From positions 181,164,001 to 181,228,000 of the forward strand of contig OZ038378.1 in the NCBI GenBank assembly GCA_964036045.1: a stretch of DNA of 64,000 nucleotides, written 5' to 3'. The notes under the pieces were generated by a model that saw only the letters and a list, made by a program, of their open reading frames with translations, was not told the origin of the DNA and ran no database searches. Below, piece by piece: positions 1-64,000 of this stretch. Position 1 is the first letter of the stretch. The number at the start of each line of letters is the position of its first letter. Source of the stretch: Eutreptiella sp. 'Long Island Sound 2002' (taxonomy: Eukaryota > Protista > Euglenida). A program made the position numbers and the translations under genes.

Positions 1-1564
1 CGCGCAACTCCCACTCACCTCACAGTGCGGGAGTAGAGGACGACGTTTCACCGCGGCGAACGGAGAAACACAGGCTTCCAGTGGCAACAACGCAAGCTTA
101 CACATACAAGAGGAGAAAAGGCAGAGGATAGTTTTTTGCAGCGTAGTGGGCTCCGCACAGAGATAAGTGGAGGACAGGGCAGTCTTGAATCACAAAAAAA
201 AGGGAAAAGGAAAGAAATGCGGAACGCCAAACTTCCGTCGCCTCATCGCCAACCAGCATCAATCAACCGCCAATCGCCGTCAGCTCACTACATATGCGGC
301 GCTGAGTCAAAAGAGACTGGCTCCTTGAAGCATGTTGGTGAAGTGTGTGATCTTCGAAGGAAGGCACTTTTGGGGACCTCCAGATCGTTCTCGGGCAGGC
401 GCTATGTCCTGCCCAAGGCCCTGCCCGACAAACCGACCGACAGCGGCTGGAGGCTAACCGAAGACGGCTGAGGCCACCCGACGAAACTGCTCTTGTTCAC
501 GAAAAGCGCACTGCTGTCCAGACAGGAGGCAGGGCGGCCAGCGTAAGTGATCCCCGGCTTCCCCAAAGGGCAAGGTCTCGGGCCCCCTCACAGCACCCAA
601 CCTCAGTCCATCAGATGCTGACTGCAGCTGTACCGCCAGCTGTAGCAGTGTAGGGCTTCTGCAGGGCTTCTTTCACGTAGCTGTTGTAGGAATTCAAGTG
701 GCGTCTCTACAATGCACACGCTCCAAGTTGTTGTAGACCCACATCGGGTGAGTACACACGCCGCGCGCACCCCTTCATTCCAGGAGCCCGGATCATTTCC
801 CAGAATTATTTCACACCATTGCACACCCTCCGACATGCCCGGGTTGCCCCCAGTTGCCCTACCGGTTGCGCCCGCATCAGGAAAAATTTGATCTTCGCAG
901 ACCACCAGAAAAAGGAAGCGCTAAATTCAATGCTTCCAAAAGATGCGGAAATAGGTCAGCCTATTTAGGTCCTGCACGCTGTGCGTACAGGGGTCAGCGC
1001 AGAAGCAGGACGTGGCAGAGCCACCGTGCCCCCCCCCCAAGCCTCACCCTTAGTGTACACGGCGCGAGAGAAGGACCCACGCCAAGGGCTCAGGTGTCTT
1101 CACTGTGGGCCCTCCCGTGCCCCTTGCCCGGGGTCTCCGATCCTCTCGCGGGCGCAGACGCTCTCCCCTTCCCCTCATCCCCTGGCGGCATCACAGCAGC
1201 CGATCTGGTGAAGCCCAAGCGGGGTCAGGGGGCTGCGGGGGCCGGCACAGCAAGCAGGGCACCAGCACCAGGACGCCATCGCCCAGCCGTGGCACGCGGC
1301 CTTTGCCAAAAGATGCGGAAACAGGTCCCCCTTTTAAGGTCCTGCACACTGTGCACAGGGGTCAGCTTAGAGGCAGGGGCTGGCTCAGCTCCAAAAGATG
1401 CCAAAACAACACCTCGTATTGTTCTGACGACCCGCAAAGTTGGGAGGGGGGGGGTTTACGACAGCTCAGTCTTCTCACTTATGCCCACCCGGCGTTCTCA
1501 GGGGCTCTGGGCCCAGCGTCCCGTTGCTACGACCGCGTGGCCACGCCACCCCCATCTCATATCT

Positions 1565-2944
1565 TTACGGGGCCTGGTCCGGATAGAACACGGTGCGGCC
1601 CCGGTTGGCGGCGATGAGAAGGCTCCCCCCGGTCCCCCCGCTGCGCGAGGGCATCAGGCCGTGGGTGGGCACGTACGGGGCGTACGGGTCGTAGGCGAAG
1701 GGGGACCCTTGTGCAGAAGGGCCGGGGTACGGGCTGTGGGCCGCCAGGGTCTGGTGCTGCGGCGTTTGTGGGAGGGACCCGCGGGAGTAGCCCCCGTAGT
1801 AGTAGTCCTGCGCCGCGGGGCTCGACCAGGGGTCCCATGGGTCGAGGGGTGCGAGAGACAACGGGGGCTGGTACGCGTTGTGCGCGGGGTCCAGGTCGAA
1901 GGGGAAGTCCGCGAGCCGCATGGTCACCGTCCGCGCGGAGCTCTGGGCGTTGGTCGGGGCCGGCTGAATGGGCTGCTCGTAGTCGTAGGGCTCAGGGTCC
2001 ACCGGCCAGTCCCGAATCGGGTCCACGCTGCTCTGGTACGGCGCGGTCGCAGGGGCCGCGGGGGCTACGGGCGGGGCGCTGCGGTCCGGGGCCGCGGCCT
2101 CCGGGGCTGGCTCTGGGGCCGGCTCCGGGGCCGGAGCGGGCTCTGTAGCGGCGGCGCCAAGCGCAGCCCCCGCCCCTGCGGCGTACTCCTGGACGTTCCG
2201 CCCGTACCGCTTCCAGATGGCGGAGGCCTCCAGCCCCATGTAGTACTCCCGGATCTTCTGCGGCAGGTCACGCGCCGCGAAGTCCCGCAGCTCCGGGGGG
2301 GAGGCGAAGTCCCCTGCCCACCAGAAGCCCCCGATGTCCGTCTTCCGGAACAGGTACGCCATGGCCCCGTCGTAGAAGTCCATCGAGGGCCAGCGGTCCC
2401 GCTCCTCCGTCACCCGCTGCCCGCACAGCGCAAGCGCGACGCGCGGCGCGAGGAGCCGGCGGGCCACGTCGGTCTCCAGCATCAGGCGGTGGAGCGCGCG
2501 GTCCCCCATGACGTTGATGCGGAGCTCGACGGTCGCGGGTTTGCCGGACGGGTCGGCGGGGTCCAGCACGACGAAGGGGCAGTTCGTGTCGCGCATTCCC
2601 AGTAGGAACCGCCCCCCTAGCTGCCGCTGCGAGGCCTCGGCGATCCACAGCAGGCGGGCGATCTGGTACGCCACGTGCGGCCGCAGGTCGAAGTCCCGCA
2701 TCCCGGGCAACTTGAGGACCCAGGCCCCCATGTTACGCTCGACGAAGTCAGGCTTGTCATCCAAATACACTTCGAGCTCCACAAGGCCCTTGAGGAGGGT
2801 CCGCTGCGTCCCTTCGCTCCGGTACAGCCCCGAATTGTGAATGGTCTGCGTCACGGACCGGTCAATAAGGGTCCGGGTGGCGGGAGCGGCCCTTTTGCGG
2901 AGCAACTCCGCCTCCGGGTTTTCTCTGCTGGCGCCGCTGCCCAT
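1565..2944 (-). CDS. 459-aa protein of unknown function; N-terminal myristoylation motif, ~250-aa globular-looking domain, Pro/Ala/Tyr-rich low-complexity C-terminus
   Basis: Long ATG-initiated ORF with strong G/C third-position bias; starts MGSGAS (MGxxxS); pyrimidine-rich AG (CCGCCCCTTTAG) about 55 nt upstream could be a trans-splice acceptor; no family motif recognised. Confidence 0.75.
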   Translation of the reverse strand: MGSGASRENPEAELLRKRAAPATRTLIDRSVTQTIHNSGLYRSEGTQRTLLKGLVELEVYLDDKPDFVERNMGAWVLKLPGMRDFDLRPHVAYQIARLLWIAEASQRQLGGRFLLGMRDTNCPFVVLDPADPSGKPATVELRINVMGDRALHRLMLETDVARRLLAPRVALALCGQRVTEERDRWPSMDFYDGAMAYLFRKTDIGGFWWAGDFASPPELRDFAARDLPQKIREYYMGLEASAIWKRYGRNVQEYAAGAGAALGAAATEPAPAPEPAPEPAPEAAAPDRSAPPVAPAAPATAPYQSSVDPIRDWPVDPEPYDYEQPIQPAPTNAQSSARTVTMRLADFPFDLDPAHNAYQPPLSLAPLDPWDPWSSPAAQDYYYGGYSRGSLPQTPQHQTLAAHSPYPGPSAQGSPFAYDPYAPYVPTHGLMPSRSGGTGGSLLIAANRGRTVFYPDQAP

Positions 2945-4252
2945 GATCTCGGGGTGACAAGGGACTCAGGGGACGGGATCAGCCGCACGGGCTCATGAGC
3001 TAAAGGGGCGGAGGAGCAGAGGCATGAAGGAATTTGCCCCTGTGGAAATACTGCACCCGTTGAGAGAAAGTGCCACGCACCTGAACTGCAACTGTACAAT
3101 CCCGCACACTCTGGGGGCGAGTTTGCACTGCGTATCCCGACCAGAACCGTAGGAACAGTGGGAATCAGGTGTCGCGATGTAGGTTTGTGAATTTGTGGCG
3201 AAATTTTTTGGGTTGAAATTTTCGCGATTTCGTAGATGTTTGACCATTTCGGACTCTTACTGCCACGGCACCCGCGCGCATTGAGCACGTAGTACAGCCC
3301 CCTCTGGTCGAACAGGTGCGTTATACCGGAAGCACTAGCCGGCTCGCTTGACCTCTTGCGTTTCAAGTACCTCCCCCGGCTTGTGAATGTTTGAACACCG
3401 CAGAGCTGAAACATCCCCACCTCCTTACAGGCACTGGAACGGTCCCATCTCTGGGTCGCAAATCCTTGTTACGCGCCCCGTACGGCTGCCCTGTCCGTCT
3501 GGGTGTTTCGTGCCTGTGGCGCCACTGTGTGTACAGAGACTTCAGAAGATGTATGTGCACAGCATGAAAAAGCGCAGCCCACAGTCGATGCAGCACTTTC
3601 GCCAGCAACTGCCAGCAATCTGGACACTCGAAAATGTCAGAGCGCAACACATACCCTGGCAAATGCCAGTACTTCATTTTAGAGTGGGACATGTTGCAAC
3701 GGCGCCAACTGCCGGAGTTGACCGCTGACATGCGTCCGTTAACCGCAAAGGAAAAAAACCGCCACCACTACGGTGGGATTCAACAGAGCACCGGCCGATC
3801 GGTGTTTGCTATCTACTGCCAGCGGTCAGAGACCTCCTTCCAACCAAAAAGAAATGAAACCCGCAAGCGTGCCGTCAGCGGACCAGCAACCACCATCGAT
3901 TAAGTACCAACTGTCATCGTAAAAACCTGAGGCTGTGCTGCTGTTCATCACAAAGAAACTTGACACAAAAGTTGAGTGTAATTGAATGATGGATGAGAGT
4001 GTGGCTTCCAAGTCGTGGCGTTTAACAAGAACAAATAATGTAAAAGCTCTCACCCGAACAACAACAATGCACAGTTTCTCTTTTTGTGCGGACTCTCCCG
4101 GTGTGATACCCTGTTGGACCCTGTTGGACCGTCCAGCTTTGCAATGCCGGTGTCTCAAAGCAATGTTGGGTAGCATCGCAGAATAGTGGACACACCAATT
4201 CTAATACCCTCCTTCTCAGATATGATGTTTCCGTTGACCACTCGCAAAACGG

Positions 4253-5450
4253 GGGGGCAAAGGCTATGGCTGCACAACCTCAGCAATGGTTCACTTCACA
4301 CTACTTTTGATACACATGTTGACTGGGGTCCCCTGGGCCACATAGAGACTTTCACCGTGTGGCTTGCCAGGTTGGGACAAAATTCCCACCTACCCTCCAA
4401 CCCCCAGTTATGGTACCGGATACCTTTGGCAAGGAGGAGCATGTGTGGCAAACCCGCCCCCCACCCCTTGCGAGAGCAACACTAAATCTAAAATTTGACG
4501 GAACAACACCTACCGTTGCTCTGACAAGGGGGGGGGGTATTTATGAAGGGCAAAATAGGACATGGTTCCAAAAGTTGCGGAAACAACACCTCTGACATGG
4601 GCGTTGCCCTCGCAAAGCGGGGGGGGTTACATTGTTCTTTGGCACGTGCTTGCATTTTTGGCAAAGTACCGTGCATTTTCTTCCACTGGGTTCACACATA
4701 AACACACCACACACACCGCATGAGAGCAGCAGTGCTTGTGCTTACCAAAGGCGCCATCCTTTTCTGCATTGTTTACAATCTGGAATACTCCTCAACCGGA
4801 CCCACGGTCATCGGCAACAAGGGATGTGGCCACGTTGGGGACGACTGTGCACTGTGTGTGCGCCGCATACTGGTGCCCATGTTGTATACCTATGAAAGAC
4901 CTCCTAAGAGCATAAAAAATTGCACAAGAACACGTTGCATCATACTCATCATCTTTTCCAGAGGCATCCTCCTCGGCCTATCACCCCTAATACTGGTTTA
5001 TACTCAGAGCAGAGTGAGATGTTGTATTGAAACAAGCTTGAAATAGAGTACCAGGATTTCCGGCCGGACAAAAACTTTGCACTACAGGTCAAGGCCAGTC
5101 AGAGTGGGTTTTCTCTGCGACATGCATCGGCAACACACGCCCCAGCCGTAAAATACCTTTATTGCACACAAGACCCTTAGTATAATCAACACTCTGCACG
5201 CACCCTCGACCCTGACCACACCCTCCACCCTTTCCCTGCCCCACCCCTTGTCCACGGGACGCTCACAAAAGGGGGGCCAAAGGCTATGGCTGCACAACCT
5301 GAGCAATGCTTCACCTCACACTACTGTTGATACACATGTTGATGGGGTCACATAGAGATTTGCACCGTGTGGCTTGTCAGGTTGGGACTAAATTCCCACC
5401 CGACCCCCAAGCCCCAGTTTTTGTGGGTTGTACCGGATACCTTTGCTAAA
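4253..5450. repeat. Two dispersed ~180-bp direct repeats (4253-4430 and 5271-5450)
   Basis: Both begin GGGGG(C)CAAAGGCTATGGCTGCACAACCT and end near GTACCGGATACCTTTG. Confidence 0.75.
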
Positions 5451-8400
5451 CCACAGATCAATCACCAAATGTACCTCTGCAATAGGCTGACAATGGTCGT
5501 CACTCTGGACCCAGCCTGGCATCATCCACAGTGCATTCAGTACTGTGGATGTTCCTACCCCCCCCCCCCATATTATCACACACCGAAATAATATCACGCA
5601 TGCCTTTTGCCTACCTGACCCAGCCACAAGGCAAAACATAGATGGTGACGCGAGTCACAACCGTAAAACACAGCTATTTCTATGCCAGGAAAGCAACCAT
5701 GGACAGCTGCGATACCACTGGCTTGGGTTTGGGCTTGGGCTTTGCAGCTGCAACATTTTGGGCCTGGACTTCTGGTGGGACAAATAGGTTGGATCAATGT
5801 AACCGAGATCCTTGAAGTTCATAGGGATCAGACATGACAAAAAATACCTGGAACAGGGGGGTGGTCAAAACAATATCATGCACAAAATAAGATCACGCAT
5901 CGAAATAATATCACAAATGTGATAGTATATGGGGGGGGGGAGGGGGGTTACCGACCGACTGTACCTTGGACAGAGGCATCTCATAGACAAGGGGGGGGGG
6001 GGGAATGGGTTACAACAGTTCATGAGCAGGCTGACACCCTGTCCCTCATCCAAGTAACCGGGTTGGGCAGAACGACATTTTGCATTCCGCTTCCATCCAC
6101 TTCAGCGTACAGTTCCGTGTTGAAGACCCGGGTTGAACACATGCACCTGATGTGTACAAACACGATGGAGAAACAGGGTCCGTCCGCTGTGCAGCCTCGA
6201 GGCCAGCACAGCGGGGCGAAACATGCGAAAAACAATAGCACAACAGTTTCGCTGCTTTGGAGAAGCAAGCAGAGGTAAAAAGTGTAAAGGGGTGGAAGCA
6301 GAGCGCCCCCTGGGGTCCCATGCAGGGCTGCATGATCCGTGCCGAAAAGAAAATGCTGGGCGCCATGACACACAAACTGCAATGAGGTGTGACTTGATGA
6401 TGATTGTCCATCCGTCAATCACCCAGTGCCCGTTAAGCGCGGGTTTCTGCCACTCCACCACCAACCGCCGTCGGTTGGCTGCCCATCCGGCGGTCTTGAA
6501 CAGGCAGTCTTCAACAACAACAGAAAAAAAGAATAGCTTCCAGCCTAACCTTGAAACCCGCATGGTCCAGCGATTCTGTTGGTACACTGTCTTCATGCGC
6601 ACCCGAAAATCCAGTGCCAAACAGTAAATGGCAACTGTTCAAAAAACCGTCAAACCCCTTCCGTTGATTGATAGCCACCCTCAACGAAATGCCAACCGCC
6701 ATCGGTTACGCACCAACCACCCAATGGGATCCCTAGATTCTCCTATGGAAAGCTCCTGGGACAAACAGACGACAGACAATGCAGTGCGGGTCCCTGCGTG
6801 AAGTGGTTGGTTCTCTTGGCATTGCAGCATCCAAAAGCACCCGCGTGAAAGAGGCCCACGGTGGAGGTTATAGGCATGCACACTCAGTTCACCCATACGA
6901 CACGATTCCAAGCATAAGGAACCTGAGGTCCAATGCTTCCAGGAGAAGATCGCGTCGGTCTGGTTAAACACCGCCCCGTCAATGAGAAAAGTTCTACAAG
7001 GTGCTTTTTGGGAAAGCCGCTTTTCTAATCCCATCCCGTTCCCTGGCAGGCTCGACGCAGGCGCCCGGGACGCAGTTTCCTGATGGAAAATATGGATGAT
7101 GCAGGGTCAAAAGGTGGGTCAGGGATCGACAGATGTGACTTGGAAAGCAGTGGTGACGTCAGTACGTATCCCGTCAGCGCAACATCCTCAATGATTCTTG
7201 CTGGGACAGAACTTGGCCTTTGGGTATATGGACATTAGAAAGACAAGCTCTTTGTTATTCCTCCAACAGGACACACACATCTGACGACTCAACGTGAAGA
7301 TGATGGTTGCGATACGCACTGCAAACCCAAAATGCTTCTTGTTGACACGGATCCACAGTAGGGCGTCAAAAAAATGGAAAGTTCGGGGGATGGGAGCGGT
7401 TGGAGCCGAATTTCCGGACCCCCCTGCTCCTGTGAGCAGAATGAGGCGCTGAAAGCTGCCCGTGCAATCGCCTTCTACGCTGCATTTCTGAAATGCTCAT
7501 CACCCCAACGCCCAAACGAAGTGCAAAACCATTCCCTATTGAGGGATGGGCACCGTGAGAGCGCCACCCTCCCCGAGGGAGTGTGACGGTGACAAAACCG
7601 GTGACGAAAAAAATGGGCACACGGTGGTAACGGGTCAGCAGGTCCCCTTCACGAGCACCGGGGGCTGCTGCGTGGCAGAAAGTTGGTGCAAGGTCAGCGA
7701 TCGGCGCATAGCCGACAGTGGTTGGCGATAAATTGATGGCCGTGGACTGTGAAGGGCCGGCAGGCGGGTAACCAGAAAAAGTAGTGGGCACTTGGGCGAC
7801 TTCTTGAGGTTTCGGCATTACAGAGTCCTGCCGTATTTTAAACGAAAGAGGGCTCGTTTCACTGGGTGCTATTGTGGTTGCACAGGGTTTTACTGCGTTT
7901 GGGCCGAAATGAGGGTTGGACCCCCCCCCCCCTCTTCGATGAGAATGATAAGGTAAGAGAATAGGAAGAAGAGTGCCTCCCGACAGAAGGGAAATGGAAA
8001 GAATGCTTTGTTCTCGGGCGTTCTACATCACGGCTGTCCGCCATCGCCCCCCCCCCGCACCCAATCCCCATTTTTGATTGTACTCAGGACTCAAAAGTAT
8101 GCCTCCCCTGGGGGGGTTTCGCTGTAGACAAGTTGTAGCTTACGTCGAACCCACAAAAAAAACAACATCGAATGAACTGGGGCTCATCCTACGGTAACCA
8201 GCCGCCTCAATACACTGACCCGCCCCTGCCTCCGAAATCGTGTGATTCGGGGGCGGGGGGGTTGCAAACCTTCATTTTGGGAAGAGGTGAAACCTGTGTC
8301 TCCTTGCTCTGTATGCCATCGCGCATCACATGGGGAGGAGGAGGACGAGGAGGAGGAGGAGGAGCTGTGACTCTCAGTCACTAGGCCAAGGGAGCTGCGC

Positions 8401-9311
8401 TGTCCATAGGTCCCAAGTCCACCTCAGAATTGGGGCTGGTGGGGACGAAAGTGAAAAAGGATACACTGCGGCACACCAGTGTTTTCAGTACTAACCCTGC
8501 ATTCATGCATCCAGATGGTAAATTCGAGCTCCTGTCGCTCCAGATACCGCGGTTAGACAGCATGTAGGGCCTCTAGGCCCTAGGCCACGGAGGTACGTTG
8601 CGTGCTTGACCTGGCGGGTAGAGTTGGCACGCCACAACCCGATGCACTGCACGCCCCGTGCATGGGCCTCGGACACAGGGCCGTTCAGACTGCACCCTCC
8701 CCGACCGGCCATCATACGGTGATCGGGTTTGGATGGGTGGAACGGCCTCCACCAGGTGGGAAAGAGCCCCTCCCAAGGAATGTGCTATCCGGATGTAGCA
8801 CAGACAGCACTGCCATAAAAAACCATGAGGTCCTACATTGCAATCATGAATGCACATAAAGATGCGAAATGGGCACCAAAAAAAAAAACTTACGAAACCA
8901 AGCAAACAATGCAGCAGTACAGTGACAGAACAAATGGGCAGACCGCCCATGCGTGGCACACATTCGAAGCTCTTGACAGTCCTGGCGGTCCCACCACCCG
9001 ACCGCGTCAGACAAAGGTGAAAGTCACCAAATGGGCCAGAAATTGGAGACCGACTTCAGGTACACAAATTTTTGTAGGGTGTCTAACCCGCCTGGGGCTG
9101 GCAGGGCGTTCCCTCCATCGAGCCGCGCCCTGAGGGCGGCTCAAAAGAATTCTGGACACGAATACGCGCACACCAATTGGCGTTGCAGACTGCACGCCCA
9201 CCAGCCCAAGGTCGAGAAGGCAGCAGTTGAGTCTTGATTTGTAGACCGCCAGACATACAAACGGGTATGCGTGGGAATATCCATACAGGGGCAGAAAAGG
9301 CGGGCAGGCAC

Positions 9312-9455
9312 TTAGTGCTGAATGCACCGCAAAACCAACAGCGAGAGCTCGTCATATGTCAAGTAATCGTGCCGCGTCATACCCATTTGCCGCCAGGCCG
9401 CATTTGCAGATGTAAATATATCGTCGCCAATCACTGCGAACTCCGCATAGTACTC
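9312..9455 (-). CDS. PAC-like gene exon 6 (last): second EF-hand-like motif and stop
   Basis: Acceptor CTTCTGTGCAG|GAG, phase 0; EYYAEFAVIGDDIFTSANAAWRQMGMTRHDYLTYDELSLLVLRCIQH-TAA completes a helix-loop-helix pair with exon 5. Confidence 0.8.
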   Translation of the reverse strand, partial: EYYAEFAVIGDDIFTSANAAWRQMGMTRHDYLTYDELSLLVLRCIQH

Positions 9456-9949
9456 CTGCACAGAAGCGGGTGTTCCGTCTCGCCCTTCCCCCTGCCCAGC
9501 TCCCTGATACCGAAGGCACGGGGCGCTCATTTCTGCCCCTTCCTCAGGAGGTGGTGTGGGGGAGGGTTCCAGCCAGATGGCGCACTACACAGCGAAACGG
9601 AAAGACAGAGCACATACGTCTGGCACCTCCCGACCTACACTCGAGAAGAAGCGAAGATGTGGCCCCTTTATCTCGCTCCTACGCACAGTACTATTGGCAA
9701 AAGAAAGGGGGACTGCTGACAACCCTCGGACCCCGTAATACGCTGTTTTGCACTGCGGCTCCCAGCCATCCAAATGGAGCCTCGCGACCCGCAACAGGCG
9801 TTTGGCGACCTCCCCCCTCCCACAGACGAATGCACAGAAGAACACGGTATCGTGGGATGTAACGTTCGTGTGAGTTGCCTCCTGACACCCGGATTGTCAT
9901 TGGCTTGCACCGACAGGTCCTCAGAGGTTGAAGCAAGAATTGATCGTCC

Positions 9950-10290
9950 GGCTGATGACGGCATTTACTCCGAGGGGGGTTCGATATCTGCACACATGCC
10001 TCATGAGTATCGATAAACAAACAATGCGGCTGAACTGATGGCTGCTCTATGCGCACTGCAGATTTTCACTTCGGGTGAAAATCTTCCCCGTGTGCACTGA
10101 TTCTCAATACATCATGTTAGGGGTGTCATGAGCGGCGCGCCGCTGGAAGATATGAGGCTAGACTGCCTCGGCGGGCCCCGTCTCTAAGGTCTCATCGTGA
10201 GAGCTAATGCTCGCTGACACCAATAAACCTGGTCGCACCATTCACTGGGTTCCCTGTTCGTGCTGAACAACCTGCATTCCCGCCGACCCT
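9950..10290 (+). pseudogene. Disrupted RNase H1-like domain, probably a retroelement relic, in intron 5
   Basis: Frame-shifted translation gives TNNAAELMAAL, CTDSQYIMLGV, ARRWK, AGPVS and TIHWVP, the E and D catalytic motifs of RNase HI; stops and frameshifts present. Confidence 0.65.
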
Positions 10291-11971
10291 CCATATCGGC
10301 AACCGAAGTGTGTACGAGACTGGCGCAAGCGGGCGAGAGGTGTCGCCACGCCTGTCTGTGCTCCAGGGGAGGAATAGAGGGTGTGTCCGGTGCGGCAGGC
10401 CTCTCCTACACCGCGCGCGGGGTGTGCTGGGTCGATCGCTGACAGCATCGAGATGACCCCCAATGTACCCCCGAGAGGGGCAGGGCCCTGAATCCATTGC
10501 AACTTCGGGGGGGAGGGCCCTCCAAGCCTGTTTCCCAAGCCTCCGCTATTAGGCTCTCGGGGCTGGGCCCCCCAAAGTGACCCCACACGCACATTCCAAG
10601 CGTCATACCCCAAATGCACAGTGCCCCCGCCCTTGGGGAAGGGTGTTGCACCCACCGGTTCAAACCACCTCCCCTCTAGTCAGGGGAGGGGGGCTGCCAC
10701 TTTTCGATGCACCCTAATCAGAAATGTTCTCAGAGGCTTTATAATGGTTGCGGGAGGCTTTTGGCCGCTTGCTGCTACCGGGGCCTCAAGCAGGTCACAA
10801 AGCGCACCACACATGCAAGTCCTCGTATGCATAGGCAGCCCTGTTCGGCAGTTCCAATGACATTCATGATAGAGCAATCCTTCCGGCTGTCACCGTCACC
10901 CGTGTTCTTGCTTTGAGCCTATTTTGTCAACACAAAATGTTTGCATCCTGAATTAAACAAAAGCACTCCTGGTTAGCAGGTCAGCTGATGCATTTTGCCT
11001 GTGGCTTATACAAGTCGATCAAGTGTCATGTCATGTCCCATTAGCCTTCAGAGGAACGTTGAGAGGAGAGTGCAGGGGGTCGTGGAACTGTGCAGGACCC
11101 TGGACAAGCCAGATAGAGGGGAACCACAGACGACTTGAGAAATCAGCAAAATACTTTTTTTAGGGGGAGGGGGGGTAAGGGGGGGGGGAATTTGGTATGT
11201 GCCAAATGTGGAATGGCGAAACTTGGCGCAGATAAAATTTGGCACCCATTTCTGAAATAACAGTGAAAAATCTGGTACAAAACTCCTGGACTATGGCACA
11301 ACAAGCATAGACTGTGAATGGTGATTGTTATTTTCTACGTGCCTTTGATTAGCAGTCATTTCCTGGAGGCTTTTGGATGCTTGGTGGCTCCTACAGACAT
11401 ATTGCAGCGGCTCTAATCAGCCTGCTAAAGAGGTCTTGAGAGTACCATGCTTTTGCCCTCACCCAACCCTTGCAGGACATCAATCATGGAAATCTTACAG
11501 CTCGGCCCTTCGAGCCTGTTTCCTACACCCCCACCTCCATTATTCGGACAGGCTTGGAGTGTCCGCGGCGGTGTGCATTGGCAGGGAGGGCACGGAGGTA
11601 GGACAGGAAGAGCGGTTGGGGTACCGCTGCCCACCACCCACACCCACCACACGCACTACACAAAGAGACTTTTTCATGCACAAAACAGAAGCGCGAGGAG
11701 GAAAACTGAGAAAAACTCTCCAGAACAGATGCTTCAGAGTACAGGGGATGAGCAGCAGCTGGCAGTACACAAGCAAAGCAGAGTAAAGAGCAGCCCTACC
11801 AAACACATACATACAGCCGGCGGGAAGCAAAATCCACACAGCTCACAGTCAGCGATTGGTGCTCTGGGCCCACTGCAACTTGGGTTCACCCAATTCATCC
11901 CTCTCCATCACGAGCACCTTTGGTGCGACGTCTCACTGACATCGCCCAAACTCCTACGCAAACACACATAC

Positions 11972-12463
11972 CGCCAAGCGAGTCATACTGACGTATCCGT
12001 CTCCATCGGGGTCCAGCTGGGCCCATAGCTCCTTCAGCTCCGCCTGAGTGTGCGGGAGCCGCATGGTGCGTGGGAGCGGCGCACCGACATCGTCCCGGTC
12101 GGGGCCGAAGTCCGGGATTTGGGTGGAGGGGGGCATGTCCAAGTGGTACGCGGGGGACTTGGTGTGCGTCGGGCAGTGCGTCTCCGTCACACGGAACTCG
12201 TCGGCCGGTGGGGGTGCGCCTGAGGCGGACGGCGGCACGGCCTTGAGGGGGGGCGTAGAGCCACGGCCACCGGACGCCCGCTTGGCGGCCCAGTACTGTT
12301 CAGGGCTGGGGCCCTCCAGCTTTTTCTCAGCGGCGGCCTGCAACATTGAGGGCGGGGGATGCTGAGGATGAGAGTGAGACGAAGACTGAGACTGTGGCTG
12401 GGGCGGGGGCGAGGGCAAGGGCGAGGGCTCGGACTCATGCTGCACATCGGCACGGACCAGGGT
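11972..12463 (-). CDS. PAC-like gene exon 5: Pro/Ser-rich linker and first EF-hand loop
   Basis: Acceptor CCCCATCCCAG|ACC (alternative in-frame CAG|CAT at 12439); ELKELWAQLDPDGDGYVSMTRLA then donor GCG|GTATGT. Confidence 0.75.
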
Positions 12464-13414
12464 CTGGGATGGGGAGTGTGGAGGATGGTGTGGGGGTCTG
12501 GGGGGGGAGGGGGGGGCAGGGATGCGTTAGAATGAAAAGGACCTCAGAGGTGGTCATGGAGGCGGTGGGACAGGCGGTTGGAGGAGGTTGCCAAAGCGGT
12601 TGAGGGCGGTTACTGTTGGTTACAAATGCCACGCAAGCTGGCACTTGGCGTCAGGTGGACAGTGGCTGGGCATATGCTGGGCGCCCTGCAGTGGGGGGGG
12701 GGGGGTTATCTTCCCCCCTTCCAATGCATCTCTGGGGGGGGGGGGGACAAGGGCATATGGGCCGCACACAGGTCAACAAGCGCTCCACATACGCACGTCC
12801 TGGTACGCATGTGCAGCAATGTTCGGCACTTCTCAAGTATATTTGTGTTCTTCACCACCTCACCATATGTGCACTTGGTAGACCGCTTATGTGTTCTTGT
12901 GGCTGCCGTGGTTTGTCGACCACCACAGCTGGTCTGCATCTGAACTACAGTTCCACCCATTTGACCTTGCACAGGGCTGGCACTCAGGGGCATATGGGGA
13001 AAGGCGCGGGTTCCCGTCAGGTAGGACAGGTGCGGGTGGCAGACGAACGTTGTGGACGGGACCTCTAGAGGCTGAGCTTGTCCACAAGTCATCTGCCAAG
13101 AGCGTCAGGAAGGGCGTCATTCAGAGGCATAGGACTGCGGCACATTGATCGTGGGGCCTGGCCCCTCCAGAGCGCCTTCACTCAGGGGGTGCATAGACCT
13201 TGGCTCCCCGCCCCGGAAACAAAGCACGGCTGTCAGGGGGGGGAGGGGGGGAGGGTTGCGCCATTACGGCTGCAGGAGTATGCCGGTTGGTACTCCCGGG
13301 CGTAGATACCTGTGCGCCTTTTGAGGAGGGAATCCTGATTGCAAATGTCGTGCACGCTCTACTCTCTGCTTCTCATGTCCGAGGGGGGGAGGGGCTCCCT
13401 TAAGACGGGCATAC

Positions 13415-13779
13415 CCTGTCCTTGGCGGCTTGCGTATCCTCCATCAGCCACGCCGTCCAGAAGTTCTCCACAAGGAGGTCCAGCGTCTGCGGCACGACAT
13501 ACGGGTCCCGGTCCCCGGGGGCAAACAGCTTCACGCTCTCACTCTCCACTTGGCCACTGCGCCCGACCCCCAGTCGGTGGGTCCCGCAGCGGCGGAGGTC
13601 CGCGGCGATGGGCTGCGGGAGCGTGGCCGCCACGTCTTCGGTGATGAGGACGCCGGCCCCCAGGGGCACACAGTACTCCAGCGTCCAGTTGGCCAGGGTC
13701 AGCCCCCCCCCCACGAGGGTGTAGTTGGCCCGGGTGTCGAAGCGGACATTCCCAGCGACGAAGTTGGAGGCCACGACGG
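13415..13779 (-). CDS. PAC-like gene exon 4: C-terminal half of cyclase-homology domain
   Basis: Acceptor CTGCAG|CC (phase 1), donor AGG|GTATGC; FVAGNVRFDTRANYTLVGGGLTLANWTLEYCVPLGAGVLITEDV matches the class III pattern vvaGniG..r..YTviGd.vNlAsRle......ilise. Confidence 0.85.
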
Positions 13780-14019
13780 CTGCAGTGTGATGTCAAGTGA
13801 TCGGTTGGAAGGCTACGGACGTGGGCCCCATTCTTCCCCATCATTTCCCGTCCTCGTGGCGATGGGAGGGGCACCAACGGCGATGCTAACCCCCTAACCG
13901 CCGGTCAACAGGTCACAGACACCTGCCCCCCCTCCCTCTGCCCCCGGTCGTTCCCTCTGCTCCAGCATCAGGCTCTACCCCAGCCCTGCCTCTAAACCCC
14001 AGCCCCGTGCCTGCTTGCC

Positions 14020-15070
14020 AGGGAAGTATTAGAGGGGGGGGAGGGGGGGGGGGGGTCTGGAACCCAAAAGCTTGTGTACCAAAAATGGCCCGACAAGATT
14101 TGCCCTGTTTTTAATTTCGTTTTTTCCCACTATGGTCACTTTGGTCGGGGGGGGGGGGTTAAAAGGGGGGGGGGGGGGTTGGCAAAAGGCCTCGGTATTA
14201 GGTTGTTTGCCTTTGGCGGTGCCTATTGGCCTCTTGCCACTGCTCATTCTGACCCTCTGTGGGTCCGAACGTGTTTTGGTTGTGTCAACGGAGCCCCTGG
14301 ATGACTTGTCCTGTTTGACTACTCCAGGGTGAGCTGTCCCGGGGACGGGCTGTTGCCCGTGCCGTTGACCAGGTGCATCCAGATGCACACTCCGAGTCTA
14401 TGCTGGGTTTGCCGGCCCCAGCACTGACTTGTGTGCGCTGGGGTGTGCATCTGCAGAATAATTTTCCTGACAGGGGCTTCTAACAACCACAATGATTCTT
14501 TCCCTCTTGTCCTTTCCTTCTCCTCCTTCTGCGCTCTGCACCGTTTTCGGCGAGCGCGGTCTGCCCTGTCCTGTTACCCTCCTTGGTTCGCCCCTTTCCC
14601 CCTGCCCAGTTTCTTCCCGGCCCTCTCCATTCTTTCTGCCCTGGGGGGCATTGGGTGGCGGGGGTGCGTGTTGTTGTAGGGAGGGGGTAGAGGAGGGGGC
14701 AGGGGAGGGGGAGTGGGAGTGGGTTCGTCGCACCCTGCCCCCTCCTTTCCCTTGAGGGGGAAGATCCTGGCTCAAGGGGGCTCCTTGTTGGTGTCAGTGT
14801 GCTTGGTGTGGGTGGTTTTGGCCACTTGCTTCTGCTGGCCCACATATCCCAGTCTGTCCTGGGCATAGTTGCATGCTGTTTGCTGGCATGATGGCCTTAG
14901 CTGGCGCGGCGGTGGTAGACCATGCACGTAGCGCCCGCCGTCAGTCTAAGGGTTCAAGACCGGGGCTAATCCCCCTTTGTACGCGTCCCCGCAGTTGGGG
15001 AGAGGGAGGAGTCCGCGGCCTCCCCCCCCTTCCCTGTAAAGAGTCTGTTGGCTCATCACCCAGGGTCCTC
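14020..15070. repeat. ~1-kb composite repeat, copy 1 (MITE-like head plus body), intron 3
   Basis: Near-identical to 15823-16840 (GGTCTGGAACCCAAAAGCTTGTGTACCAAAAATGGCCC...GGCAAAAGGCCTCGGTATTAGG...CCTGTAAAGAGTCTGTTGGC). Confidence 0.85.
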
Positions 15071-15301
15071 GGGTAAAAGGGGGGGGGACCCCGCCGTTCC
15101 TGTGGTGTACGGCCATTGTAATACTTCCCTGCTGTATGCCTGCACCCTGCGCGGAGCCCGGCCCATTCCCCATGCCCATGCTCATGCCCAACCCGCGCCA
15201 CCAGTCTGTAATGGGCAACGATGGGGACCCTCCCACCGCCATCGGTTCCCCCCAACCGGCGGGCCCGTGATCCCTATGGAGCAGCCCACGCACGCGACGA
15301 C

Positions 15302-15653
15302 CTGCGGTGGCGTACAGCAAACGGCCCACATCCCGCTGCTTTGAAGCTTCACGTACCCCATCGATGCGGCGCACGGCGGCGCATGCGGCGGCGAAGGCGA
15401 CCTCGCTCCGCTCCCCCGGGAATGTGGCGTACAGGGTGGTGCCGCGCACGCCCCACACTTCGCCGCCGCTTTGGTCGATCCCCTCCATCACGTTGTGCGT
15501 GAACAGGTTGATGAGCCGCGTCAAGTCGTCGCGGTTCTGGGCGTCGGTCCGGCGGCGGGGCATGCCCCGCATGATGGTGTCGAAGCCCAGCATGCCCACC
15601 GCGACCACGAAATTCGACGTGGGGCAGGGCTCCAAGAACACCGGGTTGTACCC
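15302..15653 (-). CDS. PAC-like gene exon 3: N-terminal half of cyclase-homology domain
   Basis: Acceptor CGTCAG|GGG, donor GCAG|GTCGTC (phase 1); VVAVGMLGFDTI and IDQSGGEVWGVRGTTLYATFP align to fxDIxGFt and i...gG.vdKfiGDaimavf; about 88% GC3 by hand count. Confidence 0.85.
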
Positions 15654-15822
15654 CTGACGCGTGACCGGGCGGTGCAGTTGTTATGGGTGAGTGTGGGATC
15701 TCTACACAACGGGAATTCTCAGGAATGTATACAGAAGAGGATCTACACATCAGCGCGCTTCTCTGAGGCTTCTCTGAACAAACTGCCAAAAAGCTGAAAC
15801 CAAGGCGTGGGCCAGGCTGAGG

Positions 15823-16840
15823 CAGAGATGCATTAGAAGAGAGGGGGTAGGGGTGGCGAGGGTCTGGAACCCAAAAGCTTGTGTACCAAAAATGGCCCAA
15901 ATCAATATTTCCTTTTGTAATTTCACTTTTTCCCACTATGAAATCTGGGTCCGGGGGGGCCGGGGGGTGGCAAAAGGCCTCGGTATTAGGTTGTTTGCCT
16001 TTGGCGGTGCCTATTGGCCTCTTGCCACTGCTCATTCTGACCCTCTGTGGGTCCGAACGTGTTTTGGTTGTGTCAACGGAGCCCCTGGATGACTTGTCCT
16101 GTTTGACTACTCCAGGGTGAGCTGTCCCGGGGACGGGCTGTTGCCCGTGCCGTTGACCAGGTGCATCCAGATGCACACTCCGAGTCTATGCTGGGTTTGC
16201 CGGCCCCAGCACTGACTTGTGCGCGCTGGGGTGTGCATCTGCAGAATAATTTTCCTGACAGGGGCTTCCAACAACCACAATGATTCTTTCCCTCTTGTCC
16301 TTTCCTTCTCCTCCTTCTGTGCTCTAAACCGTTTTCGGCGAGCGCGGTCTGCCCTGTCCTGTTATCTCCCCCTCCTCGCCCCTTTCCCCCTGCCCAGTTT
16401 CTTCCCGGCCCTCTCCATTCTTTCTGCCCTGGGGGCATTGTGTAGCGGGGGAGCGTGTTGCTGTGGGGAGGGAGTAGCGGAGGGGGAGGGGTAGTGGGAG
16501 CGGGAGTGGGTTCGTCGCACCCTGTCCCCTCCTTTCCCTTGAGGGGGAAGATCCTGGCTCAAGGGGGCTCCTTGTTGGTGTCAGTGTGCTGCGTGTTGGT
16601 GGTTTTGGCCACTTGCTTCTGCTGGCCCACATATCCCAGTCTGTCCTGGGCGTAGTTGCATGCTGTTTGCTGGCATGATGGCCTTAGCTAGCGCGGCGGT
16701 GGTAGACCATGCACGTAGCGCCCGGCGTCAGTCTAAGGGCTCGGGACCGCGACTAGTTCCCCTTACGCGTTGGGGCGAGGGAGGAGTCCGCGGCCTCCCC
16801 CACGAACCCCTGTAAAGAGTCTGTTGGCACATCACCCAAG
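15823..16840. repeat. ~1-kb composite repeat, copy 2, intron 2
   Basis: Direct repeat of 14020-15070; begins with CAGAGATGCATTAGAAG, a CAG(G/A)GA-type terminus also seen inverted near 12720-12737. Confidence 0.85.
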
Positions 16841-18858
16841 GCCCGCGGTGCCCCCGGCATCTTATTTGGGCTGTGCTGGGCTGTGCTGGGCTGCCGTGTA
16901 TTGTTGTTGCATGGGTGTACGCGTTCTGCCATTGTTGGAGTTGGTGGTGCTACGGCGTCGGCGGAGTTGTAGGGGTAGTCACTGGGCCATTGTGGCGGGG
17001 GGAGGGGGGGGGAGGTCTGTCCATTCCGAGTGGTGTCAGCAATGCAGCTGGTGATGTGGTTATGCCCGGGGGGGGGGGGGGGGGACACAGGGGGCTACCC
17101 CCCCCTCCTCCTACGGTTGTCAGCCGTTCTAATACATAATACATCCTTGGGCCGAGGCGTTGACTTGAGGCTTGCATGTGCGGGCGAGGCTGCACTGATG
17201 CCCCATCCTCATTACCCCCCCTCCCCATTGCCCTCCCTCCCACACACCTTCTGCGCATCCCCTACATTCCAATGGGGTCCTCGGCCTCATCGTGGGGTGC
17301 CGGTGAACCCAGAAGCCTGCTACCGACACACCATCCGGGGCTAACAGAGGAGGAGTTGGACCCATTTCGCTGCAACTGGCCCATTGGCAGCCACACACCA
17401 CAGTGGTGGCCCCGTCAACAGTAGGCAGGGCCAAGCCACCCCCCCCCCCCCGCAGCCCCTAAACTCCAGCTCACACGCCTGCTCAATAGGTCCGCGCAGC
17501 AGGCAACACCGGTATCGAGAACAGACACACGATACACGATAAAGGGAAGCGAAAGGGGCAACACCAACACCGAGAACAGACACGCATTAGCAGCTGGGGC
17601 CACACACACCATGGGAGGGTACAGAGCAAACACTGGGTGCACAACACAGGTAGCTCATCCGGACCGGGAACGCGACGACCAACGACAACCGACGCCCATA
17701 AGTGCCAGGTATACGGTGCCAAGGCGAGAACCCGCGCCCCCCCCAACGCAGTGCGCGACCACGTAACCCCCCATACAGAGTGGTAGCCCCAGGGTGTTAG
17801 CTAGGCGGCACACACACGTTGTCACTGCCACCGCACGGGGGGCGGGGCTCCGCGGCTAGCACCAATAAACTCCTCTAGGAGTGGAATGTGTGGGACCCTA
17901 CCCACACCCGCTGCCCCCCCTCCCCCGCCCGAACCTCGGCACCCCGCTGGGCATGAGCAGCCACGCCCCCAAGCCAGCAGTGGACAGGCCCGGGGTACCG
18001 CGGCCAACACACCCACACACCACAAGGTCCACTATGGCTGTGGTCCGGGGGCTGAGTGGCCAAGGAACCACCGGTGCCCTCAGTCCTGCAGGACACCGCA
18101 CAACCACCGCACTCCACGCACATAGGCGTCAAATCCCCATTTGTGCATGTATGCCTCTCAGGCTCCAGACCGCGGCTGTCGCACGTGCCTGTCAACACCA
18201 CTTTGGAGAGGCACCCAGGCCCCTTGCTTGTCTACAGCTTGCACCATGCCCGATCCCACGTTCAAATCCCTTTCCCCTATTGAGCAACGTGCTCGGCTTC
18301 GCCTGGCACAGGCTTTTCGAGCAACCAACGTGGTCTATTCCGAGGACAAGGAGCTGCTCCTCACAGGGCAGCACTAGAAATCGACAATCCTGGTCCAAGG
18401 CATTCCCATGAAGAACAATGCGCGGATGGCATCCGTCGCGCTCCGGTGGGCAGTACTCACCGACCAACTGCTATGTGGAGAACTGGACGCACGGCGAGAC
18501 CACTGCAAGGAGTACGACCTACCGCGATGCCTTGGACCGATTTCTATACCAGGTTGTTATGATGTCCCCGACCAAGCGGAACGACGTCATGCATGCAGCC
18601 CGACAACACTGTGAGGCCTAGGAGAACTCCACAATTGGCCGCCTCACCTTTGACGAGTTTGTGGAGGTCCTAGCCGGCACCATGTGTACCTAGCTTGTGC
18701 TCCTCTGTGTGCCGTTGCTACACTGGCTCACTTCGTGGGCTGCCCAGCAGAGTGACAGCGTGCTGGCCTGCCCTATGCCCCAATACGCCCTGCCAGCTGG
18801 AGCCAAGGAGACCGGGAAAATACCTGGGCCCAGCCCTTCAGGTAAGTGCGAGTGGGAA

Positions 18859-19662
18859 CTAGAGCTGGGCCGCAGCCAGGATGAGAGGTCCCTGCTCATG
18901 ACCAATGCCCTGGTGACTCTTCATGCCAAGGTGTCCCCTGAAAACACCCAAGCACCCACCACCTGGATTGCCCTCCCCGACGCTCCTCTGCAGGTGGATG
19001 ATGACGGCCTTGTTCAACAGCTTGAGGGCCGGTGCAGCTCTCTGATGTAGCAGCTGAACATGCGGCTCAAGCCATGGCAGCCCTGGCGCGGTAGCACGCA
19101 ATCCTGGCACGACCACGACCGTCCTTGAAGGCAGCAATATCGGGGGCGACGCTAGCGGTAGCAACGCAGTCCACGTGGACGCCTTGGCCCGCTTCCCCAA
19201 TCCGTCGTGGAGGGCCTGGCGGAGGTCAGCCAATGTGTGAACGGCGGCAAATGTGGTCGTGAACGCGAAGGGAAGGTCTTCATTGCGATGGAAATTGATC
19301 GCCAAGCCACGCCAGTCGTTGAACCCGTGTCTCTCAGTGTCGACTACCAAGGGCTGCAGCTGCTGGAGCGTGTCATTGAGGGACGTTGATGAACGCATGG
19401 AGGCGCCAAACCGAGTTGCAAGTGTCTCCAAGAAGCGCCGCAGATCTAGTCTCATGAAGGCCCTCACCCTACCAAGCGAGTTCCGCTGTGTGTTGGCTGT
19501 GCTCGGCCGGTCCCTCGCAACGCGCAACAATGGCCGCCCGACATCCAATTCTAGCTGGTTCCTTGCAGGAGCGCTAAATCCCAACCACCCCCGCCCCGCA
19601 CAGCCTGCGGCTCTCCCGCAAGCCCCCTCAAAAGTGCCAACCTCCCCTGCAGCCTCCGCCAT
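18859..19662 (-). other. Open 267-codon frame of unknown origin, probably a TE ORF remnant
   Basis: Stop-free, helical-looking translation inside a CTAG-rich decayed region; no motif recognised. Confidence 0.3.
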
Positions 19663-20199
19663 AGGCTTTTAGCCTGTGCAAGCCCGCGCTGCGACTCGCA
19701 TGGTCCTCCCACATAGGGCAAGTAGACGCCACAACGCTCTCGTCTGTCATGACCGAGGTGCTGGGCGTACCAGTGTACATCATGCCCGACGACCAGTAGG
19801 GGACAGATGGGTGCGCAATGGCAGCTGGGCTTGCTGCGGTTGTAGTTGTTGCTGACTGATGTTGAGGCAGCTGCTGGCGCTGCTGCTGCTGGCCGGCCTC
19901 ATTTTTCGGCAGCTTGGTCTTGGGGCGCAGAGGGTTCCGCAAGCGGCGCTTCCCCCCCACCCCACCCCGGCGAGTCAAGGGTGCAATCTCAGGGTGGCAT
20001 GGTAAGCGCCTCACCGGCTGCTAGCACAAAGGGCTCATTGTTGGACGCGGAGCGCCAAGCCAGGGATACGGTCTTGCCTTGCGCAACCGTGTGCTCGCGC
20101 TAGGCCACCGACTGGCCAAGGAATATTGCGGCACACTGCTGCTCGGGGGGGGGGGGGGGCACTGTTGGTGTATTGAAGGGGGGATAGGAATAGTAGTGA

Positions 20200-22045
20200 A
20201 AGCGACACCAGGGGTAGTGGGTCTCCCAATAATGGAAGCCTGATCCTCTTGTACTTGGTGGTCAGCCCCAGCAGTTTCGTGTGCGGTGTATTGAAATGGC
20301 AAATTTCCCTCTTGACCAGCCCCGAATGCTTACCCACTATCCGGATTCCCATTAGGCATTCGGGGACAACCGCGAAGCCAAAGCCCCGCGTGTCCCTCCG
20401 TCGAGGCCGCCCATTGACGCATGGGCGTGACCGCCGCGGAGTAGAGACAGCCCGTGGCTTACCATGCGATGCCCACCATCGCCGATGACTAGCCTTGCTC
20501 ACTCACCTCCCGCCCCAAGTCACACCCATGCATGCCATCACCTCCCTCCTGTGCACGATCTAGGCCCGTGCCGGTTGGACGCAGCTTTTGCGGCTCCTCG
20601 AAGACCTAGACTCCCTCTCGGCCCGCCACGCGGCGTTGGCCCTCGCGCGCCCGTCGTCCCCTTTTGCAGAAACCACTGACTTGCGTGCCCTGCTACACCC
20701 CATCGGGTTGACTATGCACACGGCTCCCGAAGAGGCTTTGCTCCCAGCCCTCATCCACACAGAAGGTCCCTGGATGGGTCCCCCCCCCGGCGACCCCCTG
20801 TACCTCAGCTCCGATGGTGCCCTCCAGGCAGGCGCTGTCTGGTCTGGCACCCACAAGATATCTTGCTCATGGGGACTTGTGCCCTTCTCACCTACGGCAG
20901 CACCCCCACGGATGCCGAGTGGCTAGGCATAACGGCTGCCCTGCTCACCGTTTTCGGCTGCAGCAACCCTCTCGTCAGAGTCGGCGATGCCACACACACC
21001 ACCTTCACCGCGTGGACCCCGGGCCCCCTTGAGCCCTCCAGGTTGTTGAGCGTCATCTTCCGCACCATGGCGCCTTGGCCGGTGACCGTGACCTTGCAAG
21101 AATTCCGGACACCAGCACAACACACAGGCCTGACAGCAGACGTCTTGTCTGACTTGAACGCTCAAGCCCATAGCACACCCCAGACCGATTTTTAGTACGC
21201 CAAGCCCTAGACCTACCCAGCTACAGCAACACTCCATGACATCATTGTCTTTATGCACCACAACCGTCTCGGCCGCCTTGTACTCAATCTGGTAGCGTCG
21301 TTCGACAGCATCTATACGGATACCGTCACTGCCCGGTTCTACTGAGGCGTAGGTCCGGCGCCCTCGTGGTGGTCAAGATCTGCTCTCGAAGAGCTCTTCT
21401 TGGGGGCGGCCCTCTCCGCCCGCACCGTCTTGTGCTCCATCCGCAATCGGTTGTACACGTGGGTGGTTGTCCCTCCAAAATCGGCACTGCAGTATGCTCA
21501 TACTGCTCCTACGCCTTCCACGGCCTGCCTCGCCATGAGGACTGGGAATGCCCAACCCTACCGCCGGCCCTCCTTTACCCTACTATTGCCGTATGGTGCG
21601 TGGGAGCAGGGGGTCTCAGCCCGCTAGGCACTCTAGGGGTCATTCGCGTCACAGCGCCACAACGGGCACTGTCCTCATCCATGATGGCGCTCCCTCGTGG
21701 GCACTGGGAGCGATGGCCCGACCCACACGTCCTTAGCCCCTCACCACTAGGGCCCGCCACTAGACTGTGCTTTCCATCGGAGGGCCGACCGCCAGTCCAC
21801 TCCCCCACCTAAGCAGCCTAATTCCCTACGGCCACTTGTCCGAGTTGCCGTGTTCGCAGCCCCCGCAGCTCCAAAGCCACTCGACAACCTGATTGCCTCC
21901 ATTCGTGCTTCACTAGCTCGCCGCCATCTTGCATGGGACCCCATCACCAAAGTGCCGAACAGTTTTGCAAACGTTCGCCCGGGGATGGCCCTAAGCGTTG
22001 AAGATTCCTTGGTGCTAACTTATGTTATGCGGGCGACCCGCTAGT
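20200..22045 (+). mobile_element. Degenerate LINE 3' portion (RNase H-like domain and CCHC finger), a family distinct from the 44-60 kb one
   Basis: LYLSSDGALQAG / TPTDAEWLGITAAL / VRVGD (D-E-D triad across a frameshift) and CSYC....H..W.CP; many TAG stops. Confidence 0.55.
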
Positions 22046-22476
22046 GCCCAGAGGGAGGAGCACAGCACAGGGCGGGGCACTGCCGGGGGGGGGGGGGGGG
22101 CACCACGCACAGCACGGCCCCCATCTCCCACATAACGGAACTCCACCGCCTAGATGCCGAGGGTGGGGAGGACCGACGTGAAAAACATAAGTCGTGTAAA
22201 AAAAATAGTCTAGTCGTGTAATTTTTTTTGCGGTAAGGACGTGTAATTTTTTCTTGCGTTAAGTCGTGAAGATTATAAAAAAGAAAATGAAAAATTGAAA
22301 GAAATGCACGTTTTGCAATACATGCGCAATATGTACAGCTGCCGGTTCCATACGGCATCCCGTTGCGACCTTCACGGTGGGACACCAAGTCCACAAAGCA
22401 CATAGTACTCCGCGTGGCCACCAATTAGTTGGGACCCGGGCAAGATAACATATTTTCACATGGTGTCAGTGTCATT

Positions 22477-23215
22477 GGCACTAGACACAAAATAAGGCCC
22501 AAGAAAAGACACCTGATAGGGCCATGGCCAACATCCAGTGTGGCAGCACTGGGAACAAAATCACGCTCAAGAAAAAGAGTCCTGGCGGGGCCATGGCCGA
22601 CGCTAGTGCCACCATTGCCTGCGTCAAAGGGGGGTCTGGATGGATGCAGACCTCGTAGTGCGCGTGGGCCCAAGGGGGGGGGGCCTCTTGAGGTGCCCGA
22701 TGCCCGTCGCCCCCCGGACCCCTCTGGCTACCACAGCCCCCGTGGTCGTCGGCAGGCGGCCCCGCGTGCGTGGACCGGGTGTTCTGAAAACCGCTGAGAG
22801 TAAGACTGAGCGGAATGACGCTGCAAATCTGTTGTTCGAGTCCGTCGGTAAAGAGTTGAATGGCCTGCGTGCTGCGCGGCGCATCCGAGGGCTGCAACCA
22901 GGGCTGTCCCCAAGGGCCAATGTTTTGTGTTTTGTTTTTTTTCATCGCGGCACTCTGACCTCCCGGCAAACTTTTACACGCGGTTATGCACCACCATTAT
23001 AGGCCACCAAGGCGGTAGTATGGGGCCAATATAACATAGTTTCACAAGGTGGCATGGGCACTAGACACAAAATAAGGCCCAAGAAAAGACACCTGACAAG
23101 GCCATGGCCAACATCCACTGTGCCATAACTGGAAACAAAATCAGGCTCAAGAAAAAGAGTCCTGACAGGGCCATGGCCAACACTAGTGCCACCATTATAA
23201 GCCACCAAGGCACTG
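22477..23215. repeat. Two ~145-bp direct repeats (22477-22620 and 23057-23215)
   Basis: GGCACTAGACACAAAATAAGGCCCAAGAAAAGACACCTGA...CTCAAGAAAAAGAGTCCTG...CTAGTGCCACCATT in both. Confidence 0.8.
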
Positions 23216-23814
23216 GCATGGGGCCAATATAATAGCAACATTATACGCTCCGATATTGGTACACCAAACGGGCGGAGGAAAATACAGCCCACCCAAAATG
23301 CACCCACTACAAGTAGTTGTAGAATGCATGCTTGTAGATCAAGTCCGGTTTTGCGTCGCTGGACTTGAGCTTTGCACCAGAATTGGGGTGAAACTGACAA
23401 GCGGCGTGCAACTCGGCTACTAACTGCTTGGACAGGCCATTGATGAAAAGCTGGTCACGCTCCAGCTTGCCATATGCATCTGCTGTGTAGCCACTCTCCC
23501 CGGATGAGGACCTTGGGACGGGTGTCCTCCTCTATGGGAGTGGCCATGGAAGGTTGCAACCTGGCCTCCGGGCTTTCCATACTCTGCTCGGCGGAGGCCT
23601 CCTTGCCTTCAAGTGGGGTGGGGGTGGCCTGAACACTCTCCTCGATAGCCGAAAGTGCACCTTCAACTTGGGTGATGGGGGAGGACTCAGGAGGGCAAGG
23701 AAGCTCGGTCACACCCTCCAAATCATCAGCAGGCGCTTCAACGACCCGCACAGCACAATCAGCATTAACGATGCTGAGCACATAGTCCAGAAAACCAGGA
23801 CCCATTGGATCACA

Positions 23815-24238
23815 AGTGGATGCCTCACCCCTACCTTCTCAGGGGCCCAAAAGAGGGCGGAAATGCTATGTCACCCCTGCATTCTCGGCGATCCCCAAAC
23901 AAAGGGGGACAAAATCAGAAGTGGTTGCCTCACCCCTGCCTTCTTGGGGGCCCAAAAGAGGGCGGAAATGCAACGGCACCCCTGCATTCTCGGGGATCCC
24001 CAAATAAAGGGGGACAAAATCAGAAGTGGCTACCTCACCCCTGCCTTCTCGGGGGCCCAAAAGAGCACGGAAATGCTATGTCACCGCTACATTCTCAGGG
24101 ATCCCCAAACAAAGGAGGACAAAATGAGAAGTGGCTACCTCACCCCTGCCTTCTCGGGGGCCCAAAAGAGGGCGGAAATGCTACGTCACCCCTGTATTCT
24201 CGGGGGTCCCCAACACCGAGCGCGGGGAAAACATCAGA
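23815..24238. repeat. 105-bp tandem repeat, 4 units; related sequence at 29090-29220
   Basis: Units start AGTGG at 23815, 23920, 24025 and 24130; contiguous, no unique spacers. Confidence 0.9.
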
Positions 24239-24299
24239 AGTGGCCCACAGGTGGGCACATCGCCTACAAGCATGCATTTTCAGTTAAATTGGTGCTTGT

Positions 24300-24610
24300 T
24301 TCTTTGCGGTAAGGTCGTGTAATTTTGTCATTTTTGCGGTAAACGCGTGTAGGAAAAAGTCATCACATCGTGGAATTTTTTTTGCAGCAAGTCGTGTATT
24401 TTTTTTTGCGGCAAATGCGTGTAACAAAAAAAAATCGTCACGTCGTGTATTTTTTTTTGCGGTAAACGAGTGTACAAAAAAATCGTCAAGTCGTGTAATT
24501 TCTTTTTGGCGTAATGCGTGTGACGGGCTTACACGACTTACCGCAAAAAAAAATTTACACGAATAGACGATTTTTTTGTTACACGCAATTACCGCAAAAA
24601 AAAAACACGG
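24300..24610. repeat. AT-rich foldback array of GTCGTGTAATTTTTTTGCGGTAA-type motifs; related block at 22180-22270
   Basis: Motif repeated forward in 24300-24520 and as reverse complement (TTACACGACTTACCGCAAAAAAAA) in 24527-24610. Confidence 0.7.
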
Positions 24611-25816
24611 ATTACAACATACACAGGACCCACGCACGCACTACACACAAGGAGCGTGAGGGGGTGATGGGCGGTAGTCCGGAGCCTCCAAGACCGTTGG
24701 GTGCTTACCATACCATACCATACTCCCACACACCTTCCCGCATACTGACCAAAGGCCGGCTAGACCAAAGGTGTGGCACTCAGGGGACACTACTTGGTAC
24801 CACACCCACCTTTGTGGAACAACCCCCTTCCCGAAAACACTGCAAGTGTGAGTATTCGGATAAGCATTTCAACCCCCCTCCGCCATCCCTCTGTTTCACT
24901 CCCTGCCATAACCTCAACAACCAGCCTTTTCGGGACCCCCCCCCCCCATCCCCAAGCCTTGGGACGGTGTTCGGTGGTTCCACAAGGAGAAGACGTCACC
25001 AAGCCTCAACTATGGGTCAACTGTGGCACGGTCCTTGAGCAGGGTCCTTTCAGGGGTCCTTTAAGGGGGTCCTTTAGGGGGGTCCTCCACAGGGATTCTT
25101 TAGGGTTGTCCTTTGGGGGGTCACGGGGTTGGTCTTTCACGGTGGTCCTTCAAGGGGATATTGTCATAGGGTGATTCAGCAAGGGTTTGTGACCTTTCAT
25201 GGGGTCCCTTGACAAAGGTCCTTTTTGAACTGCTTTGATCGGGGTGCATGGTGTTCCCTTTCCCACCAGCTCAGTCCTAGTATTCATTCCTGATTAGGGT
25301 TTGACCAAGCCATACCCTCACCCTACGTAAGCATCCCCCTCCCCTTCTTATCCCCTGCCCCCCAGAACAGACATCCCCCCCACTGCATTGAAACCGGAGA
25401 TGGTCTTGGGTTGGTTTCGGGGGGTCCTGTTAATTGAGCCCGTTTGCGGAGGATGAATGGGCCTCAAATGGTCAGGTTGCAGTGTCCGCATTAGGCTCTG
25501 GCCGCGCCTGCATCACAGCTGTCATCGCCTTCTGTCCATCCCACCGGTGTACAGCGCTGCCAAGTTCAGCCCTCGTCCCTGCGTCCGCTCTCCATACTGG
25601 CGCTCTGGGCTCTACAGGGTTATGCGTGCATCCAGGTCAACGGTCACTCCCTCCCCGTGCTACTGTGAATGCTGGCCCCACTGAGCCACACCAGGTTGGG
25701 CTTTTGGGTTTTTCAACCTAATGACCCAGCCACACCAGGTTGGACGGGTCATTAGGTTGAAAAACCCAGTGGCTACAGGTTTGATTAAAGTTAGTGTAAC
25801 ATTCAACATTCAACAT

Positions 25817-25996
25817 TCAAGGGGTGAAACAGCGCGATCCTTCCGTGCTGCATGACACTGTCGAAGCCGTGGAGGGGGAGTCCGGCGCCGGTGTGTCCGA
25901 GCGGGACCCCTGTAACGATGCTTCAAAAAACAGCTGTTGTTGGGTTGAGGGGGGTGCATCGCCCTCCATTGCCACCAGCTCCAGCGATGCCAGCAA
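25817..25996 (-). CDS. Candidate terminal exon or coding remnant, copy A (59 aa + TGA)
   Basis: CCTTGCAG|TTG acceptor, phase 0; same length and stop as copy B with mostly synonymous differences. Confidence 0.4.
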   Translation of the reverse strand: MLASLELVAMEGDAPPSTQQQLFFEASLQGSRSDTPAPDSPSTASTVSCSTEGSRCFTP

Positions 25997-26361
25997 CTGC
26001 AAGGACGCCTGCGGAGACAGGGGGGGCCTCAAATGGTCAGGTTGCAGTGTCCGCATTTGGCTCTGGCTGCGCCTGCCCCACAGCTGTCATCGCCATCTGT
26101 CCAATCTGCCAATGTTCGGCGGAGCCTCAGCTCGAGGTCTGTTCAGCAGTTCATCCCTCGTCCCTGTGTCCGCTCGCTGCATTCGCTTCCTGGGCTCTAC
26201 AGGGTTATGCGTGCATCCAGGTCAAAGGTCACTCCCTTCCCGTGGTGCTGCTGTAGCTGGCCCCATTCGGCCACACTAGGTCGGGCTTTGCTGGGGCCTT
26301 AGGTTGAAAAACCCAGTGGGTACAGGATCAGTTAAGGTCAAAGACATTCAACATTCAACAC

Positions 26362-26541
26362 TCAGGGGGTAAGGCATCGTGACCCTTCAGTGCTGCATGA
26401 CATCGTTGAAGCCGTGGAGGGGGAGCCCGGCGCGGATGCATCCGAGTGGGGCTCCTGTGACGAAGTCTCATAGTTCAGTTCCTTCCGGGGGGACAGGGGT
26501 TCTTCGCCCTCCATTGCCACCAGCTCCAACGATGCTAGCAG
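26362..26541 (-). CDS. Candidate terminal exon or coding remnant, copy B (59 aa + TGA)
   Basis: GTCCCTGCAG|CTG acceptor, phase 0, 345 nt downstream of the exon 2 donor. Confidence 0.4.
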   Translation of the reverse strand: MLASLELVAMEGEEPLSPRKELNYETSSQEPHSDASAPGSPSTASTMSCSTEGSRCLTP

Positions 26542-26679
26542 CTGCAGGGACACTCGGGGGGACATGGGTGACAGGGATTGTGGCGTGTGGAACGTGGTTC
26601 TCGCTGGTCCCACACGGTAGGGCGTGCTCGTTCGCCGGCTTGTGGCTGGCGTGGCCTCCGTGTGATTAGGCAACGGGCC

Positions 26680-26750
26680 GCGTTTTGGGGTTCGAACCGC
26701 CGACCACACGGATGCCGGTCGGCTGCGTTTCCACTCGGCCGCTACGTGGA
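26680..26750 (-). mobile_element. tRNA-derived (SINE-like) head with Pol III A and B boxes
   Basis: Minus strand reads TAGCGGCCGAGTGG (A box) ... GGTTCGAACCCC (B box); no convincing acceptor stem, so not called a tRNA. Confidence 0.55.
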
Positions 26751-26885
26751 GACAGGGGGGGGGGGGGGGGCTGCCCAGCCACGGGGCTCTATTGACCCCC
26801 CCCCCCACCCCGCTGAAGTGAAGGTCCGACCACCCTGGCTGGGGCAGACCAGCTTTCCCCACGCCCCGTAATGGCTGAGAAATAC

Positions 26886-27137
26886 CTGTGCGAGCGTAGA
26901 CCGGATATACGGTCGGCAGAAGCGCATCAAAACACGATACTTGCAGGCTAGCGTGTTGACCAAGTGGTGGCTGGGGCGCACATCGTCGGTCACTTCCATG
27001 CGGTAGCACCTGAACCCCAGCTTCTGTTGTCGCTCCGGCAGCACTGCATCCAGCACCACAGACACCAGGTCGTGGCGCGAGTCACTTTGAATGCGCTTGA
27101 AAGTTTCATGGACATAGGCCTTTGGGCCCTCTAGCAC
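26886..27137 (-). CDS. PAC-like gene exon 2: C-terminal half of BLUF domain plus helical linker
   Basis: Acceptor CGCTGTGCAG|GTG, donor CAG|GTATTT; VLEGPKAYVHETFKRIQSDSRHDLVSVV..ER....FRCYRM fits the BLUF consensus LEG....V..l..RI..D.RH..v......R.F..w.M. Confidence 0.9.
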
Positions 27138-28374
27138 CTGCACAGCGCAGGAGTGGGGTACAAGCACGGACAGCGAGGAGGTTGTGGATGGGTACCAAGG
27201 ATGCCATCCATCAGGAGCCCACCAGAAATAAGACCATTCCTCATAAATGAACACGAGCCTTCGGCGTGAGACGGCCGCCTTAAACACATCCATGCAACAG
27301 ATCAGTCACCCAAAGCACACCCACACAACAAGGTTGTTGCCCGTGAACTCGCCTATTGCACAATGCAATCCCAATGCAATAATTAATTATGGAACTGCGA
27401 TGGAATTATGGAACACACTAAGGAACACGGCATATCAAAGCATGGGATGGCACATGAATATATCATCCTGGGGGGGATGTTTGCCCGGCGCGCGCCCGGC
27501 TACCTTTGTATTAAGTATCCTAGCTCCAGCCTCAATTTTATCCTCACCTAGGGAAGTCCCCCAAGAAGACCGCACCGGACCGCAAACAAAGCACGTTGCA
27601 TAAGCCGAAATCTGAGAATTCAACAACACACAATGTCACTCAGAATGTCCTTAAATAATACCATTCCCAAGAGTGTGGGTGTCAATACATTCACAATAGT
27701 AGTGCTCCTTACACCCACCACATACTGTGATGGTGGAGCGCTTGTGACAATACAATGCACAAACTTCTGCCTCATCCTCTCCCTCATCTTCTGTGGCGGC
27801 CGAGTTGCTCTTGTCCGTCCAAACATGAGGTGGAACCAAGTAGGGCGGCCTGTTCAAATTCTATACCCCAACCGGGTGCGAAAACTTTTGGGGGTCTGGA
27901 GGGGGGGGGGGGGGGATTGGGGGGGCGGGTTGGCGCCGGGGGGAGTGCCGGGGGGGGGGGGGGTTCCCAAGGGTATAAAGGGGCGGGGGGATCAAGCACC
28001 TCCGAACAGTTGGGTATGCGGCCCAAGTAGCCTGACTCACGCACCGCCCCTAGCCAAATGGATAGGGTGTCATCGGCTTGGGTATTTCCGGCAATGGGTA
28101 CCAGAAACCTCAGGGGCGGGGTCCCGAGGCGGTCATGGGGTGAGGTGCACAACATGGGGTTCGCGATACACAAGGGAGTGGGGCGTTCGGGGGTGAGGTG
28201 TACAACATGGGGTTCGTGGTATACAAAGGAGTGAGAAAAGGTACGAATTTTGAAGCCAAATTTTGGTTGTTCAAAGAACAGGGAAGGTTGCTTCCCTAAC
28301 GCTGGCATGCTTCCTTGTCACAACGTCACCAACATCTGGGGGCACGAATTCCGAACCTGACGTGCCGCTGGTGT

Positions 28375-28430
28375 TGCTGCTACTGCTGCTGCTGCTACTG
28401 CTGCTACTGCTGCTACTACTGTTGTTGCTA
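28375..28430. repeat. (CTG/CTA)n microsatellite
   Basis: Direct reading. Confidence 0.9.
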
Positions 28431-30293
28431 CCGCCATCGATGGTGGCTGGCACATGTGATGAGGCGGTAATTTCCGGCACATGGATAGGGACAGGATCTG
28501 TACGGCCCGCCTTGTGAGCACGCGAGAAGGCAGCAAGGACGGCAGCCCATTCCTCTACTGAAATCAAAGGTGCGGGAGGCCCCATGGGGTGACCTTCCCA
28601 GATATGGTCCGCCAAAACATGGGAGCAAACCCACTTGCCACACGTGCGCGCAAGGCATTTCATCGGCACATGGGTGTAGGGATTTGTCTTGGAGCCCTTT
28701 TGCGCACGGGTGACACTCAGCTGCTCATGTGCAAGCGGGCAAAATTGCTGGATGGGCAATTGTTCCCGATCCGCCCACCTGTGTCCTTTCAAGAAATGCC
28801 CTGCCACATGCAACCAATACTACAGTACTCCCAAAATCCCCAATGCGAATTGAACATTTTGAGTATACACACATAGGGGTGTTGAGTAATTCTAGTGCAT
28901 GCCGCATGCCCGCAAAAAAATTTTCGGCGCCTGCGGAACCGCCCATTTTGCCCAAAATCTCAATTTGGAGAAAGACGGGTTCGAAAACTTTAGGGGGTCC
29001 GGGGGGGGGGGGGGGGTCGGGAATGAGAACAGGCCGCCCCCCTCGGGCGGAACATGGTTCCATGGCTACATCACTTGGGCGGACTGGCTCCATAACCCCA
29101 CCCTTCTCGGGGGTCCCCAATAAAAGGGGACAAAATCAACAGTGGCTACATCACCCCTGTCTTCTCGGGGGTTCCCAATAGAAAGGGGCAAATTCAGAAT
29201 CACCCCTGCATTCTTGGGCTGATAGTTTGGTGAGGGGGGGGGGGGGGGGGGACAGGCACGGGTGGGGAATGGTCAAAAAAAGATGTGCAGAGCGCTCCCG
29301 GCGCGCTGATACTCCCCCCTGATTTGCCTTTCCTTCATTCATGTGTTGTCTTGTTCTGTCCCATGCTTTGAAGTGCTGTGCTGCTTAGTGTGTTCCATAC
29401 TTGACCAGCAAATACCTGATCCCTGAACTGCGAATTCAAGATGGATAGTATTGCGCCAAAGTGGTGCTTCCAAATGGAGCCATATCTTTTGCACAACGAT
29501 TGGAACATAAACACATGCAAATGGGTAAAGAAGAGGTGTGAGAAGGAGAAATCAGGAGGAGGAACAGGAGGACTTTACAAGATCCCTCTGCATCCGCTCT
29601 GGTAATAATAGTATTCTCATTAGCTGAGACCCTCCCAAAAAAAGCACGTGGACCTAGAATTGGCCTCGAATATCAGGCCTTTCTAGTACGTTTTACATTT
29701 CATAGTTCTTGGATGTGGGTGGGTGGGTTGGCCCATTTAGCCCCTGCAACCCCACCCTCATGCCCGTTGTTCACACATATGACGGTACATACAGTGGGGA
29801 GGTGATCCATACCTTCTGTGGGCCGGCTCTGCGACGCACCAGCTCCCCATCTGACCCCAACTACCCCTGCAAACCGCAATTACAACAGAAGTGCACGCTC
29901 CGTTTTGCCAAACACGTCTGACCGCCTTCCTAACTGCTGCTAATACCCAGCTCTGCCCGCCCCCTTCGCACGGGGTAGACCCGCCCTGAAGCAGAAGCCT
30001 CGACTGGCTTACACCAGAGCCCAAGCTAGAACACAAGAACGACCACAACAACAACGATCAGGGGCGAATTGGCAGTGGCGAATGGTGTGCGAAACAGATC
30101 CCTAGGAGTGACGGGTCAATGAGTGATGACAACGTTGAGTGTTGGGATAGTGGGCCCAAGAAGCCCCCAAATTAATACGGCCACTGGAGGGCAGGCAAGC
30201 ATGTTTCTTTGGTAGGCTTCAATCAGAGACAATTGGGGACAATCAGAGACAATCAGAGACAATCAATCAGAGAAAACCAGGAATAGGCAGCAC

Positions 30294-30470
30294 CTGCAAT
30301 ACTGCATCCTCTGTCATCCACATCTGGCTACCCACTTGAAGTGCAGAGTTGCTTTTTGTCCAGAACACCTCAAAATCTTGCCATTCACGGGGCGTCGGTC
30401 GTGGGGCCACCCAACGTGACACGTACACGAGCACATGCAAAGCATCCCCATCAGAGGAAGCAGCAGTCAT
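30294..30470 (-). CDS. PAC-like gene exon 1: start codon and N-terminal half of BLUF domain
   Basis: MTAASSDGDALHVLVYVSR...TKSNSALQVGSQMWMTEDAVLQ; YxS motif and the 18-residue Asn-to-Gln spacing of BLUF domains; donor CAG|GTGCTG. The ATG at 30470 is inferred (frame is open further upstream). Confidence 0.85.
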
Positions 30471-33099
30471 TGTATGCCGCAGCGCAGGGGTTAAGGTTAG
30501 AGAGCCTGGGCGGATGGCTGCCTGTTGGTGGGTGTGAGGCTCAAAATGTAGGGACGTCACAGCACATGATATCTGAAGCAACAGTGCAATACTGCGTGGC
30601 CCAGGCACTTTGGTGTGTTCATTACATAGAAACAAATGGGTGCACCCCAGTACAGGTTGCAGGGAAAGGGGCCCAACAGAACTAAGAAACACAGAACCAA
30701 AAACCTTTTCTTTGTGTGGCCATGCTGGTGGATCAGTGATTAGCATGCATGAGCATGGGAACCCTGCCTCAGTAGGTCTAGACACCGCTGGCCCGCACCA
30801 TCTTGGGGCCTGGAGGCACCCTGAAGGGGGGAGGGGGGCTATGTTTCGGTGGGGGGGGGGGGGGGGGCGGAGCGCTGGCCCCAGCATACGGGGCAGGAGG
30901 GGCATGGCGTTACTCCACAGCTCACCAAGTAGTGACTAGGTGGCATGTTCGTGTCAGGGTTAGCATGTGTGTGTTTTGTAATCCCCCATTCTTAAGCAAA
31001 TACTGTAGGATTGTGTTTTACGGCGGGCCCAAGCACTGCTGTGATTCGTTTACACTTTTTTTATCAGTTCATTCTGTTTCGCCAATCATAGTGGCATTAT
31101 TCTCCCCATTTTTGGTTTGTTTGTTTTTCTTATCATCTCCAAACGTTTTGCAGTGGAATGCGCCCACTAATGTCTATTCAATTCACGTTCGCTATCCGAG
31201 TCGAAGTAGTGGACAAGGCGTTTAAAAGCAGCTACAGCATCACGACACCGCTGCCCAATGGCCACTGGTGGCCAATGGCTCTTGCATCCTGACTCTGCTA
31301 ATGAGGAGGACATGCTTTTTTTCTGCTTTGTGTTGTTGGGATCGGTGGAGCTGTTGAGTGACACCATCCAAAAATCACTGAATTACTTTTAAAAAATGCA
31401 TTACAGCTCTTAGTGTGATGAAGAAACAACATTTCCAACAAAAAAACAAAAAGCGCCATTTTTTTTTAAAGAACACAAATTTGGGTATCAGGGTGTCCAT
31501 GGAGGTATTGACACCGGCTTTGCCTCACTCCCCTTTGTCTGTCCTGCACCCCGAAGCCACGAGGAGGAGCTCTACGCCATCTTCTTCACCGATGCTACAC
31601 CAGAGGATGCACAGTCCTTCACGGGAGGGTTGCAAGTGGATGTAGCAGGGATGTGGAAGACCCACCCCTGCCCTGGGTGGGTCAACAAAGGCGCCGCACT
31701 CATACAAGACCCCAGGGGGCCCTACTTGAGGTCAAGTGTTGTTGCACCACATGGGTAATAGGGACAATTTAGATTTCGCTGCCAGCAGAATTTCAGAAAC
31801 AAGAGGCGAAAACAGAGTCAAATGCTAAAATCAATTCATATTAAAGCGCAAAAAGCTCAGCACGGCTATGTGTAGGGATGTGAGCAATCAGCAATTTCGT
31901 GAACGGTCGGAGAGCACCGAATCCTGTGCACAACTGCCTCAAAGCATCATATAAGAATGAGCATCCCAAAAAAAAAACCCACCCATTGGGCAGTGGGGCA
32001 AAACAATGATGTATCAGTAGAGTTGGCAGGACACCAATAGCTAAAGTCGACGGGCAACAGAATCTGGGTCAAATAAATGAGATACCTTGAAAGGATGCAG
32101 GCTCCCCCTCAGTGCCATGTCATCAGGCAACTCCCCCACATTTAACTCAAACCGCACACTTTTCAGCCTACCCAGAGATGTCATGCATGCAAGGGTGGCT
32201 GGGTCAGGTGCCCTCCATTTTGTTTTTCCCATAAGGACCCTGACCCTTCCCTCCCACCCAAGGCAAGGGCGGGGGGCCTACGCCCTGCCCCCCCATCTGC
32301 CCCTTCCCCCTTCACTCTAGGTCAGCTGAAAACTTGGGTTTTGGGATACTTTTTCTGTGAGCAGGGAATTTTTTCTCTACACGTTTGACATGTATCAAAG
32401 AGAATTTAATTATTGTTCGGCGTGTAGTCTATGTTCACTGCTTGCAGGTTACCGTGACTCTAGGTATTTCCACTCACCGCTTCAACTGCCACCCCCTGTA
32501 AAACTTGAAGACGTAATCGATGTGCTACGTTATTTTAGGTTTCAAGATGTGCTCACCTAAGGCTTGAAGGCTACCCTACTAGGGGGGTGGGGGGGTCAGA
32601 GTGGGTGGATGGGTCCTTGAGAATTGAACCCCCCCCCCCCAAAATTGGGGTATGCCATGACTGGGTATAGTTTTTTGTTAAGGCGGTCCTAGAGGACAGC
32701 GGTTTAGAACATCTTGTCAGGGGCCAATCTTGGCCAATTATGCAGCCATACTGATTTCTCCCCGATACGGGGACTGCATTGATGGACCCACCAACCCCTC
32801 CCCGCGCACAGGGCACAGGGGTAGGCCAATGGCTGGGTGGGTGGGTGGGTGGGTGTTGAAAAGTGGGTGTGGGGTCTAGTTCTAGCCCCGTCGCTCCAAA
32901 AAAGCCTTGGGCTCACCGAACAGAAGAGACAAGAAGCATGTATTGACGTGCAAAAAGCATGTTCCACATTGTTTTTCCACTTACCCAGGGCAACGCTATG
33001 CAAGTTTGCCAGTGTGGAGCAGGAGATGGCAGGCCAAAACCGCGAAGTACGTTGTTTGCCGTATGTGATGTGCGCTCTACTTTACAGGAATCCAAAGAG

Positions 33100-33500
33100 G
33101 ACAAATATCCCCAATTCAGAAACCGGGAAAGGGGTTTCTCCCAACTGGACACAAACCCCCCATTCGGGAACCGGCAGTAGTATACACCAATTCCCAATTG
33201 GGGGGCGGTGATGGGCTGCTATGAATCGAACCCCCCTCCTTGGTTCCTGAATGGGGGATTTCCATCCCCAAAGGACAATTTTACCAAATTGAGGAACCGG
33301 CATGAAAATTGTCCCACAGGGAGAACCCCCCTTCCCAGTTCCCAAATGGAGCATTTCTGTCCCCAACAGTAACACCTCTCCCCGATTCCTGAGTGGGGGA
33401 TTTCTATCCTCCGTGGACAGAAATCCCCCATTTGGGAACTGGGGAGGGGCTTCCTCCCATGAGGACAAAAAACCCCCATTTGGGAACCGGGAAGAGGAGT
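33100..33500. repeat. Imperfect minisatellite of CCCCATT(C/T)GGGAACCGG-type motifs
   Basis: Motif recurs at about 33118, 33160, 33285, 33425 and 33475, with inverted variants. Confidence 0.6.
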
Positions 33501-33856
33501 TAGAATTGGCGCTGGTGGGGGTGTAGGGAGGAGACAAGACAAGTGGCTCCATGAATGCTACCATTTTAGCTGCATTAAGTACATTCTGCTTTTTTTTTTC
33601 ATTGGGCTCTGCTTCCCATGCTAGCACCTCTTTTTTTTTTCATCATCTAGAATTTGCAACAGTGGTGCCAACGAAGGCTGGGCCTCCCTATAGTGTACCT
33701 CCAAGCCATATAACCACAAACTCAATGTGCAAGAGTGCCACATGACTTGCTGGTTTGTGCAGGGGCTACAAGCGGTTGCCTTACAGCATGTGCGCCATCT
33801 TACTTGCAAATGCCAAGCAGGACAATTGTCCTCCCAAAGAAACCCCCTTCCTCCTT

Positions 33857-33943
33857 CTCCTCCTCCTCCTCCTCCTCCTCCTCCTCCTCCTCCTCCTCCT
33901 CCTCCTCCTCCAGCTCCTCCTCCTCCTCCTCCTCCTCCTCCTC
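33857..33943. repeat. (CCT)n microsatellite
   Basis: Direct reading. Confidence 0.95.
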
Positions 33944-36633
33944 AATGTTTTGTAGATTGGTTGCTTCAGCCTTGTGACCCAAACCAGCTTTCTCCCATAG
34001 TTGACAATGGTTGGTTTTGAATGTGCAGTTCAGCAATGGTGTGTTTACAAAAAGAGAGTGTTTTGGGATTTATTTTGGCCAATTGCCAGGTGTTCATGAC
34101 TCCCCTTAACCAGCCCATAAATAAATACTGGCACGAAGTTTGTTGGCCAATGGCCAGTAGATTGTTTCTTTAGGTGTAAATTTTTGCCCCGCCCCTTTTT
34201 TTGAAAAATGTGGGGGGGGAAGTCTACCATTGTTCCTGCTTCATGCCTCCTTCTTCCTACCCCTTCCCCGCCTGGTTCACAAACAGACCATGTATTAATT
34301 CATGCCTGTGACGTGGACACCACTGGTTATTTTTCTTACAACCTGGTTGGATGTTGTTTATTCCTCGCTGCGATCTGCACGTCCCTACATCCCTGCATAG
34401 TTGTTTTACAACTCTGGATGAGTGTTGTTGGATCCTGATTGTGATCTACATATCCCTGTTGTGACGAGCGCATCATGTGCCCCCCCCCACCCCCCACATG
34501 TGTCTGTGGTGTGTGTGTTGTGTGTCCATTCCCTTGCGTGGCATGGATGCCACCCTGGGTAGGTGGGTGGAGGGTGTAGAGCGATGGGTGAAAACGTGTT
34601 GGGTGGGTGGTGATGGTGCGGTCGTAGGGCAATGGGTGGGGATTGGTGTGGTAGTACGAGTTGGGCCACATGCCTCTGCTCGCCCACCTCCTCCAACATG
34701 CGCCAAGATACACGTCCACATATGAGATATTCCTTGCTCTGGCAGCCTCACCCATTCGGGTGGCTTGCCGCCATTCCTTTGGCGTCCCAAGCAATGCCAA
34801 GCTTGGCCGGCTGGCGGCAGGGGCCATGAGTAACGGATACTAAGCTCGCATGTATCCCCGTGCCGCGGGCATATGATCATAGCTACGGATCACAGTTCAT
34901 TGTTTTGAATTGCTGCACTCAGCGCAAACCAAATCGGTACCAAATGTTGCCTTGAGTTCGCCGTACATTACAGCTATCGAATGTTTCCGGGGCTGCCTGG
35001 GTTAGCTCATCCCCTCCCATGGGCGCCGGTTAGACACAAACCTTGCACATAGGGGTTCAGGGCATCAGCATGTAACGCCCCTTGACCGGACGTTTTCATA
35101 TTTTGACCCCCTTCTTAGGCCACGCAAACTGCCCATTCCACGGGAAGCATACCTGTCAAACCAGCTGCCACACCTGCAGCTAGTGCCAACTTTAAAATGG
35201 GGGTCAAATGGGACCATTTTGACTTGCACCCTTTGGACCTACTAAAACGTGTTCCATTGAGGAGGTTAAAATGTGGTTTCGAGGAATTTGGTAGCTCAAG
35301 GGTAGTTGAACTTTACTATTTTGCAAGGTTGACATCACAACAAAAGCATATTCAAGGATCTTTCGACCCCACCCCCAATCACAGGGAGGGAAATCACACC
35401 GTTGAAGACACCCTAGCAAACAACAGGCAAGTGGCACAATAGTCGGGGTAGCATTGATACTGCGGACTAACGTTGGAAGATCTAGGACTCTAGCAGTCAG
35501 CAGTCCGAAAAGGTGTTGCAAAAGAGATAAACCTGGGTGCCAGCGTCGAAAAATAAAACCAAATGAAGTTGACAACGATCCTATTTCGATATTAGGGCCG
35601 CATAATAGAATTCGCATCGAGCCACCAGGGCCGGCTGGATTCCGGCAAAACACACTGTGACAAGTGCAATTGGGCGTTGAGCAGCTGGGGCTAGCTGCTT
35701 GTGAAGAAAACATAGAGAACAAAGTGTCAAAGTAGTGTGGCGCATGGAACACATGTTGAACAACAACAGAATTGATAGACAATTGTGGACAGTATACAAC
35801 AGATACATATACGGACATGGTGTAGTATTCAACATGGTAGTACACGAGACTGCGGTAATGGAATTCATTTTCCGGGCTCCCGACTGTCGCGGCCTTGTCG
35901 ATGTGTGCGGTCCCATTGGCAAAACGGAGTCTTTTCGGGCGTACATGTGCCGTGGGTCTGCTTTAGTGGGTGAATTCTTCTCGTGTCCTAATGTTGGTGC
36001 ACGTGTTGTTGTGGTACTCTTACTACCACTCTTGCACGGGCGCTTGGTACTGGCAGCATCCTGCTTTCGTTGGGCTTTGGTTTCTCCGCCTACGCGAATG
36101 CAGGCGGAGGGGCGTGTGCCTCATCCTCAACGGCATCCTCGTCACCATCCTCATCATCATTGTCAAGCTTTTTCTATTTTCCCCGGCAATCAATTGAGAC
36201 TCCAGCTAGTATCTAGTTTGTCATACCATTCCAATCAACACTCGGCACACCATCGACCTCCTTGCAACCCGCCACAGCATGTTGGACGAAGTGCTGTACT
36301 GCCACTTCCCCAAGGATACCTACCACCACAGTAAGAGGGAGATGGAATCGAACCATCACGGCACTAGGCAAAGCAGGTGACGCTGTTAGGAGGCGAAACC
36401 AAACTTCTGGTTACACGACAATCTCGGCAGCCAAACTTAGGAGGAATCCCACAACTTTGACAAGCAGGTACCCACCACTAGGAAACTTTGTCATCATAAT
36501 GTACCGCGGGACCTTAAGATGGTAGGCAAAATCGATTCTCGGAGGTGAAGCAACTGGCACCAACTGGAGCGAGGCTGAACGACGTTCACAGGCATCCAAA
36601 TGTCAGAGCCCAAGCAACACACACACACACAAA

Positions 36634-37568
36634 GTAGGGTAAAAACTACATAAATACGGGCTAAAACATGCTTTACATACCTTGGATGGTCATTTTAGGT
36701 GAGCACAATATCAAAAACATAAGTTTCGAAAACTTCGATTTTTGAGCTGTCCAAGGTGAAATATTGCATAAGCAGGTTGTGCACCAATCCCGTCTGATCC
36801 CCCCCCCCCTTTCCGGCACCCAATACCCAAATAGGGTGAAAAACACGTAAATATGGCCTAAAACATGCTTTACATACCTTGGATGGTCATTTTAGGTGAT
36901 CACAATATCAAAAACATAAGTTTCGAAAACTTCAATTTTTGAGCTGTATAGGCTGAAAAAATGCATAAGCAGGTTGTGTACCAATCCCGTTTGCCCCCCC
37001 CCCCCCCCCCCCGGCACCCAATACGCAAATGGGGTGAAAAACACGTAAATACGGCCTAAAATATGCTTTGCATAGCTTGCATGGTGATTTTAAGTGATCA
37101 CGGTATCAGAAAAATAAGTTTCGAAAACTTTGATTTTTGAGCTGCCCAGGGTGAAAAACTGAATTAGCAGGTTCTGGACCAATCCCTTGGGAGACCCCCC
37201 CCCCCCCCCTGCGCCCAATACCCAAATAGGGTGAAAAACACGTAAATACGGCCTAAAACATGCTTTACATAGCTTGGATGGTCATTTTAGGTGATCACAA
37301 TATCAAAAAAATAAGTTTCGAAAACTTCGATTTTTCAGCTGTCCAGGGTGAAAAATTGCATAAGCAGGCCGTGTACCAATCTCTTGGGAGACCCCCCCCC
37401 CCGGACCTAATACCCAAATAGGGTGAAAAACACGTAAATACGGCCTAAAATATGCTTTACATAGCTTGGATGGTCATTTTGGGTGATCACAATATCATAA
37501 AAATAAGTTTCGAAAACTTCGATTTTTCAGCTGCCCAGGGTGAAAAACTGCATAAGCAGGTTGTGCAC
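36634..37568. repeat. ~195-bp tandem satellite, about 4.7 units
   Basis: Units begin (A/G)GGGT at 36636, 36833, 37031, 37228 and 37420; length varies with an internal poly-C run. Confidence 0.9.
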
Positions 37569-40500
37569 TGGCCCCATTCACTGGGCCATTATTGGTGGAC
37601 ACAATTATTTCGCGTCTTTGACATGGGTTTTGACCGGCCCCCGGCAGGGCTAGAGACTGCAAAAAATGTCCTTTCGTACACTAGTAGGCATATACTGTCA
37701 AACATCCCCACTCACACCCCTCAGAGTGCAACCCCTCCCACCTCAAACACAACACAGAAAATGGCGATCAGCAGGCGCATGCAGCATCCTTCTGTATTTC
37801 CATCGTTTCTGCCCTGGGTTCTGCAACAGGGATGGGTGTCATGGACATGGTGACGTGATAAACTACAAAGCACATGCAACTGCCTACATTGTGTCACAAA
37901 TCGGATCTATGTACAGCCCAAAGTCGTTGGCTGGGACTGAGGAGTGCACCCTGCACCAACTGAGCATTGGGGATGAAGCGTCACAAAGATCACATGCACC
38001 TCAACGCCCAGGATGGCTGCAGGGCAACCATGGGCGCTGACCTCGCCCATCGTTTCGACCAGAATCAAGAAAATTGAGCGAGGTGCCCAGAAAAAGGGCC
38101 CAGGGTCACTGGGAAGGGAGGGCAGAAGCAGGACCCGTCCAGAAGGTATTTTGAAGCACAGGGTAATGACAAGTTTGAGTCCACACCGACCAATACAGAG
38201 GGTGGTGCCCCATAAAGCTTTTGCAGGCTTGTATCTGCAGGGGTATGCAGATCTGTCTGTGCAATCGGGTCAGATTTTCGCTATTACCTCTCTCACGAAG
38301 GGAAACAGACACACACACAAACACACACACACACAAACACACACATACGCCGACACACACACATACATACACACATACACACTGACTCACTCAAGGTCAC
38401 CACCCACCCAGGCACGCGCGCATGCGCACACACACCATTCACTCTTGCGGCCCAATGCCCCAATGCCCCGGTTTGCTGGAGTAGTATGGGCCCCGATACA
38501 CAATTGAGCAGCAACACCTCATCAATCTTTCTTTCACCTCTCACTACCACGTCCTGACAAGCACATGCCGAATGGCACAAACAAGCGGTACTAGACGGCT
38601 GCGTGCTCAGACAAACGTGGGATTGTGCCACAGGCAGTGATACTACTGTGGACAGGAATCAGCACTGCGTTTGAAAATTCGCCCTTCTCTGTGTTCGAAA
38701 AATTTTGATTTTCGGCCAAAACCCTAAACCCCCTGACACGCGGCACCGTTTGCCATCGCCCCATTCATTCCTGCATGGCTTGGGTGCACTGCACTGCCGT
38801 GGCTTGGTACAGCACCAAGCCTCAAAGCGCTTCCAATAGTGTACCAGTGCAATGTGTCTTCTCGGGTTGCTTCAGTGCCATGCCTGACCATACTTTCATA
38901 CAGTAGCACGTGCATTGGCATTCCTCTGAAAAAAAGCCTCAGAACCCAGATGTTACTCAAACCCACCGCTGGGCGAAGAAATCAACGATCACACATGCAC
39001 AGAGGACAGTGCTGTGCACATGCGACAACATGTTGCAGTTAGATGTGGGGGACGGGAGGGGCCCAAGTGCATACCATTAATATTCAAATCGGAGAGAAGT
39101 GAGAAGTGCGGAAGACAATTGAGAAGTCTGAGGTATGGTAAATGCATCTCAAAAAGAGAGTTCGGGTGGGTCCCGATCCGATCGCACTTTACGTCCTGGA
39201 CTTCGGGAATCGGAGTGAGTTACGCAGGGGAGCAGGGTTCGCTGAGTTAGGCTGGACAAAGCTGCAGAGGATTGGGAGATGGTCATTGGGGATTGCAGAC
39301 AGTTAGAGACGAGAACAGGGATGTGGATTGTTGATGGTTGTGGTTGTGAAAGATGGTGAACGATGGTTGTGGGGAGCAAAGAACGGGTAAGGGTTGGTGA
39401 GGACCACAGTAGGTGGTACCCGATGGCGCAAGGTTGAAGACAGGAGATTGCATCAGGGTGGCTTGTCAGTGGGACAAGCAAGACACTGATGACCCATGCA
39501 GCCCCTGCACTATCCACCAGCCATTCATGAAGGGGCAGGGATGGAAACCCACAGCACGTCCGACCCAAGTGGATTTGTCCACCTACACAACCGCACGCGT
39601 GGCACTGCCCCATGAGGGACGCATAGCGCAGCCGGTGACATCTGGCCGGATGACTGATGGTTATAAACGGGCGGTTATGATGACGGTTCTTACCGCCGCA
39701 AAACAGCCCAAAAAGGAACATCTGGAACACTGCAGAACACTGCAAACCAGTAACACAACTTCAAAGAAACACGCCACGGGAGACAGAACCGCGCGACCCG
39801 CCATCAACACACACTAACAGACAGCAAAAACCCCGGAAAATCCGAAAACCCATCCCAAACCTCGACAGTCACTGATGCTCTTCTGCCGTTCTGCGGACTC
39901 CAATCAGCCTTTCACCTTTGACAGACGCTCAGTGTAGCCCTGGGCCGCTTGACATGGGGAATCGGGAGGGGCTGGGGGGGGGGGGGGGGCACAAAGGGGG
40001 CGGGGAAGGGGCAGGAGTTGCAGTGTGGATGAGATTGGCGTGTCCGTCCCACTGTTCGCCGTTGCAGCCTACTGCACCACTGGCGCCCCCTCTCGTGCCA
40101 GCACTGAAAGGCTGCACATCCACATCCAGTCATTCCTAGACTGGGAAATTTGGAGGTTGAAGTTTGGGGGACGGGGAGGGGTTGCGGGATGAAAGTCAAG
40201 AAAGATGGACCAGTTAATGACGCATTTATTCCACCTTTTTCGAGGGAATACCAAGCGATGCAGCATCTGGGCTACTCGCCGCACGCAGGCGACAACCTGC
40301 GTTGCTCATCTTTGGGCATTGCTCCAGCAGACTGCGTGCAGACATCACGCCGTGCCACTGCTGCCCTGTGGCCGGTGGTTGGCGCAGCGTCTCCTCACAA
40401 GGGCCTGCGCACTGTGCGCTTCGGAGCTTGCGCCTCCAACCGCATGTCAGGGCATGTCAGAGGGATGGCTCAGACGTGCCTGGTCAGTGGCCCGAAGCGG

Positions 40501-43500
40501 GCTAAAGAAGGGAAAGAGGGCGGGGGGAGGGGGTTTGAATGAAGACTGGTTGGGGACCGAGAGCCCTGTGCCATGTCTTTTCTATGATCCGCTGTTGTTG
40601 GTCAAGGACAGCTCTGGGGGAAAGGGGTGGGGCTGGGAGGGCGATGGGTGAAGGCCGGGGAGGGGGGAGTCGCATCTGGGAAGCCGCATGGTGGCCGTGG
40701 TACAGCAACTGCTGCCACCGCTATAGCCACAGCAAATGGGGGAATGAGATCCCAGATTGCACCCGAGCAGGGTTTTGCTTGAGCCGGGGGAGGGGGTCTA
40801 GGGGATGGGGGGAGGCCCCCCTCCCCCGGTCGGAATGAGGCTTCAAGCAAAACCCCCTCGGGACGGTCACATACAACCATGCAGGAGCACGGCAGCACTC
40901 AATATCATGCAAACACAAAGCGCACAAGCCCACAACCAACCACAAAACTTAGGGCGATGACCACGATGGATCGGACTCCAACTTCTTGAGCATGTCAAAG
41001 AAATGACTCTTTGGGGTATAAGGGGGCGGATGTGGGCCCCGGTTGGCGTACGCAGCAGCAGTGGGCTGCAGCTGCGGATAGTAAGGATCCTACAGAAGCG
41101 CGAACAAGGAGAGCGTTTGGGTGTGTGATTGGGGGGGGGGGGGGCAAGCAGGGGTGCACTGGCTGGGCAGGTATCCCCCCCGAGCATCACTGAGACCTGC
41201 GGGGGGGGGGGGTGCAAAGCCAAGCAACTGGCAGTCGCAGAAGCCTTTGGGGGCGCCAAAAGGTCACCCAGAAAGAAATAGGGCGGGGTGGGGGTACGCC
41301 CCCATTTGTTGGACAACACGCGGCTCGTGTACATCCCGCAGAAGTCCCCAAATCATCTGCGTGGGAGGTCTTTGCTGGTCATGACACTAGGGCTTGGGAG
41401 TTGTTGCGAACTATTATTCCATTGGAAAGATGCCACAGTAAACAGTCGGTCTCGATGGTGATAATACATTTGGCACCCAACAATACCACTTCCCAAAGGT
41501 AGTGTAGCTGTGGGCAAAACGTAGATTTGACCAGGAGGGGTGGGAGTGACCCAAACCGTCTTCACATGCATCTGACAGCCGTCCAGCGGGTTTGGTTTCG
41601 TATTTGCTTTCTGTTTGTGTGTATGTGTGTGTATGTGTGTGTGTGTGTTTTGGGGACTGCGGTTGTGTGGTTTGGTGAACCATGGGGACAGGGGTGGGGG
41701 GGGGGGGGGACGGAGGGGCAGGTGCAGGGCAGGAGGGTCAGAGATGAGGGAGGGGGATTTGGAATGGGAAAGAGAAAATTTGGGGAGATGCCCCCCTCAG
41801 GGCCTAGTCCGCCCAAATTTAAGCCACCACAAGGCGAAGGTGCTGGCCTTGGGCTGGTTGTCCCCTTTCAACAAAAAAGCCCGGAGTTTGCATGGTCAGA
41901 GCGGCACAAGCCCATGCGATCATGCAGGCGGACCCAGCACACAAAAACGCCCAGTGACTACAATGCCAGAGCGACGTCAACCCCTGTGGTATAGTGGGAG
42001 AGTAAACATGTCAAAACCTGCGCTGGGTAGCTCCACAATTTTCCTACACCCCAAATTCCCCTAAACAATACAACCCCAAAAAAAGAGGTATGTACTTTTG
42101 TCTTGGCAGCCTTGTCCTCAATAAATGTAGTGCAAACAAGGGAACATGGGTGTGCAACCATCAACTGGCGTGAGGAGGGCCCAGAGACAGCAATCAACTT
42201 TTTCCCTCGCGCTACAAGGTAGTCATCGCCGTGGTGAGGGAGAGTGTGCTATGCTACTGCTAACCCATGCCATTTCCCTGGAGGCGGTGCACACAACCTG
42301 CGGGGAGAACACACCCCATTTCCCTCCCTTATCAGGACAGCATGATGAGTATCACCCGCTTCCCCAGAGGAAGACGGGACAGATTTCTCACCCCACCTGC
42401 CCAAAACACAGTGCGCCACAGAGCAAAAAAGACACACAGAGAAACACAAGCAGTTGCGACCAAACAGCGGCTCTGCACCATGAGCAATGGGGAAAGCTGT
42501 GCAGTTCCCAAACATAACAGCACAAAGAGGACCCAGCAGGGAGCAACACAGAAGGACGCACCACCCACAACCAGAGCAACAAAGGCGCGCAGCACGGTGG
42601 AAAATAGAGGGGTTGGGGGTGTGGAAGGAAAAGAGCGAAATAAGTGCCAAATGACCCCATGATTAGACCCCCCTTTCGACTGTTGACATGGAATGCGCCA
42701 GTCACGTGAGGACATCCAGGCCGAGGAACATTTGTGCACAAGAGCACAGGGCATCACACAAAGCACACGACAAGACCGTCCAAACGTCACGGCCAAACGA
42801 CCTGGTGGTTGGATCTCCCCAAAGTCAACGGGGTACATCCCACAGGAGAGGACATCCGCACTAGTCGCAGTGCTACAAAGCCCAGAGAGCCAGAGAAGAT
42901 GCATGGCCCGAGGTGCAGAAAAGGCGCAGACGAGAAGGTTTAGCATCAGGCAGGTCTGAAGGTGTCTTGTGCCCAAGGGGCCCCTATGCCCGATTCTGCC
43001 ACACTCGAAAGCGCGTGTGCCAGAGGCGGGTGAGCAGGGTAGCTCGGTGAGCTCATGGAGTTGGCCTACTTACTGCAACAGGGCAACAGTCCCACAGAAC
43101 CATAGCTGAGGCGTAGCTAAGGTGTGCCAATATGGATTGCAAGGCTCATGCCATGTAGCTGGTAATGGCTGGTCACGGGCCTCCTCCTCCTCTGTCTTGG
43201 AAGGGGGCCCCAGAATTTTTCTTCCGGCACCAATGGTCATGCCAGGTCCAAGCCCGGCTACCTTGGCCAACTAAGTGTGGCTGAAGGCCAGGGAGGGGGG
43301 CCCCATAGTGGCCATGGTACAGCAACTGTTGCCACAGCTATAGCTACAGCTAATAGCGACCACCACTTTTTTGGGTAGCTGAGAAAAGGATTTCGATGCA
43401 CTGGATCTCCAGCAGCAGCTTCGGTGCAATTTCAGCGCGTCTGGAGTCTCCTTAGCAAGACATGCTACTAGCACCCGGCAGTTTCACTGCACTGCAATAG

Positions 43501-44295
43501 GACTCGGTCCGTGCCATATCACACTGCATGTTTTGCAATCACATGGCACTGCTTTCTGGTGCTGTCGTGTTGTTGTGCAAAATGGAAAACGAGGCTGAAG
43601 GAGCGTACCATCTGTGACATGGGATGCATTTGTACCGTGTTTCGGGTGCAACAGCAGCGGATAGCAGTTAATGCCCCCCATGATGCCGCTGCGACAAATG
43701 TCTTCTTTCGTGTGCCACATCAAAGCATAACCACTGCGTCCACTGCAGTGCTGTGGTATTGACAGGCCACTCCACAACGTCCAAAATCGCGAATTTCCAA
43801 CCATTCGCAAGTCAATTGCCTACTTCGTGCGCCTGCAGTTGCTATTGCCATGGCACGTGCACGAAGTGCAGAGTCTCTCCTTCTAAGCCCTTGGTCTGTG
43901 CCTATGCCAATTGCATGCGCATACCGGTGCTGCCTGGTGCATGTAGGCGGCAGGGACCATGGGGCCCGCCACCCCTTTCATATACGATGGCGGTGGAGGG
44001 CCGTAGGCAGGAGCGCCATACGGGCTGGCTCTTGGAGGATAGCGGAGGCTGCTGGACGGTGCAGGTCTGGGTGCCGACCTTGGGGCATGGCTTGGGGGAA
44101 TGGGAGTCAGACTGGGGTGACCCACAGTCCAAGTCATATCTGGGCTGATCTCTGAAACAATGAAAAAAAAATAGAAAGAAGCCTTCATGGGGCGGGCGGG
44201 GCGCGGGGGGGGGGGGGGGGTGAATTGTGGTGAGTTGCGTTGGCGCTGTGCTGCGGTGTTGTTGCACTATGTTGTGTTATATTGGTGCTGGTGCT

Positions 44296-47290
44296 ATGAC
44301 ATGTTGTGGTGTGGTGCGGTGTGGTGTGGTGTGCCATGGCGTGGTGTGATGTGCCGAAGGCGCTGCTACCAGAAGGCAAAGGCCGGGATGTCTTCCCACG
44401 GGTACAGGTAAACGGGAGGGCTGCGTGCGAGTGTGTTTCATGCGGCAGAAGGCGGGAATCAGGGATGGATATAATGGGGGGGGGGGGGTCCGGCCCGGAC
44501 CCCCCCACCCCCCCCCTTGGTCACAAAAAAGGTCACGATATTTGGTCACAAAAAACGTGACCCACAACCGGCTGTTTTGGGCAGCCCTCTGCCCGTACAT
44601 GTGCATGGGAGGGGGGGGTTTATGCAACATGGGATACACAGCACATTTGACACGCACAGTGCACTGAGTATGGACCATCACGAATGTCATCCAGGGTCAT
44701 TCAATGTCATTCACTGTCATCCCTTCCAGTGACAAAATTGTCTTGCTCGCTGCAGCTACGACTACTTGACGGCTCATTATCACTGTCACACGACATTCCA
44801 CCGTAGACACGTTATTTGGTCACGATATTTTTTGGGTTTGCAATTTCCCACTATGGCCCTTTATTTTTTTGTGACTAGTCACAAAAAATGACGCCCCCCC
44901 CCCCCCGACCCGGACCCCCAGAGTGGCGCCAAAATTATATCCATCCCTGGCGCAAATGGGGAGACCTGGAGGCCCCCCACTAGGCCATGGTTGTTAGCCC
45001 AGGGGCTCCCGCGGGACTCCCTCCCGCTCCGCCTACTGGTGCAGGTGTAGTTAACACCCACGCCATCGGGCTGTTCGGGCCCAGCCGGGCCTTCAGCAGC
45101 GTGGCGCGCGCCTTGGCGTGGGCGTACCATACCCTGATGGACTCCTCGATGACATGGCGCACGAACTCTGTCCCCAATGTATGGGGCCCGGAGCAGTCCA
45201 TGTTGGCCCGTTGCATGGAGGGGGTGCGCACTGCAGCCGCCCCTACTCCACAACAGCCGGCTCCCACAACTGGTTACACATAGACACAGCCCGGCGCCCC
45301 CACACTCCGGTCAAGCCACATTGCGAGCCGCTGACGGGCCGGTCGCCACTCATGGGACTAGGCTGAGCAGACCCATAGGTGGGGTGATGTTTCTTGTTGC
45401 ACTCCACACACGAGGCACGTTGTGTCTAGCACGTGGCACGGTGAGATGACTAGTGCACCAGGACAGTCATCGTTGGAATGTTGTCCATGCGGTGCGCCGA
45501 TATATGGCGCTAACGGTCACTGTCAAACCAGTCGAGGGGGATGCCACTTGCCGGCGCGTAGTCGGCCCCCCAACGAGCCTCATATCCGACCCGCGCCAAG
45601 ATGGAGGCCTGCTCCTGCAACTAGTCGCCCAGCGCCGTGGGGGAAAGCTGGCACTTGTCCCGGTAGGTCAACAGGGGCACAAAAGAGCAGGGGCGGCGGA
45701 GGAGCCACGTCTGGTCTACCTCCAGCGGATCTTGCGTCGCCGCATCCACCCAGACATTGAGGCCCGTGATCCGGTGCGACGGCATGGTGATCACGTTTAT
45801 GGCCGAGGCAGGGGCCAAACGGCTGCCCCCCAGGACCGTGGCATGCAAATGGTGAATGCCATCTCCACGGTGGCCTCCCTCTTGGTAGGTGCGGAGGGTC
45901 CCCACTGCGGCCCGAATCCGGCACCAGCCAATAAACCCCTGGCTGCACAGCCAGTCGCCGGACATAGGACAGGAGGATCATGGCCTCCCCTTCCTGGGAG
46001 GTGCCCACCTTGGAAGCAAAATGGGCCTGGTACGCTCCAGCCAACTGGGCGACCCCTGCCATAGCCATGCCCTCGGGCGTCATCCCAGCATCCACCGCAA
46101 CAACGGTGCCACGGAGGGTTGCCAGCACCGGCAGGTCATGGAACCAGATTCCTAGCTCGGTTTTAGGGGCTAGGACCTTGGGGGGGTCGGTAGCCAGCCC
46201 ATGCGGCGCAAGTAGCGCAAGGTCCCCATGGTGCTCCCGGAGATGCATCTTCAAGGCAGGGTGGAGCTCGGCCGGCAGCGTACTCACTGTGTGGAGTGAG
46301 CAGTACGGGGGGGCTTTGTATGGGTGCCCTGGGCACTTGTGTGTCACGCACACGGCGGGATATTTAAAACTTGGCCACCGCGGCCAGCGCTATGGCAATC
46401 CATGGCCACGGCGGCACCGGAGTAGTCGCCGTGACCAAGGGGGCGGGCGATGTTTGCGCCCTTTGCCGGTAGGCTGTTGTCGGCGGTCCACACAGCTAGA
46501 CGATGGTGGGCGCAATCACCCTTGTGCCCCGGAGACGATCCAGGGACACATGCTAGTGGTCTTCCCACAACCGGGCGTGTAGCGGCACATTCACTTACAC
46601 CTGCACATCCAGTAGGGCCACCAAAAGGCGGTGCAACCGGGTGTCATTGGGCATCACATCAGGAGGCTGGCAGCACACCCGGAGTTCCGGCGCCCAGCGC
46701 TCCGCCTGCATGGCCGCCTTCATGGTGGTACAGACCTTCACGGCATACCCCTTGTGGTATATGGTCTCCTCCTTGGTGGCTTTCGCCTCCCGCCCCCCGA
46801 CGATTGCCTCCGCTGAGTGGTGCGGCCCCATACGCTTGCAGCGCTACCACCAAGTCGCTCTCCAACCCGGCCTGCATCGCCTTGTCGCTGACGGCCTTGA
46901 GTTGCTCCTCCGAGCACAAGAGAACCTTGGGCATTCGCTGTTTCGCAAGCTGGGCTTCCAGGTCGGCTATTTCCTTTTGTACGGGGTCCACCTCTGGCAC
47001 ATGTTGTGGCCGGTACTCAGGCACAGCGCCCGGGATCCAATCCTTGAGAGCGGCCTGCCACCCCGTCATGGGCGCGCACAGAAGGGGCACCAAGACGGCG
47101 TTGTGGCGGGCAAGCCACGCTCGGAGGCCCGGGATTACTTTGCGGGTTGGTGCCCTTTCCTTCAGGGCCCGCTCCCCGACGAGCCGGTGATCTAGAGTGT
47201 ACAAATCCCCTGGATGGTGGTACCCCAGTGCGAGTATCGTCTCATAGACCGTGGGGGGGACGACCACCTACGTGACGCCACCATACTGGG
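44296..47290 (-). mobile_element. Old LINE 3' half (post-RT region, RNase H, CCHC, 3' UTR, decayed (CACCA)n tail)
   Basis: Colinear with the young copies (e.g. VVAVDAG..TSQEGEAMILL..WLVPDS); same terminal CCGAAGGCGCTG(C/T)TACC next to GTGTG repeats. Confidence 0.85.
44460..44949. mobile_element. 490-bp hAT-like MITE inserted in the LINE 3' UTR
   Basis: Perfect 16-bp TIR CAGGGATGGATATAAT / ATTATATCCATCCCTG; flanks GCGGGAAT and GCGCAAAT agree at 6 of 8 positions, consistent with a decayed 8-bp TSD. Confidence 0.8.
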
Positions 47291-47299
47291 TGGGGAATA

Positions 47300-50290
47300 C
47301 TTCCCCCTGACCATAACGGCGTCGAGAGCTGTAAAGGTGCGCAGATCTGGGCCTCGGTTCTGTGACACGGGTTTCGCAGGATGCCGCTGCCGCTGCAAAA
47401 CAGGCCATCGCCTCTGCTTTGCTGGGCAGCTGTGGGACCATTGTTGCGGTGATGGACCTGCTGAGGTGGTCGAACCTTTGGCCCTGTTCGAAAGTGCGCA
47501 CCCCAAGCCACAAGGACCAATCACGCTCATGCCTCGCCCCACGACTGTTGTACCAATCCCTCATGAGACTCCACAGGGCGCCGCCAAACGTACCCCCGTT
47601 GGCAAATTAACCTCCTCGGGAAGGACTTGCGTGCCACACCCGACGTCCGCCCAGGTCCGCCTAGGTGCTGGAGCCAGACACAGACCTCTAGGAGCCCGCA
47701 TCCGGGGGCCCCTCCGGACAACCTCTGGAGCCGGAAGACGCCCCCCCCCCCAAATTGAGGGCACGCTGGTGGACATACATGCAGTGGGCTACTTATGACT
47801 CAATATACGCGGCAAGTACCTGAGTATAGAGCGGGCTAGGAGGACCCCCCATCCTTGGACTACACACGGCACACAGTGCTCCCCGCCAATGGCAAGACGG
47901 GGGTGGGTTTCGATGTGTATGTCTGTTTGGGGACCACCACCTGAGCAACCCTATGAGGACACCAATGCCCGTCTGATGGAGGTGCTCAACCCGTGGGGAA
48001 AGCATCATGTGCTAGTACCCCATGCCCCCTAAATCAACATCGGCCGTGAGCCCTACGTCCGTTGGTGTGCCACGATATGGCGCGGGGTTACCCGCATGGT
48101 AGACCCGGCGTCAGTATTGGTGGTGGCGGACACCAACTCCGCGGCCCGACCGGCAGACCGATGCATCCCGCGCCCGGATGATACGGGCTATCGAGCGTTC
48201 CTGAGGGCCTTCAACCTCAGGGACCCGGTGGACCTACACCCCGCCGAGGCCTACTCCTGTTTCCAAGGGACCGCTCGCTACTGCATTGACACAGTTGCCT
48301 GCTTCCGGGATGCTATGATAGCCGTGGCGTCTTGCCCCTATTGGGGTAGCACCCTCCTGTCTGACCACCCTGTTCCCCTCCTCTTCACCCTGACCCACCC
48401 AGTGAATCGGCTGGAGAAGCCCTGCCCCCACTCGGTATCCCGCACACCCAAACACCACCCGCGCCCGGTGGCCCTTTCCCCGGCAGATATGACCGACTTT
48501 TGGGCTTTGGTGCTCCGGAGACAGGATATTGACCCTTGAATTGCCCCGGTCCGCTGGGTGAAATGCCTACAGCGGGCCATCTATGATTGGGCCGCTGTTA
48601 CGGGCCGGATGAGAGATCTCGGCATCCAGCACTACCGGCTGTGATCGCGGCCCGGCGGAGAGGGCCTCCCCTACGCAATTCCCGTAGGTGCCATTCCCGG
48701 CGCGCAGCATGCTCCCCTCAGTGGGTCAGTTCACCGTAGTGGCCCAAAACATGCTAAGGGGTTCCGTGACGGTGGGGCACGCCCTCAAGCGCAGCTTGGT
48801 AGCGCTCAGGGAAGCTTAGCGGCAGCAAAGCGTTCAGGAAGTCCGGCACGTGTCTCCAATGATCCTAGGAGACCAAAGACCTTCGGTGCACCCCGGTGCA
48901 GTGGCACAAGGTCCAGCGGTGCAGCGCCGCATGACGTCGTCGAAATTCCCTTGGAGAGCAAGGCGCTGCTCGACCCCAAGGAAACCTTGTCTGCCCTGTA
49001 CACAAGCCGGATGTGGCTCCAGGGCCACAGGTACTGCATTAGGGATGACCCCGTGCGCTGGGCTCATTTCCAGCACTCCCTCCATCTCCTACCCCAACAC
49101 GCCCCACCGGTCAGAGAAGGCTACATCCAGCCTCGCCACCTATGGGAGGTGCAATCAGGCAAGCGAGGGGCCCAGGCCTCTGTGTGATTGAAGCGGATGT
49201 CTGTATTGACATCACCTGGAACCGCCATCTCACGGAGGCCGACCACGAAACCCTGTGTGGTGTCATGCACAGTCCCCTAATGTGCCGTGTAGTGGGCAAG
49301 CGCGGCTGGGTCACGCTGCTCCCCAGCCGGTCAGGGAGGTGAACCTCCGGGGTATCACCATCTCCCCCCACATCTCCAAGCGGGAGCCTACGGCCTTCTA
49401 TGCCCTGGCGACAACAGTATACCATCGGGCCCTTGGTGGACCGTGCCTCGTGGGAGGCATGAGGGGTTATGCGCATAGGCACATGAAGCCGGACCTGGCC
49501 AGGCTTCAGCGTCGGGTGGTGGACGTTCCAGTCACCGACCTTGCCAAGTTTTTTGAACCATCACCTAGGATGTCCACCCGATCATGGGGGCCTCAGTGGG
49601 CCTGGGTGACGAAGGCCACCTGGCCACCCACACGGAGGGCTTCTAGTATACCCTGCCACTAGGCCCGTGGCAATCGGATTCCCTGGCACAGCTCCCGGGT
49701 ACCCCCAAGGGAACAATACAGGGAGTCCATGCCAGCGCCACGACAGCCCTCCCCTTTCTCAAATTCATGGACATCGCCTATCATGCTTTCGCGGTGATGC
49801 CCTTTCGCTTCCCGGGGCTTATCTGGGTGGACGACACTATCGTCATCCTAGGGTTTAGCTGGATCAGCGGACGTACTACCAGGGGATCGTGCGTGTGGAT
49901 GTCCCTGACTGCAAAGTCCAGCATGAATCAACCGCGGACCCTCAACCGCTATGCTTGCCCACGTCGGAAGCCGTGACGCGACGTGTGGGCCGCACGTGGG
50001 TGACAGATAGCCCGGATGAACGGGAGGAGGCGCCGGCCGGTGCCTTGAGCTCCCGCTCTCTCAGGTCCTCAGGTACATGCGGACCCAAGTATACCTCCAG
50101 CGCACGCCCACGGCCCCCTGAAACTTGCCCGAGGTATGGGCAGCTATTTGGAAGTAGCTGCGCCCCCAAAGGCTCTCTCCGGATGCCGCCATGATGGTGC
50201 TCATGGCGAAGCTCCCGAGCAAGCAGCTCCCCCTGGCCAGCGTCTATCGCCCTACGGCCAAACTACATGCGGCCAATGACAGCCTGCGGC
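47300..50290 (+). mobile_element. Old LINE 5' half: APE endonuclease and reverse transcriptase, degenerate
   Basis: APE motifs LNIRG (~47800), VVADTNS, CID, LSDHP (~48360); RT motifs NLRGITIS..ISK, TDLAKFF, GTIQG (~49710), WVDD (49824-49835); then MVLMAKLPSK shared with the young copies. Confidence 0.85.
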
Positions 50291-51059
50291 ATTGGCACCG
50301 TGTGGACTCCGCTCACCTTGTCGGTCGTATGGTACTCACCTGGTCAAGGCGCACACCCTTGGATACATTGGAGCGCACAATGAAAAGCTTTGTCGTTCAA
50401 CAGGCTCTTAGTGCAGTGAGGCAAGATTTTCGCTGCGGATTGTGCCTGCGTGAGAGATGGTTTTGCGGGGGTTCTGAGCTGTGACTCAGTTGATGCCCTG
50501 CCGGACCTCCCGTGCATAATTTTTCTTGGACAACCTAAAGGTGATTGTCGGCCGCTTACCGGTGAGCCTGGGGATAATCTAGTCGTGCAAGGCTAGGGCC
50601 TGGTCCCACATGATCTTAAAGCCTAGAGGGCGGGCCTGCTGCAGGGCCTTCGTGTAGCTCTTCCGGCCGGCGCTCCAGCCCTTCCACCCGGTGTCTTGGA
50701 GCGCTTAGGCCCAAGAGGCCGAGGGGACCGCGACCAGCGCCACTCGGGTCCTATCATAGTTGGCTTTGGCCACCATCGCGGTGGTGAGCACGAGGAGGGC
50801 TCCCCCGGGTGGGGTGGGCCACCTTGTGGTCATCAAGGTCAAGCCGGGACGCACCCACCGGCTGATATCGGTCGTTCCACTTGATACAGACCTGTACCGG
50901 GGGGTGTGACCTAATTAAAAAACAGACAAATGCAAACCAGAGGTAATGCACTCCACAGTCAGGCATAAGTGCATCTTTATTCTTTGTACCGGGGGGGGGG
51001 GGGCACGGGATGTACACAGGGCACTGGTACACCAATACCAAAGCCCGGCTGTAGGGAGG

Positions 51060-54000
51060 CAGCGCCCGGGGCAGGGGTGGGGCAGACTAGGCATACGGGT
51101 AAACGGGAGGGCCGTGTGTCTAGCGCGCCGTGTGTAAGTGTGTGGCTATCGGCGGAAAGAGGGGTGTCGGGGAAACCTGGGTGTCACGCTCCAGGCAATT
51201 GTTGTCATCGCAGAAGTTCCTGCTGTACTCCCTCACTTTCCGCTTGCTAGTGCAGGGGTAGCTCCTGCAACACCCATGCCATTGTCCTGTTCGGGCTTAG
51301 GCGGGCCTTCAGTGACGCGGCACGCGCCTTGGCGTGGGCGTACCAGACTCTGATGGACTCCTAGATGACGTTGCGTATGAACTCTGTCCCCAGCTTGTAG
51401 GGCCCAGAGCACTCCATATGGGCCCGCTGCATGGAGGGGATTTGCAAGGCTGCTTCCCACTGCTCCATTACAGCCGGCTCCCACGGCAGATGGCGCACCG
51501 ACACAACCCGTTTTCCCACCTTTTGATCAAGCCACTCTGCAAGCCGCTGGCGAGCCGGCCCCCACTCATGGGACTATGCCGAGCACGCCCACAGGTGGGG
51601 CGCTGTTTCGGCCTGCGCTCCACAGAGGAGACACGTGGTGTCTAGCACCGTGTTCCGGTGGGAGGACCGGTGCGCCAGGACAGTCATCGTGGGTACGTTG
51701 TCCACACGGTGCGCCGTAATGGGGCGTGGCTGGTCACTATCGAACCAGTCGAGGGGGAGGCCACTACCCGATGTGTAGTTCACTCCCCACCGAGCCTCAT
51801 AGCCGACCCGCGCCGGAATGGAGGCCCGAACCTGCCACCAGTCACTGACGGCCGTTGGGGAGAGCTGGCACTAGTCCCGGTAGGTCACCGGGGGGAGAAA
51901 GGAGAAAGGGCGGCGGAGGAGCCATGTCAAGTCGACCTCCGGCGGCTCCTGCGTCGCCGCATCTACGCGGACGTTTAGGTCCATTATCTAGTGCGATGGC
52001 GTAGCAACCACGCTTATGGCCGAGGCCGGGGAGAGGCGGCGGCCCCCCAAGACCGTGGCATAGAGGTGGTGTATGCCATCCCCACAATGGCCCCCTTCTT
52101 GGTATGTCCGGAGGGCCCCCACCCTTGCCTCGGAGTTCAGCACCACCCAGTACACTCCTGGCTGTTGTGCCAACCTCCGGATGTACGATAGGAGGATCAT
52201 GGCCTTCCCTTCTTGGGAGGTGCCCACCCCGGAGGCCACGTGGGTTTGGTGGGCCTCCTGCCCACTCTGGGCGATCCCCGCCATTGCCATACCTGCCGGC
52301 GTGGTTCCCGCATCCACCGCGGCTATGGTTCCGCGGAGGGTTGCCAGCGCCGTCAGGTCATGGAACCAGATGCCCGGCTTGACGTTGGGGGCCAGCACCT
52401 GCGGGGGGTCGGTGGCCAGGCCGTGGCGCCAGAAGGGCCAGGTCCCCATGGTGCTCATGGAGGTGGGTTTTCAGGGCCGGGTAGAGCTCCGCCAGCACCG
52501 TACCCGCCGTGCTGAGCAAGTAGCATAGGGGCCCGTTATGCGGGTGCCCCGGGCATGTGTGTGCCACACACTCCACGGGGTATTTGAATTTCGCCACCAC
52601 AGCCGGGGCGATGGCTATCCACGGCCTCGGCGGTAGCACCGCGGTCACTATCACTAGGGGGGCTGGCGATGCCCGGGCCCACTACCAATACGCTTCCGCC
52701 GGCTGTGCGGACAACTAGACGAAGGTGGGTGCCCACACCCCCGCGCTCTGCAGCTGGCTCAAGGACACATGCTGGTGGTCATCCCATAGCTAGGCGTGCA
52801 AGAGCGCGTTAACTTGCACCTGGACACCCAGAAGGGCCACCAAGAGGCGATGCAGCCTAGTATCGCTCGGCAGCGTCCCCGGGGGCTAGCAGCATACCCG
52901 GAGCTCCGGCGCCTTATCTTCTGCCTCCATGGTGTCCTTCATGGCAGTCGTTACCTTGACCGCACATCCCCTATGGCACATGGTCTCCACCCGGGTGGTC
53001 TTGGCCACGCACTCCGCGGGGTACTTGAACTTTGCCACCGCGGTCGGAGCAATGGCTATCCACGGCCACGGCGGCAACGCCGTGGTGACTGTTATCAGGG
53101 GGGCAGGCGACGTCCACGTTCAATGCTAGTATGCCCCCGTCGGCTGCTCGGACAGCCAGACGATGGTGGGTGTCCGTACCCCCGTGTCCTGCAGCCGGCC
53201 TAGGAGTACAAGGTAGTGGCCATCCCATAGCCGGGCGTGCAGCGGTGCAGTCTCGTGTCGCTCTTAGCGCATCCCGGGGCTGATAGCACCCTTGGAGCTC
53301 CGGCGCCCAGTTTTCGGCTTCCATGGCATCCTTCATGGCTGGCCCGGCATCCACATGAGCAGGGACACCTCGTCTACCACCCGTTGCAGGGTACGGATGA
53401 GGTGGGGGCACCGCGGATGGTGGGTGTACTGTCCCGGGGTAAGCACGGCAGGGCAGCCCCCCCTGAGCACCTGGTGGATTTGCCTGGGACTCGCGAAAGT
53501 CCTCTTTGGCCCAAGCACCCCGCCGGACCCATTCCCGGACGACCGCGATCTGCCACAAGTGTGAGGATCAGGCTAGGCTCTGGCAGCCATGCTCCCAGGG
53601 CCCCTAGAGGGCGTCCGTGTGGGCATGGCGGCAGATACCCATCATGTGCTTGTACCCCCTCACCATTAGGGCGTCATTTGCCGCATGCACCTAGGCCGTG
53701 GGGCGGTAGACGCTAGCTAGGGGGAGCAATTTGCTCGGGAGCTTGGCCATGAGCACCATCATGGCCGCATCCGGGGAGAGCCGCTGGGGGCGCAGCTGTT
53801 TCCAGATGGCCGCCCGCACCTCCGGTAGGTTACGGGGGACCGTGGGCATGGCCTAGAGGTAGATATCCGTCCCCATATACCTGAGGACCTAGGAGGGCGG
53901 GATCTCGGGAGCTCCAGCCAACGCCTCCTCCCGTTCCTCCGGGCTATCCATCACCCACGCGCGGCCCACGTGCCGGGTTACGGCCTCAGGGGTGCGTGAG

Positions 54001-54237
54001 CGCAGCGGTTGGGGGTCGGAGGTGGAGCCATGCTGGATCTTGCGGTCAGGGACATCCACCCGTAAGATACCCTAGTAGTATGTCCGCTGGTCCGGCAAGA
54101 CACCTTGGATAGGGCGGGTTTCGCCACGCTCCAAGAGGACTGTCGTGTCTTCCACCCACATGAGCCCTGGGAAGCGAAAAGGCTGCACCGCGTACGTGCG
54201 GTATGCAATGTCCATGAACCGCAAAAGGGGGAGAGCT
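51060..54237 (-). mobile_element. Old LINE copy from the RT catalytic motif to the 3' UTR, heavily mutated
   Basis: Minus strand ALPLLRFMDIAYRTYAVQPFRFPGLMWVEDT at the right end, then colinear thumb, RNase H and CCHC with many stops. Confidence 0.85.
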
Positions 54238-57185
54238 GGTGTGGTGTGGTGTGGTGTGGTGTGCCGAAGGCGCTGTTACCAAAAGGCAAAAGGCCGGGAT
54301 GTCTACCCACGGGTAAAGGTAAACGGGCTGGGCTGTGTGTGTTGTGTGCGCGCCGTGCGTAAGTGTGTAGGCCTCGGCAGGGGGAGGGGGGGTCGGGGAG
54401 ACCTGGTGAGTTCGCCTCCGGCGACCGCGCTTATTCCAGGAGCTCCCGCTGCACCCCTTCCCTTTCCGCTTGCTGGTGCAAGCGCAGCTCCTGCAATGCC
54501 CACGCCATCGTGCTGCCCGGGCCCAGGCGGGCCTTCAGTAGTGTGGCACGCGCCTTGGCGTGGGCGTACCAGATCCGTATGGACTCCTCCACGACGTGGC
54601 GGAGGAACTCCGTGCCCAGCGAGTGGGGCCCCGTACACTCCAGGTGGGCCAGCTGCATGGAGGGGGTCCGCAGGGCTGCCGCCCACTGCTCCAGCACAGT
54701 CGGTTCCCACAGCTGGTGACGCACTGGGGCCGCCCGTGGCCCCACCTTCTGGTCAAGCCACGCTGCGAGGCGCCGGCGGGCTGGCCCCCACTCGTGCGAT
54801 TGAGCCGAGCAGGCCCACAGGTGGGGCGCCGTCTCGGGCTGTGTCCCGCACAGGAGGCACGTTGTATCCAGCACCGTGCCCCGGTGGGAGGAACGGTGGG
54901 CTAGGACGGCCATGGTCGGGACGTTGTCCATGCGATGCGCCGTGATGTGGCGCTGTTGGTCGTGGTCGAACCAGTCCAGGGGGAGGCCCCCCCCTGGCAT
55001 GAAGTTTACCCCCCAGCGGGCCTCGTAGATGGCTTGCGCCGGTATGGAGGCCCGGTCCTGCAACCAGTCACTCAGCGCCGTCGGGGAGAGCTGGCACTGG
55101 TCGCGGAAGGGCACTAGGGGGATAAATGAGTAGGGGCGCCTGAGGAGCCACGTGAGGTCTACCTCCGGCGGCTCCCGCGTCGCTGCGTCCACACGGACGT
55201 TGAGGTCCGTGATCCAGTGCGATGGTGTGGTCACCACATTGATGGCAGACCTCGGGGAGAGGCGCTGCCCCCCCAGGACAGTGGCGTAGAGGTGGTGGAT
55301 GCCATCTCCGCAGTGCCCTCCTTCCTGGTACATGCGGAGGGCCCCCACTGCTGCCTCCGAGTCCGGCACCAGCCAGTAAACCCCCTGTTGTGTCGTCAGC
55401 CGGCGGGCATACGAGAGGAGGGCCATCGCCTCCCCCTCCTGGGAGGTGCCCACTCCTGAGGCCACCTGGGCCTGATACTCCCCAGGCCCGCTCTGGACGA
55501 CCCCGGCCATGGCCATACCCGCCTGCGTGGCCCCTGCATCCACCGCCACGACACTGCCCCGGAGGGTCGCCAGCGCAGGCAGGTCATGGAACCAGACGCC
55601 TGGGCGAGTCTCAGGGGCCAACACTCGCGGGGGGTCGGTCGCCCGGCCGTGGGGCGCCAGGAGGGCCATGTCCCCATGGTGCTCCCTGAGGTGGGTGCGC
55701 AGGGCCTGGTGTAGCTCCGCTGGAACTGTCCCCACCGTATCGAGGGAGTAATAGAGGGGCCCCTTGTGCGGGTGCCCCGGGCATTTGTGCGCCATGCACT
55801 CCGCTGGATATTGGAAGCGCGCCACCGCCGCCGGGGCTATGGCGATCCACGGAAACGGCGGCAGCGTCGAGGTGACCGTCACGAGAGGGGCCTGCGATGT
55901 GCTGGCCCAGTTCCAGTAGGCGGCAGTCGGGGGGGCTGTCGTCCACACGACGGTGGGCGCCCTGACCCCAGTGCGCTGGAGCTGGGCCAGGGACTCCTGC
56001 CGGTGGTCGCCCCACAGCTGGGCGTGCAGTGGCGCATCCACCTGCACTTGGATATCCAGGAGGGCCACCAGGAGGCGGTGGAGCCTGGTGTCGCTGGGCA
56101 GGGTGCCCGGGGGCTGCTGGCACACCCGGGGTTCTGGCGCCCAGCCCGCGGTCTCCATGGTGTCCTGCAGGGCCGCGGTCATCCAGAGGGGTTGTCCCCT
56201 ATGGTATATCGTCTCCATTCGGGTGGTTTTGGCCGCCCGGCCCCCCACGATGACTTCCGCCTGATAGGTGGGCACGGCCCTCGGGATCCAGTCCTTGGGC
56301 GCCGCTTGCCATCGCGGCGTGGGTTCCCTCAGGAGCGGGACCAGTACCGCAGCGTGGCGGGCCAGCCACGCCCGTAGCCCCGGGATCCCCTTGCGGGCTG
56401 GCGCTCGCCTCTTCGGGGCTCGCTCCGGCAGCACCTGGTGATTCTCTGTGTAGAGGTCGCCGAGGTGATGGTAGCCCAGGGCCTGTACCGTTTCGTACAC
56501 CGTCGGGGGGACGACCACCTGCGCGACGGCGCCATACAGAGTTGTGTACACCTCCACCCGGGGGGCAGGGGCCGCCGCTGCCGCCGATCGCGGCCCACCG
56601 GGACCTCGGACCAGGATGGGGGTGGTCCCTGAGCACTGGCCCGGCATCCACATGGGCATGGCCACCTCATCCACGACCCGCTGCAGCGTGGCTATGAGGT
56701 GGGGGCACTTGGGGTGATGCGTGTACTGCCCCGGGGTAAGCACCGCCGGGCAGCCCCCCCTGAGCGCCTGGTGCGTTTGCAGGTAGTAGGCCTGGGAGTC
56801 CCGGAACTCCTGCTTGGCCCAGGCCCCCTGCCGAACCCACTCTCGAACTACCGCCGCCTGCCACGAGTGCTCTGACCGAGTGAGACCCTGGCACCCATGC
56901 TCCCAGGGTCCCCAGAGCGCGTCGGTATGAGCGTGGCGGGAGATGCCCGTTACGTGCTTGTATGCTCGCACCATGAGAGCATCGTTTGTCGCGTGTACCT
57001 TGGCCGTGGGGCGGTACACGCTGGCCAGGGGGAGCAGCTTGCTCGGGAGCTTGGCCATGAGCACCATCATGGCCGCGTCCGGGGAGAGCCGCTGGGGGCG
57101 GAGCTGTGTCCAGAGCTCCGCCCTGACCTCCGGCAGGTTGCGGGGGGCCGTAGGCGCCCCCTGGAGGTAAATGTCGGTTCCCGCA
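54238..57185 (-). mobile_element. Young 5'-truncated LINE, copy 1 (RT thumb, RNase H, CCHC, 3' UTR, ~5-unit tail)
   Basis: Uninterrupted ORF to TAA at 54431; RNase H motifs VAVDAG / SQEGEAMAL / LVPDSE / PSH...NVRVD; CLLCGTQPETAPHLWAC; flanked by the 21-bp direct repeat AACCGCAAAAGGGGGAGAGCT (54217-54237, 57186-57206). Confidence 0.92.
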
Positions 57186-57206
57186 AACCGCAAAAGGGGG
57201 AGAGCT

Positions 57207-59531
57207 GGTGTGGTGTGGTGTGGTGTGGTGTGGTGTGGTGTGGTGTGGTGTGGTGTGGTGTGGTGTGGTGTGGTGTGGTGTGGTGTGGTGTGGTGTGGTG
57301 TGGTGTGGTGTGGTGTGGTGTGGTGTGGTGTGGTGTGGTGTGGTGTGGTGTGGTGTGGTGTGGTGTGGTGTGGTGTGGTGTGGTGTGGTGTGGTGTGGTG
57401 TGGTGTGGTGTGGTGTGGTGTGGTGTGGTGTGCCGAAGGCGCTGTTACCAAAGGGCAAAAGGCCGGGATGTCTACCCACGGGTAAAGGTAAACGGGCTGG
57501 GCTGTGTGTGTTGTGTGCGCGCCGTGCGTAAGTGTGTTGGCCTCGGCAGGGGAAGGGGGAGTTGGGGAGACCTGGTGAGTTCGCCTCCGGCGACCGCGCT
57601 TATTCCAGGAGCTCCCGCTGCACCCCTTCCCTTTCTGCTTGCTGGTGCAAGCGCAGCTCCTGCAATGCCCACGCCATCGTGCTGCCCGGGCCCAGGCGGG
57701 CCTTCAGCAGTGTGGCACGCGCCTTGGCGTGGGCGTACCAGATCCGTATGGACTCCTCCACGACGTGGCGGAGGAACTCCGTGCCCAGCGAGTGGGGCCC
57801 CGTACACTCCAGGTGGGCCAGCTGCATGGAGGGGGTCCGCAGGGCTGCCGCCCACTGCTCCAGCACCGTCGGTTCCCACAGCTGGTGACGCACTGGGGCC
57901 GCCCGCGGCCCCACCTTCTGGTCAAGCCACGCTGCGAGGCGCCGGCGGGCTGGCCCCCACTCGTGCGATTGAGCCGAGCAGGCCCACAGGTGGGGCGCCG
58001 TCTCGGGCTGTGTCCCGCACAGGAGGCACGTTGTATCCAGCACCGTGCCCCGGTGGGAGGAACGGTGGGCCACGACGGTCATGGTCGGGACGTTGTCCAT
58101 GCGATGCGCCGTGATGTGGCGCTGCTGGTCGTGGTCGAACCAGTCCAGGGGGAGGCCCCCCCCTGGCATGAAGTTTACCCCCCAGCGGGCCTCGTAGATG
58201 GCTTGCGCCGGTATGGAGGCCCGGTCCTGCAACCAGTCACTCAGCGCCGTCGGGGAGAGCTGGCACTGGTCGCGGAAGGGCACTGGGGGGGTAAACGAGT
58301 AGGGGCGCCTGAGGAGCCACGTGAGGTCTACCTCCGGCGGCTCTCGCGTCGCTGCGTCCACACGGACGTTGAGGTCCGTGATCCAGTGCGATGGTGTGGT
58401 CACCACATTGATGGCAGACCTCGGGGAGAGGCGCTGCCCCCCCAGGACAGTGGCGTAGAGGTGGTGGATGCCATCTCCGCAGTGCCCTCCTTCCTGGTGC
58501 GTGCGGAGGGCCCCCACTGCTGCCTCCGAGTCCGGCACCAGCCAGTAAACCCCCTGCTGTGTCGCCAGCCGGCGGGCATACGAGAGGAGGGCCATCGCCT
58601 CCCCCTCCTGGGAGGTGCCCACTCCTGAGGCCACCTGGGCCTGGTACTCCCCAGGCCCGCTCTGGACGACCCCGGCCATGGCCATACCCGCCTGCGTGGC
58701 CCCTGCATCCACCGCCACGACACTGCCTCGGAGGGTCGCCAGCGCAGGCAGGTCATGGAACCAGACGCCTGGGCGAGTCTCAGGGGCCAACACTCGCGGG
58801 GGGTCGGTCGCCCGGCCGTGGGGCGCCAGGAGGGCCATGTCCCCATGGTGCTCCCTGAGGTGGGTGCGCAGGGCCTGGTGTAGCTCCGCTGGAACTGTCC
58901 CCACCGTATCGAGGGAGTAATAGAGGGGTCCCTTGTGCGGGTGCCCCGGGCATTTGTGCGCCATGCACTCCGCTGGATACTGGAAACGCGCCACCGCCGC
59001 CGGGGCTATGGCGATCCACGGAGACGGCGGCAGCGTCGAGGTGATCGTCACGAGAGGGGCCTGCGATGCGCTGGCCCGGTTCCAGTAGGCGGCAGTCGGG
59101 GGGGCTGTCGTCCACACGATGGTGGGCGCCCTGACCCCAGTGCGCTGGAGCTGGGCCAGGGACTCCTGCCGGTGGTCGCCCCACAGCTGGGCGTGTAGTG
59201 GCGCATCCACCTGCACCTGGATATCCAGGAGGGCCACCAGGAGGCGGTGGAGCCTGGTGTCGCTGGGCAGGGTGCCCGGGGGCTGCTGGCACACCCGGGG
59301 TTCTGACGCCCAGCCCGCGGTCTCCATGGTGTCCTGCAGGGCCGCGGTCATCCGGAGGGGCTGTCCCCTATGGTATATCGTCTCCATTCGGGTGGTTTTG
59401 GCCGCCCGGCCCCCCACGATGACTTCCGCCTGATAGGTGGGCACGGCCCTCGGGATCCAGTCCTTGGGCGCCGCCTGCCATCGCGGCGTGGGTTCCCTCA
59501 GGAGCGGGACCAGTACCGCAGCGTGGCGGGC
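57207..59531 (-). mobile_element. Young 5'-truncated LINE, copy 2, with ~45-unit (CACCA)n tail (57207-57432)
   Basis: Nearly identical to copy 1; ORF open to the stop at 57600; 5' end abuts another pentamer tract. Confidence 0.92.
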
Positions 59532-59645
59532 GGTGTGGTGTGGTGTGGTGTGGTGTGGTGTGGTGTGGTGTGGTGTGGTGTGGTGTGGTGTGGTGTGGTG
59601 TGGTGTGGTGTGGTGTGGTGTGGTGTGGTGTGGTGTGGTGTGGTG
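59532..59645. repeat. (GGTGT)n tract, about 22 units; tail of a third, different element extending rightwards
   Basis: Pure pentamer run followed by sequence unrelated to the 3' UTR of copies 1 and 2; a CPFC...H-like peptide on the minus strand at about 59830-59860. Confidence 0.75.
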
Positions 59646-61369
59646 TTGTGTTGCGCTGTAGAGGGCTGCAGAACGTGGGAGAGGGGAAGGCCTATGGTGG
59701 TTCCAGCAACCAGAGCACTCAGAGCAAGCGGTCCGGCCTAGTCTAATGGAGCAGCTGTGGGTTGACTGGGGTGCCGTGGAGTGTGTGTGCTTTGCAGACC
59801 TTCCTGCAGGCAGTTTATCGAAGCAGCTGGGGGTGGGCATCCACTTGGACTGGGCAAAAGGGACAGGGCTGGTGCTCAGATCCCGGTGGCACGGGCATGT
59901 GCCCTCTGCCGCATCTGCTTTTGCCGAAGTTCCAGCAGCACCGGGGTTGACTGCAGGTTAGGACACCGGTCCTGGGACCATGGGGGGGAGCCAATGCGTT
60001 CCTGCTATCTGAGAAGTCATTGGACACGGTGACTTCCCTTGTCAGCCTTCATCATCTCAACGACCTCCACCACTCTCCGACCACCGAAATCAACAGCCAT
60101 CCGAACGTGGAACCCGTTTCCCCCTCTGCGCCTGCACCATGCACAAAGGGTATCCTCCATCTACAGGGGGTGCCATGAGAGTCGTTGCCGCCGGCGGGTG
60201 TTGTGGCAGTGTTTGTGGTGCCAGCCTGTACTGTTGGTGGCGTTCTGGTGAGTCTTGTATGTGTTGCTATAGTGGCGCCGGCGGTCTTGTTTGTGTACTG
60301 GGGAGCGTTGTGGGTGCACCAGCGAGTGCTGCAGGTGCCCTTGTGGTGCCAGTCATCAGAGATCCGTCCGTCCTCGTCTGCAGACCCTGGCGATGGCAAG
60401 CGCAGTGGTCTGTGCGGCGGCTGGCCATGTAGCACAACACGTTTGGCAGGAGGGGTCAGACCAGGCAGAGGGACCATCTGAGATGTGACGGGCGGCTGGA
60501 TGCGGGAATGCTCGGACACTTGCTCGGGGGAAATGATCGGGGGCAGGTACGGAGGGTTGGTCCCTGAAGAAAGCCAGAGGACGATAGGCGGATTGAGCCA
60601 TGGGACCGGGCGCGGCACAGCCCGCCAGGGAAGTAAACCCGGCCATGATCCACAAAAAAGTTATGAACAATAGAAAGATAATACCAACTTTGCACAGTGC
60701 TGGTGCCACTTCCTCGTTACCACGCCCCATTGTGCACTCGAGACAGTCCCGGATCACATATCAGTGTGCGCAGTGCAGTAGCTCCCCAGTTGCTCAAGCA
60801 GGGGGCGGCTCACTGCGGTCGGGCGAACTGCCTCGGAAGAAGCTCGATCACTCTGCAACTGCACCCCCCATCCCGTTTAGACGGACCCGTCCCAGTGTAC
60901 CGACCTCCACAAATACAACGACCCCCTCTGGTTTCTCGGACATGCATCCCAAATGAACCGACCCACTCCCGAAGCAGTGACCAACCCAGAAACACAAAGC
61001 AAATGGACGGCAGAGGGAAATTGATTGCAACGGTGGTGTTCAACGGTTGCTTGCATCCATTTGAGCATCCATTTCTCTGATTGAGCACAATGGAAAAGCG
61101 ACAGTGTGCATGGCAAAATTAGGGTAACACAGAAATGGCACATCGAGCCCATATACGACGGGACGGACCCCTAGTAAATCCCCTTCGTGCTGCCCGAATA
61201 CACCGACGGGTCTAAATGGAGAGGGGGTTTACAGCACAGCACTAAATCAGATTCGGATTTCCACTTTGTCGCTCAGGCCTCGTGTTGCACACACGTCTTC
61301 GTCTGTGCTGTTGTGCGCCCTCTGTGCACAGGGGGCTCTCTGTTTTAGAAAAAAAAAAACGAACCGAAA

Positions 61370-61660
61370 GGGGTTGAGGGGTTGACTGCGTTTGCAAGGT
61401 AACCGACGGCGGAGGATAACCGAAGGCGGTCGACGTTGACCGACTGCGGTTGGAGGTTGATCCGTGGGGTTGAGGGGTTGACTGCGTTTGCAGGGTAACC
61501 GACTGCTGGAGGATAACCGAAGGCGGTCGACGGTGATCGACTGCGGTTGGAGGTTGATCCGTGGGGTTGAGGGGTTGACTGCGTTTGCAGGGTAACCGAC
61601 TGCTGGAGGATAACCGAAGGCGGTCGACGGTGATCGACTGCGGTTGGAGGTTGATCCGTG
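61370..61660. repeat. 96-97-bp tandem repeat, 3 units, inside a MITE-like element; related CAACCGCC motifs at 6460-6490 and 6690-6720
   Basis: Units start GGGGTTGAGGGG at 61370, 61466 and 61563. Confidence 0.9.
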
Positions 61661-61940
61661 GCGGTCGAGCGCTTCTTTTTTGCGCTCCCTAAGGGCGTGC
61701 ATCAACACACATTTCTACCATATATCTCGGATCAATCGGTATTGACAATTCAGGAGTGAAGTCTCACCGGGGGAGAGTAAGTGGGGCAATTTGCGCTCAT
61801 CCCAATGTGTTTGCGCGCTTTCATGCCGAGGCGCAGAAAACGGTAACGGAACAATTGCAGAAATAGGAGAGAGTATCGGAATCAATACGGATAACGGACT
61901 GCTCCACACAAATTCGGCAGCACCGCAAAACACTGCACAC

Positions 61941-62046
61941 CTTCGATCGTCCAATGCAATGGGTCGTCCTGCATGGCCTGCACTCGGGCCGCCACCATTC
62001 TGTCATGCGCATTCTTTATGGACACCGATGTGCTCATTTTGAACTC
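61941..62046 (-). CDS. Possible isolated internal exon of an unidentified gene
   Basis: CCCCTGTCGTGCAG|GAG acceptor, AAG|GTGTGC donor, peptide EFKMSTSVSIKNAHDRMVAARVQAMQDDPLHWTIE; no partner exon identified. Confidence 0.25.
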
Positions 62047-62584
62047 CTGCACGACAGGGGCCAGAGGTGCTCCAACAGGGTGTTTCGCTAGAATCGCAAG
62101 CTGCAAACTGACCCCCAGCGGGCGTCTTGTGCATGCCAAACCACCCCTGTGCGCCAATGCCCCCGGGCTACACCAAATTCCTGGCCCCAGCGTAATGCAG
62201 GTGGGGACCTCAAGATGGGACTCTGTAACACTGTTCCAGGGAATCAGGCGCCAGGACGCATAACTGGTGCGCCAGGCATTGTTGCCCAACCACTTGAGAA
62301 TTAGGGCCCCAACACACAACTTCTTAACCTAGATTCCGTGCAGCACCACTGATCCACCACCTTCACCCCATCTTGGTAATACTCCAACTCGGGGTACTCA
62401 GGCTCATCTGCTACCAACATCCATCGTGTACATGAAAAGAGGGTCTAAGAATGGAAAAGAGATAAGACAAGACATAAGGCGCCCCCAAAACACCCCAAAC
62501 CATCCTCCCAAAGTATTGACACATTCCAATAAATAATTAGTGGAGATTGACATATGGAAATGCACTTATGGCAGCCTATGCTCC

Positions 62585-62930
62585 CTTCACTGCACACCTT
62601 CAAGGGGCTTCTTTGAGGGGGTCTTTTAGGGGGATCCTTCACAGGGCTTCTTTTGGGGGGGTTCAATTAGGGGGTCACTCTGGCGGTCTTTCATACTGAT
62701 TGTGTAGGGGGATCCCTCAGCAGCATCTTTGAGGGCACATTGTGCATTGTGAAGGACACCTCTGAAGAGTCCCGATGAAGGACCACCCACCGTGAAGGAA
62801 CCCCTGAGTGACCCCCCAATGAACCCCCCCTAAAAAAAGCCCTTTGAAGCCAATCAACCACCCAAAAGAACCCTTGAAGAATCCATGAAGGGCACCCGTG
62901 AAGGACCCACATGAAGGACTTTTCAGAACA
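62585..62930. repeat. Foldback of short CCTTCAAGGGG/GAAGGACCC motifs; related array at 25030-25230
   Basis: Forward motifs at 62585-62700, reverse-complement motifs at 62745-62930. Confidence 0.6.
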
Positions 62931-64000
62931 CACATGTGTTCGGTCTCAAAATGGCCCTTTTCAATACTTTTTGGCAACCTACATGGGCTACCATGGATTA
63001 GAACCAGCTCAAAACAGGCTGAAACCATTTTTTGAGCACCTGAAGGGGTGGGAACAACTTTGGAAAAAATCATGTTTCACCCATTTTTGACCCACCTAGT
63101 CACTTGACCCAAGCACATGCAAAGTGTACAACATGGTGCTGGGCATTGAAGGGTGTTGGTGGTGCACAATGTTCCCATTCCTCATTATTCACCACCACAA
63201 GTGTACCCAAGGCAATACCTGGCACTCAAATTGGGCAACAGAAATTGAGTCTTCAAACCTGTGCAAGTCACTGTAAGGGCTGTTTTTGACCATTTTCTGC
63301 TCGAAAAAAGGGTCATCGGGGTGGCTAGTTGGGTCCACACGCTACCAAATAGTGCCCCAAAGTGTTTTTTCACCACCTACAATTGTGTACCCCCCAATAC
63401 TGTCTATGTACAATATACAAGGAAAAATGGCATTGTTTGCCATTATGACAGTTTCAGGAACCCACCACTTGCACGTAAAGGCCCCTAGCCGGCCGCCACC
63501 ATTGAGTTTGTTGCTCTAATTTTGTGCGATTCAACTTCATACTTATACGTACCAACCACCAAAATCGAAGGGGAAAGATTTTTGTTATCATCTTGGTATG
63601 TTGCGCAATTCATAGACTGATACATCCACCCATTAATGTTTGTCCTCATCGCCTGCACTATCCGAGCTGGATAAGTGGACAATGCAGCAGGACGTCACGA
63701 CCCCGCGGCCCGTGCCTTCTCAGGGTCCCCACAATGGGGCTCAAGGCCTCGACAAAGTGGCACCATCTAGGGCCTGGACACTCCTCAAAGGGAGGGGGGG
63801 AGGGGCTTGGATTGCCAAGCCAGAGCCCCGTGGCCCACCATAGGCGTCACAGGAATGGCATCTCAGCACAGGTCTCCTTCAAAGAAAGAGGTAGTGGTTG
63901 CCCAGGCGTGCACCGTTTGTTTGAAACAATCGACCAGTTGTTACCTCCCTCCTCTCTCACCCTGGATTCACACCCAGGATTCGCCGCATGTCCATTCCCT

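Follow-up and report, generated by a model that had tools for sequence, protein, structure and literature searches.

A six-exon gene on the minus strand

The window analysed here, a 64-kb stretch of genomic DNA from Eutreptiella sp. 'Long Island Sound 2002', carries on its minus strand a gene of six exons. Exon 1 (30294..30470; amino acids 1-59) begins with the ATG at 30470 and encodes the first half of a BLUF domain, including Tyr16, Asn41 and, as its last codon, Gln59, and is followed by a donor GT at 30293-30292. Downstream of intron 1 (27138..30293; 3.2 kb, GT..AG), exon 2 (26886..27137; amino acids 60-143) contributes the second half of the BLUF domain (LEGP.., DSRH) and an alpha3 linker helix, in which both dimerising leucines, L118 and L122, are present. 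The repeat-filled intron 2 (15654..26885; 11.2 kb, GT..AG) leads to exon 3 (15302..15653; amino acids 144-260 plus one nucleotide), encoding a GYNP handle and the N-terminal half of a cyclase-homology domain with G163 at the metal Asp position, G211 at the Lys position and T215 at the second metal Asp position. Intron 3 (13780..15301; 1.5 kb, GT..AG) holds a very high-copy repeat, and exon 4 (13415..13779; amino acids 261-382) completes the cyclase-homology domain, with T281 and a conserved GGGLTLANW in which T288 and W292 occupy the Asn and Arg positions, before running into an aromatic helix. In its favoured form, intron 4 extends over 12338..13414 (GT..AG; alternative in-frame acceptors at 12439 and 12463), so that exon 5 (11972..12337) encodes amino acids 383-504 of a 551-aa product, comprising a conserved KKLEGPSPEQYW motif, a low-complexity Pro/Ala linker and EF-hand 1 (loop D491-R502). 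Intron 5 (9456..11971; 2.5 kb, GT..AG) separates it from exon 6 (9312..9455), which supplies the exit helix of EF-hand 1, a degenerate EF-hand 2 (loop G529-E540) and, in all, the final 47 amino acids and the stop codon.

Rebuilding this model from the raw sequence gave GT..AG borders for all five introns, matching phases (0, 0, 1, 0, 0) and no internal stop, leaving about 1.66 kb of open reading across six exons with canonical splice sites. The minus-strand exon chain proposed in the initial annotation was thereby confirmed, with exact outer coordinates and with both of the internal borders it had named (26886 and 15653) placed to the nucleotide. Its length of 593 aa depends on the 12463 acceptor, one of three in-frame AG acceptors of exon 5; the other two, 12439 and 12337, yield 585 and 551 aa, respectively. 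Because homology to both relatives described below picks up again exactly at 12340/12337 and a spliced RNA contig fits only 12337, 551 aa is the likely product; the 34 amino acids upstream of this acceptor have no counterpart in either relative. The proline-rich linker noted earlier likewise survives in part, as the low-complexity Pro/Ala segment of exon 5, while its remainder falls in the region added by the disfavoured acceptor. Altogether, these data and the homology below confirm a real, intact and spliced nuclear gene, far beyond what chance would produce.

Two candidate features around the exons were rejected. An apparent tandem 1.79-kb duplication around exon 3 had only a 0.8-kb high-copy element in common, with no second copy of exon 3 in the window by tblastn, and an extra exon between exons 5 and 6 is at odds with the relatives, which align gap-free at this junction. 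Ten further long ORFs of the 64-kb window gave no match in a Pfam scan, and a search of the window for the dinoflagellate and euglenid spliced leaders found neither, with zero Rfam matches.

Collinear transcripts from two other euglenids

An exhaustive HMMER search identified just two relatives, P0002 and P0003, both of which are full-length transcripts, collinear with the model over all five junctions at 37-39% identity. Since both transcripts begin with (A)TTTTTTTTCG, which we take to be the 3' end of the euglenid spliced leader, the family appears to be euglenid-specific, with P0002 and P0003 presumably derived from two other euglenids. When P0002 and P0003 were compared with the window by tblastn, exons 1 to 5 were recovered in order on the minus strand at E 1e-7 to 3e-21 (exon 1, 8e-7 and 1e-8; exon 2, 2e-13 and 4e-16; exon 3, 1e-20; exon 4, 1e-20 and 3e-21). 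When 1830 six-frame pieces of the window were searched against a profile built from the C-termini of the relatives, exon 6 ranked top with E 0.0055, ahead of a runner-up at 4.3. For the predicted joins of exon 2 to exon 3 and of exon 5 to exon 6, collinearity with the relatives' transcripts is the single line of support. Protein searches by word matching, run with the exon-3 ORF or exon 3 alone, returned the window's own ORF or nothing, and no transcript-derived fragment; a profile search with alignment A2 returned P0003 alone, with low-complexity words swamping the output, and scans of metagenome contigs with exon 3 or the P0002-P0003 alignment revealed no relative.

RNA support from this organism is sparse. 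Read mapping spanned 6 kb over exons 3-6, using two estuary metatranscriptomes (X1 and X2), with coverage too low to yield a list of joints, and one run of genomic DNA (X3). Depth was very low in both RNA libraries (0.3-1.8). Words of exon 2 were recovered completely in X2 (100%) and to 61% in X1, and those of exon 3 to 82% in X1 and 39% in X2. One X2 contig (record 10) matches 13414-13628 without mismatch and departs from the genome exactly at the exon-4 donor; its remaining 31 nucleotides explain in full the depth of 0.34 recorded for the bin 12180-12379 at the start of exon 5. Neither of these two thin libraries showed any of the joins between exons 1 and 2, 2 and 3, 3 and 4, or 5 and 6. 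A unique intron bin (9580-9779) also showed a depth of 0.53.

The BLUF core is kept while the beta5 switch is missing

Exon 2 alone matched Pfam BLUF (PF04940) at 34.6 bits (E 2e-8; cut-off 25), and the two relatives reached 54.7 and 47.1 bits, with matches covering positions 1-87 of the 92 in the profile, in agreement with the BLUF domain first proposed here; exon 1 aligns to the N-terminal halves of the relatives' BLUF domains. Y16, Q59 and N41 align to Y6, Q48 and N30 of OaPAC, so that the photochemical Tyr-Gln-Asn core is kept. The same holds for L118 and L122 of alpha3, which correspond to the two leucines holding the OaPAC dimer together. Roles of OaPAC Y6, Q48, L111 and L115 have been described (PMC13740344). 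In the beta5 strand, OaPAC M92 is replaced by F101 in this protein and by Leu in both relatives, and W90 falls into a gap. Because equivalents of W90 and M92 are absent and the W90-M92 switch is seen as pivotal to signal transfer in current work (PMC13740344), light coupling may differ from that of OaPAC or be lost.

A PAC-like scaffold with a degenerate cyclase site

The family profile matched OaPAC (E 4e-20) and bPAC (E 1e-18) in one continuous stretch, positions 8-348, covering BLUF, linker and cyclase. Structures were modelled for the relative P0003; the input alignment was very shallow, and pLDDT for the whole protein was 59. Using Foldseek, this model matched OaPAC and bPAC at E 1e-20 and each of the Euglena PAC units F1-C1 (residues 46-397) and F2-C2 (461-860) at E 1e-17, and the nearest ESM Atlas clusters were bacterial BLUF-cyclases. 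Profile and fold thus bear out the PAC-like order of BLUF, linker and cyclase recognised in the initial annotation. The model also matched the cyclase-only construct of bPAC (5MBG; E 1e-10, TM by target 0.71), Ma1120, Cya2 and many Swiss-Prot cyclases.

OaPAC (PDB 4YUS, 5X4T) and bPAC (PDB 5M27) show the same order of BLUF, alpha3 coiled-coil helix, handle (GTNP in OaPAC, GYNP in this protein) and class III cyclase fold, and the BLUF Tyr, Gln and Asn as well as the alpha3 leucines are common to all. In contrast, identity to them is only 16-20%, the protein lacks the beta5 Trp and Met, other residues stand at five of the six catalytic positions, and approximately 180 extra C-terminal residues form a low-complexity linker and an EF-hand-like pair. 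In addition, the gene described here is eukaryotic, with five spliceosomal introns. The PAC alpha and beta subunits of Euglena gracilis and E. longa (Q8S9F2, Q8S9F1, Q76L33) share the euglenid lineage, but comprise two BLUF-cyclase units, make cAMP and have no EF-hand tail, whereas this family has one unit with a dead site.

In OaPAC numbering, the replaced catalytic positions mostly carry identical residues in all three proteins. In the order this protein, P0002 and P0003, the metal Asp D156 is replaced by G/R/R (G163 here), the purine-contacting Lys K196 by G/G/G (G211), the second metal Asp D200 by T/A/T (T215), the transition-state Asn N273 by T/T/T (T288) and the transition-state Arg R277 by W/W/W (W292). 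T281, at the position of the purine-recognising T266 of OaPAC, is the sole catalytic residue kept and is present in two of the three proteins. Pfam Guanylate_cyc (PF00211) matched neither exons 3 and 4 at E <= 1 nor the full-length relatives at E <= 0.1. Nevertheless, conservation peaks in the cyclase-homology domain, at 42-43% identity compared to 38-40% for BLUF. The profile alignment to OaPAC thus upholds the pseudo-cyclase assignment made earlier, and the residues predict a dead enzyme under selection, from which cAMP synthesis would be absent.

Class III cyclase domains work as dimers; mammalian C1-C2 and Euglena PAC C1-C2 are well-known examples of asymmetric pairing, in which one of the two sites is degenerate. 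The dead domain could pair with a competent cyclase, PAC alpha/beta or another class III enzyme, and so inhibit, localise or modulate cAMP synthesis in a light-dependent manner. Such a regulatory subunit would fit the well-known asymmetric class III dimers, the retained alpha3 leucines that form the dimer, the high conservation of the cyclase-like domain and a fold close to that of the Euglena PAC units. We nonetheless consider it unlikely: as the metal-binding set and the Lys/Asn/Arg set are both missing, no heterodimeric active site could be completed, and the 64-kb window holds no PAC gene or partner.

An EF-hand-like tail with eroded ligand positions

An AF2 model of the P0003 tail, its last 86 residues, takes the fold of an EF-hand pair (pLDDT 79), with the elements H-E-H-H-E-H, that is, helix-loop-strand-helix twice. 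EF-hand pairs made up all of the top 50 Foldseek matches of this tail, at a middling E of 0.07, and VIA Z reached 7.6 over 71-79 of the 86 residues, again middling as it stays below 8. With model, Foldseek and VIA in agreement, the EF-hand pair of the initial annotation holds as a fold, and we predict two paired helix-loop-helix motifs with moderate confidence. The activation domains of CDPKs, the lobes of calmodulin and the EF-hand pairs of S100 proteins share this fold with the 86-residue P0003 model, but the Ca2+-ligand positions are largely lost in the family and sequence-level matches remained below threshold. Pfam EF-hand_1 (PF00036) scored 16.5 bits (E 0.006; cut-off 25.4) and EF-hand_7 (PF13499) 14.5 bits (cut-off 30), the relatives matched no Pfam EF-hand profile, and CaBP1 reached only E 0.06 against the family profile.

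The initial annotation had raised the possibility that blue-light and Ca2+ signals converge in this protein, which would call for EF-hands that work as Ca2+ sensors. Loop 1, DPDGDGYVSMTR, is indeed canonical at positions 1, 3, 5, 6, 8 and 9, which together with the weak EF-hand_1 match and the fold of the tail speaks for this reading. However, its position 12 is Arg rather than the bidentate Glu, loop 2, GMTRHDYLTYDE, is non-canonical with Gly, Thr and His instead of ligands at positions 1, 3 and 5, and all Pfam EF-hand scores lie under the curated cut-offs. In P0002 and P0003, nearly all ligands of both loops are lost; because Gly, Arg, Gln or Lys stand at these positions, Ca2+ binding is not conserved across the family. 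Ca2+ sensing is thus not supported, and its integration with blue light seems rather improbable.

A candidate non-catalytic blue-light receptor

Together, sequence and models make it probable that the family represents a euglenid BLUF pseudo-cyclase of about 551 aa, derived from a single PAC-type unit, equipped with an EF-hand-like tail and devoted to non-catalytic light signalling. A literature search found no paper on a BLUF domain combined with a pseudo-cyclase and an EF-hand tail, consistent with the earlier suggestion that this architecture is undescribed. Signalling without catalysis is the most likely output, and blue-light signals are probably passed on via binding partners rather than cAMP. 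In such a scheme, the protein would bind flavin and form a PAC-like parallel dimer, blue light would switch the BLUF hydrogen-bond network, and the change would be relayed in PAC fashion via alpha3 into the cyclase-like domain. No cAMP would be produced; instead, the light-dependent conformation would alter binding by the pseudo-cyclase dimer and the EF-hand-like tail. The partner could be a second protein, or binding could be intramolecular, to the aromatic helix that follows the cyclase-like domain.

This putative working principle resembles that of E. coli BluF (YcgF), in which a BLUF sensor sits on an enzyme fold lacking catalysis and signals via light-dependent protein binding. The likeness to this BLUF protein with a degenerate EAL domain lies in the working principle only: E. 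coli BluF has an EAL output fold instead of a class III cyclase, is bacterial, has no EF-hand-like tail and is homologous in BLUF alone, in line with its weaker fold match via the BLUF part (P75990; E 8e-9).

Conservation extends to the substituted positions (GGG-x-T-L-x-x-W, R-G-T/A-T), a hint that a pocket has been retained, and Thr281 is kept at the purine-recognising position in two of three proteins. On this basis one might envisage catalysis at a non-canonical site, by a nucleotidyl cyclase that is still active or by some other enzyme that converts nucleotides. This is very unlikely, as both metal Asp residues are gone (G/R/R, T/A/T) along with Lys, Asn and Arg, Pfam Guanylate_cyc fails to recognise the domain, and we know of no class III cyclase that is active without both Asp. 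Decay into a pseudogene, or a fortuitous series of ORFs within repeats, as the very long repeat-filled introns, the thin RNA and a public record holding only prokaryote-style ORF calls here might suggest, is hardly credible given the open frame over six canonically spliced exons, collinear homology up to E 3e-21, the same substitutions in expressed transcripts of two other euglenids and the spliced RNA contig.

Among euglenid photoreceptors PAC is the classic example, and optogenetics makes heavy use of it; to our knowledge, every PAC described so far is an enzyme. The BLUF pseudo-cyclase would represent a PAC-type unit that lost catalysis, yet remained under selection in three or more euglenid lineages, and gained an EF-hand-like tail. 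This points to another output for the BLUF-cyclase scaffold, light-controlled binding instead of second-messenger synthesis, and provides a concrete second BLUF candidate for euglenid photobiology. As a long shot, the family could be a second, non-enzymatic euglenid blue-light receptor, with partners from the flagellum or from signalling pathways binding to its remodelled pocket (GGG-x-T-L-x-x-W) and its EF-hand-like lobe. PAC knock-down has been reported to leave some blue-light responses, such as the step-down photophobic response; if the conjecture held, the protein would be a candidate receptor for these surviving responses and a natural template for light-controlled protein binding. The family has been invisible so far because domain scans detect only its BLUF part and because the gene spans 21 kb of repeat-rich DNA here.

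A six-exon gene with two full-length relatives

The gene model was rebuilt from the raw window sequence on the minus strand, placing exon 1 at 30470..30294, exon 2 at 27137..26886, exon 3 at 15653..15302, exon 4 at 13779..13415 and exon 6 at 9455..9312, with the 3' border of exon 5 at 11972 and its 5' border at one of three acceptors. All five introns are bounded by GT..AG, the phases are compatible and internal stops are absent. Thus, the six minus-strand exons proposed in the initial annotation, joined at GT-AG sites in matching phase into an open frame, were confirmed, and its outer coordinates and two named borders (26886 and 15653) were recovered exactly.

An exhaustive HMMER search with exon 3 over 1.84 billion cluster representatives revealed only two real relatives, P0002 (546 aa; a complete ORF on a 1832-nt Logan contig from run ERR11260148) and P0003 (563 aa; from an MMETSP transcript). 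The remaining two hits, WD40 and RHS proteins, were noise. A 3084-nt JGI contig encodes a protein, P0006, that is 100% identical to P0003 over 563 residues and has 18 further residues at its N-terminus, and one of the two public relative contigs is a plain SRA run assembly. The transcripts of both relatives open with (A)TTTTTTTTCG, the T-rich ..TTTTTTCG end occupying positions 1-11 of contig L001 and 1-8 of contig L002, which we take to be the 3' end of the euglenid spliced leader. Its presence at the contig starts indicates that both are 5'-complete trans-spliced euglenid mRNAs. Neither the euglenid nor the dinoflagellate spliced leader was found in the 64-kb window. Judged by the transcript ends of the relatives, the genome itself most probably belongs to a euglenid, and, as far as the databases reach, the family looks restricted to euglenids.

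The spliced product is collinear with P0002 and P0003 at 37-39% identity, and the alignment is free of indels at four of the five junctions. Searching the window with the relatives by tblastn recovered exons 1 to 5 in order (E 1e-7 to 3e-21), while exon 6 ranked first among 1830 six-frame pieces compared with the relatives' C-terminal profile (E 0.0055; runner-up 4.3).

Choice of the exon 5 acceptor

Three in-frame AG acceptors are available for exon 5, at 12463, 12439 and 12337, yielding products of 593, 585 and 551 aa, respectively. The sole misfit of the 585-aa form to the relatives is a 34-aa insertion opening exon 5, and homology restarts at 12340, adjoining the 12337 acceptor. In two estuary metatranscriptomes, 82% and 39% of the sampled exon 3 words and 61% and 100% of the exon 2 words were present. 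When contigs were mapped to window positions 9380-15379, the RNA libraries proved very thin, and a further run was identified as genomic DNA at ~25x, collinear with the window. One contig of the second metatranscriptome (contig 10; 246 nt, depth 2.2) matched 13414-13628 with 0 mismatches and had 31 letters placed elsewhere, so that it departs from the genome at the exon 4 donor. Because this match extends one base beyond 13415, exon 5 must begin with G, which is true for 12337 and false for 12439 and 12463. The depths of this library agree with such a placement, as 31 x 2.2 / 200 = 0.34 is its exact depth in bin 12180-12379 and 166 x 2.2 / 200 = 1.83 its depth in bin 13380-13579. The join of exons 4 and 5 at 13415|12337 therefore has direct, if slender, RNA support, and the remaining joins are supported by homology. 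Hence, although the acceptor behind the 593-aa length originally proposed exists in frame, both the homology restart and the contig fit the 551-aa form.

The same library has a depth of 0.53 in the unique intron 5 bin 9580-9779, which could come from unspliced RNA, from carried-over DNA or from a transcribed element not yet recognised, and an argument from exon-only coverage can therefore not be made.

A retained BLUF core and a degenerate cyclase-homology domain

Pfam recognised BLUF in exon 2 (34.6 bits) and the full domain in both relatives, as the initial annotation had predicted, and no domain beyond BLUF in the exons or either relative. The PAC-like order of BLUF, linker and cyclase domain was likewise upheld, since the family profile matched the bacterial photoactivated adenylyl cyclases OaPAC (E 4e-20) and bPAC (E 1e-18) in a single stretch through BLUF, alpha3 linker and cyclase domain. 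In an AlphaFold model of P0003 (whole-protein pLDDT 59), means over 10-residue blocks were ~54-81 for BLUF; most of those for the cyclase-like domain fell in the range 60-89, and two loops were of low confidence. The model matched OaPAC/bPAC (E 1e-20), a cyclase-only bPAC construct (TM 0.71) and both F-C units of Euglena PAC alpha and beta (E 1e-17); the closest ESM Atlas clusters are bacterial BLUF-cyclases.

Key residues were read off the family-profile alignment to OaPAC. Tyr16, Gln59 and Asn41 of BLUF are retained (OaPAC Y6, Q48 and N30), as are alpha3 Leu118 and Leu122, which correspond to OaPAC L111 and L115, essential for dimerisation (PMC13740344). At the beta5 Met position the gene product has Phe101 and both relatives have Leu; the Trp of the W90-M92 switch, held pivotal for signalling (PMC13740344), is without counterpart.

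Five of the six catalytic positions are lost in the gene product, in line with the pseudo-cyclase originally suggested. OaPAC D156 is replaced by G (R in both relatives), K196 by G, N273 by T and R277 by W in all three proteins, and D200 by T in the gene product and P0003 and by A in P0002; T266 is kept in the gene product and P0003 and is A in P0002. Thus, for three of the five lost positions, the substitute residue (G, T and W) is the same in all three proteins and lies inside a conserved motif. The cyclase-like domain is nevertheless the best conserved part of the protein, with 42-43% identity; BLUF reaches 38-40% and the tail 24-29%. Judged from these alignments, it is probably a pseudo-enzyme maintained by selection rather than one in decay.

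An EF-hand-like tail with degenerate calcium loops

A model of the last 86 residues of P0003 (pLDDT 79), which drew on the relatives and on pieces from the window, predicts helix-loop-strand-helix, twice. All top-50 Foldseek hits were EF-hand pairs (probability mostly 0.6-0.99, E 0.07-0.3), and VIA-align gave Z up to 7.6 across 71-79 residues, the matches including CDPK activation domains, calmodulin lobes and EF-hand proteins of kinetoplastid axonemes. As these scores are middling for so small a domain, the model argues with moderate strength for an EF-hand-pair fold. Ca2+ loop 1 of the gene product departs from the canonical pattern at position 12, which is Arg; its loop 2 is non-canonical, and both loops lack ligands in P0002 and P0003. 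While the proposed EF-hand pair thus holds as a predicted fold, its loops are degenerate; Ca2+ sensing would accordingly not be shared by the family and is improbable in this protein, which argues against the suggested integration of blue light with Ca2+.

Proposed mechanism and novelty

The sequence and model data show the architecture, a photochemical core and dimer helix that are kept, the loss of the catalytic set and the EF-hand-like fold. We infer a flavin-binding, PAC-like dimer in which blue light would still move conformation via alpha3 into the cyclase-like domain, with binding instead of catalysis as output. Binding might occur through the remodelled pocket, the dimer surface or the EF-hand-like lobe; for the lobe, the docking site could be a partner or the conserved aromatic helix following the cyclase-like domain (..ENFW..W..). 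Speculatively, such docking would resemble CDPK activation domains clasping their own junction helix. In a variant, the gene product could pair with a true cyclase unit and act as its regulator. An output by binding has a precedent in principle in E. coli BluF/YcgF, in which a BLUF sensor is joined to a degenerate EAL domain.

Full-text literature searches turned up neither a described BLUF pseudo-cyclase nor a described BLUF-cyclase-EF-hand protein, and the only BLUF proteins mentioned in the Euglena gracilis transcriptome paper are ones whose cyclase domain is recognisable (PMC6366073). Homologous transcripts are already in public data, unannotated.

Repeats and other sequence in the window

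Exon 3 is flanked by two copies of a ~0.8-kb element in the same orientation, at 14165-14943 (intron 3) and 15953-16730 (intron 2), which are 99% and 94% identical and whose ORFs have a common N-terminal sequence opening MHLDAPGQRHGQQ. Its word depth of up to ~570,000 in the 25x DNA run indicates tens of thousands of genome copies. Another repeat of very high copy number is found at 12380-12979, in intron 4 shortly before exon 5; its depth reaches up to ~175,000 in the same run, and it is abundant in the metatranscriptomes too, so that it is either transcribed or a contaminant. At 23809-24213, also in intron 2, a 105-nt unit is repeated 3.9 times in tandem (89% matches) inside a plus-strand ORF of 252 aa whose peptide is repetitive, and a related 58-nt repeat is found in intron 1 (29085-29196). 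Two 225-nt direct repeats on the gene's strand in intron 2 (25799-26023 and 26344-26568; 78% identical, 545 nt apart) are both open-reading, with the common peptide ..SLQLLASLELVAMEG.., and have no counterpart in the relatives. A block of 65-68% G+C at 52000-60000 has very long ORFs on both strands, including minus-strand ORFs of 1006 aa (54431-57451) and 746 aa (57600-59840); the long ORFs of this block gave no Pfam hits and may result from base composition or represent an unknown gene or element. A trinucleotide microsatellite at ~28370-28430 in intron 1 is read as poly-Leu or poly-Ser in overlapping ORFs, and runs of 11-13 G or C are frequent across the region, leading to many PPPP/GGGG stretches in ORF translations.

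Follow-up and report, generated by a model that had tools for sequence, protein, structure and literature searches.

A gene on the minus strand of a 64,000-nt stretch of DNA from Eutreptiella sp. 'Long Island Sound 2002' (hereafter, the window) encodes what is probably a dead cyclase domain derived from a photoactivated adenylyl cyclase (PAC), which selection appears to have maintained as a module without catalysis, within a protein restricted to euglenids. Taken jointly with the descent of this domain from a single-BLUF, single-cyclase PAC of the OaPAC/bPAC type, we assign this reading a probability of roughly 0.6. The most likely function of the protein would be that of a light-driven dimeric conformational switch, signalling via its C-terminal extension or via partner proteins. 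An earlier sequence-only reading of the same DNA had held at its core that the domain supplies neither half of a cyclase active site and is kept by selection all the same, and this idea is upheld by the residue map, by losses shared with homologues, by RNA and by the estimate of omega.

The gene comprises six exons separated by introns that are all GT..AG and encodes 551 aa in the domain order BLUF, cyclase-like domain and EF-hand-like pair, the pair closing a C-terminal extension of ~220 aa. Exons 1 (30294..30470, minus strand) and 2 (26886..27137, minus strand) were both located by the gene model and by tblastn with two euglenid homologues, P0002 and P0003. Translation begins in exon 1, which covers the first half of BLUF and includes the codons for the flavin-pocket residues Tyr16 (30425-30423) and Gln59 (30296-30294). 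Exon 2 carries the second half of the BLUF domain and a helical linker, which hhalign aligns collinearly to that of PACs with no insertion or deletion; its last residues, ...TLAQ, directly precede the conserved handle motif, 'QG-x-NP'. The N-terminal half of the cyclase-like domain lies in exon 3 (15302..15653, minus strand) and its C-terminal half, together with a conserved post-domain helix, in exon 4 (13415..13779, minus strand), with the gene model, hhalign and an RNA contig supporting each; the interval 13415-15653, to which the sequence-only reading had assigned the domain, is exact, its ends coinciding with the boundaries of exons 4 and 3. Exon 3 encodes G163 (15596-15594), G211 (15452-15450), the new and family-invariant R213, T215 (15440-15438) and an 8-residue basic insertion after P175, while exon 4 encodes T281 (13720-13718), GGG284-286, T288 (13699-13697), W292 (13687-13685) and L294. 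Exon 5 (11972..12337, minus strand; tblastn and gene model) contributes a helix that is conserved (AAAEKKLEGPSPEQYWAAK), a linker rich in Pro and the helix-loop of the first EF-hand-like unit (DPDGDGYVSMTR); the second such unit, a helix-loop-helix, lies together with the stop codon in exon 6 (9312..9455, minus strand; tblastn and gene model). Intron 3 (13780..15301, minus strand) spans 1,522 nt, reads GTCGTC...CTGCAG at its ends and carries, at about 14029-14900, a single copy of a repeat whose copy number is very high. In the gene model, the intron between exons 2 and 3 measures 11.2 kb.

Two RNA junctions, both derived from contig pieces plus depth arithmetic, bear on this model. A contig from an estuary metatranscriptome, covering 15476-15302, joins 15302 to 13779 and represents the splice between exons 3 and 4; a second RNA contig covers 13628-13414 and crosses from 13415/13414 to about 12337, in exon 5. 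The spliced metatranscriptome contigs differ from the window by 0-1 mismatches. DNA runs X2-X4, which are collinear with the introns, were set aside as expression evidence. The open frame is intact across all six exons, with canonical splice sites, and GC3 reaches 0.88-0.89 in exons 3 and 4 as against a GC of 0.61 in the intron between them, bearing out the intact frame with high GC3 noted earlier from the letters alone.

Profile homology identifies the product of exons 3 and 4 as a class III cyclase homology domain. The family profile found OaPAC/bPAC as its sole significant matches in the PDB (E 4e-6), with CyaB next at E 0.33. Aligned by hhalign to 57 bacterial BLUF-cyclases, the whole protein scored 99.8 % (E 3.8e-28) over 362 columns, end to end, and the cyclase domain alone 97.4 % (E 1.3e-11) over 170 columns. 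Moreover, the language-model features of both exons lie nearest to PF00211 clusters (0.93 and 0.95). Simpler searches do not recover the domain: Pfam returned no cyclase match to the single exons and only BLUF in the full-length homologues, PF00211 being absent from both even at E <= 1, and phmmer searches of the PDB with single exons gave only noise (WD-repeat designs, uS11 and exopolyphosphatase). On the family-profile, hhalign and language-model evidence we rejected the proposal that this is not a cyclase domain. Structures were predicted with the homologue P0003 as query and the window exons as alignment rows; the AF2 model has the strand and helix order expected of the cyclase core (beta-alpha-alpha-beta-beta-alpha-beta) at a mean pLDDT of only 54, and Foldseek with this low-confidence model placed PACs as its top 23 matches (E 1e-17 to 1e-13, TM 0.3-0.4). 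These results carry a warning for annotation, as Pfam labels such proteins as BLUF alone.

Residues were mapped through the hhalign alignment, with OaPAC numbering checked against PMC11533990, and are given here in the order window, P0003, P0002. The first metal Asp (D156) corresponds to G163, R and R; the substrate Lys (K196) to G211, G and G; the second metal Asp (D200) to T215, T and A; the base contact T266 to T281, T and A; the ribose/transition-state Asn (N273) to T288, T and T; and the Arg of that set (R277) to W292, W and W. Further losses at the ATP/metal site are D270 to G, E279 to L (L294) and K314 to G. The equivalents of D156, K196, D200, D270, N273, R277, E279 and K314 are thus lost in all three family members, and that of T266 is the sole catalytic position kept in the window protein, being retained in two of the three members and replaced by Ala in P0002. 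The sequence-only reading had counted five of six canonical positions lost, with only the Thr remaining, and the alignment agrees and adds three losses.

The replacements of K196, N273 and R277 lie in a region aligned at confidence 9. The weakest point is the placement of the first metal Asp, which falls in a stretch of posterior confidence of about 0.6 and rests on the profile-profile alignment, because a profile of the domain's N-terminal half alone found no match in the PDB; a family-invariant Asp, D168 of 'GFD', lies five residues downstream. Were D168 the real counterpart of the first metal Asp, the remaining positions would still be lost. The replacement residues are themselves conserved (G211, R213, T216, GGG284-286, T288, W292, L294 and C297), Arg213 and Trp292 being new and invariant, and the old acidic metal site has become neutral to basic, with D156, D200, D270 and E279 giving way to G/R, T, G and L. 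Such a remodelled pocket would fit re-use as an interaction or anion-binding surface. In OaPAC, D156, D200 and E279 from one chain combine with D270 and N273 from the other to form the metal/ATP site (PMC11533990). Because metal, ATP and transition-state residues are all lost, the domain is predicted to be unable to make cAMP or cGMP.

The family is known from three lineages only, namely the window protein, P0002 and P0003. The latter two are full-length euglenid transcripts that carry a spliced-leader tail, the euglenid spliced-leader sequence being as in PMC6242988; they are 35-39 % identical, share the architecture, are collinear and show essentially the same catalytic losses. Word-index protein searches with P0003, P0002 and the family alignment returned no sequences beyond the queries, and scans of metagenome contigs with exon 4 and with P0003 returned no relatives. 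The pseudo-cyclase is the best-conserved domain, at 46-47 % identity as against 42-43 % for BLUF, and 52 of its 175 residues are invariant across the three members. Codon maximum likelihood gave an omega of 0.067, a value made imprecise by the saturation of dS, with branch lengths of 1.7-3.4 substitutions per codon, and rejected omega = 0.5 (2dlnL 52.7). A simple NG86 estimate of dN/dS of about 0.5, with dS above 1, was treated as saturated and codon likelihood used in its place. Decay would be expected to bring omega near 1, a check that the sequence-only reading had suggested, and omega = 1 is rejected across the three family members (2dlnL 123). These comparisons indicate a selected pseudo-cyclase and not a decaying gene.

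The sensor end of the protein is largely recognisable. The flavin-pocket equivalents of OaPAC Y6, N30 and Q48 are kept in the family by hhalign, and Pfam identifies BLUF in the homologues at 1.1e-14 and 2.7e-12. The beta5 Trp90/Met92, which OaPAC uses for signal output, are not kept in the family, so that coupling could be weak or work in another way. Of the three members, only the window protein has a well-preserved 'QG-x-NP' handle motif; it is less well preserved in P0003 and absent from P0002. LAX28/TEX47 BLUF-like axonemal proteins were checked as relatives and are unrelated. We hypothesize that flavin binding and photoswitching persist in the BLUF domain and that its signal would travel along the conserved linker and handle to the dead cyclase domains, dimerised head to tail like those of bacterial PACs. 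The light-dependent change in this dimer would then be sensed by the C-terminal extension or partner proteins, without catalysis.

The C-terminal extension was earlier read as carrying EF-hands; its predicted fold resembles an EF-hand pair at weak scores, and the calcium ligands are not conserved. The P0003 C-terminus was modelled by AF2 at pLDDT 74 with a repeated helix-loop-helix topology, and all 50 top Foldseek matches to it are EF-hand proteins, but at weak scores (E from about 0.06 to 0.2, TM 0.5-0.6). The first loop of the window protein reads DxDxDG but has Arg at position 12; the calcium-ligand pattern of a canonical 12-residue loop (positions 1, 3, 5 and 12, with Glu/Asp at 12) is absent from P0002 and P0003, and no member has a canonical second loop. 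Pfam EF-hand_1 scored 16.1 bits on the window exon, against a cut-off of 25.4, and gave no match to P0002 or P0003.

Several other explanations could account for a cyclase domain in this state. It is extremely improbable that the gene is a pseudogene, decaying or only recently dead, with an open frame that simply follows from high GC content: although many long ORFs arise in high-GC DNA and the domain goes unrecognised by Pfam, the 551-aa frame is intact over six exons with canonical splice sites, spliced RNA is present, full-length collinear homologues occur in two other euglenid transcriptomes, omega = 1 is rejected and GC3 of exons 3 and 4 (0.88-0.89) exceeds GC of the intron between them (0.61). 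A pseudogene or chance ORF was rejected on the intact spliced frame, the homologues and omega. A cyclase still active on non-canonical residues, for example with the invariant Asp168 as its first metal Asp, draws on the beta1 alignment posterior of only about 0.6 and on the position of that Asp five residues downstream of the expected site. We consider it very improbable, as the second metal Asp, Asp270, Glu279, Lys196, Asn273, Arg277 and Lys314 are replaced, in the region of confidence 9, by residues unable to ligate metal or phosphate, with no conserved acidic substitutes nearby.

Other roles may be envisaged for a domain that is catalytically dead. It might heterodimerise with an active class III cyclase protomer and kill both composite sites, possibly in a light-dependent manner, as a dominant-negative regulator. 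Each OaPAC site is built from both chains (PMC11533990), so that a partner without both residue sets would disable both. The cyclase fold and the tongue region are also kept, as judged by hhalign. Euglenids are known to use PAC for photobehaviour, a role reportedly described by Iseki in 2002. Poisoning of this kind is nevertheless unlikely, given that the analysis turned up no active PAC partner with a single domain, that known Euglena PAC subunits have two cyclase domains each, which presumably pair with each other, and that the conserved new pocket residues (R213, GGG and W292) would be unnecessary for it. Alternatively, the remodelled pocket may bind nucleotide, phosphate or another anion without turnover and so integrate a light signal with a metabolite signal. 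The change of four acidic pocket residues to neutral or basic ones, the invariant Arg213 and GGG284-286, the Arg that takes the place of D156 in both P0003 and P0002 and the base-contact Thr281 kept in two of the three all speak for such a sensor, whereas the normal holders of base and phosphate (Lys196, Arg277 and Lys314) are gone, Thr281 is Ala in P0002 and the pocket model is unreliable (pLDDT 54); we regard this role, too, as unlikely.

Our preferred reading, a selected non-catalytic module of PAC origin, may be taken a step further. We tentatively propose that the protein could represent a 'pseudo-PAC', a previously undescribed class of euglenid blue-light receptor in which the cyclase domain would now be a light-gated interaction or ligand-sensing module and would signal without cyclic nucleotides via the remodelled basic pocket and the EF-hand-like tail. 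PACs are the textbook example of a BLUF-controlled enzyme and are widely used optogenetic tools; here the sensor, linker and cyclase scaffold of a PAC would have been retained under selection and catalysis discarded. If so, the light-driven movement of a cyclase dimer would be useful in itself, and the protein would amount to a light-switchable protein-protein device of natural origin, matching in a eukaryote what BluF is in bacteria. It would also offer a natural entry point to what such movement controls, for example partners, ligands or, in a phototactic alga, targets in the flagellum. More generally, class III cyclases would join the enzyme folds that have dedicated pseudoenzyme descendants.

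Among known systems, the bacterial OaPAC and bPAC each combine a single BLUF domain with a class III cyclase and form homodimers. The window protein resembles them in domain order, in its collinearity over BLUF, helical linker/handle and cyclase domain, and in keeping the BLUF Tyr/Asn/Gln and the 'QG-x-NP' motif. It differs in having only about 20 % identity, in the replacement of all metal, substrate and transition-state residues, in the 8-residue basic insertion after the beta1-alpha1 segment, in the loss of BLUF beta5 Trp90/Met92, in its ~220-aa C-terminal extension with an EF-hand-like pair and in being encoded by a eukaryotic, intron-rich gene. Mammalian AC C1/C2 and soluble guanylyl cyclase alpha/beta illustrate that cyclase homology domains can lose catalytic residues and still retain a regulatory pocket. 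In those proteins each domain keeps a complementary half-set and one site remains active, whereas here a single domain is without both half-sets, so that neither a homodimer nor any heterodimer of this protein would be expected to form an active site. The C1/C2 heterodimer through which the sequence-only reading had framed the domain is therefore not the natural frame, since the proteins most closely related to this one are PACs of the OaPAC/bPAC type, which have a single cyclase domain and form homodimers. This point and the poorly conserved EF-hand loops weaken the roles which that reading had suggested, namely a PAC inhibitor, a dimerisation partner or a relay to EF-hands.

Euglena gracilis PAC alpha/beta likewise represent the euglenid photoreceptors that join BLUF to a class III cyclase (PMC6366073). 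They are set apart by their BLUF-cyclase-BLUF-cyclase arrangement, as opposed to one BLUF and one cyclase-like domain here, and the present protein is also without catalytic residues and has an EF-hand-like tail. With E. coli BluF (YcgF) the analogy is functional only, as that protein is bacterial, its dead domain has the EAL phosphodiesterase fold and homology does not extend outside BLUF. Both nonetheless fuse a BLUF sensor to an enzyme-derived, inactivated domain, and in BluF, whose degenerate EAL domain has no enzymatic activity, the signal is passed on by protein-protein contact, through binding of the repressor BluR (PMC3509220).

Placing two full-length homologues from other euglenid lineages, P0002 and P0003, on the window by tblastn and then fixing exact splice sites yielded six collinear minus-strand exons (30470-30294, 27137-26886, 15653-15302, 13779-13415, 12337-11972 and 9455-9312) in GC-rich, eukaryotic DNA. 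All five introns (3,156, 11,232, 1,522, 1,077 and 2,516 nt) are of the GT..AG type, and the predicted 551-aa product comprises a BLUF domain, a helical linker, a cyclase-like domain, a conserved helix, a Pro-rich linker and an EF-hand-like pair. The motifs quoted in the sequence-only reading fall in the minus-strand open stretches 15680-14949 and 13792-13403. Read from the DNA, exon 3 is bounded by an acceptor (cag/) before 15653 and a donor (CAG/GTCGTC) after 15302, and exon 4 by an acceptor (ctgcag/) before 13779 and a donor (AGG/GTATGC) after 13415, with a phase 1 junction reading ...LLYATA-A-VVASNFVAGN... between them.

Four public runs contain the stretch: three DNA runs, which are collinear with the introns, and one estuary metatranscriptome, in which junctions were deduced from the table of contig pieces and depth arithmetic. 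A 241-nt contig spans 15476-15302 plus 66 letters beyond, whose depth (2.3 x 66/128 = 1.19) exactly equals the sole signal of bin 13692-13819 (i.e. 13779-13714), while a 246-nt contig spans 13628-13414 with zero mismatches plus 31 letters beyond, whose depth (2.2 x 31/128 = 0.53) agrees with bin 12284-12411. Because the extra letters match the downstream exon bins in depth, the exon 3-4 and exon 4-5 junctions are present in RNA. The metatranscriptome dates from 2022, and its spliced contigs of this gene (13414-13628 and 15302-15476) carry 0-1 mismatches, from which it follows that this organism, or else a strain very close to it, is part of an estuarine community and expresses the gene there.

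Intron 2 (15654-26885, 11.2 kb) splits Gln143/Gly144 inside the conserved 'QG-x-NP' handle motif, at a junction placed by homology only. It also shares a repeat (about 15750-16680) with intron 3 (14029-14900), and both copies translate into one pseudo-ORF (MHLDAPGQRHGQQPV...). In the DNA runs, the summed contig depth of this repeat exceeds that of the unique exons on either side 10^4- to 10^5-fold, making it a very high-copy genomic element, and it is covered in the RNA run too.

Simple scans do not recognize the domain encoded by exons 3 and 4: Pfam returns nothing for the exons and, for the homologues, BLUF alone, and phmmer of the exons against PDB sequences gives no match. Sensitive methods, however, agree that it is a cyclase domain. 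ESM-atlas features of each exon separately lie nearest to PF00211 clusters (0.93 and 0.95), and a four-row family profile searched against PDB matches only chains of the bacterial photoactivated adenylyl cyclases (PACs) OaPAC and bPAC (E 4e-6 to 4e-5), the following cyclase being CyaB at E 0.33. AlphaFold modelled P0003 residues 1-395 poorly (pLDDT 54), but the top 23 Foldseek matches of the model are all OaPAC/bPAC over ~380 columns (E 1e-17 to 1e-13). Using the OaPAC motif IGDCVMAYF, we fetched 66 bacterial loci, which yielded 57 different BLUF-cyclase proteins about 360 aa in length; one of them, from Laspinema, is close to OaPAC. Against this set, hhalign aligned the three-member family over 362 columns, from BLUF residue 1 through the end of the cyclase domain (99.8 % probability, E 3.8e-28), and the cyclase domain alone at 97.4 % (E 1.3e-11).

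Catalytic residues were mapped through the hhalign alignment, with numbering consistent with the OaPAC literature, in which the metal/ATP site is formed by Asp156/Asp200/Glu279 of one chain and Asp270/Asn273 of the other (PMC11533990). In the window protein, P0003 and P0002, respectively, D156 is replaced by Gly163, Arg and Arg; K196 by Gly211, Gly and Gly; D200 by Thr215, Thr and Ala; D270 by Gly285, Gly and Gly; N273 by Thr288, Thr and Thr; R277 by Trp292, Trp and Trp; E279 by Leu294, Leu and Leu; and K314 by Gly331, Gly and Gly, while T266 corresponds to Thr281, Thr and Ala. The same nine positions are 95-100 % conserved across the 57 bacterial proteins, and alignment to these brings none of the lost residues back. 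The by-eye alignment of the sequence-only reading was thus correct at 6/6 positions, the first Asp being the least certain, and the loss of five canonical positions that it claimed is borne out and extends to the D270, E279 and K314 equivalents. The sole soft spot of the map is the strand of the first Asp, where posterior confidence is only about 0.6, the family's 8-residue basic insertion follows closely and an invariant Asp168 sits five residues downstream of Gly163. Gly163 is favoured by the anchors 'x-F-x-T' and Pro, by its spacing of 44+8 from the position of the second Asp and by the predicted strand/helix boundary; whichever assignment holds, the remaining losses are incompatible with two-metal catalysis.

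The reading frame is nevertheless not decaying. As had been noted from the DNA, it is intact with high GC3 (0.88-0.89 in exons 3 and 4 vs an intron GC of 0.61), and it is unbroken in three lineages whose synonymous sites are diverged to saturation. Of the protein's regions, the cyclase-like domain is conserved best (46-47 % identity, with 52/175 residues invariant in all three, vs 42-43 % in the BLUF core and 22-32 % in the tail), and several of the replacement residues do not vary within the family either (G211, R213, T216, GGG284-286, T288, W292, L294 and C297). By NG86, dN/dS is about 0.5 and dS exceeds 1, and the method underestimates dS; GY94+F3X4 maximum likelihood gives omega 0.067 for the cyclase-like domain and 0.097 for BLUF, values from three taxa that saturation makes imprecise. 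Likelihood-ratio tests reject both omega = 0.5 (2dlnL 52.7) and omega = 1 (2dlnL 123), the latter having been proposed as the sign of decay. Neutrality of the domain is excluded, despite saturation and only three taxa.

The family keeps the BLUF flavin-pocket residues Tyr6, Asn30 and Gln48 (OaPAC numbering) and the cyclase scaffold with its beta4-beta5 tongue, and no indels interrupt the alignment of its linker to the PAC alpha3/handle region. Four acidic residues have disappeared from the former active site, while Arg213 and Trp292, both invariant, are new there, and in two members Arg occupies the D156 position; these changes suggest that the site has been re-used as a surface for interaction or anion binding. 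Directly after conserved Pro175, an 8-residue basic insertion (P-R/K-R-R...; codons 176-183, 15534-15557, exon 3) reads RRRTDAQN in the window, KRRDGVRN in P0003 and RRRPPAQV in P0002; this family-specific insertion lies in the alpha1-alpha2 loop adjoining the former triphosphate site. We propose that the protein would form a PAC-like parallel dimer, in which blue light may alter how the two dead cyclase domains are arranged in their pair, a change that the C-terminal extension or partner proteins would sense. A dominant-negative role, whereby a partner without either half-site would kill both composite sites, is logically sound but finds no support in the present data. Two observations speak against a simple PAC-like relay: in BLUF beta5 (exon 2, 26886-27137) Trp90 is replaced by L/L/Q and Met92 by F/L/L in the three members, so that the pair is not conserved, and the handle motif, kept in the window protein, decays in P0003 and P0002. 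In OaPAC the Trp90/Met92 pair passes the light signal out of BLUF, and the output mechanism of the present BLUF may be unusual.

The P0003 tail is modelled with a fold like that of an EF-hand pair (pLDDT 74), and its top Foldseek matches are all calmodulin, S100 or CDPK lobes, with E only 0.06-0.2. Within the window's tail (11972-12010 and 9315-9455), DxDxDG occurs in the first loop only and Arg replaces the bidentate Glu at position 12, while the calcium-ligand pattern is absent altogether from P0002 and P0003. As these ligands are not conserved, a calcium relay is unlikely as the conserved function.

Members of the family are exceedingly rare in public data. When exon 4 was searched exhaustively with HMMER against 1.84 billion representative proteins, the true relatives numbered just three, one per lineage: an ORF fragment of the window itself, P0002 (546 aa, taken from a Logan transcript contig) and P0003 (563 aa, from MMETSP, the same as JGI protein P0005 except at its start). 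Pairwise identity among the lineages is 35-39 %, and neither a word search of proteins nor a metagenome scan found further relatives. The transcripts of both homologues (L001:1-11 and L002:1-8) open with ATTTTTTTTCG and TTTTTTCG, which belong to the 3' tail of the spliced leader of euglenids, ACTTTCTGAGTGTCTATTTTTTTTCG (PMC6242988); they are therefore trans-spliced euglenid mRNAs, and the pseudo-cyclase family is euglenid.

Our literature searches turned up no case of BLUF combined with a cyclase domain that is inactive or degenerate, whether in euglenids or in other organisms, and an E. gracilis transcriptome paper mentions BLUF proteins only with double cyclase domains (PMC6366073). This putative pseudo-cyclase protein is of real interest for photoreceptor, cyclase and pseudoenzyme research. 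Among the PDB chains and bacterial proteins compared, the closest are the homodimeric bacterial PACs, which share its sensor, linker and fold; unlike them, it lacks the defining catalytic features and carries a C-terminal extension. Judged by these features, the window protein is a descendant of a PAC and not itself a PAC. For signalling through such a dead domain, E. coli BluF offers a precedent: its BLUF is joined to an EAL domain that is degenerate, has no activity and works through repressor binding (PMC3509220).
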